From IMG/VR virus record IMGVR_UViG_3300035681_000001, positions 64,001 to 128,000 of that record: a stretch of 64,000 nucleotides of DNA. One strand, written 5' to 3'. Made by a program: the position numbers and the translations under genes. Within the stretch, counting starts at the first letter, position 1, and every line of letters starts with the position of its first letter. The stretch is from a virus. This document shows positions 1 to 64,000 of this stretch, piece by piece. A model generated the notes under the pieces. The model searched no databases. It saw only the letters and a list, made by a program, of their open reading frames with translations, and had not been told where the DNA came from.

Positions 1-90
1 ACTGTAACTTTACCTGCAGAAGGAGCAATAAATTTCTTTAGGGTGTCGAAGTTAATATCAATAGCATATTTAGGATCATGGTGACCCATA
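1..90 (-). other. Start of a probable M23 peptidase domain (cut by the window edge)
   Basis: GHHDPKYAIDINFDTLKKFIAPSAGKVTV resembles the H...YAID...APxxGKV opening of M23 peptidases. Confidence 0.55.
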
Positions 91-3000
91 ACACCTCTAG
101 CTATAGCAGACTTTATCTCAGCATCAGAAGACTTACGAGTCAACCAAATAGATCCACCGCGAGAACCTTGCAAACCGTGTATTTCAATACGCTGCTCTCC
201 CTGCCTAAAGCCTTCTTTAATAAAAGAAAAAGCATAAGTTTGCAGCAAACTAGCTTCTTGAGCTGTTTGTTGGCCTCGCAAAACATGTGAGCCACCGCGT
301 TGATTAAGACCTAGGTGAGCATGTATAAAAGAACCGCCCCTAGAGTCCCTATCATTAGTTACGTAAACGGGCCGATCTCCACCAGTACCTGACCTAAATA
401 GACCCCCTATAATATCAACTGGTGTAGTAGGACGTATAGCATCTGGACTTGCCAAGTACCTACGTCGTGTCTCCCACATCAATTCAGGACTCATAGTAAT
501 AGTTGCTCGGTTACGACCGACATGGTTATATTGACCACGACCAGAAGCATTTTTAACAGAAGCCCACTCACCGGCTAAAGCATCAATAGCAGCTCTTACA
601 TTATTGGACTTACCCCTTAAAAAAGCTGCCAGTGCAGGCTGCTTACTACCTATCATTAAAGCAATAGCAGCTCTATCTTGGTTATAGGGACTAAAAACAT
701 CAGTAGTCTTAAGACCCGCATCACGCATAGCTATTTTGAGGGTACTAGGTATAAACTGAGGAGCACCAACAGCATGGAGTCCGGCAGCTTGCCGCCTCAT
801 TACTTCTCCAAAAGTCATAGAGCTAAGGCCAGGTAAGCCTCCAGGAGTATCACCAGCATTACCTCGGTTTACTGAGTTATAGCCACCTTCGCCAGCATAA
901 ATAACTCGTAATAAAGGAGTAAAAGCACTTACTGAAGCTACATAAGCACTACCAGTAAGCTCACCTAAAGCACTACCTAAACCATCAGTAGCACCTTGAG
1001 CAAAAGATCCCACACGCCTAAAAGTTTCAGTAGCTAAACCAGTTAAGTCTTTAACACGGTCAGCAGCCCACTGAAAAAGATCCCAAGACTTTTGCTCGTT
1101 AGTCTGCCTAAAAGTTTGCTCACTAACCCACCGTTGTTGTTTACGTGTTTTTTGATAAGCGGTTTTTTGAGCAGCTATTTTACGCTTTTGAGCAGCTATG
1201 TAGTCATACATAACTTGTTCAGTAGGCTGCAGCGTTAAGTTAGAAAACTTACCTGGAGTAGCTGCCGCTGCTGAACCACCACCAAAGACAGAAGAAAACC
1301 CCCAAAGAGCTAAACCAGCAATCGCTGTACCTAGCCAAGCTGCAGCATCACCAGCTCGGGTGATCATGTTACCCGCAAATCGACTTACCAACTCAAAGTC
1401 ACGCTTACCAGCTTGAGCTTCAGGCGTATTAGCTAAAGACTCACCTTTAAGTAGTTTGTCACGGAAAGATTCATCAGCTTGAACAGCTGCTCTGACTTTA
1501 TTTCCGTAAGGTGTATCAGAAGCTATCAAACCAGCTTGTAGTACTTCTAAGCCAATAATGGCTAGATTCCCGCGTCCTACTGCACCTTCCCCTACTAACC
1601 TACGTAAACCCCTAAAACCCCCACGAGTGCTAGTAGTTGGACTGCTACTAGGACTAGCACCAGCACCACCTCCGGCATTACCACCACCCGTACCACCCCG
1701 AGGGCCGCCACCACCCTTAAAGAAATTCAACAACGCAATACCACCAGCAGCAGCACCAATCGTATTAGACACAGTACCAATATTATCGTCATCCATAGAT
1801 TCATAACCAGGTAGCTTATAAGTGCGCCAGGTTCTCATAGCTATGGAGCTAAGTTGTTTAGCTATAAGTGCCGGAGCAGCCACACGAGCTACAGAACTAA
1901 ACAACCCACCTACGCGAGCAGCAGAAAATAAAGACTGTAAACCAGTAAACAGAATAGTAGAAGTTACAGCTGCACCTAAAGCAGACACACCTGCATCCAC
2001 TAGACTTTTACCAGAATTAACCGCTTCGTCTATTACGTTGAGTACAGTTAAACCAGTACCTAATTTGCCACCTATCAACGTCTTGGCCCAACCTAAGGGG
2101 CTGGCTAGTAAGTTAACCCCTTTTTGCCATAAATTAGGAGAACCAAAACCTTTAGTAGGTCTAGCATACTGAGCTCTGAAATAATCAAAGAAGCGACCTT
2201 TAAAAGTAGACCTGGTACTATCCTGTATTATGGAGTCCCTAAAACCAGCGTCTTGGTAATTAGCCAAACTAACAGCTGCCGCCTCCCAAGGTCTTGATCT
2301 AGGGTCGTTCTGCATTAAGTAAACTTGAGTACCTGCAATAGCACCTAAACTCTGACTAACGTTAAAAGCAATCAATAGTGTATTAGCTACTGCTAGAGAA
2401 TTACTACGAAATGGAGAACGAATAAGACGAGCAGCTAAAGGCGCTAACAAAGAAGCAGCTATTAGTCCACCTGCACGTTGATATAAACCCAACTCAGCAT
2501 AACCTTGGGGGTTATATTTACCTGCAGCTTGCATACTCTGAGCAATCTGGGATGTCCTGAAAGAACGGACCGGATCCCAACTTAAAGCAGCTCCAGCTAC
2601 CGTGGACCAAATAGCCGTGCTAACACTACCCCTTAAAATAGAACCAAACAATGCATTTTGCAAAGGCTGAAACTCTTGGTCAACAGCCTCTGAACTTAGT
2701 TGCCACGCTGTACGATTTGGTTTCAGTAAACTACCGCTTAGCAAATTAGCAAGCGAAGAAGTTGCTAGTGTTAGGGTTCCAGCTATTCCAGAAAGCCTAG
2801 ACAACGCAGTTTTTGACAACCGTCTAATACCTAGGTTTAAACCTATTACCGCAGCTGCACCCAACCCAACGCGTGTGATATTCCTACGATTAGCACCTGC
2901 AGGATCTAGTTGGTCTTCTTGGTAAAACTGATCAGTAACAGCGTCAGCTAACGGGTTATCTTTGACTAAATCCTGCATTAAGAAAAACGTACCAAAAACT

Positions 3001-6000
3001 TGTCGGCTACGACCACCGGCAGCAGTAACAGCCAAACCCGCTGCGTTCTGAAAAAACTCAGAATAAGCAGTTTGGTACTGAACCCTACGTGAGTCACCGT
3101 TTAGTTGACTAACACCCAAACCAGAAGATATTAGGCCCCCATAAACAGCAGCAAAACGACCTAGTTTACCTGCTAATCCACCTACTAACTTACGTGCTGC
3201 AATAAACTTCTCATTTTGTAAAACCTTAGTTTTAAACTCCCTAAGAGCAGGGCGTATGTTTAGTACCCCAAGAAACTGTTGGACATTTTGGAAAAACTTA
3301 TCTATACCGCTGCCTACAGCACCTATACGAGTGCCTTTAAAAGCACCAAATACTCGTTTAATACCCGTTGTTCCTAAGGCACCATAAACACCATAACCTA
3401 CAAGTGCTAGAAAACCAGCCAAAGCGGGTAGTTTAAACACCCCTAAAGAATTAAGGTTGTGAACCGGGAGCAAAGGCAGCAACGCTAACAGACCTAAACC
3501 CATACCGGTGTATCTATTCTTAAGAATTCTTCTCCAAGTAGGAAGAATTCCTAAACGTTGGCTACCAACGTAACTCTTAAAACTTAAGGGTGTATCAGCT
3601 GCAGGCGTGGGCTCAGGTAAAGCTGTTGCTACAGTTGCAGTAGTTATAGGTCCCATACCAGGAGAACCAGGTCCTCGGGGACCACTAAAACCTTTAGGTC
3701 CAGGTAAGCGCACACTAGAGTCTCTAGTTACTGTTGTTACTTCAGGCTCTATATTGACACCTTCCAAATACGTCGCGTAGCCTTTTTGTAGATGCCTGAA
3801 GTACGCATACGAACCTGCACCCACAACAGTACCTGCCGCAGTAGACAAATGGTAGTCTTCTCCATAATCAAAACCCCAGTTTTTACTAGTATTGTCACCT
3901 AGGTAGTTAAAAAGACTAGTAAAAGCAAACGCACCTACACCAGCCGCTAAACCATAACGACCTACACGTGAAACTTGACTCTTACCGTAAACGTAAGCGC
4001 TTTCTTGGGGGTTCCACCTACGAGCACTATCAATACCCAACATAATCTCAAAAGTAGAAGCCGAAGCTAGCCCCAGCCCAAACTTAAGGCGGTTACGGTC
4101 CTGTTCATTTAAGTTGGCAGCAGTAGCGTAATAGTCACCTACAGCATCTCCTAATAACCACACACCTAAACCACCTAAAGCAGCACTAGGTGCTAGAGCG
4201 CCCAAAAACTTGCTGTTCTTAGAAAAACCTTTACCTAAAGCCCTAAAAGTAATGCGGTTACTAAGACCTGCAAACCTAAGACCCCCCACAGTAAACCGCC
4301 GGGTTTGGTTAGCTAACCAACTAATAGCGGGCTCAGTAGTACGGTTGGCTACTCTACCTATACCACTACCTAAAGCCTTTAGATCAGTTGTGAACTCTGA
4401 TTGACTTACTTTGTCACCTAGGGTCTTAAAGTCCCGGTATACAGTACTCGCACCGGTTAAAAACGTACCCCAATAACCTTTGTTGCTAGCTTTAGAACTA
4501 CGCCACGCCAAACCAGCAGCAGTTTGTAGTAAAGAATAGTCATAATTAGCTGGTTGGGGGCGAGTGTAATAAAAGTTAGCAGCTGTGGTGTCTACCATAA
4601 ACTGGCGCTGTCTCATAGCTGAAAGCATCAAGTTACTTACTAGAGACTGCGACCTAAAACCACCCTGGGTAAGTACTCTTTCTGCATAACCCGAGCTACC
4701 AAAATAACGAGCATCAAATTCTGGTTCTGGGTCGTATACTGACCTACCCATTAAGGCTGGGCTGAACAATGCATCGTCTAGCTCATTAGGTAAACTAGTA
4801 GCCCTAAACAACCGGCGTTTTTGCATCGTTTCTGCACGCGTATTAGCATCTTCTCCGTATTCTTCCATACGTGGTCCTTGCCAACTACTAGCTGTAGGTA
4901 GCAAGCCGGTTTGCTCTTCCATAAAAGACCTAACCGTTTCTGGCAGCAGAAAACGAGCTATAATACCAAAACCAGGTACGTTTAAGGCTTTCTTACGAAT
5001 TGCATACAGCGCAGGATCTAAGATCCGAGCGACGGTATTCAACCCACTTAAAGCAGTCTTTACCAAAGGAGCTTGACCTACCGCCGCTAGGCCAGAAGCT
5101 AAAAAGGCAGTAGTAGGCTTGATAAAGTTTTCGTTTACTGTGTCTGAAACACCTGACAAAAAGTTTTGAACACCGTTGTTGGTAATTCGATTTAGCCCTA
5201 CGTAAGTACCTACGGCTGCCAAACCAGCAAACGTAGCAAAAGTGGGGCTGGTAGACCATGCTTTACGTAACAGAGCAAAAATACCTAAACCAGCCGCTAG
5301 CTCCCCGCTCTTAGCAACTACAAAATATCCAGCTCGTGTTCGTACTGATTCACTAGTAGAGCCTAGGTAAGAACCAGCAGACAGCAGCTCATAAGCTTGG
5401 ACTAAATTAAAGTAGTCTATCAGCGTACTAGTACTGCCGGTTATACCTTCACGAACTAAACCAGAGTAACCTCTTTGCCTAAAGGTTTCATTGATAGCCT
5501 TTACTATAGTATCCGTTGGAATACTATCTGATGCCCAACGTTGAGTGCCTTTACCAGTATAACGACCCGCTAGTGACCTATCAGTTTCTTCAGTATTTTC
5601 CAAGAAACTTTCGTGTACTAGCAGAGCAGCATTAACGTAGTGGTTTAGAGCGTGCAGGCGTTTTGACTCAGCATCAAGTATCCGTGAGCCCCTCACGTTT
5701 CTTTCTAAACCGTATTGTTCAATGATGTTATTTGTACGACGCGGATCATATTCTTTGCCGTAAATCTGTTGGGCAAAGTTTTGTTGGTCCGTAGCACCAC
5801 CGTACATACGAGCCATGTCGTCTAGCAAGGTTTGTTTAATATTTTGAGGTGATAGCTGCTCGTCAGTTAAACTAAACATGCTATTTCGAGCAGTGTTATA
5901 AGCGTCAGCTACTTGAGAGCTAGCACTAGCACTAGGAACACTTACTTTTATCTGAGGATTAGTAGTACCCCCACCACTACGAAGACTAAACTCGTATGCC

Positions 6001-9000
6001 TCACCTTTAGCAACTACGTTAAAGGTAGCTGTAGCTCGACTCCTAATGTCTGTTTCTGCAGGTACATAAGGCTTAACTTTAGAAGAAGCAGCAAAAGTAA
6101 TACCAGCTAAACTAATAGCGCCTAAAGAAGCCAAACTTGCAAAAGCAAGTGTAGAAAACAACGCACCACCAAAAACGGCAGAAGGCAAAGAGCCTTCTTG
6201 AAAAGACTGAGCCGTAGCTTTTAAGGTACTAGTAAAGTAAGAGAAAAACGGGGTACGACCTAAGATTTGTTCTTGGTAGTAACCTGTGTAGTTCCCTAAT
6301 TCATCACCTGAAGATTTACCAGTAGCGTAGTCCAAAAAGTCATAGAACCCTTTCTTAAAAAGGTCTACTGAAGCTTCACCGCCTACTCGCGCAGAAAAGT
6401 TATCTATGTTAGGAAAGTAAACTTTGCCCTTTTTAGATAGAGCCTGAGCTACGTTGGTCTCATGAAGCAGACCCATCAAGATTTCTACCGGTCTTTGGTT
6501 AGAAATTCGGATTAGTTCTTGCTGCCTTACACGAATAGCAGCAGATAAACCTTGACTGGTACCTAGTTGGTTGTATTCTTCAGGTCGCGCGGCTTTTTGA
6601 ATAGTTGCAGGTTGTTGCCTAGGTACAGCACTAAAGATTGAGTAAAGAGCTGAGGTTGAATTACGACTGGTTTTATACAAAGACTGCAGTAAGTAAACCT
6701 GATCCTTAGTAACCGACAACCCCTTTATCATTGCTAGTTCTGAACCTGAAATATCTGTGTAAGCACTAGTAGCTTGCACGTAACCTCTAAAACCATTTTT
6801 AGACTCTGACAGACCTAAAGGTCCTATCAAAGAAGCAAACATATTAGGGTTGTCTTGATAAGCTCCGGTTAGCTTTTGAATATTCCAGGCACCTGTAATG
6901 GTACTGCCAGCTTGTTCCAGTAACCCCAAAATGCCTGGGTTCTGTTTAGGGACATTAGCGTATCTAGCCCGTCGAGCTAAAGCTAATTGAGCCTGCGTAT
7001 AGTTATTTTGACCACCAAAGTGAAAAATCAGCATGGCGTTTTGCAGCCAGCTCATCTCTCCTTTGGGACCTATAGTAAGCTGATTACCAGCTGCTAAAAC
7101 AGCTGCAGCTAAGCTGTAAACCGCTGCGTATTTAACACCCTTACGAGCTGCCAGGTTAAAGCGTAAACCAGCAGTCTCTACCAAAGCAGGTCTTAAAGAC
7201 TGTAGGTGTAATAAAGCATCACTTTTACCTTTAGCAGCACCCAACGCTGCTGCCAGAGTTTTTACTGATTCGTCTCCTAAACCTAAACCTCTTAAAACCC
7301 CTTTATCACTTGCGTTAAACTTACGCTCATACGCATCCCAAATACCTTTTTGGTATCGAGCTGTAGTCCCAACAAATTCAAAATTAGGGTCACCAAAACG
7401 ACTGAACTTCTCAGCCCCAGCAAACACGCCGGCCCTAGCTAAAGCTGTACCGTAGTAAGCACCAAAAAACCCACCTATGTACAACTGCCTAAAGAAATTA
7501 TCCCGCGCTACGTTACCTGCAGACCAATTAGGGTCTTGAGCTTGTGTAGCTTGAGACTCATAGATCAAAGCTAACGGATTAAAAACCGAAGAATTAGGAG
7601 AAACTAAAGAACTATACGCTAAATAAGGCAGCAAATAAGGGGCTAGTGCTCTCAACGCGCTGCCTCTACGCATAGCACCTACAGTAGGTGAGGTATCAAG
7701 TAGAGTCCCAAAGGCACCTTTTATTAAGTTAGGTGCTACCAAAGTAGGAACTTGAGCCCAAGTAATAACTCGCTTAGTCATACGACCAGCAAAACCAATC
7801 AAGTCACGGGAAACAGAACCCTTTGGGTCTGCTGCACCGACAACGTTTTGGTTTCTGACAGCACGATAAACAGAACCCAAATAGCTAAGGGCACCTACTG
7901 TTCCTAGTGCAGCGTAAGTTTGTGATTCAGGAAAGAAAGTTACTACTGAGGCTAAGTCAGCAGCTTTACCCCAAAACAGTGCTGATTGTTCATCGTCATA
8001 AAACCTAGAGTCACTAACTAAACCAGCTCTTTTTTCCAGTAACCGCTGCATACGGGTTTTAGTTGCCCCGAAACTAAAACCAAAAGGTGCCATTGGTGTA
8101 GAACCAGCACCTAAAACAGGCATAAATTGGAAGCCAGCTCCTAGAGCCGTAACACCAGTTCTAGGATCTGAACGACCTACTACAGCAAACTGGAAGATAG
8201 GTGTAGGTATTTGTGCAGCAAAACTATAAGTGATGTCTTGTCGAGTAATGTCAGGAACACTCAACCGTTTTGCTAAATCACTTAAAGTTTGAGCACGAGC
8301 TGCATAAATAGGATTTTTCCAGCGCTGAGGGTCATTATTGATAATGTCTACCAAGATACCCTTAGCTATTGCATTTTCAGGATCTATCTCAAAAGAGCTG
8401 CTTTTGTCTTTACGGTAAATAGCGTTAAACAGGTTAGCAACAAACGAGGTTGAAGCTTGAGCTATAAGTATGCCGGCTACGGCACCTACCATAGCTCCTG
8501 TTTTGGAAAACCTTACACCCTTACGTGTAGTAGTTAGAATCTTACCTTTTTCGTAACCAATTTGCTGGTATTGAAGCTCACCATCAACTAGACCCTCAAA
8601 AACACTTACCAAGCTCCCACGCGATTTACCGGTACCTGATTTACCGCCTATAACTTTCTTAGAATAAACCAACTGACCTGGTTCAGTAACCTGAGATTTA
8701 TTAAGTATAGTTTCGTCTTTTAAGTTGTACTCAAACCTATCAGTAGTACGTTTGTGCATAACGTGACCACCCAACCAACTACCACCCAGCAAAGCTAACG
8801 TAGCTATAGGTTTAGGTACCGTACCTGTAAAGTAAGTCTCATTCCATCGTGTCCATTCTGAATCTTTATTCTGAGTCCGGTAACCAAAAATCTCACCTCC
8901 TATTTGGCTGAGTAAGTCAGCGCCTTGAGGTTGCATATAGTAGTTGTCAAAAATACGGTCTAAGACCAACAATGATCCTAATTTAAAGAAACCGGAGCGA

Positions 9001-11774
9001 AACTTACCAAACGAGCTAACGTCCTTAAAGCCACTAGCACCTAACACACTAGAAAAGCCACCAGCTCTAATCAGGTCTTTTTCAGCTGCTTTTAAGCCAA
9101 GTAACTGCTCACCTAGGGTCCCGGTAGCGGCATTAGCTCGGTTGGTTACTCTGGCCTGACGTAAGAATATATCTCGATGTATCTGTAGCATCTCACGTAC
9201 AGAACCTTTGCTAGCAAAGTTTCCTATTAAGTGACCCATACGAGTCACCGATTTAGTCAAACTGGTAAAACCCGGACTTACCAAAGAACTAGCTGAACGA
9301 TCAGACCCCGGTATTACACTCGTACCACCTTGAGATATAGTACGAGTGCTGGTATTACCAAAAGCCTCTCTAACCTCAGGAATCCACAACCACGGACTAG
9401 CAAAGATAAAACGCCCTATTTGATCAGCTGAAGCAGCAAGTGCTCTAACACGATCAGCCCCAATACCTTTGAGAGTTAACTGATAAGAGTAACCTTTAGA
9501 CTCATCTAAAAGGTTTATTTGAGGTAGCTCATGAGCCAAATCCCTAGCTGTTATTTTAGCCTCTTGCATCTTACCGGTTTCAGCAGAGCCAGCTGTCATT
9601 ACATAGTTTAAGAACGGCTCTAAAAAGTTATTCCAAACACTAGAATCAATACGCCTAAACACACCTATAGTGCCTATAGGGCCTGATACAAGCCCTTTAG
9701 GCTTTACTTCTAAGCTGTTTATATCAGACAAAAAGCCTACTTGGCTGCGTTCTAACTCAACTAATTCTGAAGCTGTAATACCTGAGTGTATTTTGCCTCC
9801 AAAGCCTCTTAAGCCTGCCTGATCCAGTTCTTTCCAGACTTCACTACTAATAGGATCAAAACCGTAGCTGTTAACTTTCTGTAGCTTACTGTCTATTAAA
9901 TCGCCAAGTTGTGTTTTACCTTCACTTTGAGCTACTTGAAGAGACCTTAAAGTATTAGACTGCAGCACGTGCAGCATTCTTTTAGAAGTTTCTCCTGGTT
10001 TATCACTAACAGAAACCTCATACAACTTGTTGTACCAGCCATCTAAAAAACCACCTTTTAAGCCGTACTGAGCCATAGTATCCGCCGCACGTTGCTCAAT
10101 ATGAGCTCGTAGCAGAGTAACACCGTGGCTAAACACAAAATAACTACCAATTGCTTGAGCAGTTTGTATTACAGTTTCTTGAGCAAAACCCAAAATACGT
10201 TCTACAGGGCCTACTTCGTTTTGGGTCTTATAGGCAGAACGGTAGAGCTTTTTAAGGCTGCCATAGTCCCTACCAGCTTTAGCATCTTCTAGGTCCTTAA
10301 GCCAGTAGTAACCTGACATAGTGTCCGTGGCTCGACCTATGCCCGCACCTAACAACCCTAAGAAACCCAACCCAGGTTTGTAGACATCGGTGTTAAAAGT
10401 ACTATTTACCCAAGCACCTACACCTGGATCTGAGAGCTGACGATCTAGCTGCCTTAACCAAAACCCAGGTTGGGAGTTACTTACTAAAGAATGAAAGTTC
10501 TCATAGACACTAACTTTAGTATTAGGGTGGTTAGTAAAAAACGACTGCGGCATTCGGGTAGGTAACCGCTGTAGCATACGCCGCTCACCGGCATCTGCAC
10601 CCAGCTCCCTAGATACTGTAGTAACATCTACAAACAATAAGTCCCTGACGTTCTTAGGGAAACTACGATACGCTTTTTCAACGGCGGATTCTTTTACGTA
10701 ACTCGGAGCTACGTCTACAAACTTAGTAGGGTTATCAGAAACTTTGATAAAACCATATTTACTAAAACCTTGAAGCTCGCGGGCTAAAGCATCAGCCAAT
10801 CTACGGTCGTTCAAGTACCGAACTTTTTCTAAAGTTTTGTTAGCGCTGCGGGATGAGATATTATAGGAACCAGAAAACAACTTACTGTCAATAACTCCTG
10901 CTTTAGCGTGCTGCAAGAGTTGTTTAGCGTAGTCAGCGGGTTGTAAATAGACTTCAACCCCAGCAGCACTCAACCCAGCTAGTAGTTTACTAGTAGATTC
11001 TTGATTACCACCACCTTTTGCACCTTTAGGATTTTGACCATATACTCTAACGTCTAGACCTCGTTGTTGAGCTTGCACTAAAGCTTCAGCTACTACAGGG
11101 TCGGTCATGTAAGCTTCAGCAATATATACACGTTGCTGAGCTTTGTTTATATCTCTAACTAGTTTGTCTACAAATTGAGGTCCGGCGCCAGGACCAGTAA
11201 CAAACACTGAACCACTCTTCAAACTAGCCTGCAAACCACCTACGTTACTATTACGATTTAGACCACGCCCTATAAAATCAGCAATACGTGCATCGTCAGC
11301 CAACACCTTAGGATCAGTGCTACGTACAGCAAAGTTAAGCTGCTGTAGACGCCCCCGCTTAGAATTCAGTATAGTGTTTAAGTTACCTGTTGAGGTAAAG
11401 CTTTCTGCGCCAGGCCTAAAAACCTGTTTAAGGTGTATATTCACCAAATTAGGACTCACGCCTGGCTTATACGGACCTACGTCGTCTAACACCAAAGTAC
11501 TGCTACGAGATATAGCTTGATCTGCTCTAGCTCTTACAAACTCACGTTCACGCCGTGCACCTTTATAAGTATCAGCACCTGCATTAACGTATAGCTCTCT
11601 AAACTTATCTAAATACTGACTTAGACCGGGCTGGCTTTTAACATCATAAAAAGCACCCCTTAAAGACCTAGCAGGTGCTCGCTGGAAAAAGGCACGAGTT
11701 TGTTCACCTATGGCCTCGGGCCCATAAAGAGACTCCGTCCCTGAAGTATAAGTTCCAGACAGAGTGTCAGCCAT
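1..11774 (-). CDS. Giant tape-measure-like virion protein (at least 3,924 aa, runs off the window edge); N-terminal PLD domain, C-terminal muramidase and start of an M23 peptidase
   Basis: ATG at 11774 overlaps the TAA of the upstream gene (TAATG). Manual translation starts MADTLSGTYTSGTESLYGPE and gave no stop down to base 1. The track omits it, consistent with the absence of a stop codon. It is Gly/Ala/Leu-rich with many hydrophobic helices. Confidence 0.85.
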   Translation of the reverse strand, partial: MADTLSGTYTSGTESLYGPEAIGEQTRAFFQRAPARSLRGAFYDVKSQPGLSQYLDKFRELYVNAGADTYKGARREREFVRARADQAISRSSTLVLDDVGPYKPGVSPNLVNIHLKQVFRPGAESFTSTGNLNTILNSKRGRLQQLNFAVRSTDPKVLADDARIADFIGRGLNRNSNVGGLQASLKSGSVFVTGPGAGPQFVDKLVRDINKAQQRVYIAEAYMTDPVVAEALVQAQQRGLDVRVYGQNPKGAKGGGNQESTSKLLAGLSAAGVEVYLQPADYAKQLLQHAKAGVIDSKLFSGSYNISSRSANKTLEKVRYLNDRRLADALARELQGFSKYGFIKVSDNPTKFVDVAPSYVKESAVEKAYRSFPKNVRDLLFVDVTTVSRELGADAGERRMLQRLPTRMPQSFFTNHPNTKVSVYENFHSLVSNSQPGFWLRQLDRQLSDPGVGAWVNSTFNTDVYKPGLGFLGLLGAGIGRATDTMSGYYWLKDLEDAKAGRDYGSLKKLYRSAYKTQNEVGPVERILGFAQETVIQTAQAIGSYFVFSHGVTLLRAHIEQRAADTMAQYGLKGGFLDGWYNKLYEVSVSDKPGETSKRMLHVLQSNTLRSLQVAQSEGKTQLGDLIDSKLQKVNSYGFDPISSEVWKELDQAGLRGFGGKIHSGITASELVELERSQVGFLSDINSLEVKPKGLVSGPIGTIGVFRRIDSSVWNNFLEPFLNYVMTAGSAETGKMQEAKITARDLAHELPQINLLDESKGYSYQLTLKGIGADRVRALAASADQIGRFIFASPWLWIPEVREAFGNTSTRTISQGGTSVIPGSDRSASSLVSPGFTSLTKSVTRMGHLIGNFASKGSVREMLQIHRDIFLRQARVTNRANAATGTLGEQLLGLKAAEKDLIRAGGFSSVLGASGFKDVSSFGKFRSGFFKLGSLLVLDRIFDNYYMQPQGADLLSQIGGEIFGYRTQNKDSEWTRWNETYFTGTVPKPIATLALLGGSWLGGHVMHKRTTDRFEYNLKDETILNKSQVTEPGQLVYSKKVIGGKSGTGKSRGSLVSVFEGLVDGELQYQQIGYEKGKILTTTRKGVRFSKTGAMVGAVAGILIAQASTSFVANLFNAIYRKDKSSSFEIDPENAIAKGILVDIINNDPQRWKNPIYAARAQTLSDLAKRLSVPDITRQDITYSFAAQIPTPIFQFAVVGRSDPRTGVTALGAGFQFMPVLGAGSTPMAPFGFSFGATKTRMQRLLEKRAGLVSDSRFYDDEQSALFWGKAADLASVVTFFPESQTYAALGTVGALSYLGSVYRAVRNQNVVGAADPKGSVSRDLIGFAGRMTKRVITWAQVPTLVAPNLIKGAFGTLLDTSPTVGAMRRGSALRALAPYLLPYLAYSSLVSPNSSVFNPLALIYESQATQAQDPNWSAGNVARDNFFRQLYIGGFFGAYYGTALARAGVFAGAEKFSRFGDPNFEFVGTTARYQKGIWDAYERKFNASDKGVLRGLGLGDESVKTLAAALGAAKGKSDALLHLQSLRPALVETAGLRFNLAARKGVKYAAVYSLAAAVLAAGNQLTIGPKGEMSWLQNAMLIFHFGGQNNYTQAQLALARRARYANVPKQNPGILGLLEQAGSTITGAWNIQKLTGAYQDNPNMFASLIGPLGLSESKNGFRGYVQATSAYTDISGSELAMIKGLSVTKDQVYLLQSLYKTSRNSTSALYSIFSAVPRQQPATIQKAARPEEYNQLGTSQGLSAAIRVRQQELIRISNQRPVEILMGLLHETNVAQALSKKGKVYFPNIDNFSARVGGEASVDLFKKGFYDFLDYATGKSSGDELGNYTGYYQEQILGRTPFFSYFTSTLKATAQSFQEGSLPSAVFGGALFSTLAFASLASLGAISLAGITFAASSKVKPYVPAETDIRSRATATFNVVAKGEAYEFSLRSGGGTTNPQIKVSVPSASASSQVADAYNTARNSMFSLTDEQLSPQNIKQTLLDDMARMYGGATDQQNFAQQIYGKEYDPRRTNNIIEQYGLERNVRGSRILDAESKRLHALNHYVNAALLVHESFLENTEETDRSLAGRYTGKGTQRWASDSIPTDTIVKAINETFRQRGYSGLVREGITGSTSTLIDYFNLVQAYELLSAGSYLGSTSESVRTRAGYFVVAKSGELAAGLGIFALLRKAWSTSPTFATFAGLAAVGTYVGLNRITNNGVQNFLSGVSDTVNENFIKPTTAFLASGLAAVGQAPLVKTALSGLNTVARILDPALYAIRKKALNVPGFGIIARFLLPETVRSFMEEQTGLLPTASSWQGPRMEEYGEDANTRAETMQKRRLFRATSLPNELDDALFSPALMGRSVYDPEPEFDARYFGSSGYAERVLTQGGFRSQSLVSNLMLSAMRQRQFMVDTTAANFYYTRPQPANYDYSLLQTAAGLAWRSSKASNKGYWGTFLTGASTVYRDFKTLGDKVSQSEFTTDLKALGSGIGRVANRTTEPAISWLANQTRRFTVGGLRFAGLSNRITFRALGKGFSKNSKFLGALAPSAALGGLGVWLLGDAVGDYYATAANLNEQDRNRLKFGLGLASASTFEIMLGIDSARRWNPQESAYVYGKSQVSRVGRYGLAAGVGAFAFTSLFNYLGDNTSKNWGFDYGEDYHLSTAAGTVVGAGSYAYFRHLQKGYATYLEGVNIEPEVTTVTRDSSVRLPGPKGFSGPRGPGSPGMGPITTATVATALPEPTPAADTPLSFKSYVGSQRLGILPTWRRILKNRYTGMGLGLLALLPLLPVHNLNSLGVFKLPALAGFLALVGYGVYGALGTTGIKRVFGAFKGTRIGAVGSGIDKFFQNVQQFLGVLNIRPALREFKTKVLQNEKFIAARKLVGGLAGKLGRFAAVYGGLISSGLGVSQLNGDSRRVQYQTAYSEFFQNAAGLAVTAAGGRSRQVFGTFFLMQDLVKDNPLADAVTDQFYQEDQLDPAGANRRNITRVGLGAAAVIGLNLGIRRLSKTALSRLSGIAGTLTLATSSLANLLSGSLLKPNRTAWQLSSEAVDQEFQPLQNALFGSILRGSVSTAIWSTVAGAALSWDPVRSFRTSQIAQSMQAAGKYNPQGYAELGLYQRAGGLIAASLLAPLAARLIRSPFRSNSLAVANTLLIAFNVSQSLGAIAGTQVYLMQNDPRSRPWEAAAVSLANYQDAGFRDSIIQDSTRSTFKGRFFDYFRAQYARPTKGFGSPNLWQKGVNLLASPLGWAKTLIGGKLGTGLTVLNVIDEAVNSGKSLVDAGVSALGAAVTSTILFTGLQSLFSAARVGGLFSSVARVAAPALIAKQLSSIAMRTWRTYKLPGYESMDDDNIGTVSNTIGAAAGGIALLNFFKGGGGPRGGTGGGNAGGGAGASPSSSPTTSTRGGFRGLRRLVGEGAVGRGNLAIIGLEVLQAGLIASDTPYGNKVRAAVQADESFRDKLLKGESLANTPEAQAGKRDFELVSRFAGNMITRAGDAAAWLGTAIAGLALWGFSSVFGGGSAAAATPGKFSNLTLQPTEQVMYDYIAAQKRKIAAQKTAYQKTRKQQRWVSEQTFRQTNEQKSWDLFQWAADRVKDLTGLATETFRRVGSFAQGATDGLGSALGELTGSAYVASVSAFTPLLRVIYAGEGGYNSVNRGNAGDTPGGLPGLSSMTFGEVMRRQAAGLHAVGAPQFIPSTLKIAMRDAGLKTTDVFSPYNQDRAAIALMIGSKQPALAAFLRGKSNNVRAAIDALAGEWASVKNASGRGQYNHVGRNRATITMSPELMWETRRRYLASPDAIRPTTPVDIIGGLFRSGTGGDRPVYVTNDRDSRGGSFIHAHLGLNQRGGSHVLRGQQTAQEASLLQTYAFSFIKEGFRQGEQRIEIHGLQGSRGGSIWLTRKSSDAEIKSAIARGVMGHHDPKYAIDINFDTLKKFIAPSAGKVT
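480..905 (-). other. Lambda-R-like/GH104-type muramidase domain in the giant protein
   Basis: IYAGEGGYNSVNRG...TFGEVMRRQ...HAVGAPQFIPSTL...FSPYNQDRAAIAL...ALAGEWASV...GRGQYNHVGRNRA matches the usual E-x-G-Y...Q-F-x-P-x-T-L...F-S-P-x-x-Q-D...LAxEWAS pattern. Confidence 0.8.
10760..11190 (-). other. PLD-superfamily domain (single HKD, Nuc/Zucchini type) in the giant protein
   Basis: DKLVRDINKAQQRVYIAEAYMTDPVVAEALVQAQQRGLDVRV...QHAKAGVIDSKLFSGSYNIS gives HxKxxxxD (H289, K291, D296) plus GSxN (302-305). Confidence 0.85.
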
Positions 11775-12358
11775 TAGGTGCGCACGCGCTCTACGTTACC
11801 TAAAGCACCTACTTTATACTCTTGAAGCATGTCTAAAGTAGCAGCAGGTTCGTAGTTAACAGTCAAGTTCGTACCTACTGCCGGGCGGTCAAAACGCCAA
11901 GCCAAAGCGTTATATTCAGCTACCCAATTATCTCCACTAGAAACAGACACTACACGCCATACCTTAAGGGGCAAGGTAGGGTCTTGATCCCCTAAAGCAA
12001 AAAAGTATTGGTTTAATAAGGGCACAGAAGGCACAATCCAAGTCTGAATGTCTAGCGGCGTCCGATTGCCAACCCGAAAGAATTCAGCTTGGTAACGACC
12101 TATAGGTAAGTATTTATCTGAGGGTAACAACTGAAAGCGCAACAGCCCATCAGGAGGTACATCTAACACTAGCGAATCAGGTATGTACTGATCAGGTCCT
12201 CTACGATTAGACCTAGGTGAGGTAATGCGTAAACGGTACTTAACGTCTGTTGGATTAAGAGCTGAATCGTCAGGGTTTAAAGCCCAGGGCTTAAATTGTA
12301 TGACTATAGGGGTGTAAATCTGACTACCTGCTTGGATTAAAGTATCTGACATTATCAA
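11774..12358 (-). CDS. Hypothetical protein, probably virion structural (beta-rich)
   Basis: 194-aa ORF between terminase and the giant gene; its stop overlaps the giant gene's start. Confidence 0.7.
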   Translation of the reverse strand: MIMSDTLIQAGSQIYTPIVIQFKPWALNPDDSALNPTDVKYRLRITSPRSNRRGPDQYIPDSLVLDVPPDGLLRFQLLPSDKYLPIGRYQAEFFRVGNRTPLDIQTWIVPSVPLLNQYFFALGDQDPTLPLKVWRVVSVSSGDNWVAEYNALAWRFDRPAVGTNLTVNYEPAATLDMLQEYKVGALGNVERVRT

Positions 12359-12386
12359 TACGGTGCTAGTTCCAGCTTAGAGCAAA

Positions 12387-15300
12387 CTACCAAGTGTCTA
12401 AAGAAAACCTAGAACCACCACCTGAACCACTAAAACTACCCCATCGCTGGCGGGTACCTAAAACTTCCCTTTTGAAGTTTCCTCTAGTAGAACTAAAGTC
12501 ATCTTCTACTGTAGGAGAAAATATAGCCGCAGGTTTTGGTACCGCTAATTTCCTAGAACTAGACCAATCAGCATGGGTGTTGCCTACTAGTTGCCAGCAA
12601 ATGGCGGCGACACAATCAGCCAAATCTTTGCTGTTATGGACTATAACTCCTGCTCCGACAGCAAAGTTATCCCAAAGATCCACTGACAAATCATAAACAG
12701 GAACTGGTTCTGATAATACAACCTTAGTAGTAGAAACTAGCTTTACTAGTTTTGTCAAACACATCAACTCAGCTTTACAGGTTTCTAGGTCTTTGGCTTG
12801 TATATACTCACCGCTGCTAAGCATAAATGGATGATCTGGGGTACACCTAATAACAGAACCATTATCTAAGCCTACATCTAGCAGTTCTGTTACCTCCATG
12901 GTTTTACGACCTCTAGCTCGACCAGGTACCAAAGTACCATCTGACTTAGCACTATATAACCAAACTTCTTTTCCTACCAACTCTGAAATCATTGGTGTAG
13001 TACCATCTAATAATGGTATTCGAGTTTCCCCGACTAAACATTTATCTGGCTTATGGTCAATTTTGTTAGCATTAATCAGCTGTAAGTGTATGAGTTCATC
13101 TTTTAGTAAAGATGTAAACTCTGACATCCTAGGGAAAATAATCCGATTCTCGTGTAGCAGCTTCCTCAAACAGTCATACATATCAAGTTGTATACCTCTA
13201 CTAAAGAAAATAGTTTCAGCTCGTAAGCCGTTAGCCTTAAGACGCTGAATAGTCTCTGGAGAGTGAGCGTGATCACTGGTAACTTTAGCTAGCGGCCGTT
13301 TACGGTTAATCTCATAAATAACAGACTGTACATTAGTGATACTGACTTGAATGCCGGGCTCAGGCTCCCAAGCTACTAGACCGTCTATAACCACTAAAGT
13401 TTCACCTTGTGAGTCGCGTTCTTTATGACCAAAAGCTAAACCGTAAGCATCACGTTTAACTGCTGGATCTAGGTGTAAGTAAGTAACTATACCGTCAGCT
13501 TCAGCTACTGTTGCTTGCATCCTCACTAGACCATCACCACCACTAGTGTCTTTCACTACTTTGATCTTTGAGCTGCCCCTAAAAGCTCTTACTACTTCTT
13601 CTTTGTCCAAGAACGAATACTGCCCTGAATGGCGTATACCTTCAAACTCCAAAGCAGCTTTAATAGGATCTTCTGCATACTCGATCTTAATGACTGGTTG
13701 TTGACGACCTGCTCGTTTAGGGTTAAGGTCCCAAGATCTTAACCTAAAGCCTACCATTGAGTCGGCTACTTCAGGATCTTTACACGTCCGATAAAGCTTT
13801 TGTATAGCATCTTCGTCTTCCCAAGCAGAAGAAATAGCTACCCTCAAAGCATCTAGCCCAAAAGTAACACCTGAAACACCAATGTTAGACCAAAGCTCTA
13901 AAGCGTTAGACTCACCGTTTTCAGATTTAAAGCGAGCTACTTCATCCATTACCAGCAAGATCACACTAGATCCTACCTGAGAAGAAGACTTAGAATTACC
14001 CGCGTAGATATATAGTAATTTTTCCGGATACTTGATTTCTTGTTCACCTACTATTATTCTTTTTTGGTCTATCAACCTGCGGATTACAGGTACGTAATAC
14101 AACAACGCTCGGGCTTGACCGTAAATAGTACGTTTAGTTTGTTCTGCAGCGGTAGCCATACAAAATATGGCTATAGGAGTAGAAGCTGCTATACCGTAGT
14201 GCAACTGGGGCGAAGACTGTAAGCACAACTTGTAGAACTCATAAGCAACTATCAAAGAGCCAACCATCGTGTTGTGGTTGGTGAAGCCCTGTGCAACGTA
14301 TTGCTCACACCCAGGTACTGAGAGGTCTACACAAAAAGCTTCAGAGTCTTCAACAGACTCCACGAGATCATAAAAGTAGTCGCAATCTCGTAAGTACTTA
14401 AAGTGCTCGACGGCTTCTAGATCACTACAATGTTCCTCAGCAAACTCAATCAAAGCCGGCAAACGGTAAGCACTGAATTCTTCAGTGGAGTTTTCTTTAA
14501 TAGAATTACCTACGATAGCTCGAAACTCTAGCTTTAAGTTTCGGGTTTTAGGTCGGTCTGCATAACCAGAACCTAGTAGTTTACCGGCGGCGTGAGCTGA
14601 ACCTGGCTGCTTGCCTCTATTAGAGGGTAAAGAATCACGCAGCCTCTTCAGCCACACTTTTTGGTTAGGTATACGTTCGGTATCACCTCCGTCTCTACTA
14701 GCAGCAGCTAAATAGTCAACTAACGGTTGCTGTTTTCTTGGCAAGCCAAAACCTATTTCAACAGCAAATCTCTTAACGCTGCGTTGCCCTCTTAGGATCA
14801 ACACGTAATAATCAGTTCCTTTGACATCTTTAGTTCTTACACGACTGACTACACCAAAGTTTAAGAGCATCAGCTGTACTTCTTCGGCTAACTGCTTTGA
14901 AGCAGTAGACAAAGTAACTTCTCGACCACCTTTCTCGCAGCTACCGTCAGCAGCAAAAAGACCGGACAAAAAAGCAGCTTGTACGTCTTTAGGGCTACGG
15001 CGTATAGACCAGGGTACTTTTTTAGTAGTAACGTGAGACTCAATAACAAAACCTAAAGAGTCAAAGTAACTACGCAGCACTTTACAGCCAATTGACAACC
15101 TGGCCCCAAATTGAGACCTCTTATCTTTAGTCTCCTTGGGGTACTCAAGTCCCGTTTTAGTAACTACGTCTGTATACCAAGGAATGTCTTGTAAGTGCGT
15201 AGTAAGCTGTATTTGGCAATTACTGGTCCAACTGCCGTCACCTACCAATAAACCTAAAAGCCTGCCTAAATCAGCATCTAAGAACTCAGGGTACTGCCGC

Positions 15301-16097
15301 TGCTTAACTGACATCCCATTGCTGTACTTAGTAAGGCTAGGGGCAAAGTGTTTTATTGATACGTATTCTGTAGGAAAAAGGTTGGTAGCTCTGTGTATAC
15401 AAGCCCACTCTCCCGCCTGAATGTCCCTAAAGTATCTCCACTCAATATTGCCGTGCGTATTTAATACTTTGATTCTATGTTCAGGGGTGGCTTCCAAGTT
15501 GTAGCTACATTCTGTTAGTACCTTTTTGGTTTTGGTTTGACCTTTTACGTAAAAGTTTTCAGCAGTAGCTCTTTTATTAGTTCCCTCAGTAGCTACGGTG
15601 TGGCTTAAAGGCAAAGCCACGTCTTTTAGTTGCTGCATACCTTGTTCAAGGGTAAGCATGTTCAGGTTCTGAGAAACAGACATAGCTTCTTTAAGCAGCT
15701 CGTGTCCATAAATCATACCATACTTTTGAGAGCCTAGGAGGGTATACAGACTGTGGCATTTGCCCCCCCTACGACCACATTCTAAAATCAGAGCTTGTTT
15801 CTTACCAATCTCCATTTCTAAGGAGAAACAGAGATCAAAAGTAGTACGATCTAGTTCATACCAAGTTTGTATAATTGCTCGCTCTTCATCATTAAAAACG
15901 TAATGCCCGTAAAAGATCTTTAAAATAAGCATCTGGCGGACATCTAACTCGATGCCCCAGTCTGGGTGTATTTCTTGCTCAATAAAGTCAACTATATTAG
16001 TTACTGCTGTATCAGTAGCAAACTTGGTTTGGAGATCTGTGACTAGATCATCAAAAAAACCATCAAAATTAAAATCCAGCCCGGCCGATTTGCTCAT
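12387..16097 (-). CDS. terL: Terminase large subunit with two inteins
   Basis: Walker A ECGRRGGK|T split by an intein; Walker B ILLVMDE; nuclease motifs YLHLDPAVKRDAYGL and SKDLADCVA. Confidence 0.92.
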   Translation of the reverse strand: MSKSAGLDFNFDGFFDDLVTDLQTKFATDTAVTNIVDFIEQEIHPDWGIELDVRQMLILKIFYGHYVFNDEERAIIQTWYELDRTTFDLCFSLEMEIGKKQALILECGRRGGKCHSLYTLLGSQKYGMIYGHELLKEAMSVSQNLNMLTLEQGMQQLKDVALPLSHTVATEGTNKRATAENFYVKGQTKTKKVLTECSYNLEATPEHRIKVLNTHGNIEWRYFRDIQAGEWACIHRATNLFPTEYVSIKHFAPSLTKYSNGMSVKQRQYPEFLDADLGRLLGLLVGDGSWTSNCQIQLTTHLQDIPWYTDVVTKTGLEYPKETKDKRSQFGARLSIGCKVLRSYFDSLGFVIESHVTTKKVPWSIRRSPKDVQAAFLSGLFAADGSCEKGGREVTLSTASKQLAEEVQLMLLNFGVVSRVRTKDVKGTDYYVLILRGQRSVKRFAVEIGFGLPRKQQPLVDYLAAASRDGGDTERIPNQKVWLKRLRDSLPSNRGKQPGSAHAAGKLLGSGYADRPKTRNLKLEFRAIVGNSIKENSTEEFSAYRLPALIEFAEEHCSDLEAVEHFKYLRDCDYFYDLVESVEDSEAFCVDLSVPGCEQYVAQGFTNHNTMVGSLIVAYEFYKLCLQSSPQLHYGIAASTPIAIFCMATAAEQTKRTIYGQARALLYYVPVIRRLIDQKRIIVGEQEIKYPEKLLYIYAGNSKSSSQVGSSVILLVMDEVARFKSENGESNALELWSNIGVSGVTFGLDALRVAISSAWEDEDAIQKLYRTCKDPEVADSMVGFRLRSWDLNPKRAGRQQPVIKIEYAEDPIKAALEFEGIRHSGQYSFLDKEEVVRAFRGSSKIKVVKDTSGGDGLVRMQATVAEADGIVTYLHLDPAVKRDAYGLAFGHKERDSQGETLVVIDGLVAWEPEPGIQVSITNVQSVIYEINRKRPLAKVTSDHAHSPETIQRLKANGLRAETIFFSRGIQLDMYDCLRKLLHENRIIFPRMSEFTSLLKDELIHLQLINANKIDHKPDKCLVGETRIPLLDGTTPMISELVGKEVWLYSAKSDGTLVPGRARGRKTMEVTELLDVGLDNGSVIRCTPDHPFMLSSGEYIQAKDLETCKAELMCLTKLVKLVSTTKVVLSEPVPVYDLSVDLWDNFAVGAGVIVHNSKDLADCVAAICWQLVGNTHADWSSSRKLAVPKPAAIFSPTVEDDFSSTRGNFKREVLGTRQRWGSFSGSGGGSRFSLDTW
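12633..13040 (-). mobile_element. Intein 2 (136-aa mini-intein)
   Basis: K|CLVGETRIPLLDG...CTPDHPF...VYDLSVDLWDNFAVGAGVIVHN|S, with no endonuclease motifs. Confidence 0.92.
14271..15758 (-). mobile_element. Intein 1 (496 aa) with LAGLIDADG homing endonuclease
   Basis: Starts at Cys (GK|CHSLY), ends GFTNHN|T, and contains LGLLVGDGSW and FLSGLFAADGS motifs. Confidence 0.92.
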
Positions 16098-16909
16098 ACC
16101 ACTACTAGTTTCAACACCAACTGATAGTAAAGTTTACCAGTCCCAGTATTAGTTACTATTTCTAGATCTAACCCAGTACCTGCAGCCAACGGGCCGGTTA
16201 GGTAACTACTAGGATAACTACTAAGCAGCGCCCCGCTGGATTGAGAATAGATCCTATTGGTTAGTACGTTACTAGTAGTGGGAGTAGTAGCTCCTACTAC
16301 GGTAGCCCCAGCCCGCAAGCGAACACTACTAGCAAAACCTACAGACTTCAAATAGAGGTCTTGTATCCAAGAACTATTAGGTAAAGACAAAACTACCGGG
16401 CAGATCACAGGTGCAGTAACGTCTAATACACCACTAAAAGAATAAGTAGAAACCCGAGCCCAATCAGCTGGTCTAACAAACCCTGCCAAACCAGCACCGT
16501 CAAGCTGCTGGAAGTCTTGTGTAGCTGCTGAGGTGTAGAACGTTACTAAATTACTGCCTGAACTGAGGTTAATACCATGTATGCAATATACGGTCGCACT
16601 AGTTTGTGGGTTCCTGACATAAAGCGTACCGTTAACCACAGTTTCAACAGCTGAAACCGTAAGCCTTAAGGTACTAGCAGCTATATAAGTAATAGTGGCC
16701 GGTACTACAGTAGCTAAGATTTCTTCAGCTGCATCGTTATATACGTAAACCGCATCTCCTATATTAACGTTGTAGCACCTAAAGTCAGGAGGAGTTACGC
16801 GATCGTGGGTGTGTACGTTGTACTTACCATAAGCTAGTGTAGGGTCTTCTGTTTGTAGCCCCCCAACACCGCCAACTCTAATTTGAGGATAAGCAGCGCT
16901 ATAGGTCAT
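16094..16909 (-). CDS. Hypothetical virion protein
   Basis: 271-aa Thr/Ser/Val-rich ORF with 4-nt overlaps on both sides. Confidence 0.65.
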   Translation of the reverse strand: MTYSAAYPQIRVGGVGGLQTEDPTLAYGKYNVHTHDRVTPPDFRCYNVNIGDAVYVYNDAAEEILATVVPATITYIAASTLRLTVSAVETVVNGTLYVRNPQTSATVYCIHGINLSSGSNLVTFYTSAATQDFQQLDGAGLAGFVRPADWARVSTYSFSGVLDVTAPVICPVVLSLPNSSWIQDLYLKSVGFASSVRLRAGATVVGATTPTTSNVLTNRIYSQSSGALLSSYPSSYLTGPLAAGTGLDLEIVTNTGTGKLYYQLVLKLVVV

Positions 16910-19371
16910 TCGTCAACCTCTTTAGGAGCTGTTAGGTGGAGCTTAATACCAGCAGTTTGAGTCTGACTTATGGCTTGAATCAAACTACTGGTAGCCGGTA
17001 AGTCAAGACTAACATACCTAGTAGCTACATAATTAGCCAGAGGGTCTATAAATACCGGGCCGTCTACTACGTAAACCTCTGGGTTTCTCGGGTCATAATC
17101 TTTAGCTAAAACCCGAGGGCGGTCTCTTAAAGCTGCATTAGCAGGCAGCGGGATTTGATCAGAAGATTGTATTTGAATTCCTCCTAAGGGTAAGTGTTGG
17201 TAACGATAACCTACTGGAGGGCCAGGCTCTAAATCTAAATTAGTACTTACAGGTCTAGAATCCGAGCATAAAACCTCAGCGCCTATTAACGCTAAATCTC
17301 GATAGGGAAAACCAGCTACTGATCTAGGCTCTAGACCTAATTTGGTATTTATAGGTCTGGAATCAGAACACAAAAGTTTTGCAGAAAGCTTAAACCCTCT
17401 ACTAGGACGATACACCAAATTAAAATAGTCTTCAGCTGGAGTGTCAGGTTTAAAGGCTTGATTAGGCACAGTATAAGAATCGTAATTATCCCCTACAGCA
17501 CCTGGCAGACGAGCTGAGTAAGGTTTAGGTGTTGGGTTAGTATAAGTAGGTGTATAACCCCAAGCGTTCAGCAAAGTAGCTAAGTCTTTGGAGCCTAAGG
17601 TTGCTACTAGCAAACGTCTCAAAAAAATATCAGAAACTAAAGACCGCTGCGGTAACATCAAGGTAACCCAATCTCTCAAAGCACGTCCGGTAGCGGTAGT
17701 AGGAGCTAAGCTGGCTTGTTTGATCAAGTAACCCAAATACCAAGGGTAAGAAACTTCGGCCTCTGCTTTTAACAGAGCCCCTAAAACGCTTTGGGGGTCT
17801 TCATCAACTGAATACCCTGACCAGTTAGACCCATAAGGCCACAACCTACGTATTTCTTGAGCTGCATTTTCTACTAAAGTAGACGCAGCTTGCGACCTAT
17901 AATCAAAAGCTGTGCTCAACACAACAAAGTAAAGCACTGACCTAAGGTATAAAGCCGCTAAGCAGTCTAAAGAATAACTAGTCGCATTATTAGTTAATTC
18001 GGCACTTTCAGCTGCCAGGTTACTAACCCAACTAGGTGCTTGTGGTTGTGTCAAGTACAACCACATAACTAGGTAATCGGGCTTAGAACTCGTAAGACCA
18101 GTATGAGTATTAAAAGCTGCGCGGGTTGTTTCGTAACGATTAAAAGCTGAAGCAGCCGCAGTAGGTCGGAACTGTAAAAACCACCAAACCTGATAAGCAG
18201 CAGCGTTTAGTTGTGTGTACTTAATCCCAGCCTGAGGATCTGACCTAACTATTGTAGGATCTTGCGGGTCTGGTTGACCTACGTAATCACGACCTACAAA
18301 TCCAGAGTAGTCGGCAGACGTAACGTCTTTATTAGAATCCACCAGCACTTGGTGTAAACGAGAAGCACGTACGTGTATATCAAAATCGTAGTCTATGGAC
18401 AAATACTGGCTGAGAAATAGGTCTACTAAATAAGAACCTGCTAACGTAGGAGTCTCATAAGTAAAAAATCCGGCCTCACTACAATAAGCTGCGTATCCAC
18501 TAATAGGTGAAATCGAAAAACTACAAAACGTAGCTAAAGCCTTTACAGAAACTAAAAGCTCTTCTTGGAATTTATCTCTAGCACCATACAACGGTAAAGC
18601 ACCTACTGGATAGGTTTCTTGTAAAGCCTTAATAGCTAACACTAGAGCTAACCCCAGCAGCGCGTTAGGTGCTACTTCTTTAACTACATATTCACTAACA
18701 GGTGGATTCAAAGGAACTGGAAAGCGCTCAAAACCCCACGTAGGTTCAGTATTAACGTTTAGGGTATCAGTGCCCACAAACCAAGCTCTAGAACGAGCTT
18801 GGTATATGAATTCCTTGATAATAGATAACACTAAAGAAACTTCTTTAGCTGCTACGGCAGCCAGCAGTCCCCAAGCTACAGTCTCAGGAGGAGACTCCAA
18901 CATTGAACTACCTAGATAAGGACTTGGAAAAAAACCTCGCTCAACCCAGGGTAATAACAGTTTGTCTTCTACACCAGAAGTATCTACCGTCAGCACACCC
19001 TGCACAGACGGAAGTCTTTTGAGGTACAAACGATCACTTAGGTAGCTACCTAGTTGAGGAACCTCGATGTTGCTAGTACTACTAGGGTAAGTAATCTGTC
19101 TATATTGACGACCATCTAGCAAGGTAGTTACTTCATACGTATTTATAGGTACACTTGCACTCAACTTACGCCGCTGACTTAACTTACCTGCGCTAGAAAG
19201 TTTTAAAGCAGTGCGGTAATTATGATAAGTGGCAGTTACTACCGAGTCATTGGGGACTTTTACCGCCACTACGTTTGCTGGCCCAGTACCATGAGTAAAA
19301 TTAGGATCCAAAACAGATCCATTAAGGTCTAACCCCAAGGAGGTATAAAAAGGCAGCAAACTAAAGGTCAC
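16906..19371 (-). CDS. Putative baseplate wedge-associated protein
   Basis: 821 aa, directly after baseplate J; product inferred from position only. Confidence 0.5.
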   Translation of the reverse strand: MTFSLLPFYTSLGLDLNGSVLDPNFTHGTGPANVVAVKVPNDSVVTATYHNYRTALKLSSAGKLSQRRKLSASVPINTYEVTTLLDGRQYRQITYPSSTSNIEVPQLGSYLSDRLYLKRLPSVQGVLTVDTSGVEDKLLLPWVERGFFPSPYLGSSMLESPPETVAWGLLAAVAAKEVSLVLSIIKEFIYQARSRAWFVGTDTLNVNTEPTWGFERFPVPLNPPVSEYVVKEVAPNALLGLALVLAIKALQETYPVGALPLYGARDKFQEELLVSVKALATFCSFSISPISGYAAYCSEAGFFTYETPTLAGSYLVDLFLSQYLSIDYDFDIHVRASRLHQVLVDSNKDVTSADYSGFVGRDYVGQPDPQDPTIVRSDPQAGIKYTQLNAAAYQVWWFLQFRPTAAASAFNRYETTRAAFNTHTGLTSSKPDYLVMWLYLTQPQAPSWVSNLAAESAELTNNATSYSLDCLAALYLRSVLYFVVLSTAFDYRSQAASTLVENAAQEIRRLWPYGSNWSGYSVDEDPQSVLGALLKAEAEVSYPWYLGYLIKQASLAPTTATGRALRDWVTLMLPQRSLVSDIFLRRLLVATLGSKDLATLLNAWGYTPTYTNPTPKPYSARLPGAVGDNYDSYTVPNQAFKPDTPAEDYFNLVYRPSRGFKLSAKLLCSDSRPINTKLGLEPRSVAGFPYRDLALIGAEVLCSDSRPVSTNLDLEPGPPVGYRYQHLPLGGIQIQSSDQIPLPANAALRDRPRVLAKDYDPRNPEVYVVDGPVFIDPLANYVATRYVSLDLPATSSLIQAISQTQTAGIKLHLTAPKEVDE

Positions 19372-20456
19372 TAGCTGTTCACCGGATAGGTTACTTTAAT
19401 ATCACCTGGGACTAATAATTCTCCTACACCAGCTGCTACTGAACTACCTACACCAGTAACCACTACAGACCTAACAAAAGGACGCACGGCGTTAACTATA
19501 GCTTCAGTGTAAAAGGTCTCCCCTACCGACAACGCTCCTATAATGGTACCTACCAGAGTGTTAATGTTTTCTGTTAAAACACTCAAGTCAGCGTTCAACC
19601 CCCTAAAGGGTTCTACTATTAAGGTCAGGTTCAAGCGGCGTTGTGTTACCTGACCTAAAATAGGTACTACTCCGGCGGCCACAAAAGGACTGATGTAAGT
19701 CTTGAGTTCTTGTAGCTGACTAGGAGTTAGTAAATCTAAAGAATCAACCCATAACTCCACATACCCTCCAGCTACCGTTTTTACAAAAGCTTTAGTAACC
19801 AACGGGTACTGCTGCAGTTTTAAGGTAAGCTCTTGTTTAGAGCCAGTATTAGTTGACGCTAAATATTGACCCACACGCTGTCGATAAGTACTGTCAGATT
19901 CTGTGTCTCGACCGCCGGTTAAGTCTCCTAGATAACCACTAAGGTGGGTACTACCTACCACAAACTGAATCTCGGGTCGCTCTAAACAAAACAGCTTAGT
20001 GCCTGCTGGAACATTGCTAGCCGAACCGGACAACAGAGCCTTAACCAGCAAACGGACTTCAGTGTTGCTGTATACAGTAGCATCAGAAACTACCACTACG
20101 TATTGGTTGCCGTTAGAAAAGTCAACCAACGTAGTCTTACCTGTTAAGGTATAACTAGTCAAATTAGACTCGGCACTGATTATAGCTAATACGTAACCTT
20201 GAGCGTAGGTTTCTTGCAACCGGCTAACACCAAAGGATTCACCTATAGCATCTAGCTGTGTACCTACTGCAGTAGTAAGTGAAGCGTTTAGTTGCTGTAG
20301 TTTTAAGTCTTGACTGACAGCTACAGCAGCTACACCACGAGCAAGGGTATACACCACTGAACCAGGGTCAGTATCTAACACTAAAGAGCTACCTGACTTA
20401 GCTACAGCAATCAGGTAGTCTTGTTGTATTTCTTCAGTGGTTCTTACTTCAGGCAT
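19371..20456 (-). CDS. Baseplate J-like wedge protein
   Basis: DPGSVVYTLARGVA, GTQLDAIGESFGVSR and GGRDTESDSTYRQR are typical of the J family. Confidence 0.88.
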   Translation of the reverse strand: MPEVRTTEEIQQDYLIAVAKSGSSLVLDTDPGSVVYTLARGVAAVAVSQDLKLQQLNASLTTAVGTQLDAIGESFGVSRLQETYAQGYVLAIISAESNLTSYTLTGKTTLVDFSNGNQYVVVVSDATVYSNTEVRLLVKALLSGSASNVPAGTKLFCLERPEIQFVVGSTHLSGYLGDLTGGRDTESDSTYRQRVGQYLASTNTGSKQELTLKLQQYPLVTKAFVKTVAGGYVELWVDSLDLLTPSQLQELKTYISPFVAAGVVPILGQVTQRRLNLTLIVEPFRGLNADLSVLTENINTLVGTIIGALSVGETFYTEAIVNAVRPFVRSVVVTGVGSSVAAGVGELLVPGDIKVTYPVNS

Positions 20457-20836
20457 TAGGTAGCTACCATATTAACAGTGTTATCTAACAAATCTAAATA
20501 GGTCAAATCTACAGCTACTGAACTAGACCCTAGTGTTTTGTTAACAGACAATACTTCTATTGTAGGGTCTGCTGCCAAAGACTCTGAAACAACTTCTTCT
20601 AAAATAGACAGATCAACTTCAGTAGCCGGCAAAGAAACTAGTTCTGGTAGCTTGCTGAAATAATTAGTATCCAAGTCAACCCAACCGGCAGCTTCCTTAA
20701 CAGCTCTGGTATAACCACCTACAGGTGTAGTCAAGCGGCGCTTGATAGCTGGCGCACGATTACTTTCAACAGCTAACTTTCCACTAGCAGTCAGCTGCAG
20801 ATCCCCTGAAGGTTTAATAACTAGGTCTACCTTCAC
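20456..20836 (-). CDS. Baseplate wedge gpW/gp25-like protein
   Basis: 126 aa next to J; IKRRLTTPVG...ESLAADPTIEV pattern. Confidence 0.7.
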   Translation of the reverse strand: MKVDLVIKPSGDLQLTASGKLAVESNRAPAIKRRLTTPVGGYTRAVKEAAGWVDLDTNYFSKLPELVSLPATEVDLSILEEVVSESLAADPTIEVLSVNKTLGSSSVAVDLTYLDLLDNTVNMVAT

Positions 20837-21474
20837 TGCAAGCTAAGAGGAGTAGTACTGTCATTGTAGTTTCCATAACTGAGCAAGGCCAACCCCGGAC
20901 TACCTACAGTCCAAATAACCTCCGCACTACCTAAAGGCTGGGGTCCTTTAAAAGCCTGAACACAAAATAAGTATTCACCTGCCGGCCACAAACCAAAACC
21001 GGTTAAGGAACATTCTGTAGAACTAGCAGTTCCTACAGCTATAAACTCAGAGTCCTTAAAAAGTGACCAGCCTAAAGAAACACCTACGTAAGACTCTGGG
21101 ATGGACAACCTAACCTGCAAACTCCCACCAGCCAAGTTGGTCAGCGGTTCAGGTATAGGTAGATTAGGTACTAGCAACTTAGTACCGTATTTAACCGTTG
21201 CCGGCAAAGACAACACCACTTCAGCAGTACCTGCTAATGATTCAACCACTAGCCCACGTAGGTCCTGCCCAAACAGCAAGATATTACCTGGCACTAATTG
21301 GTTATCAGAATCCCTAACCACCACTTTTCTTGCTGTTTGTTCTAAGACTACAAAAACATTAGGGCGGATCTCGGGAGAGTAGTTGCTAGTAGCGGGTAAA
21401 TTAATGTCCATTAAATTAAAAAAGAACGGCTTAAGCGTAAAACTCACCTTAAAGGTCCCACTAACGAGCGTCAC
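20833..21474 (-). CDS. Hypothetical baseplate-region protein
   Basis: 213-aa ORF overlapping its neighbours. Confidence 0.6.
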   Translation of the reverse strand: MTLVSGTFKVSFTLKPFFFNLMDINLPATSNYSPEIRPNVFVVLEQTARKVVVRDSDNQLVPGNILLFGQDLRGLVVESLAGTAEVVLSLPATVKYGTKLLVPNLPIPEPLTNLAGGSLQVRLSIPESYVGVSLGWSLFKDSEFIAVGTASSTECSLTGFGLWPAGEYLFCVQAFKGPQPLGSAEVIWTVGSPGLALLSYGNYNDSTTPLSLQ

Positions 21475-22993
21475 CTAAGGCAGTCTTTTCAGCACGAGCT
21501 GACTTACCTTCAGGTTGCTGCAAGTAAGTAGGAGGAGTCTCTACATTAGAGTAAGGTTTTGTAGGTAAAGCAACAGGAGGTGGTGGAAGCCCACCTTCTT
21601 CACCTTCTTCACTTAAATCACCTTCTTCACTTAAATCAGCAGTTGAATCAGCTGCAGTAGTTGAATCAGCTGCAGCACTACCAAAGTCTCCAACAGCTGA
21701 TTCTACAAAAGGAGCCCCTGTAGCAATATAGTTATCTGCAGCAGTAGCTAACGCCTCTTCACCAGCTGGGGATTGTACTGAAACTACCGTATTTTGTGGC
21801 GTACTAGTAACACCTGCATAACTAGCCCAACTAGAAACTGCTGCAGCAGTTGGCCCTAAAGAACTTTTTTGTAGCATTTGAGTTACGACAGCTCTTCCTG
21901 GTCCGTCTAAAGTCTCACCTACAAAATCAGCTAATTTAGTAGGCAGAACGTCACCTAGTAAGTCTTTAACCTGACCTAAACCTAAATCAACAACAGCACC
22001 AAAAGGATCTGCAGCAAACTCAGCTACATCTTCTAGTACTTTAAGTGAATTTCCCACACCGGGCAAAGAACCAGCTATTCCTACCGTAGACACCAAAGCC
22101 CCAATAACATTTCCGTCTTTTATCTGAGTAGCTAAAGTAGCAATAGTAGCTGCGTTAGCTAATACGTCAGTAATGCCTAAAGAAGAAAGCTTGTCTAAAG
22201 CATCTAAATTCAAAGGACTGCGAGCTGCCACACCCGCAGCTCCCATATTGATGTGTACTAAGCTGCCATCTAAAGAAAGTATTCCTAGTGCAGAAACTTT
22301 AGCTATTCCCAGCGAACTTATGTTAGTAACAGCACCTGAAAGGCTCAAAGCACCGGTAGCAGACACCTGCCCCACTGCCCCAGCAGACACAGAAAAGTTT
22401 TTCTGAGCAGACATTTTTACAGCATCACCCGTAAAAACCACATCTTTAGTAGCTCGACCTACTAAGTAACCCTCAGCTTGCATATTAATAGACTCTTCTG
22501 CTTTAAGGTCATACCTACCGGCAACACCTTCTAGATCACCTGCTTCAAAAACAGATTTGGTAACTTGCAGCTTTTGGTAACCAGTAGCCTGAACAGCAGC
22601 AGCAGACTGCCTAAAATAATCTTTAGCATAGCAATAATCTTGACCTAACACAGCTCGGTGGTGTGATCCAGACTGTAAAGAAATCAGTTTACTAGCTTGT
22701 ACCCAAAAATGCTCCGTAATATTGGTACACGTAGTTAGCACTTGTTTTAATGATTTACCTTGAAAACTAATCACAGCCGAATTAACAGACAACACCGGTG
22801 TGCGGATGTCAAATTGGCTAGTAATATCAAACCTAGCTAAAGGTTGTAAAACAAACCCAATAGCAGTCGTGTTTTGGTGACTAATTCCAGTACCATAATC
22901 TTTAGCTAACACGCCAGCAGCTTTAGCCAGATCAGCTTTAAGCTCTTGCATCAAGTCAGAATAAGTGTTGAGATCTTCTTTAAGGGTGCTCAT
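21461..22993 (-). CDS. Spike-like protein with gp5/VgrG-type beta-helix stretch
   Basis: Short beta repeats (YDLKAEESINMQAEG...FSVSAGAVGQVSATGALSLSG...LSLDGSLVHIN) followed by a low-complexity acidic tail. Confidence 0.55.
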   Translation of the reverse strand: MSTLKEDLNTYSDLMQELKADLAKAAGVLAKDYGTGISHQNTTAIGFVLQPLARFDITSQFDIRTPVLSVNSAVISFQGKSLKQVLTTCTNITEHFWVQASKLISLQSGSHHRAVLGQDYCYAKDYFRQSAAAVQATGYQKLQVTKSVFEAGDLEGVAGRYDLKAEESINMQAEGYLVGRATKDVVFTGDAVKMSAQKNFSVSAGAVGQVSATGALSLSGAVTNISSLGIAKVSALGILSLDGSLVHINMGAAGVAARSPLNLDALDKLSSLGITDVLANAATIATLATQIKDGNVIGALVSTVGIAGSLPGVGNSLKVLEDVAEFAADPFGAVVDLGLGQVKDLLGDVLPTKLADFVGETLDGPGRAVVTQMLQKSSLGPTAAAVSSWASYAGVTSTPQNTVVSVQSPAGEEALATAADNYIATGAPFVESAVGDFGSAAADSTTAADSTADLSEEGDLSEEGEEGGLPPPPVALPTKPYSNVETPPTYLQQPEGKSARAEKTALGDAR

Positions 22994-24912
22994 GCTATAC
23001 CTTCACTAGTAGGTACTAACGGGCCGCCTGACAAAGTATTGTCTGCAGCAGTAGTATCAACACCATCTTTGCTGGCCGTAGTCGGTTGGTCAGCAGTAGT
23101 TTCAGCAGCGGGTTTACTAGGCAGCCAGTCTAAAACAGACTTAATAGCACTGCTTAAGTGCACGGAATCCAACAGACTAACTAAGCCTAAAGTCCGAGCA
23201 CTACTTTCTTGGCGGTAACCATATATGTCATCACGCATAGCCCGCAGTTGCATCTGGTAGTCTTGTAAACCAGGTTCAGGTAAGCCGTTAGCTAAATACA
23301 AATCGTTGTTAGATCCCCTGGGGTTAGTAGTACTTTGCAGACCAAACAACAAGTCATACGTACTCAACACATCCTGAAAACCCGTTTCTATAGTAGTAGT
23401 ACTAGTATCTGCTGGTTGAGGGAAAACAGGAACCACATTACTGTAAGACTGCTCGGTTGAGTAACTCTCAGTAGCTAAGTAAGTATCTAAATCCACTGCA
23501 GTACCTTGAGGGTCAGTAGCTACAAAAGCAACCGGGTTACTAGAACTTAACGTAACGCTGTAACTACCAACACCTCCAGTAGGAGTTAAGGTACCGGTGG
23601 CATCCGGGCCGTACAACGGAAAAACCTTACCTTCTACAGGGTTACCTAAAACATCAGTAACCTGCAAGTTAATCCGATTACCAAATTGTTTGTCTGCTTT
23701 TAATAGACGAGTAGTACCTTTAGGAGGTTGTTGTTGTAAGGATAAAAACTGCGGATCTGCAGTTTCAGCAATTTCTGTCAAACGCAGGTCCTCAGCTTGA
23801 TACCACCCGACAACATTTATACGTGTGTTGCCAGTAGCTAGAATAGAATCTCTATCAGAACCAGACAGCCAATACAACGCTAGCTGCTTTGCATTTCGTG
23901 CACTTTGAGAAGCTGTAAGTATAGAATCCCAAGTTGACTGTATGGAGTAAGCGTCATAGCTAAGAGCTAAGCTACAAGCTAGTTGGTACTTTAAATCAAA
24001 ATAAGCTGTAGAAGCATAAAAAGTATCCAACGGTAAGCGTAACACCGTTTCAGGTTGTGCATTCAAGAGTTCGACCGCTTTTAGGTAACCTTCTACAGCT
24101 GAAGCCTGTAAAATTAACAATCCACCGCTGGGTTTAGCCAAGCTCAAGCAGTTACTTAAAGCTCTAGTAATAGACTCCCTATGAGCCTCAGTTAACAAAG
24201 GAAAGCACAAGTAAAAAACAGAATCCTCATATTCACCTAAAAAGACCCTCAATGCCAGCTGATTAGTCTCTAGTGGTAGTTGCTGTCTACGTAACTGGTA
24301 GAGCTGTGTTAACGCTGCTCCACTAGTGGCTTGATTTATGGTAGTTAAAGTTGCAGGGATAACCGCTAAACCCGAAAGGTCTAACGCTGAATAAAGCTGA
24401 GTCAGCCGATCAGTAGCATTACCTACAAAGCCCAAGTCCTGCCAAACTACACCTACCAAAGAACTCAGTAGCTCAGTAGGCGTAACATTAGGGTTTAGTT
24501 GAGTTGCATAATAACCTAATGAACCCAGCACGTCAGCATACTTATAGTCTGGAGGGTGCTGAGGGTTAGGGCTACGGTAGGGCCAAATATCATCATAAGA
24601 ATAAGCAGCCCATGCTTTAGTAGAGTGCCTAGTAAGGGTACTCTTAGCAGCATCACGATACTGACAATTAACTAAACACTCAAACAACCCCTTACCTAGC
24701 AAATAATCTCGATAGTGTAAAACTGTAGGGTTAGCAGCTTTAGACCAGCTAGCTAAATACTGGCTAGCTAGACGAAATAAAGCAGAACGCCCCTTCAATA
24801 AAGCCAGCAAATACTCTCGGTTAGACTCCCACCTAGAATTCACCTCAAATCCAAGCTTGAGGTTACCTGAAGCAAAAGGAAACTCAGCTAGAGGCTTGGA
24901 TCTGAGAGACAT
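22990..24912 (-). CDS. Hypothetical protein
   Basis: 640-aa ORF in the baseplate operon. Confidence 0.65.
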   Translation of the reverse strand: MSLRSKPLAEFPFASGNLKLGFEVNSRWESNREYLLALLKGRSALFRLASQYLASWSKAANPTVLHYRDYLLGKGLFECLVNCQYRDAAKSTLTRHSTKAWAAYSYDDIWPYRSPNPQHPPDYKYADVLGSLGYYATQLNPNVTPTELLSSLVGVVWQDLGFVGNATDRLTQLYSALDLSGLAVIPATLTTINQATSGAALTQLYQLRRQQLPLETNQLALRVFLGEYEDSVFYLCFPLLTEAHRESITRALSNCLSLAKPSGGLLILQASAVEGYLKAVELLNAQPETVLRLPLDTFYASTAYFDLKYQLACSLALSYDAYSIQSTWDSILTASQSARNAKQLALYWLSGSDRDSILATGNTRINVVGWYQAEDLRLTEIAETADPQFLSLQQQPPKGTTRLLKADKQFGNRINLQVTDVLGNPVEGKVFPLYGPDATGTLTPTGGVGSYSVTLSSSNPVAFVATDPQGTAVDLDTYLATESYSTEQSYSNVVPVFPQPADTSTTTIETGFQDVLSTYDLLFGLQSTTNPRGSNNDLYLANGLPEPGLQDYQMQLRAMRDDIYGYRQESSARTLGLVSLLDSVHLSSAIKSVLDWLPSKPAAETTADQPTTASKDGVDTTAADNTLSGGPLVPTSEGIA

Positions 24913-25471
24913 AAGGAAAATAAAACTGCTGGGTTGGTAAATGACCTAAAGCTACTGGAGCATATGCCTGACCTAACAAACCAGCTAAAGAGGCAGTAGC
25001 AGAACCTAAATCTAGTATAGTGGTGTGTGTAATCCTTTGAACAGAAACTGTCAAGAAAGACAGCAAGTCTCCTGTGAGCAAACTCAAAAGCTCTGTCTTG
25101 AGAATAGGTTGTTGCTCACTAAACCAACGGACTAGATAAATAGGATCAAGCTGCTGGCTAGCATCAAACTCCGCATAACCTAGATACTCAGTTACTGCAG
25201 TAAGATCTTCACGTTGCCCTGACCATAATTCTCGCAAAGGCTCTTCAAGCTGAGCTAGACCGGGGTCTACTAAAGCTACTAGTTTTACCAAACCATAAAC
25301 ACTGTGGTTTACCCACTGCTCTAAAGCTACTACCCACTCATCTGCTTTAAGTAAACCATAACTAGTTAAAAGGCTTTCTAGTGCTAGCTGCGGGTTTCCA
25401 TTAAAGTCACCCTGACCAGGAAAAACATAGTAAAACGGAGTAGTAACACGACTAGACAAAGAAATATTCAT
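24884..25471 (-). CDS. Hypothetical protein
   Basis: 195-aa ORF; TGATG overlap with the upstream gene. Confidence 0.6.
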   Translation of the reverse strand: MNISLSSRVTTPFYYVFPGQGDFNGNPQLALESLLTSYGLLKADEWVVALEQWVNHSVYGLVKLVALVDPGLAQLEEPLRELWSGQREDLTAVTEYLGYAEFDASQQLDPIYLVRWFSEQQPILKTELLSLLTGDLLSFLTVSVQRITHTTILDLGSATASLAGLLGQAYAPVALGHLPTQQFYFPYVSQIQASS

Positions 25472-26808
25472 CAGGCCACACCTGCATCTAACCTAGGAAA
25501 TAGTTCAGGATGCACAGGAGGTAATTCTTTAGTATCTACATAAGGAGGCAATACTTGAGGAGTAGCAGGTGTGTACTTACGAGTACAAGCTTCTAGTAAA
25601 GCTGCACGACTGGTCTTTTTAGCTCCTTTAGGAGCAGTACCTAAAATCTGTTTAAGCAAACGACTAAACAAGTTCAAAGGGTCCACAGCATTCCACAATA
25701 GTAACCCTAAAGAATCCTTAGGAGCTAAAGCACTTAAATACTGACCACCTAGCCCTAATAAGGTGCTTTCAGCCGCACTAGCTGACAACGCCACTTTACC
25801 AGTTTTAGGGTCATAACTAACAGGCCCTAAACTCAAACCTGATTGATCATTACGCAGTTGTAAAAAGTCAGGAAGCTGGGCATTGGCAGTACTCAAACCA
25901 TAATCAAAAGCTTGAGCCGCCAAAGAGTTACCTACTACTTTTAGTTTCCCTACATCGAAAAAACTAGTACCTTTTTCTACGTAAATCTTACCTGTACTGT
26001 CTGTACGTACATACATACCAGGACCTAAAGCCTGCTTGTCTAAAGGTTTTATAGTACCATCTTCAGCTTTAGCTAAGTCTTTAAAAGAAACGGTTAGTCC
26101 ACCAACCCACAAGCCCTCAACACTAGACCTAACTTGTGCAAACCCAGGTTGGGTTTGATTTAAGCCCGACAACCCTGAGTCCACTAAGGTACTAAAAACC
26201 TGACTGCCTACATAAACTTCTGACTTGGAAGGATTATAACTAACACCACCTACGCCTATACTTTCAATACCCTTGCCGTCTGCAGTGCGAGAAACATTCA
26301 GCTGAGCATAACCAGGTAAGTATTTATTAATCTCACCTAAAGCTAGATCTAAACCTCTAGACAACAACGTGCCCAACAAGTCAAAGTTTTTCTTACTAGT
26401 CCCTTTTATAGCCTCTAGGTTTTGCTTAACACAAATATTTATCTGAGAGTTTCGGGCCATTTCGGCCTCAGCTGCCCACCATTCATCTTCAGCTCGCTTT
26501 AGTACTGCTTGTTGGAATTCTTTATTTTTAGGTAAAGTTTGCTCACCCCACAAACAGAATTGCGGAGGCTCTGGTCTAGGTACAGTAGGGTTTGAATCTG
26601 AAGGTATAGGTGCTACTAAGTCTTTAGACTGCTGAAGCAGTAAAGAAAACTTACGGCGGGTTTCTTGAGCTTCTGCTGAGAGCCCATTAGCGTTAGCTTT
26701 AGCAGTACGTTGTGTTATTGATCCATTAGTAACTACTTTGCAATCAACTTTTTCTACTACCGTCCCTAATGGAGTAACAAAAGTATGAGCACCAGCGTGT
26801 CTACTCAT
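25471..26808 (-). CDS. Hypothetical protein
   Basis: 445-aa ORF with repeated G-x-V-S-Y-x-P segments. Confidence 0.65.
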   Translation of the reverse strand: MSRHAGAHTFVTPLGTVVEKVDCKVVTNGSITQRTAKANANGLSAEAQETRRKFSLLLQQSKDLVAPIPSDSNPTVPRPEPPQFCLWGEQTLPKNKEFQQAVLKRAEDEWWAAEAEMARNSQINICVKQNLEAIKGTSKKNFDLLGTLLSRGLDLALGEINKYLPGYAQLNVSRTADGKGIESIGVGGVSYNPSKSEVYVGSQVFSTLVDSGLSGLNQTQPGFAQVRSSVEGLWVGGLTVSFKDLAKAEDGTIKPLDKQALGPGMYVRTDSTGKIYVEKGTSFFDVGKLKVVGNSLAAQAFDYGLSTANAQLPDFLQLRNDQSGLSLGPVSYDPKTGKVALSASAAESTLLGLGGQYLSALAPKDSLGLLLWNAVDPLNLFSRLLKQILGTAPKGAKKTSRAALLEACTRKYTPATPQVLPPYVDTKELPPVHPELFPRLDAGVA

Positions 26809-27278
26809 TCTACTAAAAAGGCTGCGTGTACTTGAGCATAACCTGAATAACCAAAACGAACAGCTTCAAGAGGTACGGTAATAGGTAAAGGCTGTAAAGT
26901 AACACCTTCTGAAACCATACCTGCAGCTGGAGCTAAAGACCGTTTAACGTAATTAGGTAAGCGCCCTAAGTGTGGCCTAAAGCTAGTTATATAAGGCCTA
27001 CCTGAATCACCACTTTCAAAAGCTACGGTTACTGCGTCTCCATAAGACAACGTAGTTTGAGTACCTATACCGTTAGTAGAAGCGTGGCTAGTGGCGTTGT
27101 TAGTGACTGTATAAGTGTAACCTAAAGCTGGAATAAAAACTTGAGCGGTGCCCGCTAAGTGATCTATAGGCGTTATTGCACACACTACACCATAATGCGT
27201 GGCATTACGTTTACCATCATAATAATCACGCTGCTCTAAATACCTAGGGCGCGAGTTTAGGTCTAGGTGTGCGCTCAT
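26805..27278 (-). CDS. Baseplate spike OB-fold protein (gpV/gp5 N-terminal-like)
   Basis: YGVVCAI...AQVFIPALG...LSYGDAVTVAFESGDSGRPYI; follows the hub gene. Confidence 0.7.
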   Translation of the reverse strand: MSAHLDLNSRPRYLEQRDYYDGKRNATHYGVVCAITPIDHLAGTAQVFIPALGYTYTVTNNATSHASTNGIGTQTTLSYGDAVTVAFESGDSGRPYITSFRPHLGRLPNYVKRSLAPAAGMVSEGVTLQPLPITVPLEAVRFGYSGYAQVHAAFLVE

Positions 27279-29209
27279 CAGAAAGGACTTAACAGTGCTA
27301 ATTCAGTGTAATAACCTTCTTCTGCGTCGTTATATAGGTGAGTAATACCCTCTACACGCCACACGTTTTCGGGAGCTGGTACAAACTGCAAAAGGTTGGC
27401 TTCATCCTTAGGCTCTTGTCTGCTAAACGATAAATTACAAAGCTGCTTAGCACCCGTGGTGTTGCCATCCACTTTAACCTCTAGCGGTTTTTTTAAAACT
27501 TCAGGGCCTTCTATAGCTATATTTCCTTTACCATCGGTGTCCTTTATTTGTTGGTCGATGCTGCTATCTATAGCCACAAAAGCATTTACTTGATTCACTA
27601 ACAGCCGACGCTCTTCTTTTAGTCGTTCAGGCTTTTGCGGATCAAACGGTACCCAAGTAGAGCCAGCAATTTGTATGGCTTCACCTGGGGCAAAAGAAGG
27701 GTCACCTACCAACTTACAACTAGCTGCTCTTAAATCCTTAGCTAGCTGCCGAGCGTACTTAATAGCTAAAGCCCCTACAGAAACCGCATCAGTAGCTGAA
27801 GGGTCTACTACTGTATAGTAAGTAGCTGGGTGGGGAATAGGGTTACCTTGATCTTGCAGCACCGGTGGTACTGAGAGTAAATGAGTAGCTAGGGTATTAC
27901 TCGAAGTGCCGTCTTTTTGGTTAGTAACGATAATATTAGTCCTTAAGCCAATAGCAGACCGTTCTTCACGGTAGCTTAAACACATCTGCCTAAGATCAGG
28001 CACTACACCATTAGGGTACATCCGGTAGTAGTAAACCCGATTGAACCTCAAAGGATCGTCAAAACCAGTAACGTCCGTACCTCTATTTACATACCAATAT
28101 TCACCTGACCGGTGATCAGCAAACATTTCTGTAGGCCAAGGCTCTTGGTTAGACAAGTACTTAATAAACTCAATAGGCACTCGCTCAGAAACCTGAAAAT
28201 TAGAAGTTATAGATCCGGGTTCATATGCTTTACGCCCACTCAAGATATTAAACTTCAGTCCAGGATAAGGTAACCGGCCGTTCTTAGTACTAGCACCTAA
28301 CAACCCCACCCACTCAGACTTAGAATCATACTTAGAATAAGCTTTCAAAGAATCATCAGGATCAGTTTGATTACGTTCAGCAGTTGACTTTAAATTACCT
28401 TCAATACCTACTCCTCGTACAAAGCTGCAAGGCCCACTTATTTCCTTATCATTAACTACAGCAGTAGAATCACGTAAGTCTCCTACAGCCCGTCGAGCTA
28501 TAGCCAGAATCACAGCTGATCTAGTAAGAGGGCCGGTGGTCTGAACACCTTCTTTTGAACCAAATGTTTCTGCTAAACCAGATGAAGTACTACCAGCAAC
28601 ACGGGTATTATCATCAGAATTGTAAGTACCTAATGAATCCATCAAGTACTTCATTCGGTCCCTAACCTGAATAAGCAGGTTTGTACCGTTACGGTTAGTA
28701 CCAGTAACAGTAATAGTATCCACGCCACCTACAAAAACCCTTAGCAGTCGGTTTTGTTCTATATCTTTTTCTGTAACAGGCCGTAAAGTATCAATGTAAC
28801 CTAAGTAAATGCAGATTTCTACAGTAGGCCTTAATGGTATTTGGTAGTTTACAGCAGCAGGCGCTTGAGCCGTACTAGCAACCGCACCTTTAGCCGTAAC
28901 TACACTTCGGTTAGCAAAACCCGCTATACCCTTAGCTGCTCGGATCGAAGGGAAACCACTCCCTAAATCGTCAGCATTAATGGTGCACTGCACTATAGCA
29001 GTACTAGAGCTCCAAAAACGATTAACGGTAACTTTGGCTTTGGTAACCAACCACTTAGTAACCCCTACAGGTTCCATATTCCTGATAAGGATCTTGCCTG
29101 CTATATCCGTAATTACACAAACAGGTATATAACCGTTGCCCTTCATGTGGCAGTTATCTCCCAACTTAGCGTCATAAGCCGGAGCCATTAAGCGTTGGGT
29201 AGCGACCAC
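27278..29209 (-). CDS. Baseplate hub (gp27/gpD-like); true start may be ATG 29188
   Basis: C-terminal ASCKLVGDPSFAPGEAIQI...WRVEGITHLY...GYYTELAL; follows the tail tube gene. Confidence 0.7.
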   Translation of the reverse strand: MVATQRLMAPAYDAKLGDNCHMKGNGYIPVCVITDIAGKILIRNMEPVGVTKWLVTKAKVTVNRFWSSSTAIVQCTINADDLGSGFPSIRAAKGIAGFANRSVVTAKGAVASTAQAPAAVNYQIPLRPTVEICIYLGYIDTLRPVTEKDIEQNRLLRVFVGGVDTITVTGTNRNGTNLLIQVRDRMKYLMDSLGTYNSDDNTRVAGSTSSGLAETFGSKEGVQTTGPLTRSAVILAIARRAVGDLRDSTAVVNDKEISGPCSFVRGVGIEGNLKSTAERNQTDPDDSLKAYSKYDSKSEWVGLLGASTKNGRLPYPGLKFNILSGRKAYEPGSITSNFQVSERVPIEFIKYLSNQEPWPTEMFADHRSGEYWYVNRGTDVTGFDDPLRFNRVYYYRMYPNGVVPDLRQMCLSYREERSAIGLRTNIIVTNQKDGTSSNTLATHLLSVPPVLQDQGNPIPHPATYYTVVDPSATDAVSVGALAIKYARQLAKDLRAASCKLVGDPSFAPGEAIQIAGSTWVPFDPQKPERLKEERRLLVNQVNAFVAIDSSIDQQIKDTDGKGNIAIEGPEVLKKPLEVKVDGNTTGAKQLCNLSFSRQEPKDEANLLQFVPAPENVWRVEGITHLYNDAEEGYYTELALLSPF

Positions 29210-29238
29210 AAAAAAAGCTGCAGGGTTAACTGCAGCTT
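29210..29238 (-). terminator. Intrinsic terminator after the tail tube gene
   Basis: Minus strand reads AAGCTGCAG-TTAACC-CTGCAGCTT followed by further T residues (T7 in total). Confidence 0.75.
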
Positions 29239-29265
29239 AGCTTATTTCACTTACCTAAGTGGTAA

Positions 29266-29988
29266 CTAGTTAGTAAAATAGCTAGACCAATCAACCAAAG
29301 CGTTACTGTTTGAGGTAACACCTAAAGAAGGAATGTTTGCGTAAGTTCGGTTGGGATCAGCCGTAACACCAGGAGTAGCACCGGCCCTGGAAAAATTATT
29401 ACCAGTGTTTAGGATGTTCTCATAGTGGTAACCTTCACACAACCCCTCAATACGAGTAGCAATAACTGACCTACCAGCCATTACACCAATAGTAACTGAG
29501 TCAGGCTTACAATTTTGCAGGTGGTACCGACCGGTTGTTTCCCGAGTGGAATGCAGCGGACGATTAGCTCCTGTTAGGTATTCACCAGTACGAGTGGCAT
29601 TAGAATTAGAGATCCCGTTAGCTTGTTCAGTACTCAGGTTAGGAGCGTAGACTTCAAAAGTAAGTTGAAGTCTAGGGCTGCGATCAGGCCGCATCTCACG
29701 ACCCATACTAGAAAAACCAAAGACATCCTGCATGATTGCAGTGTCAACCATGCCTCGTTCCAGAACCCAACCAAACTGGAATTCACCGTCTAGTAAACGG
29801 GGAATACGTTGGTTCATTTCCATATACGGTTCGGTAGCATTCCGAATTGTTAGCTGAAAACTAGCAAAACGGCCTACCAGCACTTGTCGACCAGTAGCTT
29901 GATCTAACGCGAATACGTCAGCATCAAAACCCTGCATCGGGTCAAGAATAGCGTTATTCGTAACAGTCCTATTTAAGGGTTGTGTCAT
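29266..29988 (-). CDS. Tail tube protein
   Basis: Directly after the sheath gene; GRFASFQLTIRNATEPYMEMNQRIPRLLDGEFQFGWVLERGMVD. Confidence 0.8.
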   Translation of the reverse strand: MTQPLNRTVTNNAILDPMQGFDADVFALDQATGRQVLVGRFASFQLTIRNATEPYMEMNQRIPRLLDGEFQFGWVLERGMVDTAIMQDVFGFSSMGREMRPDRSPRLQLTFEVYAPNLSTEQANGISNSNATRTGEYLTGANRPLHSTRETTGRYHLQNCKPDSVTIGVMAGRSVIATRIEGLCEGYHYENILNTGNNFSRAGATPGVTADPNRTYANIPSLGVTSNSNALVDWSSYFTN

Positions 29989-29998
29989 CTAAAGTACC

Positions 29999-32900
29999 TC
30001 AGAAACCTATAGTGGAACCTACATCTACCGAGAAGGTTTCTGAAAGGTCTCTGATAACGTTGACCTTAAAGAAATCTGCAGGGAAAACGGGTGTTACTCT
30101 AATGGTAATGTAAACCTTACCTGAAATCATATCAGACTCAGAGTTGTTCTCTGGTCCACAAATAGTAGGAGCAACTCGAATAAAATCACCATCTCGCAGG
30201 CCAGTAGCTAACCGAGCATTTACAGCTGCAGAAATACGGCGCTGCAGTTCACGAGTATTAGGCTCTGATCTTACCCACTGAAGAGCAAAGTAAAGATCAG
30301 CCATCAGTTGGTCCATAATGCGACGAACTGAACCATACCGCTTGTTGGTATCACTAGAAGTAGTAACACCATTCAGGAACTTAAAGGCCCGAATACCTGA
30401 GTCATAAATCAAAGCTTCTGCATGTCCGGCAGAAATAGTTTCCAGGTACTCACTAGTAGACTTAGTGTCTACTGAAACCACGTTAGGAACTACTACTGAA
30501 CCAGAAGTAGAAGCCAGAGAAATACGGGGCGGTCGGATAGCCATCAAAGCAGCCGCCTTGAGAGAAGAACCTACCCGAGGGTAAAGGTTACCATCTAGTG
30601 CCCTAGAAGTAGCATGACCTACTGTTAGTAGAACACGCTCAGAATCTAAACCAGTAGCCAACGCAGCAGCTTGACGAGCAGGCAAACCTGGAGCTGGTTC
30701 AAAAATACCTAACCGCAAACCTAACTGAACAGTAGCTGATTCGATGTCTGCTTTTATCCGAGTAAAAACTTCATCAAAATAACCATCTCCGTAGGTCAAA
30801 CCAGGTAGCGTTACAAAAGCTACGTCTTCGTTAGCCAGCTGCTCTGCAGCAGCCAAAAAGCCTCGCTTACGTGCTTCTACAGAAGAAAAAGTAGTAGGGA
30901 AATAGTCACTAGCTCCAGTAAGAGGAACTGAGCGAATAAAAGCCCCAGCCTGAGCAGAAACTGAAGTAGTACCAGTATTAAAAATAGAAGACTGCTGTCC
31001 CAACGGTGGTGCTTGACGCAGCGGCTGCAGCAGATAAGTATCAGCAGTGGGACTAGTACCTACAGCAGCCTCCAAAACAGGAATAAAATAAGCCCTGATC
31101 AATGAGGAATTAGCAGTAGCTAAGTAAACACCATTGCTGTCTAGATCACTGTTTGACAACCGATAGCTTTCAGGAGCACTACCGTTAACGTTGCTATCTA
31201 CTACTGAAAGATCAAACTGAGCGGCAGTAGCTGAAGTGGTCCCAGGCGTAATGGTAACCTGAATAGAATTACCATAAACACCAGGGCTAAGAGCTTGAAC
31301 TCTTAGCAAAGGACGCCCGTTAAGAGCGTAGAAATCCCGATAAGCAAAAGTAGGACCTTCAAAACCGTTTTGAAAAGCCGAGTAGACTCCATAGCTAGCA
31401 ACACCAAAAGCGGTGTCTGTAGCACCTTTAAACAAAATGTCTAGTGCAGAACTGGCAGTACCTACCGCGTAGCGTACTACTCGGTAGTAAATCCGGTTAG
31501 CTTCTATACCAATTAGCTTAGAAGTAAGTGTGAAAGAATAAGGAGGAACCAGCAGGTTGGATTCTGCATCAGCTACTAGAGAATTAAAAACAGCGTTGCT
31601 GTTAATAGCTGTTTCTAAGGAGCGCAAGATAGTAGCTGCCGAAGTACCAGCAGTAAAAGCACCTGCACCACTAGCAGTAGTAGAACCTACCGTAAGAGCT
31701 GAACGGGCAAAAGAAACAGAAAAGTGTCCGCCTTTAATCAAGGCAATAGAAGATTGAGAATCAGCACCAAACTGAATCTGCAAACCTTCATCAGTACCTG
31801 TACCAAAGTTCTCCAGCGGCAACACCGTCGCGGCTAATAACCCAGCAGAAGGAGCTGTTAGATACCCAAATCGACGGTAAGTGCCACCACCATCAACAGG
31901 TAACACTACATAAGCATCAATCGGATAAGTACTGACCGTGTCGGTGTAGCTAACACCCGAAATCGAATAGTAAGTGTTGCCAGCTGTATAAGCAGTAATT
32001 GAACTAGAGTCAATAGCTTCGTAAGCATAACCAAGGATGTAGTTACCTTTGTTAGGGTTAAAGACAGCCATACCATTTACGGTAGTAGCTGTGGTAGCCG
32101 TTACGTTACGAACTACATAAGCATCTTTGGTAGCTGAATGGTTAATAACCGGGGAGGTTACTAGGAGTTCAGTAACAGTATTAGCTGTACCGGTACCACT
32201 ACCCACACCAGTAGCAGTAAAGATAGTACCTACAGTATTAGCGGCAGCACCTATCAGAGTAAAGTTGGTGCTACCTACACTAACAATCTCGTAACTGGTT
32301 CCTACCACAAAGGAAGCGGCCGTTACGGAAGAACCTACTAACCGCAGAGAATAACCAGGGCGAATAAACGGCTTAACTACTGAGTAGTTATGACCCGTAG
32401 AGTCTGCTTTATCCAACAGCACGTATTGATAAGCATCAATAGCCGCTGCAGCTGTTTCTACCTTTACTACGTTAGTAGCAGTAGAAACTGCAGTGGTACG
32501 TGTGCCGGCGTCTACGTAATCAGTAACGTGCAGCTGCAAGTTAGCTCGACCGTTAAGAGTCGAGTGATTAACCTTAGTAACAGCACTTTTTACACGTTCG
32601 TTTAGGTCCCTGCGAACCAAAGCAGAAGAAACGTAATTAAGCTCTACTGCTAACCCCACAGTGTAGTTAGTAGTATCAGGCAGCACAGAGGTGCTAGGGC
32701 TAACACTTTCATAACCCACTACAGGCTCTAGGTCCGGATTACCTGCACCTAGATAAAAAGTAGCAGAACCGGCGGTAGACTGCGGAACAGCTCGGGCAAT
32801 GGTGAAATTAGTAGCTCCTAGGACTAGAGCATCTTGAATTTCTAAAGAAGCTGCAGAAGTACTTTCACCGTAAAGACGTACGATTTCCTCCCTAGAAGAA

Positions 32901-33034
32901 ACTTGACGCGGCTCTACAGGGCCTCGGGGAAACTCACCAATCACACCAATACGATCGCGCCACGGCCTAGTTTGTGGAGTAGGCCCGATGATTGATTCGG
33001 TGAAAGAAATATTAGGGTAGCTGAGATCTGCCAT
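29999..33034 (-). CDS. Tail sheath protein with large insertion domains
   Basis: N-terminal YPNISFTE...IGVIGEFPRGPV; C-terminal SVRRIMD...QWVRSEPNT...CGPENNSESDMISGKVYITIRVTPVFPADF. Confidence 0.92.
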   Translation of the reverse strand: MADLSYPNISFTESIIGPTPQTRPWRDRIGVIGEFPRGPVEPRQVSSREEIVRLYGESTSAASLEIQDALVLGATNFTIARAVPQSTAGSATFYLGAGNPDLEPVVGYESVSPSTSVLPDTTNYTVGLAVELNYVSSALVRRDLNERVKSAVTKVNHSTLNGRANLQLHVTDYVDAGTRTTAVSTATNVVKVETAAAAIDAYQYVLLDKADSTGHNYSVVKPFIRPGYSLRLVGSSVTAASFVVGTSYEIVSVGSTNFTLIGAAANTVGTIFTATGVGSGTGTANTVTELLVTSPVINHSATKDAYVVRNVTATTATTVNGMAVFNPNKGNYILGYAYEAIDSSSITAYTAGNTYYSISGVSYTDTVSTYPIDAYVVLPVDGGGTYRRFGYLTAPSAGLLAATVLPLENFGTGTDEGLQIQFGADSQSSIALIKGGHFSVSFARSALTVGSTTASGAGAFTAGTSAATILRSLETAINSNAVFNSLVADAESNLLVPPYSFTLTSKLIGIEANRIYYRVVRYAVGTASSALDILFKGATDTAFGVASYGVYSAFQNGFEGPTFAYRDFYALNGRPLLRVQALSPGVYGNSIQVTITPGTTSATAAQFDLSVVDSNVNGSAPESYRLSNSDLDSNGVYLATANSSLIRAYFIPVLEAAVGTSPTADTYLLQPLRQAPPLGQQSSIFNTGTTSVSAQAGAFIRSVPLTGASDYFPTTFSSVEARKRGFLAAAEQLANEDVAFVTLPGLTYGDGYFDEVFTRIKADIESATVQLGLRLGIFEPAPGLPARQAAALATGLDSERVLLTVGHATSRALDGNLYPRVGSSLKAAALMAIRPPRISLASTSGSVVVPNVVSVDTKSTSEYLETISAGHAEALIYDSGIRAFKFLNGVTTSSDTNKRYGSVRRIMDQLMADLYFALQWVRSEPNTRELQRRISAAVNARLATGLRDGDFIRVAPTICGPENNSESDMISGKVYITIRVTPVFPADFFKVNVIRDLSETFSVDVGSTIGF

Positions 33035-33125
33035 GGGCTTTCCTAGAAAGGACGTACTACGAGTTCAATGGTCAGTAAGACCCTGTCTATAAAAATACTA
33101 CGTGGGTTAAGCAAAAAGACAAATC

Positions 33126-33953
33126 TTATTTGCTGTCCTCTGTAATTATCACTTGTGGAACAGGAAAAGTATAAGGACTATCTGGCAGTGCACTAGTGCC
33201 TGAGTTGTTTAGTCCAGGTTCTTGGATGTCGTACTCAATGCACATATAAGCTGTATGAAAAACCACGTTGGATCCTTCTCGGATCCAATTACTGGTGGGG
33301 TAGTCAACGTAAAGGATATTAGGGTTACGGTGGTAAAAAGGATGCAATATAGGAATGTTTCGGATCACAAAACGTAATAACGGCATGTAATCACGTAGGA
33401 TCTCTTCACCTGGTAAGATTTGTACGTTCAGTACAGACTGTTCTGTTTGAAAGTAAACTCGATCAGGCAGCAAAGACTGCTGAGGCTCATCAGTAATCTG
33501 AACCAACTCACCGTGAGGGATGTTAGTAGTGAGGTCTGTTTGGCTTACTAAGTCAGACTTTATTTGTATAGGTGCGTTAAATACTGTGTCTTGGTAGTAA
33601 AGCTGAACTATGAGCCGTATTGTAGCTGCGACTGCAGCTTGACCTACAGCGCCTATTTGAGCAGACTTATGCTTTTCATCAAAATGCATAGATTTATCTG
33701 CTATCAACCGAGAATAAACCCCACTGCTCAGTTTATAACCTGAATGGTAAGGAAAAACAGACAGCGTCAGTCCAGGTTCTATTAGCTCTAAACCACCAAA
33801 CAACCTCCAATTTTGAATTAGTACCTGACTAGTAGGCGTAGCCTCGTTTACTATTGCCGGGTAGTAAATACCGGGGTTTTTAATCAAAGGGTGAGTAGCT
33901 ATAGCGTTAAGCAAAGCCCGACAAAGCTGCCGCTCGCTGGCATAAAGACTCAT
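33126..33953 (-). CDS. Putative tail terminator/neck protein
   Basis: 275 aa immediately before the sheath gene; assigned by position. Confidence 0.5.
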   Translation of the reverse strand: MSLYASERQLCRALLNAIATHPLIKNPGIYYPAIVNEATPTSQVLIQNWRLFGGLELIEPGLTLSVFPYHSGYKLSSGVYSRLIADKSMHFDEKHKSAQIGAVGQAAVAATIRLIVQLYYQDTVFNAPIQIKSDLVSQTDLTTNIPHGELVQITDEPQQSLLPDRVYFQTEQSVLNVQILPGEEILRDYMPLLRFVIRNIPILHPFYHRNPNILYVDYPTSNWIREGSNVVFHTAYMCIEYDIQEPGLNNSGTSALPDSPYTFPVPQVIITEDSK

Positions 33954-35626
33954 AAGTAAAAAGGATCTTCTATGGACTTAGACTCATCTAAAATAGACTG
34001 CCACAACCTGGGGGTCGGTCTTTTTACTACGTAGGCTTGTTCTTTTTTTAATACGCCGTCTACTACACCACCAGTACCGTTCAAAGGATTTTTGACTCTT
34101 ATAGATTTAGGGTTGCTGGAGTACAAAGTAAGATCCCTCATACGGTTACCAGTAGCAGTTTCTATGTCTGCTGGTACTTCTAGTATATCTAGCACTACGT
34201 GAGTAATAACCGTAGAATTACTCCACGCTATGAGTTCTACAGCAGACGTAGGTCCGGCTGCAGTAGGAGGATCATTACGTATTAAGGCTCCGGTCACCCT
34301 AGTGTTTACATTTAGCTCAGCTAGTGCGTTGAGTAATGCTAAGGATACTTGTGAATACCTATCAGCATCTAAAGCAGCTTGTGCTTCTGGGTCTGTGTCG
34401 TACAACCTAGGAATGTCTACAGTAACCTCAGTGGCTAATTCAGCTGCACTCAACGTAGGCTGCCAAGGTTGTACCCTAAAACGCAGGTGAGCTAAATCTT
34501 CTGGTACTGTAGGTTCTTTAGAAAGTACATTCCTAAAGTAAACCACCACGGGGTCGTAGTTTTCAGCTATAGAACTAGCACTACTGAGTTTGTTGTACCG
34601 CAGCACTACCATACTGCCGTTAACCGGATAAGTATTAAGTGAGCTGCCATGGTTACCCCAAATAAAAGGTGACCGGTTTACAGGCCAATCAGGAGTAGTA
34701 TCGGGCCCTGTTAACAGTAGGATTTCAACTTTAAGGTTTATTGAGTAAGCCAGCATCCCAGGCTGCGGGTTACGTGGGTAAAAGACTAGTTGGTGGTACT
34801 GAGTAGCATTAGGGTTAATAGGATTTGTTAAGTAAGGACCAGAAAGGTCAGCCGCAGCTAGTAAAGCAGTATCTGGGTTCAAAACAATCTGAGAGTTCAT
34901 ATCGTCCGCTACTGCGTTGACTATCTGCCACGTACTAACACTACCTGTGTAGTCAGCTACCCTAGACCAACTATTAGAAACCCCAGGAACCTGCCACTCA
35001 ACCCGTAAAGTTTTACCATTAGGGATGATTAAGTCTTTAGGTTCAAAGTAAAAGCCTACTGGTAAGTCTTGCTCTGATTCAGCTGGAGTCTGTACCGCGG
35101 ACTCAGACAGCTGGTAAGTTTCTACTATACGATCTAAATCGGCTAGAGCGTTTTTCTCAATTATCTGAGCATGTTCTGCTTGTTCTTTAACCTGCGACAG
35201 CTGAGCTATCAAAGTGGCGGCAGTTAAAGCAGCAGCTACACGCCTAATACCATCACTAAACAAATTACGGTTAGCTAAGCCGGTACCAGTAGGAGCTCGG
35301 GCAGCATCATTAAACATTATTTCTTTAACTGCTGCTAAACCGCCAAAAAGAGGAAAGTTATCTTTCCTTCGTTTGGCAGCAGCCAGAATCAAAGCTATTC
35401 GAGGGTCAGCTTGGCTGGTAATTATATTAAAGATTTCTAGAGTAGTCCTTCTTTGCAAAAGCAAAGAATAGGCCCGGACCATCCGGGCCATATCAGCTAA
35501 GTCTTGAGACTCTGCTTCTAAATCAGCATCAGTTAAAGACTGAGCATCAACTGCAGGCGTACCACTACCTACTCCATCAGCTGCTGGGTAAGAAAAACGA
35601 TCAGCAAAGCTAAAAGTGGTAGCCAT
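33950..35626 (-). CDS. Putative head-tail adaptor (Mu gp36-like N-terminal half) with C-terminal extension
   Basis: IRRVAAALTAATL...EKNALADLDRI helical pattern and position after the capsid genes. Confidence 0.5.
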   Translation of the reverse strand: MATTFSFADRFSYPAADGVGSGTPAVDAQSLTDADLEAESQDLADMARMVRAYSLLLQRRTTLEIFNIITSQADPRIALILAAAKRRKDNFPLFGGLAAVKEIMFNDAARAPTGTGLANRNLFSDGIRRVAAALTAATLIAQLSQVKEQAEHAQIIEKNALADLDRIVETYQLSESAVQTPAESEQDLPVGFYFEPKDLIIPNGKTLRVEWQVPGVSNSWSRVADYTGSVSTWQIVNAVADDMNSQIVLNPDTALLAAADLSGPYLTNPINPNATQYHQLVFYPRNPQPGMLAYSINLKVEILLLTGPDTTPDWPVNRSPFIWGNHGSSLNTYPVNGSMVVLRYNKLSSASSIAENYDPVVVYFRNVLSKEPTVPEDLAHLRFRVQPWQPTLSAAELATEVTVDIPRLYDTDPEAQAALDADRYSQVSLALLNALAELNVNTRVTGALIRNDPPTAAGPTSAVELIAWSNSTVITHVVLDILEVPADIETATGNRMRDLTLYSSNPKSIRVKNPLNGTGGVVDGVLKKEQAYVVKRPTPRLWQSILDESKSIEDPFYL

Positions 35627-35636
35627 AAACCCTCAG

Positions 35637-36092
35637 TTATTTGTCAGTAACTTCGACTGAAGCCCCAGAATCTTTAGTAACCTTAGCTTTAGTCTTAGGT
35701 TTAGGAGCTGCTGTCAGTGCGTTAAGTAAAACTTCACCATCAGCAGCATTTTGTTTGTAAATGTCCTCAATAGGAGCTACTGTATTAGCCGCTAGAGTGC
35801 CATCGGTTTCGACAGTTTCTGCCGGTGGGACATACACCCCGTCTTCTTTAGAAGGTACCGTAGGCAATGTCCCGTCCGAGAAAAAACCACCAGGAACAGA
35901 CTGCTCTTGAATAGCAGGTGCTGATTCTTCTTCTAGGTGCTCAATAACGATAAATTTGTCACTGTACGGACCAGCCAGAACGGTAGCCCCATCTTCATTA
36001 GAAAGAAAGGGCCGATCGCCTGCTTCTACCTTATAGCTACGACCCGATACGAAAATCGTACACGGAGCTAGAGCTTTAAGACGATAAGACAT
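35637..36092 (-). CDS. Small head-region protein
   Basis: ORF between head and neck genes; ATG 36092 preferred over TTG 36098. Confidence 0.6.
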   Translation of the reverse strand: MSYRLKALAPCTIFVSGRSYKVEAGDRPFLSNEDGATVLAGPYSDKFIVIEHLEEESAPAIQEQSVPGGFFSDGTLPTVPSKEDGVYVPPAETVETDGTLAANTVAPIEDIYKQNAADGEVLLNALTAAPKPKTKAKVTKDSGASVEVTDK

Positions 36093-36120
36093 GTTCAATT
36101 AGCAGGGTTAAAAAACAGAT

Positions 36121-37128
36121 TTACGGATTAGTCAGATTACCAGTAGCATTCAGCACACTACGAGCGGGCGAGAGCACGTAAATATTAGCTGCCGTTACCG
36201 GAGTGATGTTTACGGTCTTGGTACCCGTAGTACCTGTATAAGCAGCACCCAAAGTAATAACACCTGTGCTGGAGTTATAACCAGTAGCAGCTAACGTAGC
36301 ACTGTCAATTTGCAGCAAGTTAGTATTAGTAACAGAAGCTGCAAGGTCAGCCATAGTAGCCCGACTAGCTGCAGCAACAGTAACTGAAGTACTACCGTTA
36401 GTAAACGTAGCAGTTATAGCTTCAGGCAACACGTGGTAGTAAATGCTAGCAGTTACCAGCTCCAAAGAAGCAGAATCCCGCAGCAGCGCTTTAGAATTAG
36501 AAGAAACGTACGGGGGGTACTGATTCTCAATATAAATACGCTTTTCTACTTGCTCTACGGTAAAGTTAGCCGAGGCAACTTTAGCGATGTTTTCACCGCC
36601 CCAAGTACGGTTTTTACCAGACTGGGCAGGGCTAGCAGGAGCTTCGAACGAAGGGTCAATAGCACTCCAAGCTGTACCGTCATAACGGTAAAAAGCGGTG
36701 GCGGAGAAGTACTCACTGTAGTCAACAACTGAACAATAAGCATCACCTGCAGCTACTGCATCGCCGTTCAAACGAGTAGTAGGAGCCGAACCACCCAACA
36801 CTACTGGAATTAGTGCACGGGTAGGATTAAGGTAAACCCTACGGTTAGTAAAACCATCAGGAGCGCTAGTGGAAGGTGCTACGGACACGTTAACGCTGCT
36901 ACCCAAAGTAGCAAGCTGACCATCAAGGTAAGCAGTACCTGCTGAAAAACTTACGGTAACTGCTTGAGGGGTAGCTGAAGGGGCAGTAGCTACTAAGGAC
37001 CAACTAGCTACTAGACCAGAGTTAACAGAAGAATAGGGGTAATAAGAAAGACCACCCTGACGACCAGTAGGGTAAAGGTCCTTCCAAAACCTGAAGCCGG
37101 GAGCGCCGGTAATAGGAACAGTAGGCAT
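36121..37128 (-). CDS. Putative capsid decoration/fibre protein
   Basis: 335 aa, Thr/Ala/Ser-rich, directly after the major capsid gene, with a GGAG RBS. Confidence 0.55.
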   Translation of the reverse strand: MPTVPITGAPGFRFWKDLYPTGRQGGLSYYPYSSVNSGLVASWSLVATAPSATPQAVTVSFSAGTAYLDGQLATLGSSVNVSVAPSTSAPDGFTNRRVYLNPTRALIPVVLGGSAPTTRLNGDAVAAGDAYCSVVDYSEYFSATAFYRYDGTAWSAIDPSFEAPASPAQSGKNRTWGGENIAKVASANFTVEQVEKRIYIENQYPPYVSSNSKALLRDSASLELVTASIYYHVLPEAITATFTNGSTSVTVAAASRATMADLAASVTNTNLLQIDSATLAATGYNSSTGVITLGAAYTGTTGTKTVNITPVTAANIYVLSPARSVLNATGNLTNP

Positions 37129-37160
37129 CTAGAGTCTCCGTAAAAGGTCAGGTTAAATGA

Positions 37161-38483
37161 TCAGAATGTACCGTAGTTGACGTTAGCCTCAAGGATCAGC
37201 GAGCTGGTGAGGTCATTAGGTTCACAAACAGTCAAGTTAGCAATCCAATGGGGGTACACAGCAAAAGGCAAGAACGCGTCACCCATTTGCATAACCCGAC
37301 CCGGAGGAGAAGGAGGTGCAGCATCAGGGCTGGTACGCATATAAATGCCAGCAGTACCGTCAGGCGCTTCACCCACGCAGTGTTGAGTCATACCCAAAGA
37401 AGCACCACCACCTTGCATATCACGAGGAGCTACCAGCGCTACTTTGTTAGCAGGCCAGTAAACTTTGATGGTGTTAGTAACAGGATCACGGTACAAACCG
37501 TTAATCTCTCGAATACGCAAACCAGCAATAGAAGTCAGGCGACCACCTGGACCAAAAGTAGCCCAACCAGCAGGCAGAGCACCTTGAGAAGCACCGACTG
37601 CTGCATTACCTGCTACCGAACCAGCTTGGTTAAGTACCATCAAACCAGGTAGACCTTGGTAAGCCTTAAGGTACTCGTTAGTAGACTGAATAACAGTCAG
37701 CAACTGAGGAGACATAACAATCTCCGTAAAACGGTTTTTGTTAGTCAGCTCTAGGTATTGAGCAATCAGTTGAATACAACGAATGATGTTAGCTCGGGGG
37801 TGAGTCCAAGGTACACCAAAGCGATCATCCGAAGAAGTAAAGAAAGCAGCTTCGGTACGACCTGCATCATTAACCAAAGCGGTAGCTGCAGTATAAGAAG
37901 TACCAGCAATAGTTTGAGTAGCACCAGCAGCTACTGCACCATTCCAGCCTTTATAGCTAAAGAAATTCTGGGCCGGGATATTGGTACTTACGTTAATACT
38001 TACACCAGTACGAGGATCAGTGTAGTTAATACCACCCAACAGAGTCTTGGAACGGAAAAGCTCCTTAACGCGCATGTGGCGGTTAACGAGCTTCTGAACC
38101 CGACGAGACACAATCTCAGCAGGTGACCACTGTTGATTTACAGTGCCCGGCTGGCGAAGTTGGTTAATAAGAGCTTGTTCGATAAAGTCTTCTTCCCGCA
38201 CTGAAGCAGGAGTTACGCGCATCGAACGAGTCCGGTCGGGCTCTACAAAACCACCACCAGGAACACCAAAACGAACAATAGGCATAATGCCCAGACCTTC
38301 GATGATCTGTTCGATCACGATAGTCCGTTCGTTAATAGTAGTATCTGGGAAAAGGTCTTGTAGGCCACCAATTTCCACAGTCTCAAAAGATCGCGCCAGC
38401 ATAGTCAGCTGCAGCGAACCTAGAGAAGGAATATCACCTGTATACGCGTAAGGAGTAGTCTCAGCCTGAAACTCTAGAGCCAT
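37161..38483 (-). CDS. Major capsid protein (HK97 fold, lambda gpE-like family)
   Basis: 440 aa after the protease; LQDLFPDTTINERTIVIEQ...GIMPIVRFG pattern. Confidence 0.85.
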   Translation of the reverse strand: MALEFQAETTPYAYTGDIPSLGSLQLTMLARSFETVEIGGLQDLFPDTTINERTIVIEQIIEGLGIMPIVRFGVPGGGFVEPDRTRSMRVTPASVREEDFIEQALINQLRQPGTVNQQWSPAEIVSRRVQKLVNRHMRVKELFRSKTLLGGINYTDPRTGVSINVSTNIPAQNFFSYKGWNGAVAAGATQTIAGTSYTAATALVNDAGRTEAAFFTSSDDRFGVPWTHPRANIIRCIQLIAQYLELTNKNRFTEIVMSPQLLTVIQSTNEYLKAYQGLPGLMVLNQAGSVAGNAAVGASQGALPAGWATFGPGGRLTSIAGLRIREINGLYRDPVTNTIKVYWPANKVALVAPRDMQGGGASLGMTQHCVGEAPDGTAGIYMRTSPDAAPPSPPGRVMQMGDAFLPFAVYPHWIANLTVCEPNDLTSSLILEANVNYGTF

Positions 38484-38513
38484 TTGTTTGCCTCGAAGGG
38501 ATTAAATAGAAAA

Positions 38514-39533
38514 TCAGACTTGAGCAGCCCGAGCTTGGTTAGCAGCTATAATATGAGCATAAGGGTTTTCTTCAGCAACTCCAGCCGAATCTGCCGCAGA
38601 TTCTTGAGAACCTTTAGGCTCGCTATAAACTTGCTTGTTATCGCTAGACAAAGTACGAAGCAGACCCATTACCTGCTCAGCCTGAGGCTCAGAAAGTACT
38701 TCTTGACGAAGCATTTCAGAATACTTTTCTTTAACAGGAGCAGCTAGGTTCAGCGAAGACACTTCAGACAAACGCTGATCCAAAGCCTGAGCTTTCAGAC
38801 GAGCACGGGTTTGAGCTAGTTCAGTTTTTGTACCTTCCAGTTCACCTCGAAGGGTTTCTACTGCAGTTACTAGTTCAGTAAACTTTTCGAGATCAACTGC
38901 ACTAGCAGCGACCTGAACCGGAGCAGTTTCAGTGGCCATAACATCAGAATCAGGGTTAGCTAAAACAGAAACGGCAAACAGCGTAGGGGCTGTGCCATCA
39001 GACTCAGAGAACTGTAGGTGTTCCCCAGCCTCTACACGAGGCATACGAGTCAAGAACGGTGTGTTAGTAAGTGCAGCACCTACTAATAGAGTACCAATAG
39101 ATTCGCCAGTTTCTTTAGAGTTTGCATCACGCACAATCTCTGCAGAAGAATAGCGGAACTTCCCTTGCTTCGTGTTTTGAAAGGCCTCGTCGTCTACCGG
39201 TTCATATTCCCCAAAAAGGGTATCTGATTCTTGGTAGAGCTTATTCAAAAAGGCAACTGCCGGAGCACCACCTACAGTACTACGATCAGTAGGGTGACCT
39301 AGGTATAGAGGAGGCTCATAACCCGTTACTCGTGCATTCCAGTTACTTTGTATTTGGTCAAAGTCTTTCTGAGAAAAAGTAACCTGACCGTATTGGGGGT
39401 GCACCCACTCTCCCATAACAGCAATAGGTACTCGGATGTACCGATTACCCTTTGAATCGGAAGATTCAGAGAGCTCCCATCTGCGGTTATAAGGTAGCGG
39501 AAATTGATTCATTGGAATCTTCATCTCATACAC
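38514..39533 (-). CDS. Mu gpI-like prohead protease/scaffold
   Basis: IAVMGEWVHPQYG, PLYLGH, GAPAVA, RYSSAE and LVGAALTNTPFL, plus a coiled-coil C-terminus. Confidence 0.85.
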   Translation of the reverse strand: MYEMKIPMNQFPLPYNRRWELSESSDSKGNRYIRVPIAVMGEWVHPQYGQVTFSQKDFDQIQSNWNARVTGYEPPLYLGHPTDRSTVGGAPAVAFLNKLYQESDTLFGEYEPVDDEAFQNTKQGKFRYSSAEIVRDANSKETGESIGTLLVGAALTNTPFLTRMPRVEAGEHLQFSESDGTAPTLFAVSVLANPDSDVMATETAPVQVAASAVDLEKFTELVTAVETLRGELEGTKTELAQTRARLKAQALDQRLSEVSSLNLAAPVKEKYSEMLRQEVLSEPQAEQVMGLLRTLSSDNKQVYSEPKGSQESAADSAGVAEENPYAHIIAANQARAAQV

Positions 39534-39578
39534 AAATGTAAGGGCAAACGAAAGGAAAAAACAAGAGGTATTTTTGGA

Positions 39579-40400
39579 TCAACCAAAAGCCTTAGTTACT
39601 GAACCATGCTTTGCTCTGTATTTCGATACGTACTTCTGACGAGTGTACTCCAAAGCCATAGCAGAATCAGGGTTACTAAACCTAGTTACAGTCATGTCTC
39701 TAGCTTCACTATATAACTCAGGGTCTGCAAAAACTAGGGGTTGAGGGTTAATAACTACTGGAGCTGGTACTACTGGAGCAGGTTCACTAGGTAGCGATAC
39801 AGCTGTAGTAGCAGGTAGTTCAGTCGCTGGTGCCGGTGCCGGTGCTACTGGCGTAGGCACTACCTGTGGTGCTACAACTGGTTGAACTGGAACTACAGGT
39901 TCAGTTAGAACTTCAGTAGGCTTAGTTTCTAACTTGTTTAACAGCTCGTTGGCAGAATCAGAAAAAGCTTGGTTGGGCACTACACCAGCATCAGGCTTTA
40001 CTGATCCGTAAAGCTCAAAAGCACTACACGTATAACCTGAGCTACAAGGAAAGTCAAACTTGGTGCAGTAGCCTGCACGATCTCTACCGTAAGATTCACC
40101 ATAACTAGTCTCAAAATAGTGGCACTTGGCGCAACTCTTAGAAGGACCGTAATCGCTAGGAAGAGAACCTACCGGGTTACAGCAGCTAAATTTCCGTAGA
40201 GTTTCCTGAGACATAACACGTTGAGACATAATAGGTGTCGAGGGAGGTACCACCTCAGAAAACTGCTGGGGAGGTGCTACTTGAGGTTGTGAGTAAATAC
40301 CTGCTGTAGGTGAACCACCAAAAATAGGTTCTATAGCAGACCCGGTACTCGCAGCAGTTAGTCGAGTACTCTGATTGATAAAATCGTTCAGTAAATCCAA
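39579..40400 (-). CDS. Hypothetical protein with Cys cluster and Pro-rich linker
   Basis: SCAKCHYF...GYCTKFDFPCSSGYTCSAF. Confidence 0.6.
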   Translation of the reverse strand: MDLLNDFINQSTRLTAASTGSAIEPIFGGSPTAGIYSQPQVAPPQQFSEVVPPSTPIMSQRVMSQETLRKFSCCNPVGSLPSDYGPSKSCAKCHYFETSYGESYGRDRAGYCTKFDFPCSSGYTCSAFELYGSVKPDAGVVPNQAFSDSANELLNKLETKPTEVLTEPVVPVQPVVAPQVVPTPVAPAPAPATELPATTAVSLPSEPAPVVPAPVVINPQPLVFADPELYSEARDMTVTRFSNPDSAMALEYTRQKYVSKYRAKHGSVTKAFG

Positions 40401-40476
40401 AGGACGTTAGCCGCATTACTCTAACTTACCTTACACTACACCAGAAAAACAAAGAACACCCAATGAGGAAAAAACA

Positions 40477-41058
40477 ATGCACACCCCCAGACTAATAGCA
40501 GTAAGGACAGAGCTAAATGAAGCTCTGAAAAAAGTTAAAGAAGTTACTTTTTCAGCAGCTGAAGACTGTTTGTACATAAACCAAAAAAAGTTACCTCTAA
40601 ACGCTCCAGCCTTAAAGGATCCAGCATTTGTCAAACGCTGGGCTCTAGCTCGCATCCTACTAAATGAACCTGTCCTGAATGAAGAAAAACTAGTTGCTTC
40701 AGCGTGTATAGAACAAATAATAGAAACACAAGTAGACCGGGCACTTATAAAACAAGGTTTTGTAAGGTGGACTTGTTGGGGTAAAGCTAGGTCTTTAGAC
40801 CTAAAAGAAGCGCCTGCAGAACTTTGGTTGGTAGCAGCCAAAGCACTACAAGAAGGGTACGTACTTAAAGAAGCTGTAGGTTCGCACTTTTGGGTAACAG
40901 CCCCTTCGGGCCTACAGCATGTAACTACTTTTAGGGAGTGTAACTGTGTAGAATTCTCAAGGCGGCATGAATGTGTACACCACCAACTTGTTCTTGCAGC
41001 CCAAGCTAAGAGGAGCTTATTCCTCCAACACCAATTAATTGAACAATGCTTCCTATGA
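40477..41058 (+). CDS. SWIM zinc-finger protein
   Basis: CNC-x9-CVH (ECNCVEFSRRHECVHH); GAGG RBS upstream. Confidence 0.75.
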   Translation: MHTPRLIAVRTELNEALKKVKEVTFSAAEDCLYINQKKLPLNAPALKDPAFVKRWALARILLNEPVLNEEKLVASACIEQIIETQVDRALIKQGFVRWTCWGKARSLDLKEAPAELWLVAAKALQEGYVLKEAVGSHFWVTAPSGLQHVTTFRECNCVEFSRRHECVHHQLVLAAQAKRSLFLQHQLIEQCFL

Positions 41059-41660
41059 TTAGCGCAGAAGCTCTTAGCTTACTGAAACCTAGAATTGTAG
41101 AAATTGAACCTGGCTGGGCTCCTAGACCAGCTAACCAAGGTGATGTCGGGGCGGACTTAAAGCTGTATATAGAACCCGGAGAAGAAGAATACTACTGTGA
41201 CTGTGTATTAACTCCTAATTTAGTAGTTGATGGAAAACTAGTAGAAGACTACTCTGCCGCTCAAACTTTAATAGATACTAGTCGTATCGTAGTCTTGCAA
41301 CCTGGCCAAACTAGGATCTTCAATGCGGGCTTTAAGATTGCCGTAAATGCCGTTGCTAGTCTCGCACCTCTTATTCCTGTCTACTACATAGTTAGTCGTT
41401 CTGGGTTATCCACCAAGTTCAAAGTATCTGTCACCAATCGTCCAGGTGTTATAGATCCCGTAACGTATAGAGGTTGGGTAAAAGTCTCGCTGGAAAACAC
41501 CGGTGTGTGCACCCACGTTTTTACGCACGGTGCAAGAATCGCTCAAGGTATTTTACAGTTAGTAATTGACCAGTCTTACTGGTCACCGGAAGAACTAATC
41601 GTAGAATCTTTAGAAGAAACTGTTCGTGGTACCGGCGGCTTCGGGTCCACAGGGGTGTGA
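41046..41660 (+). CDS. dut: Trimeric dUTPase
   Basis: All five motifs present: GADL, SRSGL, GVIDPVTYRG, RIAQ, RGTGGFGSTG. Confidence 0.93.
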   Translation: MLPMISAEALSLLKPRIVEIEPGWAPRPANQGDVGADLKLYIEPGEEEYYCDCVLTPNLVVDGKLVEDYSAAQTLIDTSRIVVLQPGQTRIFNAGFKIAVNAVASLAPLIPVYYIVSRSGLSTKFKVSVTNRPGVIDPVTYRGWVKVSLENTGVCTHVFTHGARIAQGILQLVIDQSYWSPEELIVESLEETVRGTGGFGSTGV

Positions 41661-41661
41661 G

Positions 41662-42126
41662 ATGTCAATAGAATTCATTAAAAAAGAAGGATTGGGTGAC
41701 ACCTGGGCTGAGTACCAAACCAGGTTTCCGTCACTACCAGAGTTTTACTTCAAAACTCTGCAATATCCTACTAGCTGCTCTAAAGCCGAGGAGCTAGTAA
41801 GACTAATCCAACTTGAAATGAATTCTATTGATGCTCAATTCATAGAACGTCGAGTAGAACTGGAAACAGTAAACACAGCCCAAAAAGACTCAGTTACCGC
41901 AGAACACGAACGGTGGAAACTAAAAGCCTTAAGGGCAGTGAGGATGAAAGCTGCACAAATACAAATACTGCAAGCTTGGATAGCAGATAACTCAAAAACC
42001 CACGAAAGCCGCTTTACACAACTTGAGTCTGAGTTATCTGCTTTACGTAAGGCCTTACTAAAGCTGGTATCGTCAGTAGAAATCTCAGACTCAACTTATT
42101 GTGAAATTATTAAGCTGCTGGCTTAG
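41662..42126 (+). CDS. Hypothetical coiled-coil protein
   Basis: ATG 41662 follows the dut stop; converges on the portal gene with a 17-nt overlap. Confidence 0.65.
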   Translation: MSIEFIKKEGLGDTWAEYQTRFPSLPEFYFKTLQYPTSCSKAEELVRLIQLEMNSIDAQFIERRVELETVNTAQKDSVTAEHERWKLKALRAVRMKAAQIQILQAWIADNSKTHESRFTQLESELSALRKALLKLVSSVEISDSTYCEIIKLLA

Positions 42127-43567
42127 CTGGCAACCTAGCTTGACGATTAGGCATACTATTTCCAGTAGGACGACCTCTACCACCCGTACCGCCCTTACCT
42201 GTTTCATCAGCACCAGGTTTAGGTAGTAAAGGATTAATAACTACCTGTTGAATAAATCGCAAATCATCAGCATCCATCTTACGATCTGACAACCTAACCA
42301 TCTGCCTAACCATGTCCCAATCTTGCGGGTTAGTAGGGTTTAGGTAACCAGTATCAGTAAGACCTTTAACCATTTGCATGGTAGCCACGCGGTCTTCGGG
42401 ACGATCTGAATAAACCCTAGTAAAAGTAGGGGGTATCTTTGCAGAAGCTCTGCTGAAGTTCCACTCTACTAACGGCATCATTACTTTACGCAACACCACT
42501 GAGGTTAAGTTCCGGCGGTGAGAATCTAGAGCATTGTAGTAAGCTTCCATGCGGCGCTCTTTAGCTTCAGGGTCAGCTTTACTATTAGCTGCTTGGTGAT
42601 CTGAAATTAAGAAATAAGGCAGAATGTGTTTGGTTGACTCTTGGTCGGTATAGGCAATAGCATCTAAGAAAGTAGTTCCTACGTTATCAAACAACGGAAC
42701 TGAATTTACTGTAGGTTTGTTTTCTGGGCTCTGCTGAGGCAAAAACAGAAACTCAGGAGGACCTTCGATGTTCTCTAGTTGCTCCCTAACTAGATCCAAA
42801 GTAGTAATAGGTTTTTGTTCACCAGTAGAAACGTCCAGCCGTTTTTCAGGTAACTCGTAACTAGGGATAGAAATAGAAGTCATACGGGACCCAGTTTTAT
42901 CCAACGCGGCGCCCATCATGTCAATAATGGCTTCTTTTAAGCGATACCACTTGTAACTAGGAGCTATCAACGATCGACCGTAATAATTACCGTAGTCAGA
43001 CTCATTAGCTAAATAAAGGGTCTTCCACAGCGGCAGCTTTACTTCAGCTTGCAACGGGTTCAAACCTACTTGGTAAAAACCTGATTTATGGTAACCATCC
43101 ATAGTAGGCTTACCCTCTGTCAATCGCCCGTGCTTGTCTGGGTAAATCAAGCACGTTGAAGGGTGGTAGGTTAGCAAGTCATGCAAATACAACTGCCCAA
43201 ACTTGAGATCAAACATTACCTCCGTAAGAGAATATCCAGCCCAAAAGCTAGTGTGCTGGATAGTAGACAAACAGTTCTGCCAAGACCTACCGTGTTCGTC
43301 TTCTAGTTGTTTTATGTTGTCGTTTAGAAATTCAGCTATTTCTGGATCAGGGTGAGTTAGTTCACCAATAGTCCCTACTATGGAATTAACTTGTGTGTGC
43401 AGAGCAGTTTTGATAGTTAAGTCTTGTCTCCACATTCTTTCATAAAGCCTTAGCCTAGCTATTAAAGGTCGGCGTATAGCATCTGTTAAAGAAAAGCTGC
43501 CTAGTTGTGCAAACTTACCCCGAGCTGCACTCTTAGACAAATAACTTAGATCTCCAGATACAGGCAT
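42110..43567 (-). CDS. Portal protein (Mu gp29/DUF935-like)
   Basis: LYERMWRQDLTIKTAL, FWAGYSLTEVMF and GNYYGRSLIAPSYKWYRLK. Confidence 0.88.
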   Translation of the reverse strand: MPVSGDLSYLSKSAARGKFAQLGSFSLTDAIRRPLIARLRLYERMWRQDLTIKTALHTQVNSIVGTIGELTHPDPEIAEFLNDNIKQLEDEHGRSWQNCLSTIQHTSFWAGYSLTEVMFDLKFGQLYLHDLLTYHPSTCLIYPDKHGRLTEGKPTMDGYHKSGFYQVGLNPLQAEVKLPLWKTLYLANESDYGNYYGRSLIAPSYKWYRLKEAIIDMMGAALDKTGSRMTSISIPSYELPEKRLDVSTGEQKPITTLDLVREQLENIEGPPEFLFLPQQSPENKPTVNSVPLFDNVGTTFLDAIAYTDQESTKHILPYFLISDHQAANSKADPEAKERRMEAYYNALDSHRRNLTSVVLRKVMMPLVEWNFSRASAKIPPTFTRVYSDRPEDRVATMQMVKGLTDTGYLNPTNPQDWDMVRQMVRLSDRKMDADDLRFIQQVVINPLLPKPGADETGKGGTGGRGRPTGNSMPNRQARLPAKPAA

Positions 43568-44118
43568 TAGTTAAAAGCGCGGTGCATAGACTCGTTGGCT
43601 CTACCAAAGTTTAAATTAGACCCTACATTCATAGAATCTAACTTAAACTGTTGTTCTTTTTCCTGTTGAGCACGACGAACACGTTCAGCGTGCTCAGTGG
43701 TTTCTTTTAGTATCGCATCCATAATAACAGTTGGGTAGCCATATTGTTCAACCCACCAATCACTACCCAACCAGTCCTTCAAGCATACTGACCCACCTAA
43801 AGCTGTAAATTCACGTATACGGTATTTATTAGTGTAGTGCTGTAAGTGCTCTAGCTTTACTAGTTCTTTGTCCAAAATAAACTGGTTGTATTCTTGTTCT
43901 GTCCAACCAGACCAGGGGCCGAAGCCCCACCAGTCTGGGTGAACTGAAGTAGCTCCGTAAGTAGCTCCGTAGTAGTCAAACTCTAAAGATTGAGGTACTG
44001 GAGGTACGTAGTTTAAGTAAGGTATCAGTCCTGAGTTACTACCAAGGCTGAGCGAGTAGTACCTTTCGCTTTTGATTCTGGTTTCACTGACCCACCGCGC
44101 CGACCTAACTGCTTTCCC
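43567..44118 (-). CDS. -1 frameshift extension (gpT-like part of a gpGT fusion of about 408 aa)
   Basis: The -1 frame opens after a TAA just upstream of GGGAAAG and stays open to 43567. The track's 102-aa ORF is only its tail. Confidence 0.75.
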   Translation of the reverse strand, partial: GKAVRSARWVSETRIKSERYYSLSLGSNSGLIPYLNYVPPVPQSLEFDYYGATYGATSVHPDWWGFGPWSGWTEQEYNQFILDKELVKLEHLQHYTNKYRIREFTALGGSVCLKDWLGSDWWVEQYGYPTVIMDAILKETTEHAERVRRAQQEKEQQFKLDSMNVGSNLNFGRANESMHRAFN

Positions 44119-44792
44119 AGGGTCTTAGCTGACTCAGTTTGAGCATCATCAATAGTAAACATATTGATGAAAATCAAGTTAGCAACTTGAACATCCATAA
44201 TAGGCAGTGGATCTAAAATAGCCACTGGGTCTTTTTTAGCAGTACGATCAATTTCTACTCCATCAATATGCGTGATGCAAATCGACATCAGCATTTCTTC
44301 CAAAGAACACCCGTTAGTTTCAGGACCTTGGTGACTGCGATCAGCAGACATCTGAGTACCAGTGTTGGGCCTAGTAAAAGTTACTGTATGTAAGTTAGAA
44401 GGCAAAAAGTCTTTAGCTAGGGTGTAACTAAGAGTAGGGGCACCCAACGCAAGGTTTTGTGCTTGTTGTCTAGCCACTCGTGCTTCAGCAGGAGACATAA
44501 AGTAACCTTCCATAAAAGCAATCAGCAGAAACTGTTTGTCTTCAATGCTGAGGTTGCTAAGCCGGTCGATTACATCCCGAGCGTTATTATCAAATTCTTT
44601 ACCGTTAACACCTACAAAAGAAAGAGCAAACAGCAGTTCTTCTACGCTGTAACCTGGTGAAGGCTGATTCTGACCAGGGTAAGGATAACGCTTGCGGGCT
44701 TCTCTCCAATCCCCAAAAGTCGGTTCCTTGAGTAGGATAGAGAAAGACTTAGAAGGAATCTGATCCTTCTCAATGGTAATCAGCTCGGTCAT
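44025..44792 (-). CDS. Tail assembly chaperone (gpG-like)
   Basis: Two similar half-domains (LKEPTFGD...EELLFALSFVGVNG and FTRPNTGT...EEMLMSICITHIDG) and a GGGAAAG slippery site near the end. Confidence 0.75.
   Translation of the reverse strand: MTELITIEKDQIPSKSFSILLKEPTFGDWREARKRYPYPGQNQPSPGYSVEELLFALSFVGVNGKEFDNNARDVIDRLSNLSIEDKQFLLIAFMEGYFMSPAEARVARQQAQNLALGAPTLSYTLAKDFLPSNLHTVTFTRPNTGTQMSADRSHQGPETNGCSLEEMLMSICITHIDGVEIDRTAKKDPVAILDPLPIMDVQVANLIFINMFTIDDAQTESAKTLGKQLGRRGGSVKPESKAKGTTRSALVVTQD
44112..44118 (-). promoter_or_regulatory. Programmed -1 ribosomal frameshift site G GGA AAG
   Basis: Same heptamer and phase (Gly-Lys) as the lambda G/T site. Confidence 0.8.
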
Positions 44793-44853
44793 GTTCAATT
44801 TGGTTAGTTTAGGGGCCTAGACCCTACCTAATCATACACCTCTAATTTACTGA

Positions 44854-47800
44854 ATGAACCCAGAAGAAAACCTAGATCTAAATGACGAACTAGACTCTGA
44901 GCTAGGGGAACTAGGTGGCGAGGATTCAGTAAAAGACCAAATAGCAGACGAGCTAGAAGGTAAGCACGATATTGCTGACGGTGACCACCAAAGCTCAGTC
45001 AAAGAATTCTTTCGTATTTACGACATTAAGGCTGGTGATCCTTTTAAAGCCGTAGAACTAGAAAGTACTGCATTCTTAGAAAAGGTAACAGCGCAAGAAC
45101 TACAAAATGTCAATCGGCTTAATAAACAAGAAGATCAACGAGCAGCAATTAATAAAACTCTAGAGACGTACCGAGAAGCACAGTCACAAATCACACAGCT
45201 GCAAGGTAACCGCTTAAGACAGTCACTGACTGCTTACGGTCACGCTATAACAGAACGCAGCGGAGGTTACATAGGACCTCAAACAGGCCTAACGTTCAGG
45301 GCTAGAACTGAAGACTATTTAGCCTTTAGTAGATCACTAGGTACCAGCCGGCTGGATATGGCTGTGTTCCAAGTACAAAACCAAGAACTACTAGGTGGTT
45401 TTTTGCGCGGTGGTGTGCGGAAATTGCAAATAACCACTCAACTAGATGAACCTATCGCGGCCTCTAGTGAAAGTGTTAGTAAGTGGTACGAAAACGAAAA
45501 ACAGAGATTTGGTATTACAGGGCCTAACGAAGTACTAGCCAGTGCTTTTAGGAATAGCCCACACTTAGGCCGAGCTGAAGTAACTGTGAGTGGTAGTTAT
45601 ATTAAAAAACCCAACGACACCCAACGCGGCTTGATGCACGCCAAAATAGCTGCTTTGTATGAAGGAGACGAGACAAACCAAAAACTAGTAGGTGCTTTTA
45701 TAGGCACACAAAACTTTACTAGAGCTCTAGCCAACACACGTACTGAAGAAGAAACTCTGTTTATCTCCTTAAAAGGAGATCAAAAGTATCTTGACGGTCA
45801 AGATCAACTAGAACGAGGTCGCGCACTGATCAGACAAAGAATAGCTAACGAGATAGCACTAGTTACTGAAGGAATCAGAGAAAACTTTACTGAAGCTCGT
45901 ACTAGTAGGCAACTAACCACAGACATAGACCGCAAACTGCAAAGAAGAAACGTAAGCTACGGTACGCACGTGTTGCCAGTAATAGGCGAGATGCTCAGTA
46001 CCGCTGTTACTGAAAAGAGACACGTGCTGTTGAATATGCAATATATAGAAAAGTTCTTAGCTGCTGAAGGAGAACACGAAGGTAAAATCTACGGCAGCTT
46101 AGCCACACTAGCCGCCGAAGGTCGCTTAACAGTAGCTGTCTCTGAGACCAGCTTAGCTAAAGGTACAGGCTATTACTCTTTAATGGACCAAGTAAGAAAA
46201 GATACGGTCAACAACACCTTAATACAAACACTGCTACAAAAAGATGCTTTTGCAGTGCTACCAACCAGGTTCTTACACACTAAAAGCATTGCTATTTTTG
46301 GAGACTCAACGCTAAGTAACTTAGTTGAGTACGGTATAGGCTCACAAAACCTTAGTGAAGAAAAATACACCTCCGCAGAATTAAACTTTGAAACTTGGGT
46401 CCGGTTAACTCAAGGTGGTCTGCCAGGAGACCTGGAAGACGAACTAACTGCGTTGGGAGTACACAGGTCTAGTGGTCAACTAGCAGCTACAGCTAGAACT
46501 CGCTCGCAACTATATGTAGACCGCATGGGGTCTGCTGCACAAGTAGCAAACTTAATAGACAAATTGGGTGAAATGGGTGGAGCCGATACACATTTGTTTG
46601 ACACACTAGAACCTGGAAAAAGGTTTAAATACAACGTTAGGTATAAGACTCCCAGCTTGATTCCAAACCTAGCCCAAAACTCAGCCCGATCAATAGCTGA
46701 AAAGGCTATGTCTGGTGTAGATATCTACCTACCTAGTGCTAACAACTACCGCTTGAGCGCGACCATAAGTGAAGAATATACTCACGACCTTAAAAGAAAA
46801 ATGCCGGTGGTTTACCTAAACACCGGCAACCGTATCATCACAGGTGCTATCTATCGTATAGCACGAGACCTAGAAGGTCAGGTTATGCTGCCTAACGGCA
46901 AAATAGCTAAAGCTGGAGACACCATAAAACTTGGTGCTCTAGAGGTATTCCAAAGTTTTATTGAAACCGTAATCAAAGCCACTGAGTACGAACGTAACTA
47001 CCGAGCGCCGGTACTGGTACTTAGGTCCATGGGTGTTGAAAAGCTAAGTCGATTTATTGACTCAGTACCTGGAGACCCGCAGGGTAAAAGAGACTTACTG
47101 TACCAACTACTAAGTCCAGAAAATAAAGGACAGCAAGCGCAAGGTTCACTAGAAGCTATACGACTATTACAATCCGTAATACGAGCTGACCCTACCGGCC
47201 GACTGCAGCGGATGGAAGCCGGGTTTGTGTCTACTGGTATTAGAAACGTAGTATCAAATATCTCAGCTAGTTTCTTACAACCACACGAAGAACTTTACTC
47301 AGGTGGGCACCTGACAGCAATCATGCCTATATTTGGCATGGACAATACCATATTCAGTAAGCACTTTAGTGGTAACTCCGGCACCGCTTTACTAAACCCT
47401 TACAAGCTGTCTCACTACGACTTAATAAACACCGGCGGGTTGGATTTATTCCGTGGAGTACAAGATTCTACTCAAATACGTACTACTAACTGGCAAGACC
47501 TAGAAGGAGGGTTGTACCACTCAGAAGGCGGCCCTACCAAAGTAACTGACATAGCCCAGTTCATCAGATCTACTAAAAATATGGCTGTTATTAATGAACA
47601 GTCGTTAAGAGAGTCTCAAGCGTTAGGGTTGACCAGCAACATACAGCTCACACCTGGTACTAATTTATACGTGATGCCTTACGGCAAGGCAGAACAAATT
47701 TCCGCTCGCTTGAAAAACAAAAAATCAGAACGGGTACTGCTAGAACCTAGTGACGAGCTGCTGAAATTCATACAACAAGGAGGCCGGAATGCTAATAACT

Positions 47801-50800
47801 TAATCCAAAACAACAACTTAATCAGAAATGCAGTTTCAGTAGACTTACCACCTGAGCAATTTGCTATCTATCGTCAGATCCTGGCAGAACAAAGAGGTGA
47901 TACTCAAAAAACTCTAGAAATACTACGTGAAAGGCAATCCAACCCTTTAACTGCTATGCAAGGGTTGTTAGGTGCTAGTCAGTATCAAAAAGTACTGATC
48001 TCAGCCGGTTTTAGTATGCAGTCTGATTTCTCGTACTTTAATGAAAAGTATCTAGACAGACCCTTAGTAGACCAAACCATAAAGTCTTACTCTTTTAGCA
48101 GCGATAACGTAGGCTCAGCTTTAACGCTAGCCAGACAAGCTAAAGAAAAACTCCGTAAGGGTACTATATTCCTAGCCGAGGACATAGACCTAGAAGATTA
48201 CTCTAGGCTAGTAGGAGGAGAAAGCTATTCCGACGCTTTTGTAAAAGCGTACCTAGTTAAAAGCGAAAGTACTTATTCGTGGGGTGAAAACGTAGATGCA
48301 GAAACCAGAAAACAACTGAACAAAATGGTGTTTGTGGATCTTACTGATCCTGCAAAACCCATACTAAAACTTAAAAAGGGTGTTTACTACAACGACAGCC
48401 AAGAAATACTGGGTCTACAAAAGATCGGTAAAATGAACTCTACTTCTCTAACCTTTACCATTGACGGCCTAGAGGTACAAAGCAGAGAAAACCGCAAGCT
48501 CAGAACCTTCACTCTACCGCTGGATAACTCAGCTATTTCTCGTCGAGCTCACCGATCTATAGCTGTGTTAAAAGAAGATGCTATGGTCAGCCAACAAGGA
48601 CCCAACGTACGATTAGAAGCTACTTACAGTACGTTGCTGTTTGGTCAAACCGGGATGCGTACGATAGGAGCCAAAGGTCCTATCTATTCCGTGATGGAAA
48701 GTTTCTTTGAAGGACTAGCTAAAAACAGAGGTTGGGATAACAGCGCTGTAGCAGTAATAAACCCTAGTCAGATCAAAGACTATAACTTCGGAGACGGGTT
48801 CTCTAAGCTGTCTGATAAAAACCACTTTTTAAGAACTGGTGCAGCTGACGCTGACCAACTAGAGTACTTTAGGCAAGGTCTGCAATACCTAATAGACACT
48901 GGTAGGAACACTGAAAAAAACCTACTAGCACGTGGCGGCCCACTAAAGTGGGGTTGGGACATATATGAACTTTTAGGAGACTTAGAGCTTAACGAAATAC
49001 AACAAATCACCACTGAACAAGCTGCAGAAAAACTCAAAAGAGTACAGCAGTTTAGTGCAAAAATCTATGGTAACAAAAACTACTTCCAAGGCGGAGCCAT
49101 AGTATCTAACACATTAACTCGCGGTCTGAGCATACTAGCCACAGTTAGCTCTCAAGCTGAAGACATCGCCACGCAAAAAGAACTGTATTTAAGTAGAAAA
49201 AAACCGGGTGCACTAGAAACAGAAATAAACTACGACAGTGTGGCACTACAAGAATACCTCTATGACTCGCAGAACCCTCGTAACCGCACTAGGGAATCCC
49301 AAGCTTTGATCTTTGGTATAAATCTAAGGAACTTAAGAGAAAACGAATTAGCGGCAGCTTTCCAATTAATGGAAGCTACGTATGGTAACAACATAATGCT
49401 ACGAGCAAACATAGACTTGAGTTTCAGCCGGATTGCCGTTTCGATGGGCATGAAAACTGAAACCAAACTAGAAGCTGCCTACGCAATGGCCATGACTCAA
49501 AACCAGCTAAAAGCGTACACTTACCAAAAAGGCGGCGCTGAAGGCCTGCAAGGTGCGCTGGTAATGCTGGCTCAGTTAAACAATCGTGTAGTAAGCACTG
49601 ACGCCGTAAGCAGATACTACTCATTTGCACAAGAAACAAACTTACTAGAATTTGGTCTTAAAGAAAAAGCCAAAAAGTCTAAAAACTGGAGGGATCAGTT
49701 AAGAGCCAACGCGTTTGTGGCTGCTTTTACGAGTAAGTACTCCATATACTCCAGACAAGACCTGGTTGAAATAGAAGAAGACCGACAGCGCCGAGTCAGA
49801 GAGGAACCTATCAAAAGTTTGGTAGACGAATTTGAAAGAGGATTGTACAGGGACATAATCCCTAAAACTGAGCTGCTAACTGCACCTACTAACATTCTGT
49901 TAAACAGAATGGAAACCTATGGCGGCATCATGAGTTCTGGAACAGTAGAGCAAGCCGCTAAAGCAATGATCGAACAGTTAAAAATAGTTAGAGGTACAGA
50001 GTTTAGAGCAGGTATGCAGCAAAATTACGGAAAATTAGAATCAGGGAAACTCACTAGTAAAAAAGCTGGTGCTAAAAGGTTTACAGAAAGTGGCAGCTTT
50101 TATAAGGAGTGGTTTTACTCAAAAGAAGCAAAATCTGATCGTTTTACTTTTACTAAAAGCATAGAAATACCATCTAATATATTCTCTCCAAAAGGGCTAA
50201 GTGAAAACTTTTTGCAATATGCAGGGTCTTTTATAGAAGAACGGTTAGGTAAAGGAAACCTACTTAAAATTACGAATTATGTCCAACTGCTAGATACTAT
50301 AAAAAAAGCAGAAACTACTCCAAGCGGGTCGCTAACATTCAAAAGTTACTACGAAAAACGCTTCAGAGAAACTTTTGATACTCCAGAGACCTTAGAGTAC
50401 TACACAAACCTAATAACTAAAAGCCGGGAACGCATTTCTAGTAACGATGGCTCAGAATACCTAGAATCCATGCGCTCCCTGGCTCTTTATGCAAAAAAAG
50501 ACTCAACACTAATGCGCACCGTACAGCAATCTCAGTTGCTGCACCTACCTATGTTAGAAATGACTGGTAGCGGTGACTCGCTAAGGTACCACCTGTCAGA
50601 TCAAGTAGTAAGTGGTGCCAGGTACGGTCTGGACATCCTAGAGCAAATTAGCTTAGTGTTCCACGGCTACAGCTCAAACATTTTAATAGAACAGCGTAAT
50701 CTACAGTCTTACTTAACAGAAGCCATCCGCAGTGGGTTGCTAAAGAAAATAACTCAAGGGATCCAGCAAGGAGAGGCTTACCAAGGCTTAGACCTAAATG

Positions 50801-53800
50801 CTAAAGAAGTAGAACTCTATCAAAACCTAGTAAACACTTTAGGTAGTACGCCGCAAAGCATTCAAACACTGTTTGAAGCTAAAGACGTAATGCGTCAAAG
50901 TGAAGGCGACCGCCTCAAGATGTCAGGTACTACCTTTGTAGGTATTAACAGTGCCTTAGTAGCTGTTAAGGACTTGATATTAGGTGACCAAATCGAGCAT
51001 GTTTTTAACACTGGAGGCACCAAAGGTACTGAAGGGTTAGCTCAAACTTTAATAAAAGAACTAAACGCAACTAGCAAACGCGCTCAAGAAGCTACAAACC
51101 AAGCTCTAGCCATAAAAAGACTGTACTTAGTCGACAGCGGCTTTAGTGACCTACCTACCGAACAAAGCTTTAAAACACAAAGCAAAGCACTAAAAGAAAT
51201 AGCAAGCGAATGGAAAACAGCCGGTAAAGATAAAGAAGCCAGAAAAGTACACGAGCTAAGGTTCTACGAAACTATGCTAGGTCTGAGTGCCGGAGACCTA
51301 AGTACAGAAGAAAAACTAAAAACCCACACTGAGAAATTGTCGTCACTATACAGAGTAGCTAATGCAGTTCGTACTGGCGCACCTTACGGCATAGCACAAG
51401 ACTCAGCTTTGATTCCAGTACAAGTCAAGGGTTTAGACGCTTTAAAAACCGCTGGTACCACTACTGGTACGTTGTTGCAGCCAGGCAGGCACAACACCAC
51501 AGCTATGATCAGCTCTAGTTTGTCGTATATGTTTACGCAACTAGGAGACTACGACGGGGATACTTTCCAAGTAGCTTTTCCTGCAATAGTACAAGAACTA
51601 GCTAAAATAAAACTTACTCAAAACAAATTAGCCAGCCTAAAACCAGGTACCGAGGCCTTTAAAAACACTTCAACAGACCTAGTTGATTTACAAAAACAAC
51701 ACACTGAAGCCATAAATGCACTTACTGGACACCTGCAGAACATCGCAGAAATGCAAAAATCTGCGCTGCAGCGGTTTAGTTCACGTTACTACGGCTTCGA
51801 TAAAGAACTACTGCGATACATGACCAATGAAGAACTGCAGCACCTTAGCTTGCAGTTCCGGGATACTATGTCAGGTTCAGACAAAGGAGCTGAGTACGTC
51901 AATGAAAGCTGGCGGCTAATCACTAGGTTAGTAAAAGCTGCTGAAGCAGTAAATCCCACTAAGCTACTTGACTACGGAACTCTATTAGAGGACTTACAAC
52001 TCACTGATGGAGAACTGAAAAAAGACCTAGCTCAGGCTTTGGACCCTGAAAAAAAGTTCACAGAAATAAACGGATTAACTGTAAGAGAGTACATAAACCA
52101 GCTGCAAATCCTTAAAAACGCAGAATTTGCAGAAACTAACGTCCGCAGCATGTTAAAAAATAGTATGGGTACTGTACTAAGCGGCGTAGAACTAGAAACC
52201 CTAGGTGCTGTAGTAGGTACTACTGGTATGGGTATGCTCGGAGTTACCTATAATTCCGTCACACCTTTGATGGAATTAGTACAAGGTCAAGAAATGGCCC
52301 AACGGGCTTTGAGTAAGCCTGAAGGTGATTCTTTGTTGCAAGGCTTAGTCAACCAAACTCAAGCAGCACTCAATACGACAGTAAAACTAGAAAAAAACCA
52401 ATTAATCAAAACACTAGACCTACAAGTAGGCATAGCCCATAATTTCTCCTTGACCACGCAGCAATTCATGCGTGATGCTGCGCTGAAGCCTAAGCAAGGC
52501 GGAGGCATACTACAGCTAGCTGCTGAATATAAGTTAAGTGAAAAGCTAAAAGAAGCTGCTAACAGTCAAACAACAGAAGAACTAAAAAGAACTGCAGTAG
52601 AACGTACTCTAAAAACTTTCATTAATACTAAAGTAGGCTCTCAACTGGGCGTAGGCAGTGCTAATAATTACAGTGCGTTCGCAGCTCTAACACTAGTAAA
52701 TGAATACTTAGGTAGTAGACTCACAGCCGAAGAAATAATAAATGATGGTATGCTAAGCAGCTACCTACAGAACAAATGGAGAGAAAACCGAGACCTAACA
52801 GCAGACCGACTAGTAGCTACCGAAATAACAAAATTACATAACCTGTTCAAAATAGACTACGTAACCAACCACATCCTAAAAGTAGACTCTAGTGTAAACG
52901 GAGGTGTACAAAGGCTAGTAGAAGTAATTAAACAGACTGCTTATGGCCAAAGTGTTAAAAATGCGGGGTACGATGACGAAGCTTACGTTAAAGGTTACCT
53001 AGACCAGCGGTTTAACAGCAAAGAATACACCGAAGGTTCAGTAGACCTACTAATACAAGGCAAACAATTTAGTCAAGAACTCCAAAAAATAGCCGCAGGA
53101 GAAAGTCCTTTAATAGGTGCTTTAGGTAAAGGTGTTTCTCAGTACCTAGCTGCAGCTACGCTGCACAACCGTAAAGGCGGAGACCAAACCGCTCGTCTTA
53201 ACTTGATGAACCAGCTAAGAACTAGTTCTGACAACTTTTACGAGAACTTTACCGAAAACGTTACTTCTAAAAAAGAAGAAACCTACAAAGCTGCTCTAGC
53301 TATAAGTGCTGTAAGTGGTCTGCTACCTATAAAAATTGCATCAGCACTTCAAAACGCTACCCCCGAGCAAAGAGGTAAGTTCTTAACTTCACCTGAAGTT
53401 CAAAATTACATAAACGCTACTTTAAGAGAGTCAGGAACCATAGCCACTGGTGTAACAGCAAACGAGCAGCAAATGCGTTTGTTAAGGCAAGTACTAAATA
53501 CTGACACTAGTGACAGCGGTACTATTCAACTTCAAGCACTATCAAGAGGTGCGGCACCTATTTCAGGTGTTGCGGAGAACCCAGAAATTGAAGCACTGCA
53601 AAGAAGCATAGACGACGTATGGGCTAAAACAGAACCTATAATGGCAGCAGAAAACCAGCAACGAATTGCAGAATCAGAAGCTCGGATAAAAACTGAAACT
53701 ACTAGGTTAGTAAAAGCTCATCGTAAGGCTGAAATATTCTCAATACTAGCTGTACCCGCATTGTTAGCTACTTTCTCAGGACAAACCCTAAAACCAGAAG

Positions 53801-54489
53801 AAATAGGCTCTATAGCCACCAACGTATTCCAAGCTGGATTGATGGCTACCAGCTTTAACAATTCAGCAGTAGGTCAGTTCTTAGCTCCTGATAAAGTAGA
53901 CGCTAAGTCCATAAAAGTCCTAGCTGAAGCTGATCGAGCTATGCAATATACCCGGTTGCGGGAGTTTGTTAGGTCTAATGAAAACCCACTAACGGGAGTA
54001 GCCCAAGCTGCTGCTTTTGAGGCTTCAGGTAGAGCTGCCAGTCATGCCGCTGCGTTGTTAATACAACGTGCAGCTCCTAGGTTAGCTGAATCAAGCGCAG
54101 GTCGAGGTACCACTGAAGTCTTAGGCGGGTTATTAGGCTTAGCTGTGAGCGGTGTATTAACCAACCGACCTATAACTGGATTAAATGAAGGCATGGGTTC
54201 AGTAGTAACCTACGCCGCTGCGGCCCTACAAAACCTACAAATTTCACTACAAGAAGCTCAAAACCGGTATATGTCTTCTTATTTAGATCCAGAAGATTCT
54301 ACTGAGATGTCCTTAAGCATATCAGGAGATACTGATTCCAGCGTTTACCCTTCAGAGCTAGAACTACAAGCTAGGACAGGCTGGGATCCCAGAGTAGAGC
54401 TCTATGATCCAGTAGCTTTTGAAGGCACTATAGATATAGAACCCCAATTACTGGGACCTGATTCCATTGAATCTATAAGCCTCGGATGA
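44854..54489 (+). CDS. 3,211-aa single-chain two-barrel RNA polymerase (probably virion-packaged) with N-terminal double-HKD PLD domain
   Basis: Beta'-like VRTGAP (R2173) and LGDYDGD (D2232-D2236); beta-like GMRTIGAKG...AVINP (1267-1304); HAK...GTQN (262-287) and HTK...GSQN (475-499). Confidence 0.8.
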   Translation: MNPEENLDLNDELDSELGELGGEDSVKDQIADELEGKHDIADGDHQSSVKEFFRIYDIKAGDPFKAVELESTAFLEKVTAQELQNVNRLNKQEDQRAAINKTLETYREAQSQITQLQGNRLRQSLTAYGHAITERSGGYIGPQTGLTFRARTEDYLAFSRSLGTSRLDMAVFQVQNQELLGGFLRGGVRKLQITTQLDEPIAASSESVSKWYENEKQRFGITGPNEVLASAFRNSPHLGRAEVTVSGSYIKKPNDTQRGLMHAKIAALYEGDETNQKLVGAFIGTQNFTRALANTRTEEETLFISLKGDQKYLDGQDQLERGRALIRQRIANEIALVTEGIRENFTEARTSRQLTTDIDRKLQRRNVSYGTHVLPVIGEMLSTAVTEKRHVLLNMQYIEKFLAAEGEHEGKIYGSLATLAAEGRLTVAVSETSLAKGTGYYSLMDQVRKDTVNNTLIQTLLQKDAFAVLPTRFLHTKSIAIFGDSTLSNLVEYGIGSQNLSEEKYTSAELNFETWVRLTQGGLPGDLEDELTALGVHRSSGQLAATARTRSQLYVDRMGSAAQVANLIDKLGEMGGADTHLFDTLEPGKRFKYNVRYKTPSLIPNLAQNSARSIAEKAMSGVDIYLPSANNYRLSATISEEYTHDLKRKMPVVYLNTGNRIITGAIYRIARDLEGQVMLPNGKIAKAGDTIKLGALEVFQSFIETVIKATEYERNYRAPVLVLRSMGVEKLSRFIDSVPGDPQGKRDLLYQLLSPENKGQQAQGSLEAIRLLQSVIRADPTGRLQRMEAGFVSTGIRNVVSNISASFLQPHEELYSGGHLTAIMPIFGMDNTIFSKHFSGNSGTALLNPYKLSHYDLINTGGLDLFRGVQDSTQIRTTNWQDLEGGLYHSEGGPTKVTDIAQFIRSTKNMAVINEQSLRESQALGLTSNIQLTPGTNLYVMPYGKAEQISARLKNKKSERVLLEPSDELLKFIQQGGRNANNLIQNNNLIRNAVSVDLPPEQFAIYRQILAEQRGDTQKTLEILRERQSNPLTAMQGLLGASQYQKVLISAGFSMQSDFSYFNEKYLDRPLVDQTIKSYSFSSDNVGSALTLARQAKEKLRKGTIFLAEDIDLEDYSRLVGGESYSDAFVKAYLVKSESTYSWGENVDAETRKQLNKMVFVDLTDPAKPILKLKKGVYYNDSQEILGLQKIGKMNSTSLTFTIDGLEVQSRENRKLRTFTLPLDNSAISRRAHRSIAVLKEDAMVSQQGPNVRLEATYSTLLFGQTGMRTIGAKGPIYSVMESFFEGLAKNRGWDNSAVAVINPSQIKDYNFGDGFSKLSDKNHFLRTGAADADQLEYFRQGLQYLIDTGRNTEKNLLARGGPLKWGWDIYELLGDLELNEIQQITTEQAAEKLKRVQQFSAKIYGNKNYFQGGAIVSNTLTRGLSILATVSSQAEDIATQKELYLSRKKPGALETEINYDSVALQEYLYDSQNPRNRTRESQALIFGINLRNLRENELAAAFQLMEATYGNNIMLRANIDLSFSRIAVSMGMKTETKLEAAYAMAMTQNQLKAYTYQKGGAEGLQGALVMLAQLNNRVVSTDAVSRYYSFAQETNLLEFGLKEKAKKSKNWRDQLRANAFVAAFTSKYSIYSRQDLVEIEEDRQRRVREEPIKSLVDEFERGLYRDIIPKTELLTAPTNILLNRMETYGGIMSSGTVEQAAKAMIEQLKIVRGTEFRAGMQQNYGKLESGKLTSKKAGAKRFTESGSFYKEWFYSKEAKSDRFTFTKSIEIPSNIFSPKGLSENFLQYAGSFIEERLGKGNLLKITNYVQLLDTIKKAETTPSGSLTFKSYYEKRFRETFDTPETLEYYTNLITKSRERISSNDGSEYLESMRSLALYAKKDSTLMRTVQQSQLLHLPMLEMTGSGDSLRYHLSDQVVSGARYGLDILEQISLVFHGYSSNILIEQRNLQSYLTEAIRSGLLKKITQGIQQGEAYQGLDLNAKEVELYQNLVNTLGSTPQSIQTLFEAKDVMRQSEGDRLKMSGTTFVGINSALVAVKDLILGDQIEHVFNTGGTKGTEGLAQTLIKELNATSKRAQEATNQALAIKRLYLVDSGFSDLPTEQSFKTQSKALKEIASEWKTAGKDKEARKVHELRFYETMLGLSAGDLSTEEKLKTHTEKLSSLYRVANAVRTGAPYGIAQDSALIPVQVKGLDALKTAGTTTGTLLQPGRHNTTAMISSSLSYMFTQLGDYDGDTFQVAFPAIVQELAKIKLTQNKLASLKPGTEAFKNTSTDLVDLQKQHTEAINALTGHLQNIAEMQKSALQRFSSRYYGFDKELLRYMTNEELQHLSLQFRDTMSGSDKGAEYVNESWRLITRLVKAAEAVNPTKLLDYGTLLEDLQLTDGELKKDLAQALDPEKKFTEINGLTVREYINQLQILKNAEFAETNVRSMLKNSMGTVLSGVELETLGAVVGTTGMGMLGVTYNSVTPLMELVQGQEMAQRALSKPEGDSLLQGLVNQTQAALNTTVKLEKNQLIKTLDLQVGIAHNFSLTTQQFMRDAALKPKQGGGILQLAAEYKLSEKLKEAANSQTTEELKRTAVERTLKTFINTKVGSQLGVGSANNYSAFAALTLVNEYLGSRLTAEEIINDGMLSSYLQNKWRENRDLTADRLVATEITKLHNLFKIDYVTNHILKVDSSVNGGVQRLVEVIKQTAYGQSVKNAGYDDEAYVKGYLDQRFNSKEYTEGSVDLLIQGKQFSQELQKIAAGESPLIGALGKGVSQYLAAATLHNRKGGDQTARLNLMNQLRTSSDNFYENFTENVTSKKEETYKAALAISAVSGLLPIKIASALQNATPEQRGKFLTSPEVQNYINATLRESGTIATGVTANEQQMRLLRQVLNTDTSDSGTIQLQALSRGAAPISGVAENPEIEALQRSIDDVWAKTEPIMAAENQQRIAESEARIKTETTRLVKAHRKAEIFSILAVPALLATFSGQTLKPEEIGSIATNVFQAGLMATSFNNSAVGQFLAPDKVDAKSIKVLAEADRAMQYTRLREFVRSNENPLTGVAQAAAFEASGRAASHAAALLIQRAAPRLAESSAGRGTTEVLGGLLGLAVSGVLTNRPITGLNEGMGSVVTYAAAALQNLQISLQEAQNRYMSSYLDPEDSTEMSLSISGDTDSSVYPSELELQARTGWDPRVELYDPVAFEGTIDIEPQLLGPDSIESISLG

Positions 54490-54965
54490 CTTCAGCCCGT
54501 ACTGAAAACTTTAGCTACCAAACGTTAGCCTATATGGTAGGTAGGTCTTACGTGCTGGGCATAGGAAAAACTTCAAGCTGGGCTGTAGAAGCGGCACCAC
54601 CTAACGTGGATCCCTCAATAACTGAAGTTCCGGAGTTAGGATTGTTAATACCTGCTGCTTTAACAGCCGTTTATTGGGATCCTAACGGACTTATAAGTGT
54701 AAACGGCGTGCACTACTCAACAGCTAACAACCTAGCAGATATAACCACTAACCACGCTACTAGGCTTTTGGCTACAGCTACTTTAAGTCACAACAACCTA
54801 ACCCTAGCTAGCTACCGTGCGTTAGGATTGTATCTAGCTAGTCCTAGTGGTGTGGGCCCTTGGTTACCTGCTGCGGTGACTGCTAGGACATTAGTATACG
54901 CAACGTACCAACCACCTACTACAGTTACGGCTAATTTGACAGAAAACATAAAGCTGGTCTTCTGA
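54486..54965 (+). CDS. Putative baseplate/tail protein
   Basis: YVLGIGKTSSWAVEAAPP...YRALGLY resembles small baseplate proteins; tentative. Confidence 0.45.
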   Translation: MTSARTENFSYQTLAYMVGRSYVLGIGKTSSWAVEAAPPNVDPSITEVPELGLLIPAALTAVYWDPNGLISVNGVHYSTANNLADITTNHATRLLATATLSHNNLTLASYRALGLYLASPSGVGPWLPAAVTARTLVYATYQPPTTVTANLTENIKLVF

Positions 54966-55801
54966 TGCTGAACTATACAGACCAATCACTGCTGGACTAC
55001 TTCCAACCCTTAGCTGGTGAAGTTTTAAGTGCTACCACCGGTCCAGCTAGTACTCCAGCCCAGCTAAAAGCTGAAGCCGTGGCCTCGGCTGCCATTTGGG
55101 CTAAAGAATACACCACTGCTTATGACCTTACACGGCTACCACAACTAGACGCCAAAGCGCTAGCAGCTCAAGAAAAGTCCTTTGAAAAAGCTAAAATAAC
55201 AGCTCGGCAAAACAGAGATTCTGGTACCGAAGACTTTTTCAAGATCCTTTACACCAACGTAAAAGGTCAAAAGAAATCTTTCGTGTTTGCTTTGTTACCT
55301 GCCATAGACCTAAGCAGTCGGGGTGTAGGGAACTCAAACGTACCCGACCTAAAAGCTGGTGTAGTAATAAGAACTTCTATGCGTCAGAAAAACATTCCCA
55401 TACCAGGTGGTACACCCATAATTCAAACCATAGGGGTAGACAGCACTATTATGCAAGTGGTGGGGGCTTTCATCGGCAGTGAGAGAATAACTAATCCAGC
55501 TGACTCCTCACGTGGGGACCTAAGTACTATTTATACTGGCTTACAAAACCTTAGTACTGCAGAATCTTCAGAAACTAAAGCACGAGCTTTTATGTCTGAA
55601 GTTGTACACTCAGGTCGGCCGGTAGAATTCCACGCTAAGTCAGTATCCCGTACCAGTGATAACCCTAAAGCTAAAGCAGAAGGCATGGAGCTAAAATACA
55701 AAGGCGTAATAGTTAACTTCAAGTTTTATGCTGCTAGGCGTAACCGCAGCTACTACGCGATAGACTTAATCTTAAGTGAATATGACGTTAATAAAGCATG
55801 A
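54965..55801 (+). CDS. Putative tail tube initiator (P2 gpU-like fold)
   Basis: IPIPGGTPIIQTIGVDSTIMQVVGAFIG...SGRPVEF...GVIVNFKF...YYAIDL. Confidence 0.5.
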   Translation: MLNYTDQSLLDYFQPLAGEVLSATTGPASTPAQLKAEAVASAAIWAKEYTTAYDLTRLPQLDAKALAAQEKSFEKAKITARQNRDSGTEDFFKILYTNVKGQKKSFVFALLPAIDLSSRGVGNSNVPDLKAGVVIRTSMRQKNIPIPGGTPIIQTIGVDSTIMQVVGAFIGSERITNPADSSRGDLSTIYTGLQNLSTAESSETKARAFMSEVVHSGRPVEFHAKSVSRTSDNPKAKAEGMELKYKGVIVNFKFYAARRNRSYYAIDLILSEYDVNKA

Positions 55802-56766
55802 CCTTAAACGCCCGCGCTGATTATTTATTTGGTCCGTTTGGAGGCTACGAGGGCGCCTTGGAGCTTTGGGGTCTAGAAGACCTGCAAGAAATGGTGCAAT
55901 TCTACGGATATACAGCTTACCTAACACCTAGACAAACAGTGATAGAAGTACCCGTTACTGAAGGTTCACCTCCTATCACCACTATCAAAGACGTAATAAC
56001 ACCTGTACCTAATAATTCTTGGGAAGACTACGGCTGGTTGCCCGGTACACCCATACAAATTCTTAGTCGAGATTACTCACAAATCATAGAAACCGAGCTG
56101 CAACAAATACCTTACACTGACCGTTGGTGTTGGGGTGTATCAGAAGCCCAACGAGCTTGGGTAGCTTCTAAACCTCATGGTTCTAGGTGGTGGGGCAGAA
56201 TACAAACCGCTAACGGGTTTAGGGTGTTGCAACTCTTAGTAAACCTTAAAATACCAGGAGTTGCAACACCAGAGCCGCCTGCTACCGCACCAAGTAACGA
56301 GGTAATCTTGCAGTTGGGTAACTACCCTAAGATCCGGTTGCATTTAGGGTCTACCACACTAATAAAAAGTGCCGGCGAGTACGTTTACTGGAAGCCTCAA
56401 GGTAACGAGACCTTAAGTTACGAAGCTGTACTAACCAGCCCCGGTTACGATTTAGTAGGTAAAACCCTAACCGCAGCGGATACTTTACTAGTAGCTGCAG
56501 GTTTGACCCGACAACCTAACGGTTTAATCTACACTCGCACCGGAACCACAGAACTTAAAGTTACGTTAGGAGTGTCCAATAACATAATAGTTACGTCAGA
56601 AGAAGACGCTTGGGTACCACTTAATTTGTCTGCGGTTATGGGTACGGAATCTTGGAGACTAAAACAAACCGTTACCGGTAAAGCGGTATTTGAATCTAGG
56701 TCCCGTTTAAGCGGGTTAGGTTGGACACCCGCTGCTAAGGCTAGCATCACAGCTTTAATAAGTTAA
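55798..56766 (+). CDS. Hypothetical protein
   Basis: 322-aa ORF with ATGA overlap. Confidence 0.65.
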   Translation: MTLNARADYLFGPFGGYEGALELWGLEDLQEMVQFYGYTAYLTPRQTVIEVPVTEGSPPITTIKDVITPVPNNSWEDYGWLPGTPIQILSRDYSQIIETELQQIPYTDRWCWGVSEAQRAWVASKPHGSRWWGRIQTANGFRVLQLLVNLKIPGVATPEPPATAPSNEVILQLGNYPKIRLHLGSTTLIKSAGEYVYWKPQGNETLSYEAVLTSPGYDLVGKTLTAADTLLVAAGLTRQPNGLIYTRTGTTELKVTLGVSNNIIVTSEEDAWVPLNLSAVMGTESWRLKQTVTGKAVFESRSRLSGLGWTPAAKASITALIS

Positions 56767-57017
56767 CGGAACCCCAAACGTACCTTTACTTCTACTAAAT
56801 AAGTCAATAAAGCACTCAAAGCGGCTATCTGGCAGTGGTCAGGACCTACAGCTACCACGCTACTTATAATTACAATCAAGTGGTCTAAGTGGTCACCACA
56901 CGAAAGTTCATGTAAGTACTTAACGTACTGAGCTACTGTTAGGCCGCGTCGCTGGGCTGCGGCTCTAAGTGCTACAGCGGTCTGCGGATCTAAGTTGAAC
57001 GAGGGCATCAGGGGCAA
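56763..57017 (-). CDS. Small ribbon-helix-helix-like DNA-binding protein
   Basis: PSFNLDPQTAVALRAAAQRRGLTVAQYVKYL fits a strand-helix-helix pattern. Confidence 0.55.
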   Translation of the reverse strand: MPLMPSFNLDPQTAVALRAAAQRRGLTVAQYVKYLHELSCGDHLDHLIVIISSVVAVGPDHCQIAALSALLTYLVEVKVRLGFR

Positions 57018-57243
57018 CTAAAGAACAACTAGGGTACTGGGGTTCTAGCAAAGCAGTCCAAGCTTTAGTACCGTCATCACTAAGAGAAAGTACAGCAGAA
57101 GACTGCACCACTACACCTGGGTAATGAAAATACAACGCTTCAGAGTCCTTAGTAACAGACAACCCACAAGGGTGTGTTATTACTACTCGACCACCCGCAC
57201 GAGTAACGCGTAGTCTGAAAAATTGCCTTAAAAGCCAGAACAT
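56965..57243 (-). CDS. Hypothetical protein
   Basis: ATG 57243 overlaps the PAAR stop (TGATG); 92 aa. Confidence 0.55.
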   Translation of the reverse strand: MFWLLRQFFRLRVTRAGGRVVITHPCGLSVTKDSEALYFHYPGVVVQSSAVLSLSDDGTKAWTALLEPQYPSCSLVAPDALVQLRSADRCST

Positions 57244-57539
57244 CAACCTACCAACGTAGTAACAGAACCTGGTCCGGTAACCAGACCAGCGCATGAATCA
57301 GCATCACCCACTCGTATTACCAAAGCACCCCCTATAAAAGTACAGGCGGTACTGGGATACAAACTCGTAGGGTCACCGCACACCCCTAGGTCCCCAGCTA
57401 CTACTGGTACCTTACCACTTACTAAAGTAGTAACCGACCGCCCGTACACTATGCTACCCGTAGGTGACCAAGTTCCTTCAGGAGGATGAGGACAACCCGG
57501 ACAAGTTAGCGAGTCCCCCACTAGAGCTAATGGTTTCAT
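57243..57539 (-). CDS. PAAR-repeat spike-tip protein
   Basis: ALVGDSLTCPGCPH...TLVSGKVPVVAGD...FIGGALVIRVGDADSCAGLV. Confidence 0.85.
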   Translation of the reverse strand: MKPLALVGDSLTCPGCPHPPEGTWSPTGSIVYGRSVTTLVSGKVPVVAGDLGVCGDPTSLYPSTACTFIGGALVIRVGDADSCAGLVTGPGSVTTLVG

Positions 57540-58329
57540 CGCGTACCCAAAAAACCCATTCTACAAAGTAGTCTCCATCAACTATAGCAGCTAAATCTCC
57601 CTTACGACCTAAAGGCGCTTCGTAGGGACCAAACTCACCTACTACCCTTAAGTCCAACAAGTCACCAGTAGGTACCGGAGGGATACCTGTTGAGTTATAG
57701 TGAGTTTCTAAAAAGCGCTCTAGTAACACCGGATATTCACCTAGCCCAGCTTGTGGTAAACGTGAAGTATTAGCGGCACCACCTAACGACGTAACAAACG
57801 AAGGTGTTCCCGGAGCGTTGATTAAAGCAGTCACCTGAGCCCTTAAAGCGCCAACACGGTCGATACTAACTACAGACCCACCAGTAGGGTCTAGCACCAC
57901 CGGCCACCGGGCGTCCCACACTAAGTCAGAAGCTGTAGGTACGGGAATACCAGCCCAAACATACCCAGTAGTAGTACGAGTGTAGTAACCTTCAAAAGGC
58001 AACGCTAAAGGATCCGGTGGCGGGTAAACACCTCCCACTATAGGAGTAGTAACGTAAGTATACGAGTCTAAATAGAGCTCTAAGTCCACCGCATTACCTA
58101 AATGCCTAAAAGCTGCGCCGGCGGAACGAGTGTAGTTAGCTGTTAAGTAAACAGCTATGTTCTCAGGCCCTAAAGTAAATAACGGTGAATAAACTAACGC
58201 CGCAGCCATAACTGACTCAGACCGCGCCGGTACGTAAGGTAGTTGAGGGTAAATAAAACCCTCACTAACAGCCGCCAACAACCTAGAGTGTAACCCCGGC
58301 GGGTCAGTATTAATAGGGTAATAAGTCAC
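57478..58329 (-). CDS. Hypothetical protein
   Basis: 283-aa ORF overlapping PAAR by 62 nt. Confidence 0.6.
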   Translation of the reverse strand: MTYYPINTDPPGLHSRLLAAVSEGFIYPQLPYVPARSESVMAAALVYSPLFTLGPENIAVYLTANYTRSAGAAFRHLGNAVDLELYLDSYTYVTTPIVGGVYPPPDPLALPFEGYYTRTTTGYVWAGIPVPTASDLVWDARWPVVLDPTGGSVVSIDRVGALRAQVTALINAPGTPSFVTSLGGAANTSRLPQAGLGEYPVLLERFLETHYNSTGIPPVPTGDLLDLRVVGEFGPYEAPLGRKGDLAAIVDGDYFVEWVFWVRDETISSSGGLANLSGLSSSS

Positions 58330-58769
58330 GCTACCGCCGAACTAAGTAAAAACCCTAAAGAACAATGAGTCTCACTAATACCACCTAGCAAATTCATACC
58401 ACCCAACGACCGAGGGTCTGTGCTGGTGGCTAAAGCCGAATTAGCTTCGTAAACAGACTTAAGAACGGCGGTGTTAGCTGTTACTAAAGCATCCAAATAA
58501 GAACCAGCAGGTAACACACCAGTCACAGGAACCAAAGTAGTTAGTTCACTCAACAACGCCAAAGTCGCGGGCGCCCGTACACCTACACCCCTAAGGTACT
58601 CAGCCAAACGGTCTACGTTAGCATAAGACTCTTTGTAAACCCGGTCATACAACAAGTGGTGCGCGTAGAAATTAGAACCGGAGGTGTTCCAGTGCGCGTT
58701 CGAAGCCAACAACGCAAAAGAATAAACATCAGCAAACGCAGTTAACAGCTCAGACACTAGCAGTAACAC
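58326..58769 (-). CDS. dps: Dps/ferritin-like protein
   Basis: AHWNTSGSNFYAHHLLYDRVY...DRLAEYLRGVG fits the Dps ferroxidase signature. Confidence 0.85.
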   Translation of the reverse strand: MLLLVSELLTAFADVYSFALLASNAHWNTSGSNFYAHHLLYDRVYKESYANVDRLAEYLRGVGVRAPATLALLSELTTLVPVTGVLPAGSYLDALVTANTAVLKSVYEANSALATSTDPRSLGGMNLLGGISETHCSLGFLLSSAVA

Positions 58770-58905
58770 GAACGATACCAGTTTACTACGGGGCTAACCC
58801 AAAAAGAAAAAAAGAATAGCCAAAATTACGTAAAAAACCAAAACCCAAAACCCAACCCAAAACCCCCACTTAGGGTTTAAAGCCCAGAATAGGAAAACTA
58901 AGTGG

Positions 58906-59043
58906 AAAAATCCGAAATGGAAAAAATGGTGCGCGGGAAAACGTGAAATGGATTAAAGATTAAAAAATCCGAAATTTGGAAAAAATGGTGCGCAGGAAAA
59001 TCTGGTAAAAACCGAAATTTGGAAAAAATAGTGCGCGGGAAAA
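58906..59043. repeat. Three imperfect direct repeats of about 37 bp in an A-tract region
   Basis: 58906-58941, 58963-59000 and 59007-59043; consensus AAAAA(T)CCGAAAT(TT)GGAAAAAATRGTGCGCRGGAAAA. Confidence 0.9.
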
Positions 59044-59108
59044 TTAGTCTGTTATAGGTGTAACACCCTAGCGTTTCAGTCTTAGTGACTTAATCAGGTG
59101 TTAGTACA

Positions 59109-59163
59109 CCCCCCGACAACTACCTAGTCGGGGGTTTTTTTGTGGGCTTCTTACTACACCCAC
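59109..59163 (+). terminator. Array element E1: terminator-like hairpin + T7 + GTGGG/CCCAC hairpin
   Basis: CCCCCGAC-N9-GTCGGGGG-T7-GTGGG-N12-CCCAC, then GGAG RBS. Confidence 0.85.
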
Positions 59164-59172
59164 GGAGTTAAC

Positions 59173-59370
59173 ATGACCAAGACTGCTGTCTTGTTTGCCC
59201 TTGCAGCTCTCTTTGGAGGGCTGTTAATGGGAAGGGCTTCGGCCCCTCAACCTTTCAGTACCGAGGAAACTCGGTACTGCAAGGAATCCTTGCGTACTGC
59301 AAGGACGGAGCAAAAGCTCCGCAAGGCCTTAGTGGAGGCCTTGACTCCCTTAGGAGTTGAGGTCCAGTAA
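59173..59370 (+). CDS. Small protein (65 aa) with N-terminal hydrophobic/signal-like segment
   Basis: GGAG RBS; MTKTAVLFALAALFGGLLMG. Confidence 0.8.
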   Translation: MTKTAVLFALAALFGGLLMGRASAPQPFSTEETRYCKESLRTARTEQKLRKALVEALTPLGVEVQ

Positions 59371-59381
59371 CTAACTTAACT

Positions 59382-59429
59382 AAGCCCCCGGAAACGGGGG
59401 CTTTTTTGTGGGCTCTTTATTACACCCAC
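59382..59429 (+). terminator. Array element E2
   Basis: AAGCCCCCG-GAAA-CGGGGGC-T6-GTGGG-N12-CCCAC. Confidence 0.88.
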
Positions 59430-59438
59430 GGAGTTACA

Positions 59439-59615
59439 ATGACCTTCACCATCGCCGTCTATTGCCAACCCGTTGGGGCCACCCCCCAACGGAGGGGCAG
59501 CCACAGTGCTGCCTCCTTTGAAGAGGCGGTCGCACTGGGCGACCAACTCGTGGCCAACTACCACGAGGTCCTCAATACTGAGGGCTACGAGGTGTATTGC
59601 GAACTCATTGAATGA
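59439..59615 (+). CDS. Small hypothetical protein (58 aa)
   Basis: GGAG RBS; ATG 59439. Confidence 0.8.
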   Translation: MTFTIAVYCQPVGATPQRRGSHSAASFEEAVALGDQLVANYHEVLNTEGYEVYCELIE

Positions 59616-59651
59616 GTTTGAGACCTAAGCAAGTCCAGTAAACTGCTTACT

Positions 59652-59677
59652 AAACCCCCTGTGAAGGGGGTTTTTTT
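59652..59677 (+). terminator. Array element E3
   Basis: AAACCCCCT-GTGA-AGGGGG-T7. Confidence 0.85.
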
Positions 59678-59693
59678 GTTCTGTTTCATTCTT

Positions 59694-59777
59694 ATGGAAC
59701 TCTTTTTTGGTTGTTTTGCTGCTAACCTAGCAGCCGCAGGGCTGCTAGCTGTTATTTACCTGAGGTGCCTTAGGTAA
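59694..59777 (+). CDS. 27-aa hydrophobic peptide (absent from the track)
   Basis: MELFFGCFAANLAAAGLLAVIYLRCLR fills the space between E3 and E4. Confidence 0.6.
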   Translation: MELFFGCFAANLAAAGLLAVIYLRCLR

Positions 59778-59785
59778 ACTTTTTA

Positions 59786-59830
59786 CCCCCGGAAACGGGG
59801 GCTTTTTTGTACGTGGGTCACCATACCCAC
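59786..59830 (+). terminator. Array element E4
   Basis: CCCCCG-GAAA-CGGGGG-C-T6-GTAC-GTGGGT-CACCAT-ACCCAC. Confidence 0.88.
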
Positions 59831-59844
59831 ACTGCTTCAAAGAC

Positions 59845-60006
59845 ATGGCTGATTTCCAGATCGTCATCACCCCCTGGGGTGAAGCAAAAGTGGAGGCCTT
59901 AGGGTCTCCTGTTTTGCCCGGTTACACCGGACCGTTTACCTACCCGAAAGGGTGGGTGGTTGAGGGTGCCCTCCGGCACCTGAGGAGGTTGCACTTGATT
60001 AACTAG
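59845..60006 (+). CDS. 53-aa hypothetical protein (absent from the track)
   Basis: MADFQIVITPWGEAKVEALGSPVLPGYTGPFTYPKGWVVEGALRHLRRLHLIN fills E4-E5. Confidence 0.7.
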   Translation: MADFQIVITPWGEAKVEALGSPVLPGYTGPFTYPKGWVVEGALRHLRRLHLIN

Positions 60007-60012
60007 TCTAAT

Positions 60013-60059
60013 AAGCCCTCGGAAACGGGGGCTTTTTTGTGGGCCTCGTTAACACCCAC
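60013..60059 (+). terminator. Array element E5
   Basis: AAGCCCTCG-GAAA-CGGGGGC-T6-GTGGG-CCTCGTTAACA-CCCAC, then GGAGGT RBS. Confidence 0.88.
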
Positions 60060-60068
60060 GGAGGTAAC

Positions 60069-60608
60069 ATGTCTCGCACCAGCCGCGTCAACGGCCTACG
60101 CGACGGTCGTCGTGTGCCTAAAGCCCACCAGGGTTTTAGAAAGGTTCTGAGGGCCGAAGCCCTCAATCTGGATTTTCAGGTCCAGATTGAGGAGGATGGG
60201 ACAGATCACTCCTTTGAGGAGGATTGGACAGATCAGATGTACAACTGGGAGCAGTACAACTGGGAGCAGTACAAGTTATTAAACCGTGTCATTTATGACG
60301 ACGGTTTAGTAAAACTTGAGGTTGAAGCGTATATGCCTGTAAGGCAGTTATGCCTACACCTAAACTTAACTACGTGGTGGGGTAACCACTACGTAGGGAG
60401 GGATATTATTCCCCACTGCTCCATAAAAGGTGTAATCAAGGCTTTTAGAGCCTACGTTGAAGAGCTCAAGTGCAAAGAGGTAGAAATACCTTTTTGCATA
60501 TGTCCCTACGACGAAGACGGAAAAAGGGACTACCGAGTCTGTGTGTATCAGAAATTAGGGTTTGAAATAGACCCTGATGATCCAGATTTCCTAATCTTCT
60601 GGACTTGA
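60069..60608 (+). CDS. Hypothetical protein (179 aa), possibly GNAT-like C-terminal half
   Basis: GGAGGT RBS; C-terminal RVCVYQKLGF; family call tentative. Confidence 0.75.
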   Translation: MSRTSRVNGLRDGRRVPKAHQGFRKVLRAEALNLDFQVQIEEDGTDHSFEEDWTDQMYNWEQYNWEQYKLLNRVIYDDGLVKLEVEAYMPVRQLCLHLNLTTWWGNHYVGRDIIPHCSIKGVIKAFRAYVEELKCKEVEIPFCICPYDEDGKRDYRVCVYQKLGFEIDPDDPDFLIFWT

Positions 60609-60614
60609 TTTTAT

Positions 60615-60657
60615 ACCCCCGGAAACGGGGGTTTTTTTACGTAGGTCTAGTACCTAC
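60615..60657 (+). terminator. Array element E6
   Basis: ACCCCCG-GAAA-CGGGGG-T7-AC-GTAGGT-CTAGT-ACCTAC. Confidence 0.88.
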
Positions 60658-60671
60658 ACCACTAACAAACC

Positions 60672-60890
60672 ATGGCTATCTGCAAAACCTACTGGTCCCA
60701 AGTTTCTGCTTGGGCAGAAACCCTAATATGGAAGGGGGAGGTAAAGCTCCCTACTTCATATTCAGCTGCCTTGTTAAAGGCAGACCTGCTAGTTGCTTTA
60801 AAGCAATTAGCGGGCGAGAGCCCAGTTAAGTACCGCCTGCAAAGGCGGAGGGCGCCTTACCTGCACTTTGTGCTGGAAATAAGGCGGTAA
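60672..60890 (+). CDS. Small hypothetical protein (72 aa)
   Basis: Fills E6-E7. Confidence 0.75.
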   Translation: MAICKTYWSQVSAWAETLIWKGEVKLPTSYSAALLKADLLVALKQLAGESPVKYRLQRRRAPYLHFVLEIRR

Positions 60891-60899
60891 TCTAACTTT

Positions 60900-60959
60900 C
60901 CCCCGGAGGGTGCCCCTGCACTCCGGGGGCTTTTTTGTGCTTAGCAATTCAGCTAACAC
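60900..60959 (+). terminator. Array element E7
   Basis: CCCCCGGAG-N12-CTCCGGGGG-C-T6-GTGC-TTAGC-AATTCA-GCTAA-CAC. Confidence 0.85.
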
Positions 60960-60977
60960 TTAAGCCCTCGGAGGGTC

Positions 60978-61073
60978 ATGGTCAAATCTACTTTCGGCAA
61001 CTTTATAGCCGTACGTCGCCGTGAGCGGCGTAAGAAGCTGTGGGCTACCTTTAAGAGGTGGTTGCGCAAGTAA
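60978..61073 (+). CDS. 31-aa arginine-rich peptide (N-antiterminator-like motif; absent from the track)
   Basis: GGAGG RBS; MVKSTFGNFIAVRRRERRKKLWATFKRWLRK fills E7-E8. Confidence 0.75.
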   Translation: MVKSTFGNFIAVRRRERRKKLWATFKRWLRK

Positions 61074-61081
61074 CTGCCTTT

Positions 61082-61124
61082 AACCCCTACGGGGGTTTTT
61101 TTGTGGGCTATCGTTAACACCCAC
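61082..61124 (+). terminator. Array element E8
   Basis: AACCCC-TACG-GGGG-T7-GTGGG-CTATCGTTAACA-CCCAC, then GGAGGT RBS. Confidence 0.88.
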
Positions 61125-61133
61125 GGAGGTAAC

Positions 61134-61400
61134 ATGTCGAGACTACAGCACCGCTTCGCAGCACGGGCTTACAACCTGTGCTGCGAGGCGGAAGCCTACG
61201 GTTTCGTCAATTCGGGCTGGTTACCACCGGCTCGACTTGACGACGACCACCTCCAGGTGTGGGTTGCAACGCTTTTAGGGCGCTGCAACCACTTAGCAGA
61301 GTTCTTGCTAAGGGCTACTCTGGTTTATCCAGAGGCAGCACACACCCTTAACCGGGTACGTCGGCTGGTCAAAGACTACCGACGTGGCCACTTAGGTTAA
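61134..61400 (+). CDS. Hypothetical protein (88 aa)
   Basis: GGAGGT RBS; ATG 61134. Confidence 0.8.
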   Translation: MSRLQHRFAARAYNLCCEAEAYGFVNSGWLPPARLDDDHLQVWVATLLGRCNHLAEFLLRATLVYPEAAHTLNRVRRLVKDYRRGHLG

Positions 61401-61402
61401 CT

Positions 61403-61448
61403 AAAACCCCCGTAAGGGGGTTTTTTTGTGGGCCTCGTTAACACCCAC
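61403..61448 (+). terminator. Array element E9
   Basis: AAAACCCCC-GTAA-GGGGG-T7-GTGGG-CCTCGTTAACA-CCCAC. Confidence 0.88.
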
Positions 61449-61458
61449 TAAGCTAACC

Positions 61459-61833
61459 ATGTTCAACCTATTCCGTGCCGTTGCCGCTGATGCCTCCACC
61501 CCCATGGAAGCAATTAGTGCGCAACAGCAGCAGGACACTGTTGCTACCGAGGTCGCGTTGAAAGACGCGACTAAGATCAAGCAACAGGCAATGCTGCTAC
61601 GCAACGCAGCTGCAGACGCAAAACGTCTGCGGTTAGAGTTGCGCAAAGCCGAAAGGGTACAGGCTGAAGCCTGTGCTGAATTAGTTGCTGCTGAGGCAGA
61701 GGTTCTGGCTCTTCTTGATAGAGGGTTGGATAATCTTACTTTGGAGCCCCAAGGGACTCCAGAACCACAGGTCCCAGAACCTCAGTTGCAATTTGTAGCT
61801 GAAGACTTTCCTGCCCCGCCTGCACTGCCTTAA
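61459..61833 (+). CDS. Coiled-coil protein, paralog A (124 aa)
   Basis: ATG 61459; Ala/Leu/Glu heptads and a Pro-rich tail. Confidence 0.8.
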   Translation: MFNLFRAVAADASTPMEAISAQQQQDTVATEVALKDATKIKQQAMLLRNAAADAKRLRLELRKAERVQAEACAELVAAEAEVLALLDRGLDNLTLEPQGTPEPQVPEPQLQFVAEDFPAPPALP

Positions 61834-61847
61834 TTAAGTAATCAACT

Positions 61848-61894
61848 AAGCCCCCGGAAACGGGGGCTTTTTTGTGGGCTCCGTTAACACCCAC
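61848..61894 (+). terminator. Array element E10
   Basis: AAGCCCCCG-GAAA-CGGGGGC-T6-GTGGG-CTCCGTTAACA-CCCAC. Confidence 0.88.
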
Positions 61895-61904
61895 TGAGCT
61901 AATC

Positions 61905-62282
61905 ATGTTCAACTTTCGTGCCCGTGCTGCCAAGCCTACTTCCACCCCCATGGAGGCAGTGCTTGCTCAGCAAGCGGCAGATGCTGCCGGTACTGAAGCC
62001 GCGTTGAAAGACGCGGTTTCAGTAAAGAAGCAGGCCGTGTTGCTTCGCAATGCGGCAGTAGACGCAAAACGTCTGCGGGTTGAGCTATTAAAGGCTCAAA
62101 AAGTGCAGGCTGAGGCTTGTGCTGAACTGGTCTTAGCAGAGCAAGAGGTATTTGATCTTCTTAACGGAGGGTTGGATGCTCTTACTCTGCAGCAACCAGA
62201 GCAGCCAATGCCAACGCCGCCTCCACTGCCAGTGATCCAACCACTAGCAGTGGAGGACTACTTCCCTCCTAAACTTAACTAA
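61905..62282 (+). CDS. Coiled-coil protein, paralog B (125 aa)
   Basis: Shares STPMEA, LKDA, LLRNAAxDAKRLR and VQAEACAELV with paralog A. Confidence 0.8.
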   Translation: MFNFRARAAKPTSTPMEAVLAQQAADAAGTEAALKDAVSVKKQAVLLRNAAVDAKRLRVELLKAQKVQAEACAELVLAEQEVFDLLNGGLDALTLQQPEQPMPTPPPLPVIQPLAVEDYFPPKLN

Positions 62283-62294
62283 AATTAAGTAACT

Positions 62295-62318
62295 AAGCCC
62301 CTTAACGGGGGCTTTTTT
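62295..62318 (+). terminator. Array element E11
   Basis: AAGCCCCT-TAAC-GGGGGC-T6. Confidence 0.85.
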
Positions 62319-62321
62319 GTA

Positions 62322-62389
62322 AGCTTTAGCTTAACCAATAAGAGCCGTTGCTCTGGCTGTGTATCGCACAGGTTGGTTAAGTTAAAGCT
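62322..62389 (+). ncRNA. Candidate three-way-junction structured element
   Basis: 17-bp closing stem with one G-T pair (62322-62338/62373-62389) enclosing AGAGC-CGTT-GCTCT and CTGTG-TATCG-CACAG; no ATG-initiated ORF in this unit. Confidence 0.65.
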
Positions 62390-62474
62390 GCACCCCCTAA
62401 ACGTGCTAGCACATACGGGGGAAACTACTACTACTTATTAGTACACGGGGGCAAGTTTATAACCTTAACGTACA

Positions 62475-62527
62475 TCCGGAAACGGGGGTTTTTTTGTCCT
62501 GGCAATTCAGCTAGGCGTTAACACCCA
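62475..62527 (+). terminator. Array element E12 (degenerate first hairpin)
   Basis: TCCG-GAAA-CGGGGG-T7-GT-CCTGGC-AATTCA-GCTAGG-CGTTAACACCCA. Confidence 0.7.
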
Positions 62528-64000
62528 TGGTTAAAATGACCCGCACCCGCCGCCAAGCAACTGCAGCTAAGGCTGCACGCATCAAAGCCTCCCAAGTTAA
62601 AAGTGCACGTCGTGCACTCCAGTTGCAATTTGACTACTACAACTTTGAATTAGTAACTGCAGGCAAAGCTGCGGTTGCATGGAACGAATCTGGAAAAGCT
62701 ACACCTATAAAATTTGTTACCGGTACCGGTACCAGCCAAGCTTCTGGTTGGTACCAAGAAGCTTGTACCAAAGCTGCTGCGGTAGCAGCGGAAGCTGTTG
62801 CTAGAACAGCACGTAAAACTGAACAAGCGGCACGTGCTCCTTGGGAGCAGCTTTGGGTGCTGCTTAAAGCTCAATATGGGCTGCAATTCAGTATTACTGC
62901 TGCTGAGTGGGAATCCCGGCAGTTAGATGCTGCTAAAGCTAAAGCTTTAGGACTTAGGTCTCCTAAACTTTCAAAAGCCCTAGTAGCTTTAGGGGTACCT
63001 ACCTCAGAAGTCTCCTTATTGTTAGGAGCTACTAAAACGGCGGTAACAGCTGCCGCAACTAACACAGACACTTGGGTGTCTAGTGATCTTAAAGACCTGT
63101 GGGATCAAGGCAATTCTAAACACTACTCAAGCTGTCAAGCTACTGACAGCCGTGCGGCTTGGGGTGGTGATACAAATTGGTGTGACATAGCTGCAGAAAC
63201 TAAGCACCTAGGTCAGCACCTGTTCTTATGGCTAATAGGCCAGAGGATGTCCATAGATGGCACCGGTTTTACGGCACGTGCTAAATTACGCGTGCTGTAT
63301 TATGACGAGGAGGCTACCGAGATAGCTGGTCTTTACATAGACCGCCCTTACGGAGCAGCGAGTACGTTAAAAGCTGGGTTAGCTCAGCTAGCTGAGTGGT
63401 GGGCTACTCGCAGCCACACTCCTATCTTTATGCCCACTACGTGGGAACGCCGAGACGGTGCCGGCAATGACTTTCAGTACCAATATGGTGGGCTACACGA
63501 GGAAAAACTATATTCACCCTCATCAACCTCAGGCTACCAGGACACCTGCACGCAGGGTGCCGGACCTTACGACTTTATGGTGCCAGTAGCACAACACGGC
63601 AGCCTTATACGGCGTGCTTTTACCGCACGTCCCAAAGAAGGTAACGTGTACCTACTGCCCCTAGCAGCAGTTAAGTACAACCCTCAAACTGATAAGTTTA
63701 CGGTACCTAAAGTGGCTACTAGGTCAGCACGGAGGCCTATTACGGAATCCTACCGCTATGTACGTAGTTTAGCTGTCAGCCTTGGGCTAACCGACTTTAA
63801 ATATGTTGGACAACAAGGAGTCGGCTATGGCACTCCTACCACTATTTACCAAGCAGGTAGTTATAAGTTTTTCGTCAACAAGAACTTAATACAACTAACT
63901 GATGACATGGGCCACACTACATACTGTGAGTGGGAAGAAGGAAGGCTGACAGTAAAAGAAGGTAATGTAGAATTAGGCTTAGTAATATCACAATCCTTAC
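62527..64000 (+). CDS. Hypothetical protein (at least 491 aa, runs off the window; absent from the track)
   Basis: ATG 62527 (or 62536); manual translation stays open to base 64000 (MVKMTRTRRQATAAKAARIK...). Confidence 0.8.
   Translation, partial: MVKMTRTRRQATAAKAARIKASQVKSARRALQLQFDYYNFELVTAGKAAVAWNESGKATPIKFVTGTGTSQASGWYQEACTKAAAVAAEAVARTARKTEQAARAPWEQLWVLLKAQYGLQFSITAAEWESRQLDAAKAKALGLRSPKLSKALVALGVPTSEVSLLLGATKTAVTAAATNTDTWVSSDLKDLWDQGNSKHYSSCQATDSRAAWGGDTNWCDIAAETKHLGQHLFLWLIGQRMSIDGTGFTARAKLRVLYYDEEATEIAGLYIDRPYGAASTLKAGLAQLAEWWATRSHTPIFMPTTWERRDGAGNDFQYQYGGLHEEKLYSPSSTSGYQDTCTQGAGPYDFMVPVAQHGSLIRRAFTARPKEGNVYLLPLAAVKYNPQTDKFTVPKVATRSARRPITESYRYVRSLAVSLGLTDFKYVGQQGVGYGTPTTIYQAGSYKFFVNKNLIQLTDDMGHTTYCEWEEGRLTVKEGNVELGLVISQSL

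Follow-up and report, generated by a model that had tools for sequence, protein, structure and literature searches.

About 14 tiny early genes of an uncultured tailed phage (genome of ~190 kb) form an array in which each gene has the same terminator-plus-hairpin signal 5′ of it. Most of the array lies in the 64,000-nucleotide stretch of DNA analyzed here (the window). Because this punctuated array adjoins a giant protein with a possible RNA polymerase (RNAP) active site, the phage may have an unusual stop-and-restart mode of transcription of its own. The stretch could be an immediate-early region with its own stop/restart element, transcribed by a phage enzyme, possibly the giant virion-module protein; we put this reading at slightly below an even chance.

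Organization of the punctuated array

When terminator-like sites were counted genome-wide by one uniform criterion, 13 of 44 were found on the plus strand of a single 6.2-kb stretch (binomial P 1.9e-13). At least 14 one-gene cassettes are present, 13 of them genes without a known family and one a Y-shaped non-coding RNA. The composite element consists of a C5-loop-G5 hairpin, a T6–7 tract and a second hairpin that begins with GT; downstream of it come a Shine-Dalgarno sequence and an ATG. GT directly follows the T-tract at 11 of 13 array sites versus 6 of 31 sites elsewhere in the genome. In three genomes, 26 of 40 elements have a helix of ≥5 bp that begins no more than 3 nt from the T-tract, compared to 3.6 ± 1.8 (maximum 13) in shuffles. 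Second-hairpin stems covary while loops are kept: GTGGG/CCCAC changes to GTCCGG/CCGGAC around an identical loop, and GTAGGT/ACCTAC, GTATGTAG/CTACATAC, GTGCAG/CTGCAC and GTCCTAGC/GCTAGGAC stems are also found. The terminator-punctuated monocistronic array with hairpin-T6/7-GT-hairpin boundaries described in an earlier note on this DNA is thus real. It has 12 elements up to position 62527, where that note ended, and extends ~2.6 kb further, with two more elements just beyond the window end.

Every unit, including the first, has one element upstream. In all three genomes the first gene, too, has an element before it, within a divergent intergenic region, and no T-tract element was found after the last unit. 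Conservation of the element is restricted to positions −23 to +2, and no motif besides hairpin-T-tract-GT is common to all units. The distance from T-tract to ATG is 17–40 nt, mostly hairpin, in agreement with the earlier claim that there is no space for a conventional promoter. No sigma-70-like site was found in the array, and 3 were found in 10 kb versus 8.3 expected. Given the lack of a sigma-70-type promoter and the presence of an element before the first unit but not after the last, the best reading of the element is that of a joint stop/start signal. In 26 of 37 elements, 14–15.5 nt separate the G from the hairpin centre, which is also the plain geometry of an ordinary intrinsic terminator. 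Since the hairpins fold equally well on either strand, their RNA and DNA roles are indistinguishable.

All array features are on the plus strand. Direct repeats of ~38 nt (three copies) and a block of ~110 nt with nucleotide-level conservation (58914–59108) occupy the divergent intergenic region directly upstream of element 1 (59109–59163; C-run/G-run hairpin, T7, GTGGG..CCCAC hairpin opened by GT), before which there is no plus-strand gene. Unit 1 (59173–59370) encodes 65 aa without a known family. Element 2 (59382–59429; GAAA loop, T6, GTGGG..CCCAC) precedes the 58-aa ORF of unit 2 (59439–59615), and element 3 (59652–59700; T7, GTTCTGT..ATGGAAC) the hydrophobic 27-aa ORF of unit 3 (59694–59777). 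They are followed by element 4 (59786–59830; GAAA loop, T6, GTAC plus GTGGGT..ACCCAC) with the 53-aa ORF of unit 4 (59845–60006), and by element 5 (60013–60059) with the 179-aa ORF of unit 5 (60069–60608). Element 6 (60615–60657) has T7 and AC plus GTAGGT..ACCTAC, a stem that covaries with the GTGGGT..ACCCAC type; unit 6 (60672–60890) encodes 72 aa. Element 7 (60900–60957) combines a 9-bp compound hairpin, kept in L009 and L013 (close relatives whose whole arrays were read), with T6 and GT plus a hairpin of the GCTTAGC-AATTCA-GCTAA type. The 31-aa ORF of unit 7 (60978–61073), encoding an arginine-rich peptide, is an insertion relative to L009 and L013. Next come element 8 (61082–61124), unit 8 (61134–61400; 88 aa), element 9 (61405–61448; GTAA loop) and unit 9 (61459–61833; 124 aa), a paralogue of unit 10 (61905–62282; 125 aa), which is preceded by element 10 (61848–61894). 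Element 11 (62295–62318) comprises a hairpin and T6; the next GT opens the non-coding unit (62319–62474, folded to 62496), a Y-shaped three-way junction paired from its first G and followed by a conserved GTGCTAGCAC..GGGGGAAACTA block. Element 12 (62475–62517; GAAA loop, T7, GTCCTGGC-AATTCA-GCTAGG hairpin) precedes unit 12, an ORF of 613 aa in total (62527–64000) that continues past the window end. Two more elements and units follow, and then the gene of a 2,319-aa protein described below. GAAA loops are present in 6 of the 12 first hairpins.

Conservation extends to the Y-shaped RNA: its fold has a z-score of −2.9 here and −3.4 in L009, with compensatory changes at five pairs, and bears out the proposed three-way junction filling one unit. 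No Rfam family matches it. Units differ between relatives by insertions and deletions, and a few orthologous units lack the second hairpin. In relatives at 23–27% identity the T-tract is followed not by GT plus hairpin but by CT or AT plus an ACAGCC motif. The giant protein and the array co-occur in relatives. Of the other proposed parts, the peptide is absent from L009 and L013.

The giant protein and a second GDxDGD protein

The giant ORF (P0001; 44854–54489, plus strand) is, as claimed, open for 3,211 aa. It has portal/capsid genes on one side and baseplate/PAAR genes on the other, and this gene order is kept in relatives. Judging from gene position, packaging of the protein in the virion is plausible. 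The family is rare, with 19 representatives found among 1.84 billion proteins; identity is 54% and 28% in relatives sharing the array layout. A Kyte-Doolittle scan revealed hydrophobic segments at aa 2961–2979 (53734–53790, plus strand), kept in the family consensus, and at aa 2813–2833.

A two-HKD domain of the PLD superfamily was located at aa ~140–560 (45271–46533, plus strand). Its HKD sets are H262, K264, N287, E299 (45637–45750) and H475, K477, N499, E513 (46276–46392), with both H/K pairs at the positions proposed earlier, and all eight residues are invariant or nearly so in 18 homologues. A Pfam PLDc search of the giant protein gave no match. Fold searches and a confident AlphaFold model back the PLD fold and, together with the conserved residues, identify a genuine PLD-type domain as a fused part of the giant protein. 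Structurally, the domain is closest to F13, PLD3/PLD4 and PssA. The label "Zucchini-type" finds no support, the domain being a single-chain two-HKD one with these neighbours. Scores are equal for PLD3/PLD4 and for F13, PssA and the lipid-acting PLDs, so the fold gives no indication of RNA; the substrate could be membrane lipid during ejection or single-stranded nucleic acid. Known two-HKD PLDs (the 5′ exonucleases PLD3/PLD4, vaccinia F13, PssA, bacterial PLD) are 11–14% identical to the domain, which differs from them in a longer K-to-GxxN motif spacing and in being embedded in a 3,211-aa virion-module protein.

Three motifs (plus strand) match bacterial β′ in the same order. The motif R2014-Q-S-E-G-D-R-L-K-M-S-G2025 (50893–50928), with R2014 and G2025 invariant in 20 sequences, resembles E. 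coli β′ RQNLLGKRVDYSG, a resemblance only. R2173-T-G-A-P2177 (51370–51384; R, G and P invariant) is like β′ NRAP. The candidate metal-binding loop (DxDGD) G2231-D-Y-D-G-D2236 (51544–51561), which includes D2232, D2234 and D2236 of the earlier note, is invariant in 20 sequences. All 11 invariant residues of aa 1850–2800 (951 aa) sit in these motifs. An hhalign comparison puts GDYDGD on rpoC 459–473 (NADFDGD...) with a probability of <1%, and comparisons of the giant protein with rpoC, rpoB and gp66 likewise remained at <1%. Pfam, PHROGs and PDB sequence and profile searches revealed no RNAP homology of the giant protein, PF00623 and PF00562 had no match in the phage genome, and a fold search provided no RNAP support. 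AlphaFold modelled aa 1850–2800 poorly (pLDDT 58), as a mainly helical structure that lacks a double-psi barrel. The description "RNAP-like" therefore holds at the level of motifs, at which it is plausible that the giant protein is an RNAP.

A second GDxDGD protein, of 2,319 aa and fused to a Pif1 helicase, is encoded directly downstream of the array. Its motifs LLKGRTKIGGRRV, NSRAP and GGDCDGD are kept in distant homologues, and it is present in the records of 4 of 5 relatives. Between the 3,211-aa and 2,319-aa families, hhalign gave a weak alignment at the catalytic loop (P 0.003). A sigma-70-family gene is also present in the phage, so host RNAP would take part in at least some phage transcription. 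The GDxDGD-Pif1 protein, the sigma gene and the element before the first unit but none after the last were not in the earlier note.

Transcription of the array

In the stop-and-restart reading, the first hairpin and U-tract in RNA would terminate the upstream transcript and the next RNA would start with the G that immediately follows the T-tract, so that each would have a base-paired 5′ end and a 3′ terminator hairpin. As a sigma-70-type promoter is absent and would not fit, and hairpin-T-tract-GT is the only common feature, the start would most likely be made by a phage enzyme recognizing hairpin-T-tract-GT, with the geometry of LUZ7/N4 hairpin promoters (G ~14–15 nt from the hairpin centre). 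One candidate enzyme is the 3,211-aa protein with its β′-like GDYDGD, PLD domain and C-terminal hydrophobic segments, the latter as expected of an ejected protein. The second candidate is the 2,319-aa GDxDGD-Pif1 helicase protein, whose gene directly follows the array. As a pair, the two would parallel the virion/non-virion RNAP pair of phage P23-45.

It is unlikely, in our estimate, that this is an ordinary early region transcribed by host RNAP with a host sigma or the phage sigma-70-family protein from promoters off the E. coli consensus, the elements being plain intrinsic terminators. The −35/−10 promoter and leader would not fit the 17–40 nt gap, the array has no sigma-70-like site, and hairpin-T-tract-GT is the sole motif common to all units. 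The confinement of all invariant residues of the 951-aa region to three β′-like motifs and the co-occurrence of a further GDxDGD protein that has NSRAP and GKR-like motifs also argue against it. In this reading, GDYDGD would be no polymerase site and the giant protein an ejected or internal virion protein with a PLD acting on membrane lipid or nucleic acid. The second hairpin would be a 5′-UTR structure stabilizing mRNA or tuning translation, and the repeats would be kept because they mediate cassette shuffling, like T4 PeSLs; units are indeed inserted and deleted between relatives like PeSL cassettes (PMC4122927). The sigma gene, the canonical terminators, the lack of significant RNAP homology and a host search that returned no host, and hence no host promoter consensus, are all compatible with host transcription, and the A/T-rich stretch and ACA(G/C)CC after the T-tract in distant relatives might serve as a linear promoter element.

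Upstream of element 1, the leader shows strong conservation and contains three repeats, as would be expected if promoter(s) in 58914–59108 drove read-through by a polymerase that ignores terminators, with a phage nuclease or a host RNase (E, Y or III) cutting the U-tract/G junction to give monocistronic RNAs with protective hairpins at both ends. The structures start exactly at G, the PLD domain, which was to make the cuts in the earlier note, is real, and its neighbours include the single-strand exonucleases PLD3 and PLD4. We nevertheless consider such processing improbable: fourteen canonical terminators in series would halt most polymerases, and the element before the first gene would be unneeded unless the leader is removed. 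No evidence connects the PLD domain with cleavage at U-tracts; the equal scores of F13, PssA and lipid-acting PLDs speak against this role, and PLD3 and PLD4 are exonucleases, not site-specific endonucleases. A further proposal made an RRxERRxKL peptide part of the system. The 31-aa ORF, with its own Shine-Dalgarno sequence and element, does encode VRRRERRKKLW, in which RRRERR is followed by KKL; RRRERR also occurs in lambda N, and P22 N contains RRHERRRKL. However, it is very improbable that the peptide acts like these proteins, binding the GAAA-loop hairpins (half of the first hairpins) and tuning array read-through. GNRA loops are frequent in terminators, no boxA-like partner was identified, and the ORF is missing from L009 and L013, where the loops are GCAA, TCGC or TTAC. 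As their arrays are otherwise complete, the system works without the peptide, and the proposal that it forms part of the system is not supported.

Comparison with known phage systems

In Thermus phage P23-45, the tape-measure-fused virion RNAP gp96 and the non-virion RNAP gp64 form a two-barrel pair (PMC10770324). As there, two proteins with a DxDxD-type site are found here, one site being embedded in a giant, putative virion or tail protein and the other protein being encoded among the genes that would be transcribed first; the pre-early genes are small and form a cluster, unusual conserved motifs mark pre-early terminators, and host RNAP is still used later, as suggested here by the phage sigma gene. 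In contrast, there is no detectable sequence or profile similarity, and polymerase activity of both proteins here is putative. The carrier here is not a tape measure but a protein with a PLD domain and with hydrophobic segments near the C-terminus; its counterpart is a fusion with a Pif1 helicase. The P23-45 promoters are linear AT-rich or GC-rich motifs, in place of hairpin-T-tract-GT. The virion RNAP gp66 of crAss-like phage phi14:2 (PDB 6VR4; bioRxiv 10.1101/2020.03.07.982082) is likewise a giant structural-module protein, most of its length without recognizable homologues, with one conserved aspartate triad and early promoters lacking a sigma-70-like motif. It has DFDID instead of GDYDGD and no PLD domain, hhalign with the giant protein gave nothing, and its early transcripts have no common upstream motif, whereas the element here is highly regular.

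The closest known elements are LUZ7/N4 hairpin promoters and T4 PeSL cassettes. LUZ7 promoters start at a G 13–15 nt from the hairpin centre (PMC9163698). As in N4 and LUZ7 (PMC9163698, PMC4496689), the putative start has a short GC-rich DNA hairpin upstream, the preferred G is at a similar distance, and early genes would be served by an injected polymerase. N4 and LUZ7 polymerases, however, are T7-like single-subunit enzymes, and their early-promoter hairpins have 3-nt loops, compared to mostly 4 nt here. The hairpin here doubles as a canonical intrinsic terminator with a T6–7 tract, and the transcript would open with a second hairpin. With the PeSL cassettes of T4-like phages (PMC2839356, PMC4122927) the array shares repeated stem-loops flanking small early genes without a known family, stems made of G and C runs, and units gained or lost between close relatives at the elements. 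PeSLs contain a near-consensus sigma-70 early promoter, while here there is no −35/−10 and no room for one, and an invariant GT and a covarying hairpin come immediately after the T-tract.

A giant protein with a PLD domain

The IMG/VR virus record, of which the window covers bases 64001-128000, is 189,763 bp long and was judged 96% complete. The minus strand of the window up to ~44.8 kb is taken up by structural genes, among them a Mu-like portal gene, a Phage_cap_E capsid gene and a baseplate component, with a PAAR gene in relatives. The 3′ portion of a second giant ORF (window 3-11774, minus strand; 4,148 aa genome-wide) lies in the tail module. The giant protein is encoded by a plus-strand ORF of 3,211 aa at 44854-54489. 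Downstream are three plus-strand genes and a short minus-strand block ending in a ferritin/Dps-like gene, beyond which over 100 plus-strand genes, most of them small, form a block that reaches the record end. The order capsid, protease, portal, giant gene, baseplate component, PAAR, ferritin-like is the same in every relative with a readable contig. The ferritin/Dps-like gene itself (58326-58769, minus strand; PF00210, E 1e-6) is divergent to the array of small genes described below; it adjoins the PAAR gene in relatives, where its position is kept.

Searches of Pfam, PHROGs and PDB (phmmer and profile) assigned the giant protein to no family, and tblastn against 50,697 phage records gave no match. 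Protein-language-model look-ups returned nothing usable for its core or for the 2,319-aa Pif1-fused protein encoded further downstream. A word-indexed search found four relatives at 54–82% identity. Exhaustive phmmer against 1.84 billion representatives yielded just 19 matching proteins, mostly giants of 3,000–5,400 aa at 26–33% identity.

The earlier note had proposed that a PLD domain is fused into this protein, and this is borne out. In an 18-sequence family alignment both HKD sets (H262, K264, N287, E299 and H475, K477, N499, E513) show full or at least 90% conservation. The same alignment gave a confident AlphaFold2 model of aa 101-620 (pLDDT 82.4, pTM 0.86), and its Foldseek comparison with PDB gave probability 1.0 and E down to 2e-10 for matches that include phospholipase D, PPK1, PLD3, PssA, Tdp1 and F13. 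The duplicated alpha/beta PLD fold is thus present in the predicted structure, although PLDc and PLDc_2 of Pfam did not match the giant protein at E up to 10; the sole trace in Pfam terms is a faint precomputed PLDc_2 match on the homologue P0016. The giant protein thus carries a single-chain, two-HKD enzyme of the PLD superfamily. Zucchini and Nuc are single-HKD dimers, so the label "Zucchini-type" given to the domain in the earlier note was dropped. The accompanying proposal that the domain cuts RNA found no support: lipid-acting and nucleic-acid-acting members score alike, and the fold therefore does not point to a substrate.

Polymerase-like motifs in two large proteins

Alignment of aa 1850-2800 of the giant protein with 19 homologues revealed 11 invariant residues in total, all of them in three short motifs: R2014..G2025 with G2044, R2173-x-G-A-P2177 and G2231-D-Y-D-G-D2236. 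The last of these, GDYDGD, is a candidate DxDGD-type metal-binding loop and is invariant in 20 sequences at 20–82% identity; RQxxxGxRxxxSG and RxGAP are invariant upstream of it, in the same order as in β′. Compared by eye with E. coli β′, the three motifs resemble RQNLLGKRVDYSGRS, NRAP and NADFDGDQMAVHVP in that order, with longer spacing than in the E. coli subunit. In hhalign the GDYDGD motif falls on rpoC 459-473 at a probability of <1%, the DxDGD loop being the only part aligned. Comparison of the family alignments of both large proteins with single sequences of E. coli β′, β and phi14:2 gp66 likewise gave probabilities of <1%. RNAP families PF00623 and PF00562 were not found in the genome, and profile, Pfam-in-genome and PDB tests detected no significant similarity of the giant protein to a known RNAP. 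The structure model of aa 1850-2800 was poor (pLDDT 58, and <50 around the motif), and Foldseek and VIA returned helical noise only; because the model is poor, these empty searches carry no weight.

Many accepted two-barrel RNAP families have nothing detectable in common beyond the DxDxD region (PMC10770324), so the negative searches are compatible with membership in the superfamily. The description of the giant protein as RNAP-like in the earlier note thus stands as to three conserved β′-like motifs but gains no profile, Pfam or PDB match; judging from these motifs, it is plausible, and somewhat more likely than not, that the protein is a two-barrel RNA polymerase. The β-like barrel placed earlier at GMRTIGAKG..AVINP was not taken as evidence; residues R..KGP of this stretch are conserved in the family. 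Packaging of the giant protein in the virion is plausible from the position of its gene between portal and baseplate genes, which is kept in relatives. Two hydrophobic segments near the C-terminus and acidic termini would fit an ejected, membrane-contacting protein.

The second protein, of 2,319 aa, is encoded by an ORF at genome bases 129720-136679 (L011:3720-10679), outside the window and after the array. At its C-terminal end it carries a Pif1-type helicase (Pfam E 1e-8 to 3e-11; PDB Pif1 chains, E 1e-14). The N-terminal 1,750 aa matched no family, but hold the β′-like motifs LLKGRTKIGGRRVGLPCIP (also written LLKGRTKIGGRRV), NSRAP and GGDCDGD at a spacing close to that of β′. Larger homologues of 3,199–4,243 aa span both halves and preserve G(G/A)(K/R)..P.IP, R(A/S)P and GDxDGD. 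They occur in four of the five records in which the giant protein has a distant relative; the remaining record is a 40% fragment. BLASTP of the motif region against β′ gave no match. The two families align weakly with each other at the catalytic loop (hhalign P 0.003, probability 10%). By its motifs, the 2,319-aa protein is a second candidate polymerase.

A terminator-punctuated array and how it may be read

The initial 6 kb of the block of small genes forms an array of units, each a single gene or RNA behind one element that consists of a GC-rich hairpin, a T6–7 tract and a second hairpin opened by GT. There are 14 elements from genome base 123,109 to 129,068, 12 of them in the window at 59109-62517. 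The features given in the earlier note are as described, and the array goes on past the end set for it there. When terminator-like sites were called by a uniform RNAfold criterion on both strands of the whole genome, 13 of the 44 fell on the plus strand of the 6.2-kb array stretch (P 1.9e-13), with GT directly after the T-tract in 11/13 array sites versus 6/31 elsewhere. The stem-loop with an immediate U-tract has the form of an intrinsic (factor-independent) terminator. Within the element, conservation is limited to approximately −23 to +2 (C-run, loop, G-run, T6–7, GT), and the loops of the first hairpin are mostly 4 nt (GAAA, GCAA, GTAA, TTAC and others).

The punctuation noted earlier is real and conserved. 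L009 and L013, two relatives in which identity of the giant protein is 54%, have the same architecture with 13 elements each. In L017, where identity of the giant protein is 28%, the same element with GT and GTCTGG..CCAGAC is found at the contig end. That 149.6-kb contig stops inside the array, ~1 kb beyond the ferritin-like gene, where the assembly may have broken at repeats or the genome may end. Relatives at 23–27% identity carry dense terminator-punctuated small-gene arrays at the same place (L021:20229-22645, L025:20186-22712, L027:18408-19495); in these, CT or AT comes after the T-tract, then an A/T-rich stretch, an ACA(G/C)CC motif and a hairpin with the Shine-Dalgarno sequence inside it (AGCCTGTAAGGAGGCT).

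A helix of at least 5 bp beginning within 3 nt of the T-tract was found in 26 of 40 elements, versus 3.6 ± 1.8 in shuffles. This second hairpin is always opened by GT and closed by AC. The rest of its stem changes by compensation, sometimes with an unchanged loop (GTGGG..CCCAC versus GTCCGG..CCGGAC; GTAGGT..ACCTAC; GTGCAG..CTGCAC; GTATGTAG..CTACATAC versus GTATATCG..CGGTATAC; GTCCTAGC..GCTAGGAC), and orthologous genes of different genomes have second hairpins with different stems. Fold energies of both hairpins are equal on the plus and minus strands, and selection on an RNA hairpin is thus not separable from selection on a template-DNA hairpin.

The distance from T-tract to ATG is 17–40 nt, mostly filled by the hairpin and the Shine-Dalgarno sequence. 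A consensus scan found no σ70-like site in the array and only 3 sites in 10 kb, against 8.3 in shuffles. An 8-mer enrichment scan of all upstream regions of the genome revealed no second promoter-like motif, and no motif besides the element's own is common to all units. The first gene is preceded by an element in all three genomes (this one, L009 and L013); no plus-strand gene lies ahead of this first element, which stands in a divergent intergenic region and immediately follows a ~110-nt block with nucleotide-level conservation. No T-tract element follows the last unit, after which a different hairpin and then ATACAAATTA precede the helicase-fused gene. Since the number of elements equals that of units, the first gene is preceded and the last is not followed, the element is better called the head of a unit than its tail.

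At window 58914-59108, three ~38-nt direct repeats (AAATCCGAAAT(TT)GGAAAAAAT.GTGCGC.GGAAAA) lead into the ~110-nt block, which is conserved in relatives with proteins just ~54% identical; repeats and block might serve the head of the array as main promoter, operator or origin-like region. The helicase-fused gene also has its own conserved upstream signal without a T-tract (genome bases 129653-129720; L009:27493-27618), with hairpin AGCGCC..GGCGCT, then (A/T)TACAAATTA and a second short hairpin.

A conventional reading would leave the array to the host enzyme. The genome encodes a 640-aa σ70-family protein (genome bases 7696-9618, L042; PF04542, E 2.6e-18), so the phage presumably also redirects host RNA polymerase and relies on it for some, at least, of its programme, as P23-45 does. 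The sigma gene led to one 4-kb metagenome scaffold, which pointed to no host. With 14 canonical terminators in a row, a single read-through transcript made by the host enzyme is unlikely. The layout is explained most simply if each element ends one RNA and starts the next at the invariant G. Whether the element acts as a start signal is, in our judgment, an evenly balanced question, and the combination of a giant polymerase with the element as its stop and start signal falls slightly short of even chances. A fuller scheme appears unlikely: the hairpin and T-tract would be the terminator of one gene in RNA and the hairpin promoter of the next in DNA, read from the invariant G by an undescribed family of giant, PLD-carrying two-barrel RNAPs ejected from the virion, after which a second such polymerase, fused to Pif1, would take over.

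We know of no promoter motif for crAss gp66. Among described promoters, those of N4-like phages come closest: 5–7-bp DNA hairpins at a fixed distance ahead of a purine start. Early and middle promoters of LUZ7 are GC-rich hairpins with a G start 13–15 nt from the hairpin centre (PMC9163698). The G of the array elements sits at a comparable 14–15.5 nt in 26/37 cases, although a terminator stem plus T6–7 gives the same distance; N4-type hairpins have 3-nt loops, whereas those of the array are mostly of 4 nt. The closest described cassette architecture is PeSL of T4-like phages (PMC2839356, PMC4122927). Like PeSL, the array elements flank small early genes of unknown family, with indels at elements between relatives, but PeSL carries a σ70-type early promoter and the array has the stem-loop without a σ70-like site.

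Should both the giant protein and the helicase-fused protein be polymerases, they would represent a new, very divergent branch of the two-barrel RNAP superfamily, as a virion/non-virion pair with a PLD domain on one enzyme and a Pif1 helicase on its partner. The punctuation element, ~25 nt long, with a fixed candidate start nucleotide and conserved down to 28% identity of the giant protein, would then be more regular than any promoter/terminator signal so far seen for such an enzyme, and short templates would allow the long-open question of how phage two-barrel RNAPs find start sites to be addressed in vitro. If the conventional reading holds, the array is still a clean natural case of compact cassettes whose RNAs are hairpinned at both ends, and a likely store of host-takeover or anti-defence genes.

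Small genes and a structured RNA of the array

The array proteins belong to no Pfam or PHROG family, apart from the 613-aa protein, which matched one PHROG of unknown function; in this they look typical of early host-takeover genes. Unit content differs among the three genomes by insertions and deletions at the elements. Adjacent paralogues of 124 and 125 aa (window 61459-61833 and 61905-62282), 69% identical and with one element each, indicate cassette duplication. A strongly hydrophobic 27-aa ORF (MELFFGCFAANLAAAGLLAVIYLRCLR; 59694-59777) is the sole ORF of its unit.

The arginine-rich 31-aa ORF at 60978-61073 (VRRRERRKKLW), which the earlier note likened to N peptides, comes with an element and a Shine-Dalgarno sequence of its own. 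The ORF is an insertion peculiar to this genome: L009 and L013 have complete arrays but no ORF of the RRxERR type, so the peptide cannot be essential to the system. An N-like role is without support, as the ORF is not conserved together with hairpin targets. The expected co-occurrence of parts in these two relatives accordingly holds for the array and the structured RNA, which accompany the giant protein, but not for the peptide.

The structured RNA proposed in the earlier note is real and conserved. This non-coding unit (62319-62474) occupies the same position in L009 and L013 and folds into a Y-shaped junction (z −2.9 here, −3.4 in L009); Rfam contained no family for it or for the array. Five pairs show compensatory changes among three sequences only, two of them nearly identical, and pairing begins at the first G of the unit.

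Follow-up and report, generated by a model that had tools for sequence, protein, structure and literature searches.

Residues ~142–560 of P0001, a giant protein encoded by an uncultured phage, make up what is apparently an active PLD-type phosphodiesterase, judging by the full catalytic set present in each of its two lobes. This PLD domain is the constant N-terminal head of giant proteins in Ma-LMM01-like and related uncultured myoviruses. The explanation that best covers the whole, to which we give about even odds (~0.5), is that the head is catalytically competent, that the giant protein to which it belongs is packaged and ejected, and that its substrate is nucleic acid.

P0001 is an uninterrupted ORF of 3,211 codons (3,211 aa; positions 44854–54489, plus strand) in the window, that is, the whole stretch of 64,000 nucleotides that was analysed, and its position is syntenic in five relatives. 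The phage record to which the window belongs is 189,763 bp long and 96% complete (CheckV). The gene is divergent from the portal/capsid block and co-directional with baseplate-like genes; its neighbours include a PF25691 BW3TFN-like gene and a PAAR gene, with the portal, the major head protein and the tail sheath encoded in the same region. By its major head protein the phage is nearest, among GenBank phages, to Ma-LMM01-type myoviruses of Microcoleus and Microcystis (~30% identity). The source is an uncultured jumbo myovirus and P0001 is a virion-module protein. It opens with an acidic leader (residues 1–60; 44854–45033, plus strand), an N-terminus that is kept in the relatives, and has a net charge of −13 over residues 1–200. 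Near the other end, a Kyte–Doolittle scan finds two hydrophobic helices (residues 2813–2832 and 2961–2979; C-terminal region 53290–53790, plus strand).

Tape measure proteins are very long, are encoded in the tail module and have hydrophobic and Gly-rich segments and muralytic or peptidase domains; the helices and the adjoining baseplate-like genes of P0001 might suit such a role. The same phage encodes a second giant, P0052 (4,148 aa; 3–11774, minus strand, running off the start of the window), which is Gly-rich and hydrophobic throughout. A Pfam search of the phage record places a canonical single-HKD PLDc_2 domain near the P0052 N-terminus (residues 205–335, 65.6 bits; 10770–11162, minus strand), and homologues of P0052 combine Peptidase_M23 with PLDc_2. 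P0052 is accordingly the better fit to a tape measure protein, making P0001 less likely to be one. In this phage lineage, then, two separate giants of the virion module each have a PLD-type head.

The original prediction described two intact HKD half-sites in P0001, about 210 residues apart, and the residues and positions that it gave are exact in the ORF translation: H262/K264/N287 and H475/K477/N499, with the two histidines separated by 213 residues. Half-site 1 reads H262-A-K264...G284-T-Q-N287-F-T289...E299 (45637–45750, plus strand) and half-site 2 reads H475-T-K477...G496-S-Q-N499...N511-F-E513 (46276–46392, plus strand); in each, the G[ST]QN element follows 22 residues after the histidine (H262 at base 45637, H475 at base 46276). 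His, Lys and GxxN are thus retained at both sites, but “intact HKD” overstates the case: the Asp of HxK(x)4D is missing at both (Y269 and F482, in columns that vary across the family), and the spacing from Lys to G[ST]xN is ~19–20 residues as against ~11 in the canonical motif, corresponding to a hairpin ~8 residues longer. From their sequences the half-sites are HxK...N...E variants and not textbook HKD motifs. Tdp1-type members of the superfamily likewise do without the HKD Asp, so its absence argues against the label “canonical HKD” and not against membership of the PLD superfamily. An acidic residue downstream of G[ST]xN, a Glu in Nuc, supports the catalytic His in PLD enzymes, and E299 and E513 occupy the sequence position expected of it.

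Conservation of these residues was assessed in a family alignment of 42 rows at ~25% identity to the query. H262, K264, Q286, N287, T289 and E299 are present in all 42, and hhalign matches half-site 1, motif to motif, with the canonical HKD found in P0052. Of the rows extending as far as half-site 2, H475, K477 and N499 are invariant (37/37) and E513 nearly so (34/35). P0001 has only three HxK triplets in its entire length, two of which belong to the half-sites. That both HxK...GxxN strings are random matches in a very long protein is nevertheless a reading to be weighed, as at least one match to a deliberately loose form of the pattern occurs in ~6% of composition-preserving shuffles of P0001. 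At least two matches occur in only 14 of 5,000 such shuffles, making chance alone unlikely, although counting motifs carries little weight on its own and the family conservation is stronger. With family-wide invariance, a confident PLD fold and homology between the lobes all against it, we regard the chance reading as refuted, its residual probability being negligible.

Modelling of the PLD region, as had been suggested, yields a two-lobed PLD fold: AlphaFold2 with a 33-row alignment gives a pLDDT of 83 and a pTM of 0.87, superseding an earlier model from six sequences that was poor (pLDDT 50) and whose Foldseek matches were already PLD proteins. The predicted domain (residues ~142–560; 45277–46533, plus strand) is an alpha/beta PLD fold of two lobes related by a pseudo-dyad, with lobe 1 at residues ~143–347 (45280–45894, plus strand) and lobe 2 at residues ~365–555 (45946–46518, plus strand), the latter delimited from the model and Foldseek; TrmB-type PLD-like domains align to positions 246–433 of the model. 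Each HxK opens a beta-hairpin and each [GS][ST]xN lies just past its second strand, in blocks modelled at pLDDT 88–95. Superposition of the whole domain on bilobed PLDs, together with the pTM, implies indirectly that the two half-sites would join in one active site. A profile of lobe 1 matches a profile of lobe 2 (E 5.4e-4), the H, K, N and E of the one falling on those of the other, as expected of the internal duplication in a single-chain PLD. The monomeric two-domain layout that had been proposed thus finds support in a two-lobed fold with complete catalytic residues that is conserved over a large family.

Foldseek returned 144 PDB matches at E ≤ 1e-3 and, among the matches listed, all belong to the PLD superfamily; the F13/PLD3/PLD4 group is among the top neighbours by structure, and PssA and bacterial PLDs score equally well. 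A shape search of the ESM Atlas found PLDc_2 and PPK clusters only. Polyphosphate kinases occupy the top Foldseek rows, but the alignment is confined to the two PLD-like C-domains of PPK1, the N and head domains of PPK are absent, and P0001 has the hydrolase-type H/K/N/E set; we therefore rejected a polyphosphate kinase reading. By sequence the domain is far less conspicuous. Pfam and PHROGs searches of the whole of P0001 found no families, neither P0001 nor its PLD domain reaches the gathering score of Pfam PLDc or PLDc_2, and phmmer and six-sequence profile searches of PDB sequences with the N-terminal region gave chance matches only. PLDc_2 has sub-threshold matches to two relatives, P0006 (lobe 2; E 1.6e-5; 25.2 bits, cut-off 27) and P0005 (E 0.0094), and the best NCBIfam matches of the relatives, which are weak, are to DrmC (E 0.0018) and DpdK, nuclease-type PLDs of defence systems.

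A PLD fold could also have lost catalysis and serve as a module for binding phosphate, DNA ends or membrane, or for assembly, as in the degenerate site of vaccinia F13 or the FAM83 DUF1669 domain. We consider this very improbable for P0001, given that both His, Lys, Asn and Glu are invariant over ~40 clusters at ~25% identity, a pattern indicating selection on catalysis and not on fold alone.

The PLD head is widespread. A word-seeded search with residues 100–620 recovered five giant relatives of 3,024–4,226 aa, one of them labelled cardiolipin-synthase-like by IMG. Their gene order is that of the window: major head protein, Mu-like protease, dUTPase, Mu-type portal and two small genes, after which come the divergent giant gene and then the baseplate-like and PAAR genes. 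An N-terminal profile (A1) searched against 1.84 billion representatives matched 37 clusters at 50% identity (33 at E ≤ 1e-10), nearly all of them proteins of 3,000–5,400 aa with the match at residues ~100–650; the few short members look like contig-end fragments. A search for architectures combining PLD with DxDGD had been proposed, and every full-length relative carries both D-x-DGD and RDxxxKPK. A related-locus search of IMG/VR returned two loci only, and neither the N-terminal nor the DxDGD region had a tblastn match among 50,697 GenBank phages.

P0001 is a distant orthologue of gp080 of the cultured Microcystis phage Ma-LMM01 (YP_851094.1; UniProt A0A7J4; 3,562 aa), and the architecture is accordingly present in a culturable phage. 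The orthology rests on a structural match, profile scores, shared motifs and shared synteny. The top BFVD match of the PLD model is an N-terminal stretch of 1,187 residues from a Ma-LMM01 protein (E 6.5e-12), and gp080 is the sole fitting gene in the Ma-LMM01 record. Aligned to gp080 by hhalign, the 42-row profile gives E 9.6e-6 (N-lobe) and a profile of the DxDGD region E 2.3e-9. In gp080 the corresponding motifs are HPK...GTMN at 287, HVK at 566, LGDFDGD at 2537 and RDAIKPK at 2865. Both genes are divergent from the portal and major-head genes, and both proteins have an N-terminal two-site PLD region; LGDFDGD and RDAIKPK of gp080 match their P0001 counterparts in order and spacing. They differ in that the first site of gp080 keeps the canonical Asp and spacing, and in that its two sites are 279 residues apart as against 213 in P0001. 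The relationship is distant enough that the six-sequence N-terminal HMM (A1) and tblastn missed gp080; the 42-row profile and the BFVD match were needed. GenBank labels gp080 hypothetical, and its automatic UniProt name is ‘PLD phosphodiesterase domain-containing protein’, meaning that the PLD region has already been flagged by automatic annotation in this cultured relative.

Compact two-lobed PLDs of known structure provide a close comparison: vaccinia F13 (9fhs), human and mouse PLD3/PLD4 (8v08, 8s86) and PssA (8yr5 from Escherichia coli, 3hsi from Haemophilus influenzae). The P0001 domain shares only 11–13% identity with these proteins and no Pfam-level match, lacks the HKD Asp, has a longer hairpin, and is fused to ~2,650 further residues, whereas they stand alone or are membrane-anchored. 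Single-HKD nucleases such as Nuc, NucT, Zucchini/PLD6, BfiI, the SauUSI N-domain and DISARM DrmC build their active site by dimerization; P0001 has both halves on a single polypeptide, and their sequences have drifted apart (only E 5e-4 between the lobes). The original prediction knew of no characterized PLD–RNAP fusion, and we likewise found none in the literature, nor a paper describing the PLD-headed giant architecture, although automatic labels exist in UniProt (gp080) and IMG (one relative). The head is a diverged member of a known superfamily in an architecture for which a describing paper was not found.

By analogy with solved two-lobed PLDs and established PLD chemistry, we predict that one His would attack the phosphodiester, giving a phospho-histidine intermediate, and that the second would serve as general acid and protonate the leaving group, each lobe supplying a His, Lys, Asn and downstream Glu to a pseudo-dimeric enzyme. 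Gene position, the C-terminal hydrophobic helices and the precedents of N4, crAss and P23-45 phages suggest that virions contain the giant protein and eject it into the host, where the PLD head may act at the start of infection as a nuclease or nickase on host or incoming phage DNA or RNA. If the PLD is active, these phages would bring a phosphodiesterase into the cell at the front of an ejected protein of 350 kDa, a position in which our literature searches found no PLD enzyme described.

As substrate we tentatively favour nucleic acid over phospholipid, at slightly less than an even chance. This leaning derives from the F13/PLD3/PLD4 neighbours (PLD3 and PLD4 are 5' exonucleases according to their structure entry titles), from the weak DrmC and DpdK matches, and from an N-Phi-[ST] signature after G[ST]xN, which we take to resemble that of Nuc/Zucchini-type nucleases. 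With a pI of 6.8, against a family median of 7.2, the domain is near-neutral, which is of no help in choosing a substrate. Alternatively, the head may be a phospholipase or phosphatidyl-transferase that breaches or remodels the host cytoplasmic membrane (PE, PG, cardiolipin) at ejection, easing the passage of both the giant protein and the DNA across it. The equal structural scores of PssA and bacterial PLDs agree with such a role, as does a membrane-active setting in which the family of the tape-measure-like P0052 carries an envelope-degrading peptidase; analogues would be the PLD effectors that the contractile T6SS machine delivers, and those domains of tape measure proteins that degrade the envelope. 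A D-x-R-S tail is typical of Cls/Pss/PLD lipid enzymes, however, and the family motifs do not have it; the weak sequence matches are to DrmC/DpdK-type PLDs; and the N-terminus of a tape measure protein is thought to be the last part out and to end in the cytoplasm, as for the RNAP of P23-45 gp96 (PMC10770324). A head that attacks lipid would be a tail-delivered phage entry lipase, and precedent for a phage-delivered PLD lipase was not found in the literature searched. Overall we judge a lipid substrate rather unlikely, and some other phosphodiester (nucleotide second messengers in anti-defence, a protein–DNA bond as for Tdp1, or a phosphodiester-linked envelope polymer) improbable, no neighbouring gene pointing to a substrate of that kind. 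Nucleic acid remains our preferred, if tentative, choice. The roles offered in the original prediction (transcript cleavage, nicking, lipid attack) are likewise conjectural.

The original prediction also placed an RNA polymerase behind the PLD domain, a claim for which the picture is less favourable: its motifs are invariant, but profile and pairwise searches gave nothing beyond the motif itself. The motifs comprise G-M-R-T-I-G-A-K-G-P (residues 1267–1276; 48652–48681, plus strand), an R/K-G-P motif proposed as a mimic of the beta-subunit barrel; R-T-G-A-P (residues 2173–2177; 51370–51384, plus strand), of the form R..G.P; the acidic loop G-D-Y-D-G-D (residues 2231–2236; 51544–51561, plus strand), a candidate metal-binding loop; and the conserved basic motif R-D-A-A-L-K-P-K (residues 2540–2547; 52471–52494, plus strand), found in the family 300–400 aa past the acidic loop. 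Invariant positions in an alignment of 12 giants are R1269, K1274-G1275-P1276, R2173-x-G-x-P2177, G2231, D2232, D2234, G2235, D2236 and Q2536-Q..R-D.A.K.K. From sequence, this order of motifs would suit a beta-like barrel with a beta'-like barrel after it.

No link to a known polymerase was found in Pfam, PHROGs or PDB sequences, using the single sequence and, against PDB sequences, a whole-protein profile of the 12 giants. Comparison with gp66 of the crAss-like phage phi14:2 by hhalign gave a probability of 0.2%; against E. coli beta', hhalign aligned the DFDGD stretch alone (E 0.015, probability 3%), and the Smith–Waterman score was equalled by 61 of 2,000 shuffles, with beta not significant. 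An ESM Atlas feature search with residues 2120–2620 was uninformative (scores ≤0.86), one match being called ‘tape measure domain’. Single-chain phage two-barrel RNAPs (YonO, crAss gp66, P23-45 gp96), characterized by two double-psi beta-barrel domains and a DxDGD metal-binding loop, are extremely diverged, so the lack of a profile match does not exclude P0001 from their number. An RNAP identity for P0001, resting on short motifs, is a reasonable though unproven proposal.

What makes it reasonable is gp96 of Thermus phage P23-45, a virion two-barrel RNAP fused to a tape measure protein, for which a DFDGD loop was the sole sequence clue (PMC10770324). Like P0001, gp96 is a giant virion-type protein of a tailed phage with a DxDGD loop; an ejected structural protein carries its enzyme domain along, and P23-45 encodes a second, non-virion RNAP elsewhere (PMC10770324). 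The two differ in that the RNAP of gp96 is N-terminal, the position held by the PLD in P0001, and in that a text search of the paper finds no PLD domain in gp96 (PMC10770324). P0001 also differs in having no detected sequence link to any PDB chain, and in belonging to a phage in which P0052 is the better tape measure candidate.

Should P0001 be such a polymerase, its PLD head could be a nuclease or nickase working in cis with a virion-delivered two-barrel RNAP on the same polypeptide, a proposal that we regard as a long shot. After ejection, the PLD would nick or resect the end of the entering genome, or clear host nucleic acid, and so expose promoter DNA, single-stranded or hairpin, for the polymerase to transcribe. 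If true, this would be a virion transcription machine of an undescribed, “template-preparing” type, and its conservation would extend from cyanophages like Ma-LMM01 to those uncultured jumbo myoviruses now described as polymerase-less.

The fixed pairing of PLD and DxDGD bears on transcription in Ma-LMM01, whose genes fall into early, middle and late classes while host transcription is unchanged, and for which all phage transcription has been ascribed to host sigma-70 (PMC5780444). This sigma-70-only picture would change if the phage really delivered a polymerase joined to a nuclease. The idea is directly testable, because the family is large (37 clusters) and includes Ma-LMM01, a cultured bloom-controlling cyanophage. 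Copies of gp080 are also present in phages of the MaMV-DC/DH01 type.

The phage encodes a second giant protein, P0052 (4,148 aa), on the minus strand at window positions 3-11774, extending past the window start (332-12775, minus strand, in locus L012). Residues 205-335 (10770-11162, minus strand; HAKAGVIDSKLFSGSYN) form a PLDc_2 domain of the canonical single-HKD type, and therefore two giants headed by PLD domains are present in this phage, P0052 and the 3,211-aa P0001. P0052 is probably the tape measure protein because it is hydrophobic and Gly-rich along its whole length and its homologues contain Peptidase_M23. Among the tail genes is also a 1,236-aa ORF (12387-16097, minus strand) with PHROG matches, of which the large-terminase match is limited to residues 577-954 (E 4.6e-14), while residues 271-454 match phrog_9666. 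For a terminase-like gene it is unusually long, and it may be fused or interrupted.

P0001 itself carries a basic motif, K-x-E-Q-x-x-x-R-L-K-N-K-K-S-E-R (residues 945-960; 47686-47733), located after the PLD head and before the putative polymerase region, and invariant in all 12 aligned giants. The distant orthologue gp080 of the Microcystis phage Ma-LMM01 (NC_008562.1, 57700-68388, minus strand) contains both LGDFDGD and RDAIKPK and shares homology with the P0001 family in the latter's DxDGD region (E 2.3e-9). These motifs contrast with a transcriptome study of Ma-LMM01, which takes the phage to be without a polymerase of its own (PMC5780444).

A large ORF on the plus strand at 62527-63999, of which only the start lies within the window, has been proposed to encode a second two-barrel RNAP joined to a helicase; its homologue in the related locus L005 is 2,178 aa long with PIF1/AAA_30 helicase domains. 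Genes for a ferritin-like protein (58326-58769, minus strand; PF00210, E 1.1e-6) and a PAAR-motif protein (57243-57539, minus strand; PF05488, E 4.8e-6) are two genes apart, a pair also kept in L005.

The 204-aa ORF at 41046-41660 (plus strand) is a dUTPase, identified by synteny with related loci L001 and L002; its homologues carry PF00692. Capsid and portal genes flank it, an odd location for nucleotide metabolism.

Follow-up and report, generated by a model that had tools for sequence, protein, structure and literature searches.

A single open reading frame (ORF) at positions 44854..54489 (+ strand) of the window, the 64,000-nucleotide stretch analysed from the 189,763 bp, 96%-complete genome of an uncultured, cyanophage-like myovirus (~190 kb), conceals the two catalytic halves of a cell-type RNA polymerase (RNAP) within one chain of 3,211 aa (355 kDa). 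It defines a family that has gone unannotated, among whose members is a "hypothetical protein" of the cultured Microcystis phage Ma-LMM01. Homology of this protein to the two-barrel RNAPs is considered highly probable and catalytic activity probable, with packaging and use in early transcription supported rather less firmly; taken overall, the best explanation, itself held with moderate assurance, is a giant single-chain two-barrel RNAP packed in the virion and deployed in early transcription.

Exhaustive profile searching recovered the family as ~50 clusters of unannotated giant proteins of 3,000-5,400 aa, and six full-length relatives align with the present protein from end to end. The conservation counts given below were drawn from ~50 representative clusters of relatives, extending down to 16-20% identity. 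No significant match to the ORF was obtained with Pfam, PHROGs, PDB phmmer or PDB hmmsearch, and searches of the 96%-complete genome with PF00940, PF00623 and PF00562, of which the latter two gave positive controls, revealed no other recognisable RNAP; the absence of PF00940 is weak evidence because the control genomes were also without a match. The four motifs on which the sequence-only reading had relied (GMRTIGAKG, AVINP, VRTGAP and LGDYDGD) were all found in the ORF where that reading had placed them. Among all genome ORFs of at least 60 aa the pattern D[FYW]D[GIAS]D occurs once, as the GDYDGD of this protein, and judged from sequence the four motifs are more than chance since the DxDGD-type motif is unique among the genome's ORFs and, AVINP apart, their key positions are near-invariant.

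The beta/Rpb2-like half

The first module (aa ~990-1545; 47821..49488, + strand, as are all features described here) was delineated using AF2 model m8dd0876192f7 (aa 990-1700; pLDDT 67), Foldseek and VIA. The model predicts a split double-psi barrel (DPBB-B) within aa ~1040-1545 around the GMRTIGAKG loop, together with two inserts, one beta-rich and wall/flap-like (aa ~1071-1262), the other helical and about 200 residues long (aa ~1330-1510). With Foldseek, 49 of the 50 top matches were second-largest RNAP subunits (E 7e-3 to 4e-2, prob up to 0.98). A wide VIA search placed Rpo132, ASFV RPB2, NRPD2, A135 and C128 in ranks 1-5 (Z 6.0-7.1), with designed DPBBs (7dww) at Z 5.7 over model residues 52-536. 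VIA Z values for beta/Rpb2-type chains reached 7.7, and in a second look all of the 50 top rows were second-largest subunits, model residues 1-550 matching Rpb2 752-1078 over ~245 residues at an rmsd of ~5 A.

The first half of this barrel carries GFSMQSDFSYFNE (48007..48045), in which D1058 and N1063 are family-invariant (each 43/43) and G1052 nearly so (42/43); it is equated with beta 811-814 NFED by inference from position alone. The K-loop GMRTIGAKGP (48652..48681; GMRTIGAKG being aa 1267-1275, 48652-48678) is the proposed counterpart of beta GDKMAGRHGNKG, and as in beta it is modelled as a loop (model 275-286) between two strands. K1274 is present in 43/43 relatives, P1276 in 41/43 and G1275 in 39/43, and the suggestion that Arg1269 replaces the first beta lysine proved to hold family-wide (42/43). 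The proposed motif order was likewise borne out; the accompanying spacings of 27 and 24 aa were only approximate, there being 24 residues between GMRTIGAKG and AVINP (aa 1300-1304; 48751-48765) and 20 between GDKMAGRHGNKG (1063-1074) and DIVLNP (1095-1100) in E. coli beta. The equation of AVINP with DIVLNP could not be established: P1304 is invariant in six close relatives only and falls under the 80% cut-off in the wider family, and a better-conserved candidate lies at aa 1525-1540, beyond the helical insert. This is SRIAVSMGMKTETKLEAAY (49426..49482; consensus SRxLVPxGMxDxxxLExQY), a candidate counterpart of beta VPSRMNIGQILE, with E1540 conserved in 41/41, G1532 in 38/41 and S1525 in 33/41. 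It is paired by hhalign with beta 1102-1114, in an overall alignment that was not significant (E 0.81), and the last barrel strand of the model lies just ahead of it.

The beta'/Rpb1-like half

The second module (aa ~2012-2745; 50887..53088) was defined by VIA with AF2 model ma78313d96ebb (aa 1851-2800; pLDDT 65), and comprises a predicted DPBB-A (aa ~2018-2243), with a ~120-aa helical insert and carrying both VRTGAP and GDYDGD, followed by a long helical region. Foldseek returned nothing significant for this part. The wide VIA search matched Rpb1 (Z 8.4), RpoA' (8.1), A190 (8.1), Rpo147 (7.6), NRPD1 (7.4), C160 (7.3) and Mtb beta' (7.0), as well as the designed DPBB 7dww (Z 6.9, rmsd 2.8, 80/86 residues, model 174-393); in a second look the 50 top rows were without exception largest subunits, with a best Z of 9.1, and B. 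subtilis beta' 333-1079 matched model 169-895.

That structural match begins at GDRLKMSGTT (aa 2018-2027; 50905..50934), the first strand/loop of DPBB-A, which hhalign pairs with beta' 344-353 GKRVDYSGRS whether E. coli beta' alone or an 80-sequence beta' profile is used, and in the region of which G2025 (44/44) and R2014 (37/43) are conserved. The beta'-type barrel bearing VRTGAP and GDYDGD, as originally proposed, is thus upheld in its existence and not in its extent, the start being earlier, at GDRLKMSGTT. VRTGAP (aa 2172-2177; 51367..51384), the counterpart of beta' 424-430 NRAPTLH, is an RxGxP motif (R2173 39/39, G2175 39/39, P2177 37/39), two residues longer than the canonical [RK]xP, and sits 54 residues ahead of GDYDGD, the E. 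coli spacing being 28. The catalytic-type triad D2232, D2234 and D2236 lies in GDYDGD (51544..51561; LGDYDGD aa 2230-2236, 51541-51561), the counterpart of beta' 459-464 ADFDGD; GDxDGD (G2231 to D2236) was found in 44 of the 54 retrieved sequences, fragments included, and is invariant in the alignment (46/46). Further downstream, hhalign aligned the Gly-rich block GTTGMGMLGVTYNSVTP (52216..52266; G..YN, with G2455 47/48, G2463 48/48, Y2466 46/48 and N2467 47/48) to beta' 668-684 GLVTAGERYNKV, and QQFMRDAALKPK (52459..52494; QQxxRDAxLKPK, with R2540, D2541 and K2545 each 46/46, Q2536 and K2547 each 45/46) to beta' 736-750 QIRQLAGMRGLMAKP. GDRLKMSGTT and these two additional motifs are all collinear with beta', and the alignment to the 80-sequence profile was a single collinear one of 426 columns pairing four motifs in order, at a P value of 0.045 that is marginal only.

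Two separate structure predictions bore out the proposed succession of a beta/Rpb2-like and a beta'/Rpb1-like module, with a double-psi barrel present in each model. Model quality is moderate (pLDDT 65-67, pTM 0.54-0.58), pLDDT drops below 50 in the motif loops of the beta' model (residues 159-174, 325-334 and 375-383), and Z scores of 7-9 are in the range that VIA calls 'middling'. An active site at the barrel interface has not been shown, because the two barrels were modelled separately and never together.

The polymerase core is flanked on both sides. An N-terminal PLD-like region (45637..46350), recognised at motif level only and without a match in Pfam, contains two HxK...G[ST]xN half-sites (H262/K264...GTQN and H475/K477...GSQN; family consensus HPKxGY...IGTQNIT and HxK...GSANxS), the four H and K residues being invariant among six full-length relatives. 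The C-terminal region (53290..53790) has two hydrophobic segments (aa 2813-2832 and 2961-2979; Kyte-Doolittle 19-residue windows >1.5) that could be membrane-spanning, a function that is inferred, and its aa 2951-3150 block ranks with the most strongly conserved stretches of the protein in close relatives. In the mechanism proposed, the central ~1,750 residues of this multidomain protein would form a Mg-dependent, DNA-templated, single-chain two-barrel RNA polymerase built as a head-to-tail fusion of beta-type and beta'-type subunits, with a PLD-type phosphodiesterase region ahead of it and the conserved, partly hydrophobic C-terminus behind. D2232, D2234 and D2236 on the second barrel would bind the catalytic metal, with R1269, K1274 and K1308 on the beta side and R2173 (RxGxP), R2540, K2545 and K2547 on the beta' side holding the NTP and the RNA 3' end.

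Likeness to cellular and phage polymerases

The multisubunit RNAPs (bacterial beta + beta', Rpb2 + Rpb1, and also poxvirus Rpo132 + Rpo147, ASFV and the split subunits of phiKZ/AR9) provide the best structural matches to both halves (Z 7-9), and share the order of a beta-like hybrid-binding/wall region followed by a beta'-like barrel. Equivalents of GKRVDYSGRS, NRAPTLH, NADFDGD, GERYN and RGLMAKP are collinear, with about 305 residues between DxDGD and RDAALKPK compared with 279 in E. coli beta' from the end of NADFDGD (464) to R744 of MRGLMAKP. By way of contrast, the giant protein is one polypeptide rather than two or more, lacks Pfam-level similarity, has RxGxP for RxP and Arg for the first beta Lys, carries large lineage-specific helical inserts inside both barrels, and embeds its RNAP in 3,211 aa whose ends are PLD-like and hydrophobic; counterparts of alpha, omega or sigma were not identified.

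Cellulophaga phage phi14:2 gp66 (crAss-like, PDB 6VR4) is also a giant virion protein hiding a two-barrel RNAP (10.1101/2020.03.07.982082), single-chain and barely detectable by sequence, and shares with the present protein its barrel order and presumed role in early transcription after ejection. PDB phmmer and family searches revealed no sequence similarity between the two, and gp66 matched only the DPBB-B region of the aa 990-1700 model (Z 4.5; 4.5-4.7 for gp66 and QDE-1, against 7-9 for multisubunit RNAPs). Moreover, gp66 has DFDID rather than DYDGD, has no PLD fusion, and belongs to a podovirus, not a contractile-tailed phage. The sequence-only reading had likened the protein to crAss gp66 and YonO, a likeness that holds for the barrel order of gp66; a layout like that of gp66, YonO or QDE-1 was rejected, as the K-loop and the beginning of the beta'-type barrel lie ~740 residues apart, compared with a ~140-residue connector in gp66 and QDE-1. 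On the evidence of the predicted models, the fold looks closer to a fused beta-beta'.

Thermus phage P23-45 has gp96, a giant structural-module virion protein that hides a two-barrel RNAP and bears membrane-type segments, plus a second two-barrel RNAP, the gp64 nvRNAP, among its early genes (PMC10770324), a two-polymerase logic shared with the present phage. No sequence similarity was detected; the RNAP of gp96 is N-terminal rather than central, its gene occupies the tape-measure position rather than a head/portal module, and the second polymerase of the present phage (of which only GDCDGD was checked) has a putative Pif1-type helicase fusion. Coliphage N4 gp50 (3,500 aa) is a virion-delivered giant polymerase of the same size class, and N4 likewise has candidate promoters in the form of hairpin-type DNA elements, and another phage RNAP for the class of genes that follows, but its vRNAP is a T7-like right-hand polymerase rather than a double-psi barrel protein.

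Within the family, Ma-LMM01 gp080 (BAF36171.1, 3,562 aa; family HMM E 8.7e-57) carries LGDFDGDTF at aa 2537, adjoins structural genes, and is accompanied by a second DxDGD protein (gp064, EGDADGDQ). Only ~22-31% identity in short BLAST segments links it to the present protein, and no annotation has ever called it a polymerase. In published work, Ma-LMM01 transcription is taken to be driven by host RNAP (PMC5780444). The transcriptome showed sigma70-like motifs ahead of middle and late genes and yielded no promoter motif specific to the phage (PMC5780444), observations that were counted against an early phage-RNAP reading.

Genome neighbourhood and proposed role

The gene is transcribed divergently from the portal-side head genes, and in all relatives examined, Ma-LMM01 included, even at about 17-20% identity, it has Mu-type portal, protease and E-type capsid genes as neighbours. 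The neighbourhood from which packaging had originally been argued is thus conserved, which strengthens the case, while packaging itself remains an inference resting on that synteny: no virion proteome exists for any family member, and MaMV-DH01 has, according to PMC9927357, not been analysed by mass spectrometry. Downstream lies the second DxDGD giant gene (motif GDCDGD, the sole part checked), and between the two, in both the present phage and its relative L002, is a conserved hairpin/T-tract array, here a small-gene array punctuated by such elements at 59.4-62.3 kb of the window. As envisaged, the polymerase would be synthesised late, alongside the head proteins, would enter the virion, and would be ejected through the contractile tail together with the DNA to transcribe the first phage genes without host RNAP; its likely targets would be the small-gene array, after which the putative Pif1-fused polymerase coded for at the array end would take over, a handover that parallels P23-45 gp96/gp64 and N4 vRNAP/RNAPII.

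An active two-barrel RNAP might instead remain unpackaged as a non-virion middle or late polymerase, its head-gene neighbourhood reflecting co-regulation only. This is unlikely, yet is accommodated by the lack of proteomic evidence, by the need for a 355-kDa protein to unfold or thread through the tail tube, and by the second DxDGD polymerase, given which the division of labour could run either way; nevertheless, synteny retained at such low identity is what virion components typically show, the N-terminal PLD fusion and the conserved hydrophobic C-terminus are hard to explain in a purely cytoplasmic polymerase, and every phage RNAP of such giant size that has been characterised (N4 gp50, phi14:2 gp66, P23-45 gp96) is a virion protein. 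Less likely still is a virion/ejection protein whose PLD and C-terminal parts carry the main role of genome delivery and whose core serves another purpose, such as replication primer synthesis, synthesis on an RNA template as in QDE-1, or DNA synthesis as in PolD. There are indeed RdRPs among the two-barrel polymerases, as well as a DNA polymerase, PolD (PMC7708050, PMC9508822), the motifs do not reveal template or product, and the second DxDGD giant is a separate candidate transcription enzyme; however, DNA-dependent RNAP subunits head the structural matches, QDE-1 and RDR2 come well below them (Z 4.3-4.7, aa 990-1700 model), no PolD chain appears among the matches listed for either model, and the set of GKRVDxSGRS-like, RxP-like, DxDGD and RGLMAKP-like motifs is that of beta'. 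That a large structural protein merely resembles RNAPs in its motifs by chance, with the fold matches being artefacts of mediocre models, is scarcely credible, despite the want of any significant sequence match to known RNAPs, the moderate model confidence and Z values below the tool's level for a safe stand-alone match, when motifs collinear with beta' are invariant or nearly so in 39-46 distant relatives, each of two separate models picks out a different RNAP subunit class (49-50 of its top 50 rows), in the expected order, and the B. subtilis beta' match starts exactly at the sequence-predicted GDRLKMSGTT.

With a giant single-chain two-barrel RNAP as the preferred reading, the existence of such a polymerase family in these phages means that they probably bring along their own transcription enzyme.

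Position and motifs of the giant gene

The window (bases 64,001-128,000 of a 189,763-bp virus record judged 96% complete by CheckV) carries at 44854-54489 on the plus strand an ORF of 3,211 open codons, and the four motifs from which the sequence-only reading had proposed a hidden single-polypeptide two-barrel RNA polymerase (RNAP) were each located where it had placed them in the product: GMRTIGAKG at aa 1267-1275, AVINP at aa 1300-1304, VRTGAP at aa 2172-2177 and LGDYDGD at aa 2230-2236, all on the plus strand. Among the genome's ORFs of 60 aa or more, the pentapeptide D[FYW]D[GIAS]D had a single occurrence, in this giant ORF. At the N-terminus, two HxK...G[ST]xN half-sites of the PLD/HKD type (45637-46350, plus strand; H262/K264 and H475/K477) were recognised at motif level only; these were not detected by Pfam and are conserved across the whole-family consensus. 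The C-terminus of the protein is strongly conserved and includes two hydrophobic segments.

Genes annotated with PHROGs on the minus strand comprised a Mu-type portal (42110-43567), a head protease (38514-39533), a major head protein (37161-38483), a tail sheath (29999-33034) and a baseplate wedge protein (19371-20456), and the presence of such neighbours as the tail sheath and the baseplate wedge protein therefore identified the phage as contractile-tailed. The head genes and the giant gene are divergently transcribed: capsid, protease, portal and a gene of ~255 aa are followed by the giant gene on the opposite strand, an order that recurs in close relatives (contigs of 25-205 kb) and is kept in the distant relatives P0043 and P0060 at ~17-20% identity. 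A similar arrangement was found in the Microcystis phage Ma-LMM01, where the family member gp080 adjoins unannotated genes preceding the tail sheath.

The 257-aa minus-strand neighbour has a listed TTG start at 44798, and an ATG at 44792 is the likelier start (both within 44790-44798), which would leave a divergent intergenic region of ~61 bp, equal in length to that of the relatives. Overlapping the stop of the giant ORF is a 159-aa gene (54486-54965, plus strand) with a sub-threshold match to the Pfam family BW3TFN, 'baseplate wedge 3 tail fiber network component' (24.8 bits; cut-off 27), and a further match to PHROG 1394, a virion structural protein; the BW3TFN match is on record for the relatives too.

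Probable relationship of the giant protein to two-barrel RNA polymerases

A word-indexed search yielded six relatives, and an exhaustive HMMER search, run with a profile of aa 1851-2800, extended these to 50 representatives at E <= 1e-3, most of them giant proteins of 3,000-5,400 aa and a few shorter or fragmentary. All ten representatives subjected to cluster look-up were unnamed or 'hypothetical protein' in their source records, and a pattern scan of IMG/VR returned one locus only. The motif GD[YFWV]DGD was present in 44 of the 54 family sequences examined. Alignment to the profile revealed a beta'-side region in which G2025 (44/44), R2173 and G2175 (39/39) and P2177 (37/39) of the RxGxP motif, each of G2231, D2232, D2234, G2235 and D2236 of GDxDGD (46/46), G2463 (48/48), Y2466 and N2467 (46-47/48), R2540, D2541 and K2545 (46/46) and K2547 (45/46) were conserved, with Q2536 and Q2537 invariant or nearly so. 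The upstream, beta-side part was constrained at D1058 and N1063 (43/43), R1269 (42/43), K1274 and K1308 (43/43) and E1540 (41/41), with G1275 and P1276 invariant or nearly so; AVINP was present as the sequence-only reading had it, but its proline, P1304, is conserved in close relatives only.

Direct sequence comparison with known enzymes gave little. With the whole giant protein or either half as query, no Pfam family was matched at E <= 1 except eIF-5a, a sub-threshold and presumably spurious match (E 0.084; 13.5 bits, cut-off 24.2), and PHROGs searches with the protein and both halves gave no useful match. Searches of all PDB chain sequences by phmmer with the protein and by hmmsearch with profile A3 found no RNAP at E <= 10, returning only noise such as YacP and La; 6VR4, the structure of phi14:2 gp66, should be among these sequences, as the fold library lists it. 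Six-frame searches of the genome with PF00623 and PF00562 were likewise negative, while 14 of 14 control genomes were positive. With aa 1-1200 and aa 1851-2800 as queries, tblastn gave no match in 50,697 phage records, and the ESM Atlas provided no usable match. In a profile-profile comparison with hhalign, 50 family cores set against 80 bacterial beta' fragments covering E. coli aa 330-810 gave one collinear alignment of 426 columns (P = E = 0.045), in which GDRLKMSGTT was paired with beta' GKRVDYSGRS, GDYDGD with ADFDGD, G..YN (aa 2463-2467) with GERYN (676-680) and QQxxRDAALKPK (aa 2536-2547) with beta' QIRQLAGMRGLMAKP (736-750), the E. coli positions having been checked. Alignments of the family with single E. 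coli beta' or beta sequences remained at motif level and non-significant, and that of the N-terminal part with six beta sequences was not significant (E 0.81). As judged from sequence comparison, the link to beta' is thus statistically weak, but it is consistent with the structural register described below. Since no curated Pfam score was attained and hhalign against beta' reached only P 0.045, the giant protein appears by these sequence measures to be a remote homologue and, by curated thresholds, not a member of the cellular beta and beta' families of the PF00623/PF00562 type.

The AlphaFold2 model of the beta-like half (aa 990-1700; pLDDT 67.2, pTM 0.58) comprised a beta-rich region at model residues 56-313 and a strand at 525-531. 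Foldseek placed second-largest RNAP subunits, among them bacterial beta, Rpb2, RPC2 and archaeal B, in 49 of its top 50 rows (E 7e-3 to 4e-2; probability up to 0.98). In the wide search with VIA, the leading matches were vaccinia Rpo132 (Z 7.1, rmsd 5.2 over 241), ASFV RPB2 (7.1), NRPD2 (7.0), A135 (6.3) and C128 (6.0), followed by double-psi barrels, either designed or VAT-type (Z 5.4-5.7 over model 52-537), and by phiKZ non-virion RNAP (5.6), QDE-1 (4.7) and phi14:2 gp66 (4.5). A second look with VIA listed second-largest subunits in 50 of 50 rows over ~245 residues at an rmsd of ~5 A, with a best Z of 7.7 and model 1-550 aligned to Rpb2 752-1078, which we take to be the hybrid-binding and wall region on the basis of Pol II domain boundaries. 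GMRTIGAKG was modelled as a loop between two strands, like the corresponding lysine-bearing loop of beta, and was followed by the strand PIYSV, a helix and the strand AVI. A helical insert of ~200 residues precedes the final strand of the barrel (aa 1514-1520) and the helix SRIAVSMGM...LE. That helix was paired by hhalign with beta VPSRMNIGQILE in an alignment that was not significant overall. The modelled beta-type double-psi barrel, with its conserved basic residues R1269, K1274 and K1308, meets one criterion of the two-barrel superfamily.

The beta'-like half (aa 1851-2800) was modelled from a 26-row alignment (pLDDT 65.4, pTM 0.54). Foldseek against the PDB returned nothing significant for this half, with helical repeat proteins ranked top. 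VIA, which is independent of Foldseek and covered 48,161 chains, placed largest RNAP subunits at ranks 1-5, 7, 8, 12, 14 and 15: Pol II Rpb1 (Z 8.4), Sulfolobus RpoA' and Pol I A190 (both 8.1), vaccinia Rpo147 (7.6), NRPD1 (7.4), Pol III C160 (7.3, rmsd 5.5 over 142), Mtb beta' (7.0) and the ASFV subunit (6.9). The designed minimal double-psi barrel 7dww matched model 174-393 (aa 2024-2243) at Z 6.9 and rmsd 2.8 over 80 of 86 residues. In a second look at the top 1,000 Foldseek chains, every one of the 50 rows listed was a largest subunit, the best being A190 (Z 9.1, rmsd 7.1 over 315), and B. subtilis beta' 333-1079 was aligned to model 169-895. The matches reach model residue ~895, equivalent to A190 ~1605 and B. 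subtilis beta' 1079. Model residue 169 is D2019 and lies within GDRLKMSGTT, which resembles beta' 344-353, GKRVDYSGRS, and furnished the best local hhalign pairing. Given the structural matches and this register, the second barrel is assigned in the model to aa ~2018-2243, interrupted by a helical insert of ~120 residues and bearing GDRLKMSGTT, VRTGAP and GDYDGD. A beta'-type barrel with a DxDGD metal-binding triad is a second criterion of the superfamily and is met, the GDYDGD loop itself being modelled at pLDDT < 50. An assignment of aa 1900-2050 to the beta-like barrel, placed one QDE-1-style connector upstream of DYDGD, was rejected, as the model puts aa 2018-2043 first in the beta'-type barrel. 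RDAALKPK, taken at first for the bridge helix, was reassigned, since alignment to the beta' profile matched it to RGLMAKP instead; FGAL..EY (aa ~2609-2618) was paired by hhalign with the bridge-helix region at low confidence, and neither a bridge helix nor a trigger loop after the second barrel could be unambiguously assigned.

Model quality is mediocre, with pLDDT below 50 in the motif loops; the Z scores lie in the band that VIA terms 'middling' and the sequence statistics are marginal. No single test of homology is strong, and the case consists of four agreeing points: across a deep family the short motifs do not vary, each of two independent models picks out a single class of RNAP subunit and the two classes differ, the order is beta-like and then beta'-like, and the structural register agrees with the motifs. 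On these grounds, the giant protein is very probably homologous to the two-barrel RNAPs, the barrels having been modelled separately and RNA synthesis being inferred. Double-psi barrels, whose presence the sequence-only reading had made one test of its proposal, are found in both models (7dww Z 6.9; designs 5.7) and in the order that it expected; its two-barrel interpretation is supported, while the barrel boundaries and the choice of closest relatives have had to be corrected.

The latter correction concerns the crAss-like phage phi14:2 virion RNAP, gp66, to which the enzyme had been likened. In gp66 and QDE-1, the barrels are joined by a connector of ~140 residues (10.1101/2020.03.07.982082), whereas ~740 residues here separate K1274 from G2018, a figure close to the ~600 expected of a simple fusion of beta and beta'. 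The motif is DYDGD and not DFDxD, the structural match to 6vr4_B (Z 4.5) is confined to the barrel, and multisubunit RNAPs outranked both QDE-1 and gp66 in both structure searches. With no RNAP recovered by the sequence and profile searches of the PDB chains either, the giant protein satisfies none of the criteria of the gp66 family, and gp66 cannot stand as its closest likeness. Because of the long barrel spacing and the higher ranking of multisubunit enzymes, the giant enzyme, whose activity is inferred, belongs to neither the crAss family nor that of the Thermus phage P23-45, yet works like the virion polymerases of both. A polymerase of the T7/N4 type was set aside, as the conserved core is modelled as double-psi barrels and RNAP large-subunit modules and not as a right-hand fold; PF00940, which represents that type, was found neither in this genome nor in the control genomes, so that its absence is weak evidence. 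A tape-measure identity fails on position, the gene lying in the head module and not in the tail module. Another giant ORF of 4,148 aa (3-11774, minus strand, continuing to genome position 63328) occupies the far end of the tail module, and a motif scan found no DxDxD in it.

The reading supported is of a hidden two-barrel RNAP of the virion type in cyanophage-like viruses with contractile tails, an enzyme laid out like fused beta and beta' and joined to a PLD-type region, virion packaging and catalysis both being inferred.

A second DxDGD protein and the hairpin array

Beyond the end of the window, a second giant ORF of 2,319 aa (genome 129720-136679, equivalent to window coordinates 65720-72679, plus strand) bears GGDCDGDS at aa 1352. 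On comparison with the family by hhalign, only the DxDGD motif was aligned, non-significantly; the gene of the relatives at this place has PIF1/AAA_30 Pfam matches. This ORF is a candidate for a non-virion RNAP.

The giant-gene cluster is separated from this second gene by an array (59382-62314, plus strand) of at least 10 near-identical GC-rich hairpins of the AAGCCCCCGGAAACGGGGGCTT type, with T4-7 and GT after each, which punctuate small plus-strand ORFs, and the same arrangement was found at a relative's locus, L002 (23866-27025). The giant-protein orthologue in L002 is shorter and lacks the insert at aa 1700-1850. Terminator-like sites numbered 25 in the window against 11 expected, and 31 against 5.4 in L002. 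The hairpins could be terminators, promoters for phage polymerases, or both.

The inference that the giant protein is packaged rests on synteny only: every relative examined has its gene next to those for portal, protease and capsid, and a literature search found no virion proteome of any family member. By analogy with P23-45 (PMC10770324) and N4, the packaged protein would, on entering the cell, transcribe the hairpin array together with the gene of the second polymerase.

Ma-LMM01 and the bearing on phage transcription

The family HMM, though not tblastn, detected (E 8.7e-57) the 3,562-aa Ma-LMM01 gp080 (BAF36171.1), which is annotated as a 'hypothetical protein' and bears LGDFDGDTF at aa 2537. 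A further hypothetical protein of this phage, gp064 (1,673 aa; locus L011, 3812-8833, minus strand), has EGDADGDQ at aa 1348 and may be the counterpart of the second polymerase without its helicase. The gp064 gene adjoins the Ma-LMM01 early-gene window (gp054-gp063, PMC5780444) and a 42-bp repeat array. A literature search found no paper linking phages of the Ma-LMM01 type to two-barrel polymerases; a published screen demanded [RK]xP ahead of DxDxD, a requirement that the RxGxP of the giant family fails.

To our knowledge, hidden two-barrel virion RNAPs have been recognised in two phage lineages only, the crAss-like podoviruses and the Thermus P23-45-like siphoviruses. The present finding adds a putative third, of ~50 unannotated clusters in contractile-tailed phages of 150-205 kb with a Mu-type portal and an E-type capsid. 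Its architecture resembles a direct beta-beta' fusion and not the compact QDE-1-like form, and so bears on the relations between single-chain and multisubunit RNAPs; if true, it would constitute a new lineage of fused 'cell-like' RNAPs, apart from both the crAss/QDE-1 clade and the split enzymes of jumbo phages.

More tentatively, and with the balance of likelihood somewhat against it, cyanomyoviruses of the Ma-LMM01 type and many uncultured relatives may run a self-contained and unnoticed transcription programme, in which a PLD-fused, single-chain beta-beta'-type RNAP is injected via the contractile tail and reads early genes punctuated by hairpins and T-tracts, the last of which encodes a second, helicase-fused two-barrel polymerase. 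The Ma-LMM01 transcriptome study ascribed all temporal classes to host sigma70-type promoters and recorded host transcription as almost unchanged during infection (PMC5780444). A self-contained programme, if true, would overturn the published view that Ma-LMM01 depends on the host sigma70 holoenzyme, and the barely changed host transcription would then fit a phage without need to take over the host RNAP. Ma-LMM01, with gp080, is a cultured test system for which material exists, and a positive result would change the view of infection in a major bloom-forming cyanobacterium.

Follow-up and report, generated by a model that had tools for sequence, protein, structure and literature searches.

In an uncultured, Ma-LMM01-like cyanophage, the major capsid protein of which shares just 30% identity with those of the Ma-LMM01 group (Fukuivirus) and of a Microcoleus phage, the first dozen small genes of a rightward block are separated by near-identical junctions of ~55-75 nt, which raises the question whether these junctions end transcripts, start them, punctuate a longer message or serve in the exchange of the genes between them. 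The explanation favoured here, with a probability of roughly 0.55, is that they delimit autonomous cassettes similar to those with promoter-early stem-loops (PeSLs), each junction being a terminator joined to a 5' leader hairpin, with transcription probably restarted by a polymerase not of the sigma-70 type. The window, i.e., the whole stretch of DNA analysed, comprises 64,000 nucleotides, and the features of the array are compiled in Table 1.

Anatomy and extent of the array

Twelve co-oriented GC-stem hairpins followed by T6-7 were confirmed, one at the first coordinate of each junction in Table 1, and with respect to these twelve starts, the set of loops, the T-runs and the GT following them in 11 of 12 cases the initial annotation was borne out by inspection. 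Six of the first-hairpin loops are GAAA, the others being GTGA, GTAA, TACG and TAAC and two longer or irregular ones (59109 and 60900). The first base after each T-run is a purine, the only dinucleotide other than GT being AC at 60615. Stem energies of the first hairpins range from -11 to -20 kcal/mol, the copy at 62475 being a weak exception at -5.7. A second hairpin begins 0-3 nt past the T-run in 11 of the 12 units and is absent in unit 59652, because the ATG of this unit lies only 16 nt after the T-run; from the end of the T-run to the ATG there are 31 nt in six units and 30 nt in one. All hairpins but the first lie, co-oriented, after a stop codon or an RNA unit, whereas junction 1, which is 97.5% identical as far as the ATG to that of a close relative (L027, 95-97% identical), has no upstream gene on the same strand.

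The products of the cassette genes are orphans. In departure from the one gene of 27-180 aa per unit originally described, the unit between 62295 and 62475 has no ORF and rather resembles a structured RNA (MFE -58.6, z -2.67; no family matched in Rfam), and the last junction (62475) heads a gene of 613 aa.

A strict scan for perfect stems (5 bp or more, no fewer than 4 GC pairs) with a loop of 3-9 and then six or more T found nine such elements on the + strand of the array and none on the - strand, and 14 and none, respectively, in the whole genome of 189,763 bp, whereas dinucleotide shuffling (300 replicates) gave 0.01 on average; a looser regular expression gave 18 and one genome-wide. The hairpin/T-run pattern is far above chance. 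The array runs on past the window with two further junctions at window-equivalent 64391 and 65044, resulting in a total of 14 junctions within 6 kb, and the two motifs of the second hairpin (classes A and B) are found in the 190-kb genome only when fused to a hairpin and T-run.

Table 1. Positions of the junctions, cassette genes and neighbouring features (window coordinates)
Feature	Position	Strand	Remarks
Three 38-nt direct repeats	58905..59044	+	Divergent intergenic region just upstream of junction 1
Junction 1	59109..59172	+	8-bp hairpin, 9-nt loop, T7, class A second hairpin (GTGGG..CCCAC), GGAG
Cassette gene, 65 aa	59173..59370	+	Hydrophobic N-terminus, orphan
Junction 2	59382..59438	+	GAAA-loop hairpin, T6, class A second hairpin
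Cassette gene, 58 aa	59439..59615	+	Orphan
Junction 3	59652..59693	+	GUGA-loop hairpin, T7, no second hairpin
Cassette gene, 27 aa	59694..59777	+	Hydrophobic
Junction 4	59786..59844	+	GAAA hairpin, T6, variant second hairpin GTGGGT/ACCCAC
Cassette gene, 53 aa	59845..60006	+	Orphan
Junction 5	60013..60068	+	GAAA hairpin including one G.U pair, T6, class A second hairpin
Cassette gene, 179 aa	60069..60608	+	Orphan
Junction 6	60615..60671	+	GAAA hairpin, T7, second hairpin GTAGGT/ACCTAC (compensatory variant of class A)
Cassette gene, 72 aa	60672..60890	+	Orphan
Junction 7	60900..60977	+	Long irregular hairpin, T6, class B second hairpin, AATTCA loop
Arginine-rich peptide, 31 aa	60978..61073	+	RRRERR; 90% conserved in L027
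Junction 8	61082..61133	+	C(UACG)G hairpin, T7, class A second hairpin
Cassette gene, 88 aa	61134..61400	+	Unrelated 90-aa gene in L027
Junction 9	61403..61458	+	GUAA hairpin, T7, class A second hairpin
Cassette gene, 124 aa	61459..61833	+	Paralogue of 61905..62282
Junction 10	61848..61904	+	GAAA hairpin, T6, class A second hairpin
Cassette gene, 125 aa	61905..62282	+	Paralogue of 61459..61833; 295-aa gene here in L027
Junction 11	62295..62316	+	First hairpin (UAAC loop) and T6
ORF-less unit, ~160 nt	62317..62474	+	Candidate structured RNA; hairpin first, then long three-way stem
Junction 12	62475..62526	+	Weak GAAA hairpin, T7, class B second hairpin, then motif TTAACACCCA
613-aa gene	62527..64000, on to window-equivalent 64368	+	Conserved marker for locating related loci

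Signatures of RNA structure

The GNRA and C(UNCG)G loops are present on the coding strand only, and the second hairpin of the junction at 65044 has a C(UUCG)G loop. All stem substitutions between this phage and L027 are C/T opposite G, which leaves a G.U pair in the sense RNA but an A.C mismatch on the other strand. Likewise, in the first hairpins of a metagenomic relative (L015), G.U accounts for 19 of 90 pairs in the sense as opposed to 2 of 66 in the antisense direction, with energies of -12.1 and -5.8 kcal/mol, respectively. The arms of the second hairpin covary (GTGGGT/ACCCAC, GTAGGT/ACCTAC, CCTGGC/GCTAGG), and its mean energy is -7.2 kcal/mol in comparison to -3.8 kcal/mol for shuffles. 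At the level of sequence comparison, the tetraloops and the G.U-type substitutions show RNA of the sense strand to be the form in which both hairpins act, and the selection on RNA structure surmised earlier is thus supported by the coding-strand loops, the substitutions in L027 and the G.U bias in L015.

The sense-RNA hairpin together with its U-run is very likely a putative 3'-end signal. It shares with intrinsic (Rho-independent) terminators a GC stem of 5-9 bp, a GNRA or UNCG tetraloop, U6-7 and a co-oriented position 8-20 nt past the stop codon. In contrast to these, 12-14 elements stand here in series with one gene each, one of them even before the first gene, and every element continues downstream into a conserved leader.

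Turnover of cassettes at the junctions

Between this phage and L027 there are two single-cassette insertions, one of them in L027 at junction 4, and at least two gene replacements, and all seven homology breakpoints between the two genomes fall inside junctions. In a distant lineage (L014/L019/L020), 16 of 24 breakpoints lie inside junctions, in contrast to an expectation of 13.6%. In the comparison with L027, gains, losses and swaps in the content of the array are therefore bounded by junctions, and the initial suggestion of recombination joints receives direct support, because all breakpoints with L027 and most of those in the distant lineage are found there. There is thus little doubt that the junctions serve as recombination joints. 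Their high identity could result from recombinational homogenisation and not from sequence-specific recognition, which would count against the favoured explanation. In the duplicated units 61459 and 61905, the junction is better conserved between the copies than the coding sequence.

Proposed cassettes with a terminator and a leader

According to the favoured explanation, the composite junctions would stand at the head of a rightward, presumably pre-replicative gene block. Their first part, the GC-rich hairpin and U-run in the sense RNA, would end or cap the upstream transcript in the fashion of an intrinsic terminator, whereas the second part, from the first purine after the T-run onwards, would constitute the 5' leader of the next gene, opening with a hairpin of its own (GUGGG..ACACCCAC in class A, loop AAUUCA in class B) that would be followed at a fixed distance by the ribosome-binding site and the ATG. 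With this layout of terminator and leader, each small, fast-evolving orphan gene would therefore be an insulated and portable expression unit, and the conserved junction is in addition the patch of homology for the insertion, deletion and replacement of cassettes, as the comparison with the relatives shows.

We infer, rather than prove, that the junction is also where transcription begins anew, at the purine that follows the T-run or right beside it. No -35/-10-like (sigma-70) site was found on the + strand in 59100-62527. The restarting polymerase would not be of the sigma-70 type and would most plausibly be supplied by the phage, because the punctuated block ends with a giant putative phage RNA polymerase gene. 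Taken by itself, the role of the junction as a putative start signal is tentative and has slightly less than an even chance; to our knowledge, a promoter inside or on top of a terminator hairpin, as a promoter in the junction would require, is unprecedented.

An equal layout with unrelated sequences is present in the metagenomic relatives L014, L015, L016, L019 and L020 and in the Microcystis phage Ma-LMM01, where junction elements were confirmed before gp064-067. The arrays of the relatives end at a giant ORF wherever the contig extends far enough, this ORF being homologous among L014, L016, L019 and Ma-LMM01 gp064, and arrays are absent from six loci with the 613-aa marker in which the giant ORF is missing. 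In the phage studied here, the junctions stop at an operon holding a gene of 2,319 aa, in which a helicase domain is the only domain seen with Pfam. The giant array-ending gene may code for a putative phage RNA polymerase. As far as we know, Ma-LMM01 has been described as being without a phage RNA polymerase. Since the layout is kept across lineages in which junctions and cargo are unrelated, it argues for a shared expression mechanism, which would be tied to the giant gene. However, in Ma-LMM01, the only relative with RNA-seq data, the punctuated genes gp064-067 are weakly expressed 'middle' genes and the strong early genes gp054-063 are without junctions, both of which count against the favoured explanation.

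PeSLs are composite terminator/promoter junctions described in the T4-like phages RB49/phi1, PST and nt-1 (Arbiol 2010, PMC2839356; Comeau 2014, PMC4122927), and the view that a terminator before every gene is unusual was therefore overstated. As in these phages, orphan genes in a plastic region are preceded by an intergenic motif that is composite, conserved and equipped with a GC stem-loop of terminator form, indels and replacements between close relatives cross over inside the motif, and the genes are insulated, portable units. In contrast to PeSLs, the junctions reported here lack a sigma-70 -35/-10 consensus and leave only 31 nt from T-run to ATG, their second half is a covarying RNA hairpin right after the T-run, the host genome is that of a Ma-LMM01-like cyanophage and not of a T4-like phage, and the array ends at a putative phage RNA polymerase gene. 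Mobile regulatory cassettes, which have so far been shown with sigma-70 promoters in coliphages and vibriophages of the T4-like type, would thereby be extended to a separate group of freshwater cyanophages, in which a covarying leader hairpin replaces the promoter half. As Ma-LMM01 is culturable, the question of start versus processing is directly testable, and the junctions would supply ready-made, insulated expression parts for cyanobacteria.

Alternative readings

The sense-RNA signatures of both hairpins also speak for one long transcript that would be started only once, close to the upstream repeats, and be punctuated by processing of the RNA, a possible but doubtful alternative. The polymerase would in this case ignore hairpin and U-run, as a minimal two-barrel enzyme might, or be made terminator-resistant, the U-run between the hairpins would be cut by, e.g., RNase E, resulting in protective hairpins at the 3' and 5' ends of each cistron, and the junctions would also block stray host polymerase. 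A conventional promoter has no room in the junctions, junction 1 precedes the first gene, where there is nothing for a plain terminator to stop, and a TAACACCC-like motif lies ~50 nt upstream of it; the low and even expression of gp064-067 in Ma-LMM01 is likewise compatible with read-through. This reading is also favoured by YonO-type enzymes, which read a long operon and are without the flap that takes part in termination at hairpins (PMC5467207). However, a hairpin with U6-7 and a stem of -12 to -20 kcal/mol is a textbook intrinsic terminator, a row of twelve would be enough to silence any ordinary bacterial polymerase, and a junction unable to start transcription is of less benefit to portable cassettes.

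It is unlikely that the junctions are combined stop-and-start signals for a phage two-barrel RNA polymerase, which would release the transcript at the U-run and restart at the adjacent purine. If this were true, a single entry of the polymerase would yield a series of capped-off monocistronic messages, the junctions would represent a new class of promoter built on a terminator hairpin, and the arrangement would formally resemble, on phage DNA, the gene-end/gene-start junctions found in negative-strand RNA viruses. Pre-early units are transcribed by injected polymerases in N4, phiKZ/AR9 and crAss-like phages, and hairpin promoters of the N4 type have 3-nt loops, in contrast to the tetraloops and the stems of 6-9 bp found here. 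For a T7-like virion RNA polymerase, as expected with such promoters, a search of the 190-kb genome with PF00940 gave no match, as was also the case for the control genomes. In P23-45, the virion polymerase (gp96) reads pre-early genes with promoter and terminator motifs for each gene (PMC10770324), which is, like the PeSLs, a published precedent for the favoured explanation. The array resembles the gene clusters of such phages in its short early units with a repeated phage-specific start motif (putative here), accompanied in P23-45 by a repeated terminator motif, and in that a second, non-virion polymerase (likewise putative here) is encoded in the cluster; it differs in that start and stop signals would be one fused element.

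Very improbable is a true PeSL equivalent, in which a host sigma-70 promoter would overlap the terminator and host polymerase would read every cassette: the PeSL-like genomic behaviour (orphan genes, junction-bounded indels, conserved composite motif) would fit, but besides the missing -35/-10-like site the second-hairpin loops (TTACTA, TTATTA, TTAACA, AATTCA) do not match TAnnnT, and a start sparing the GGAG would place the -35 inside the GC stem. Least probable is a lambda-N-like antitermination, with host polymerase halting at the hairpins until the 31-aa peptide binds the GNRA loops in the manner of N and boxB: the peptide has an RRRERR motif as in lambda N, is well conserved in L027, has N_peptide as its sole Pfam match (E 0.03, and 0.02 for the L027 copy) and could meet six first hairpins with an identical GAAA-loop sequence, but the match reaches 15.3 bits and thus lies below the Pfam cut-off of 27.9, a search against the PDB gave none, 31 aa leave no place for the parts of N that bind NusA and the polymerase, the gene sits behind seven hairpins, and L014, L015 and L016 share the layout without a comparable arginine-rich peptide.

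The 38-nt repeats ahead of junction 1 may mark a region for the regulation of the rightward gene block or for entry into it; in Ma-LMM01, repeats of 42 bp adjoin the early genes.

Setting and anatomy of the junction array

The source virus record (189,763 bp in IMG/VR, rated 96% complete) belongs to a contractile-tailed phage with genes for tail sheath, portal, capsid and terminase, whose capsid protein is approximately 30% identical to those of the Microcystis phage Ma-LMM01, its relatives and a Microcoleus phage. The phage may encode a sigma factor of its own, since a 649-aa open frame outside the window contains a match to sigma-70 region 2 (63.5 bits; genome positions 7972-8127, L001). The array of small genes opens a long rightward gene block, extending from 59.1 to beyond 86 kb and divergent from the leftward genes at 56763-58769, and the spacer between the two contains direct repeats (see table); in Ma-LMM01, 6.7 copies of a 42-bp repeat are found directly upstream of the early genes gp063-gp054. 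The run of junctions ends at an operon that encodes proteins of 175 and 2,319 aa, and the intergenic regions further downstream are devoid of junctions.

Each junction consists of a first hairpin with a GC stem, a T-run and a second hairpin, and forms a cassette together with the gene behind it. The initial annotation had listed twelve hairpin and T-run elements from 59109 to 62475 (junctions 1 to 12), all of which are present where it had placed them and with the loops and T-runs it had described. A strict scan for a hairpin followed by T6 yields nine elements on the plus strand and none on the minus strand of the array, and 14 and none, respectively, in the entire genome, as compared to 0.01 per dinucleotide shuffle. 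With a looser pattern, 18 are found genome-wide on the plus versus one on the minus strand, 12 of the 18 residing within 3.4 kb, and two further junctions become apparent beyond the window end (positions 64391 and 65044 when the window numbering is continued). The first hairpins have energies of -11 to -20 kcal/mol, with the exception of the weak last copy. Directly after the T-run there is a purine in 14/14 junctions (G in 13, A in one), and the second hairpin, absent in one junction only, starts 0-3 nt after the T-run. Seven junctions have in common a class A second motif, comprising GTGGGC, a 10-12-nt loop, ACACCCAC and then GGAG, with compensatory variants in two more (GTGGGT/ACCCAC and GTAGGT/ACCTAC); class B, a 6-bp stem with G.U pairs and an AATTCA loop, occurs in three. 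In six units the ATG lies exactly 31 nt from the T-run end, and in one the distance is 30 nt. As neither the class A nor the class B motif has a copy elsewhere in the genome, the two halves of the junction are to be regarded as one element.

Features of the array and colinear blocks shared with the close relative L027 (window positions unless indicated)
Feature	This phage	L027	Remarks
Three 38-nt direct repeats	58905-59044		In the divergent spacer, immediately ahead of junction 1; spacings of 59 and 43 nt
31-aa arginine-rich peptide	60978-61073	2876-2971	RRRERR as in lambda N
Tandem paralogous genes, 124 and 125 aa	61459-62282		Duplicated together with junction
ORF-less unit	62317-62474		Folds as long stem with three-way junction, then more hairpins; MFE -58.6 kcal/mol, z -2.67
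Colinear block	58604-59171	1-570	97.5% identity
Colinear block	59129-59810	760-1447	95.9% identity
Colinear block	59787-61136	1680-3032	95.1% identity
Colinear block	61396-61449	3298-3353	87.5% identity

Ten of the units contain an orphan ORF, with products of 27-179 aa, and searches of the cassette proteins against Pfam and PHROGs gave no match except a weak one to N_peptide. In the duplicated units 9 and 10 the junction is still about 90% identical, against about 70-75% for the coding sequence, which has diverged further. The unit lacking an ORF, with a junction on either side, is a candidate small RNA of the phage; an Rfam search of the region returned no credible family and no match for this unit.

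Sense-strand structure and cassette turnover

Judged from the sequences, both hairpins are structures of the sense RNA. The coding-strand loops are GNRA or C(UNCG)G, their complements having no special stability, and a C(UUCG)G loop also caps the second hairpin at 65044. L027, a relative with 95-97% identity to this phage, differs from it by four stem substitutions in orthologous junctions, all of which are C/T opposite G, i.e., G.U in the sense RNA and A.C on the other strand. In the distant metagenomic relative L015 every copy of the first hairpin contains two G.U pairs (sense 19/90 pairs versus antisense 2/66), and its energy is -12.1 kcal/mol in the sense versus -5.8 kcal/mol in the antisense orientation. 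From these signatures, the upstream hairpin would belong to the RNA before it, at its 3' end, and the downstream hairpin to the 5' part of the RNA that follows. One first hairpin of L027 (745-772) has an ATTTCC loop instead of the GGAAAC of its siblings; the two are nearly reverse complements, as though the loop had been flipped, so that a GNRA loop is not strictly required.

According to genome comparisons, it is at the junctions that cassette turnover takes place. The L027 contig (4,260 bp) spans the array of this close relative and contains two additional single cassettes, encoding 55 aa and 61 aa, with a duplicated junction flanking each; furthermore, an 88-aa gene of this phage is replaced by an unrelated 90-aa gene, and the two paralogous genes by a single 295-aa gene. 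All seven breakpoints fall between -31 and +34 nt of a T-run end, some at the ATG and the others within the first hairpin and T-run. If the gene downstream is a different one, homology to L027 breaks off directly behind ACACCCAC, and thus the ribosome-binding site travels with the gene. Likewise, when the distant relative L014 is compared to L019 and L020, 16 of the 24 block ends are located in the interval from -45 to +60 nt around a T-run end (expected 13.6%), and two multi-gene deletions in this distant lineage have their joints inside the hairpin/T-run core. A 254-aa gene of L014 (13613-14377) that is absent from L019 has no junction on either side; this indel therefore arose otherwise than the cassette events.

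Distribution among related phages

Relatives were found via homologues of the 613-aa gene adjoining the array (62527 onward), and their comparison indicates that the layout of the junctions is conserved across lineages and their sequences are not. In L014, L019 and L020 the junction reads GGGCC-loop-GGCCC, TTTT, ATTTA and a long second hairpin, and the arrays comprise at least 15 units across 14 kb with large genes among them. L015 has eleven near-identical junctions, in which the ribosome-binding site is the pairing partner of the second-hairpin arms ATTCTCCTA and TAGGAGAAT; the junctions of L016 fall into four classes; and in Ma-LMM01 GGGGCC..GGCCCC, T5 and CTTYTAGTG precede gp064-067. No similarity was detected between the cargo proteins of different lineages. 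A giant ORF stands at the array end in every case where the contig extends that far; those of L014, L016, L019 and Ma-LMM01 (gp064) are mutually homologous (E 1e-24 to 1e-94), and those of this phage and L015 are longer, with a Pif1-type helicase at the end. A profile scan of IMG/VR revealed six loci with the 613-aa marker but without the giant ORF, and these also lack junctions.

Neither a DNA search of the array against GenBank phages nor scans with the single 613-aa marker protein, run against IMG/VR and JGI metagenomes, gave a match, and in IMG/VR the exact class A pattern was matched only by chance and without hairpins. In the Microcoleus phage My-WqHQDG, the best capsid match, such terminators are wholly absent. 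L012 and L013 are strain copies (99.8-100%) and uninformative on the array. In L012, the 99.8% identical strain from another sample, the 613-aa gene has a deletion of about 68 nt (L012 2750-2754, window 63030/63094) and is called as two ORFs of 174 and 373 aa; the gene may be dispensable, or this variant defective.

Possible restart of expression

A consensus scan of the plus strand of the array found no sigma-70-like site. If the second hairpin and GGAG are both kept in the RNA, transcription has to start at or before the purine after the T-run, and a conventional promoter so placed would overlie the GC stem. The reading we favour, at a probability of roughly 45%, is that the junction itself would be the start signal for a non-sigma-70 enzyme. 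A precedent is available in phage P23-45, whose injected polymerase reads pre-early genes each having a conserved promoter, seven of them with a conserved terminator motif; the gene for a second polymerase is among the pre-early genes (PMC10770324).

In the other remaining reading, somewhat less likely by our estimate, one long transcript crosses the hairpins and the U-run is where it is cut. Even the very first gene is preceded by a complete hairpin with its T-run, where there is no upstream gene to terminate, which implies a role of the hairpin beyond ending the neighbour's message and is compatible with restart and processing alike. Caution is urged by the transcript data for Ma-LMM01, the only such data for a relative: gp064-067 show weak expression and were assigned to the middle genes, and the strong early genes gp054-063 follow 42-bp repeats and have no junctions.

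The loops of the second hairpins are alike across lineages, with TTAAACTCAC and TTAAACTTCAC in L014 and L016 and TTAACACCCAC in class A of the window, and one copy in L014 has ACTCACTATA, as the T7 promoter core does; this likeness could be a coincidence or a shared recognition motif. T3/T7-like promoters formed by these motifs were rejected as the basis, because a T7-like polymerase gene was not detected (no PF00940 match in the 190-kb genome, nor in the control genomes) and because a T7-style start would leave the mRNAs of this phage without their ribosome-binding site. The idea of a MITE-like selfish repeat was likewise rejected, the copies being strictly co-oriented, one per gene and exclusively intergenic.

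The gene for the 31-aa peptide sits behind seven hairpins. Its only Pfam match, lambda N_peptide, is below the cut-off (E 0.03 here, 0.02 in L027), PDB gave no match, and a search of 1.84 billion representative proteins retrieved a single homologue, 90% conserved, on L027. The NusA- and polymerase-binding parts of N are missing from the peptide. It may bind the GAAA hairpins, but, being absent from the distant relatives, it cannot be the core of a mechanism shared with them.

Comparison with known systems

Among published systems, the promoter-early stem-loop (PeSL) of T4-like phages comes closest; in it, a strong sigma-70 promoter and a terminator stem-loop, conserved over about 100 bp, mediate insertion, deletion and replacement of orphan genes and form mini-circles (PMC2839356, PMC4122927). 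A description of the present arrangement in cyanophages was not found in the literature. While the array of this phage behaves as a PeSL array does, it fails the defining promoter test and belongs to a different phage group, and should therefore be considered a variant of PeSL and not a member.
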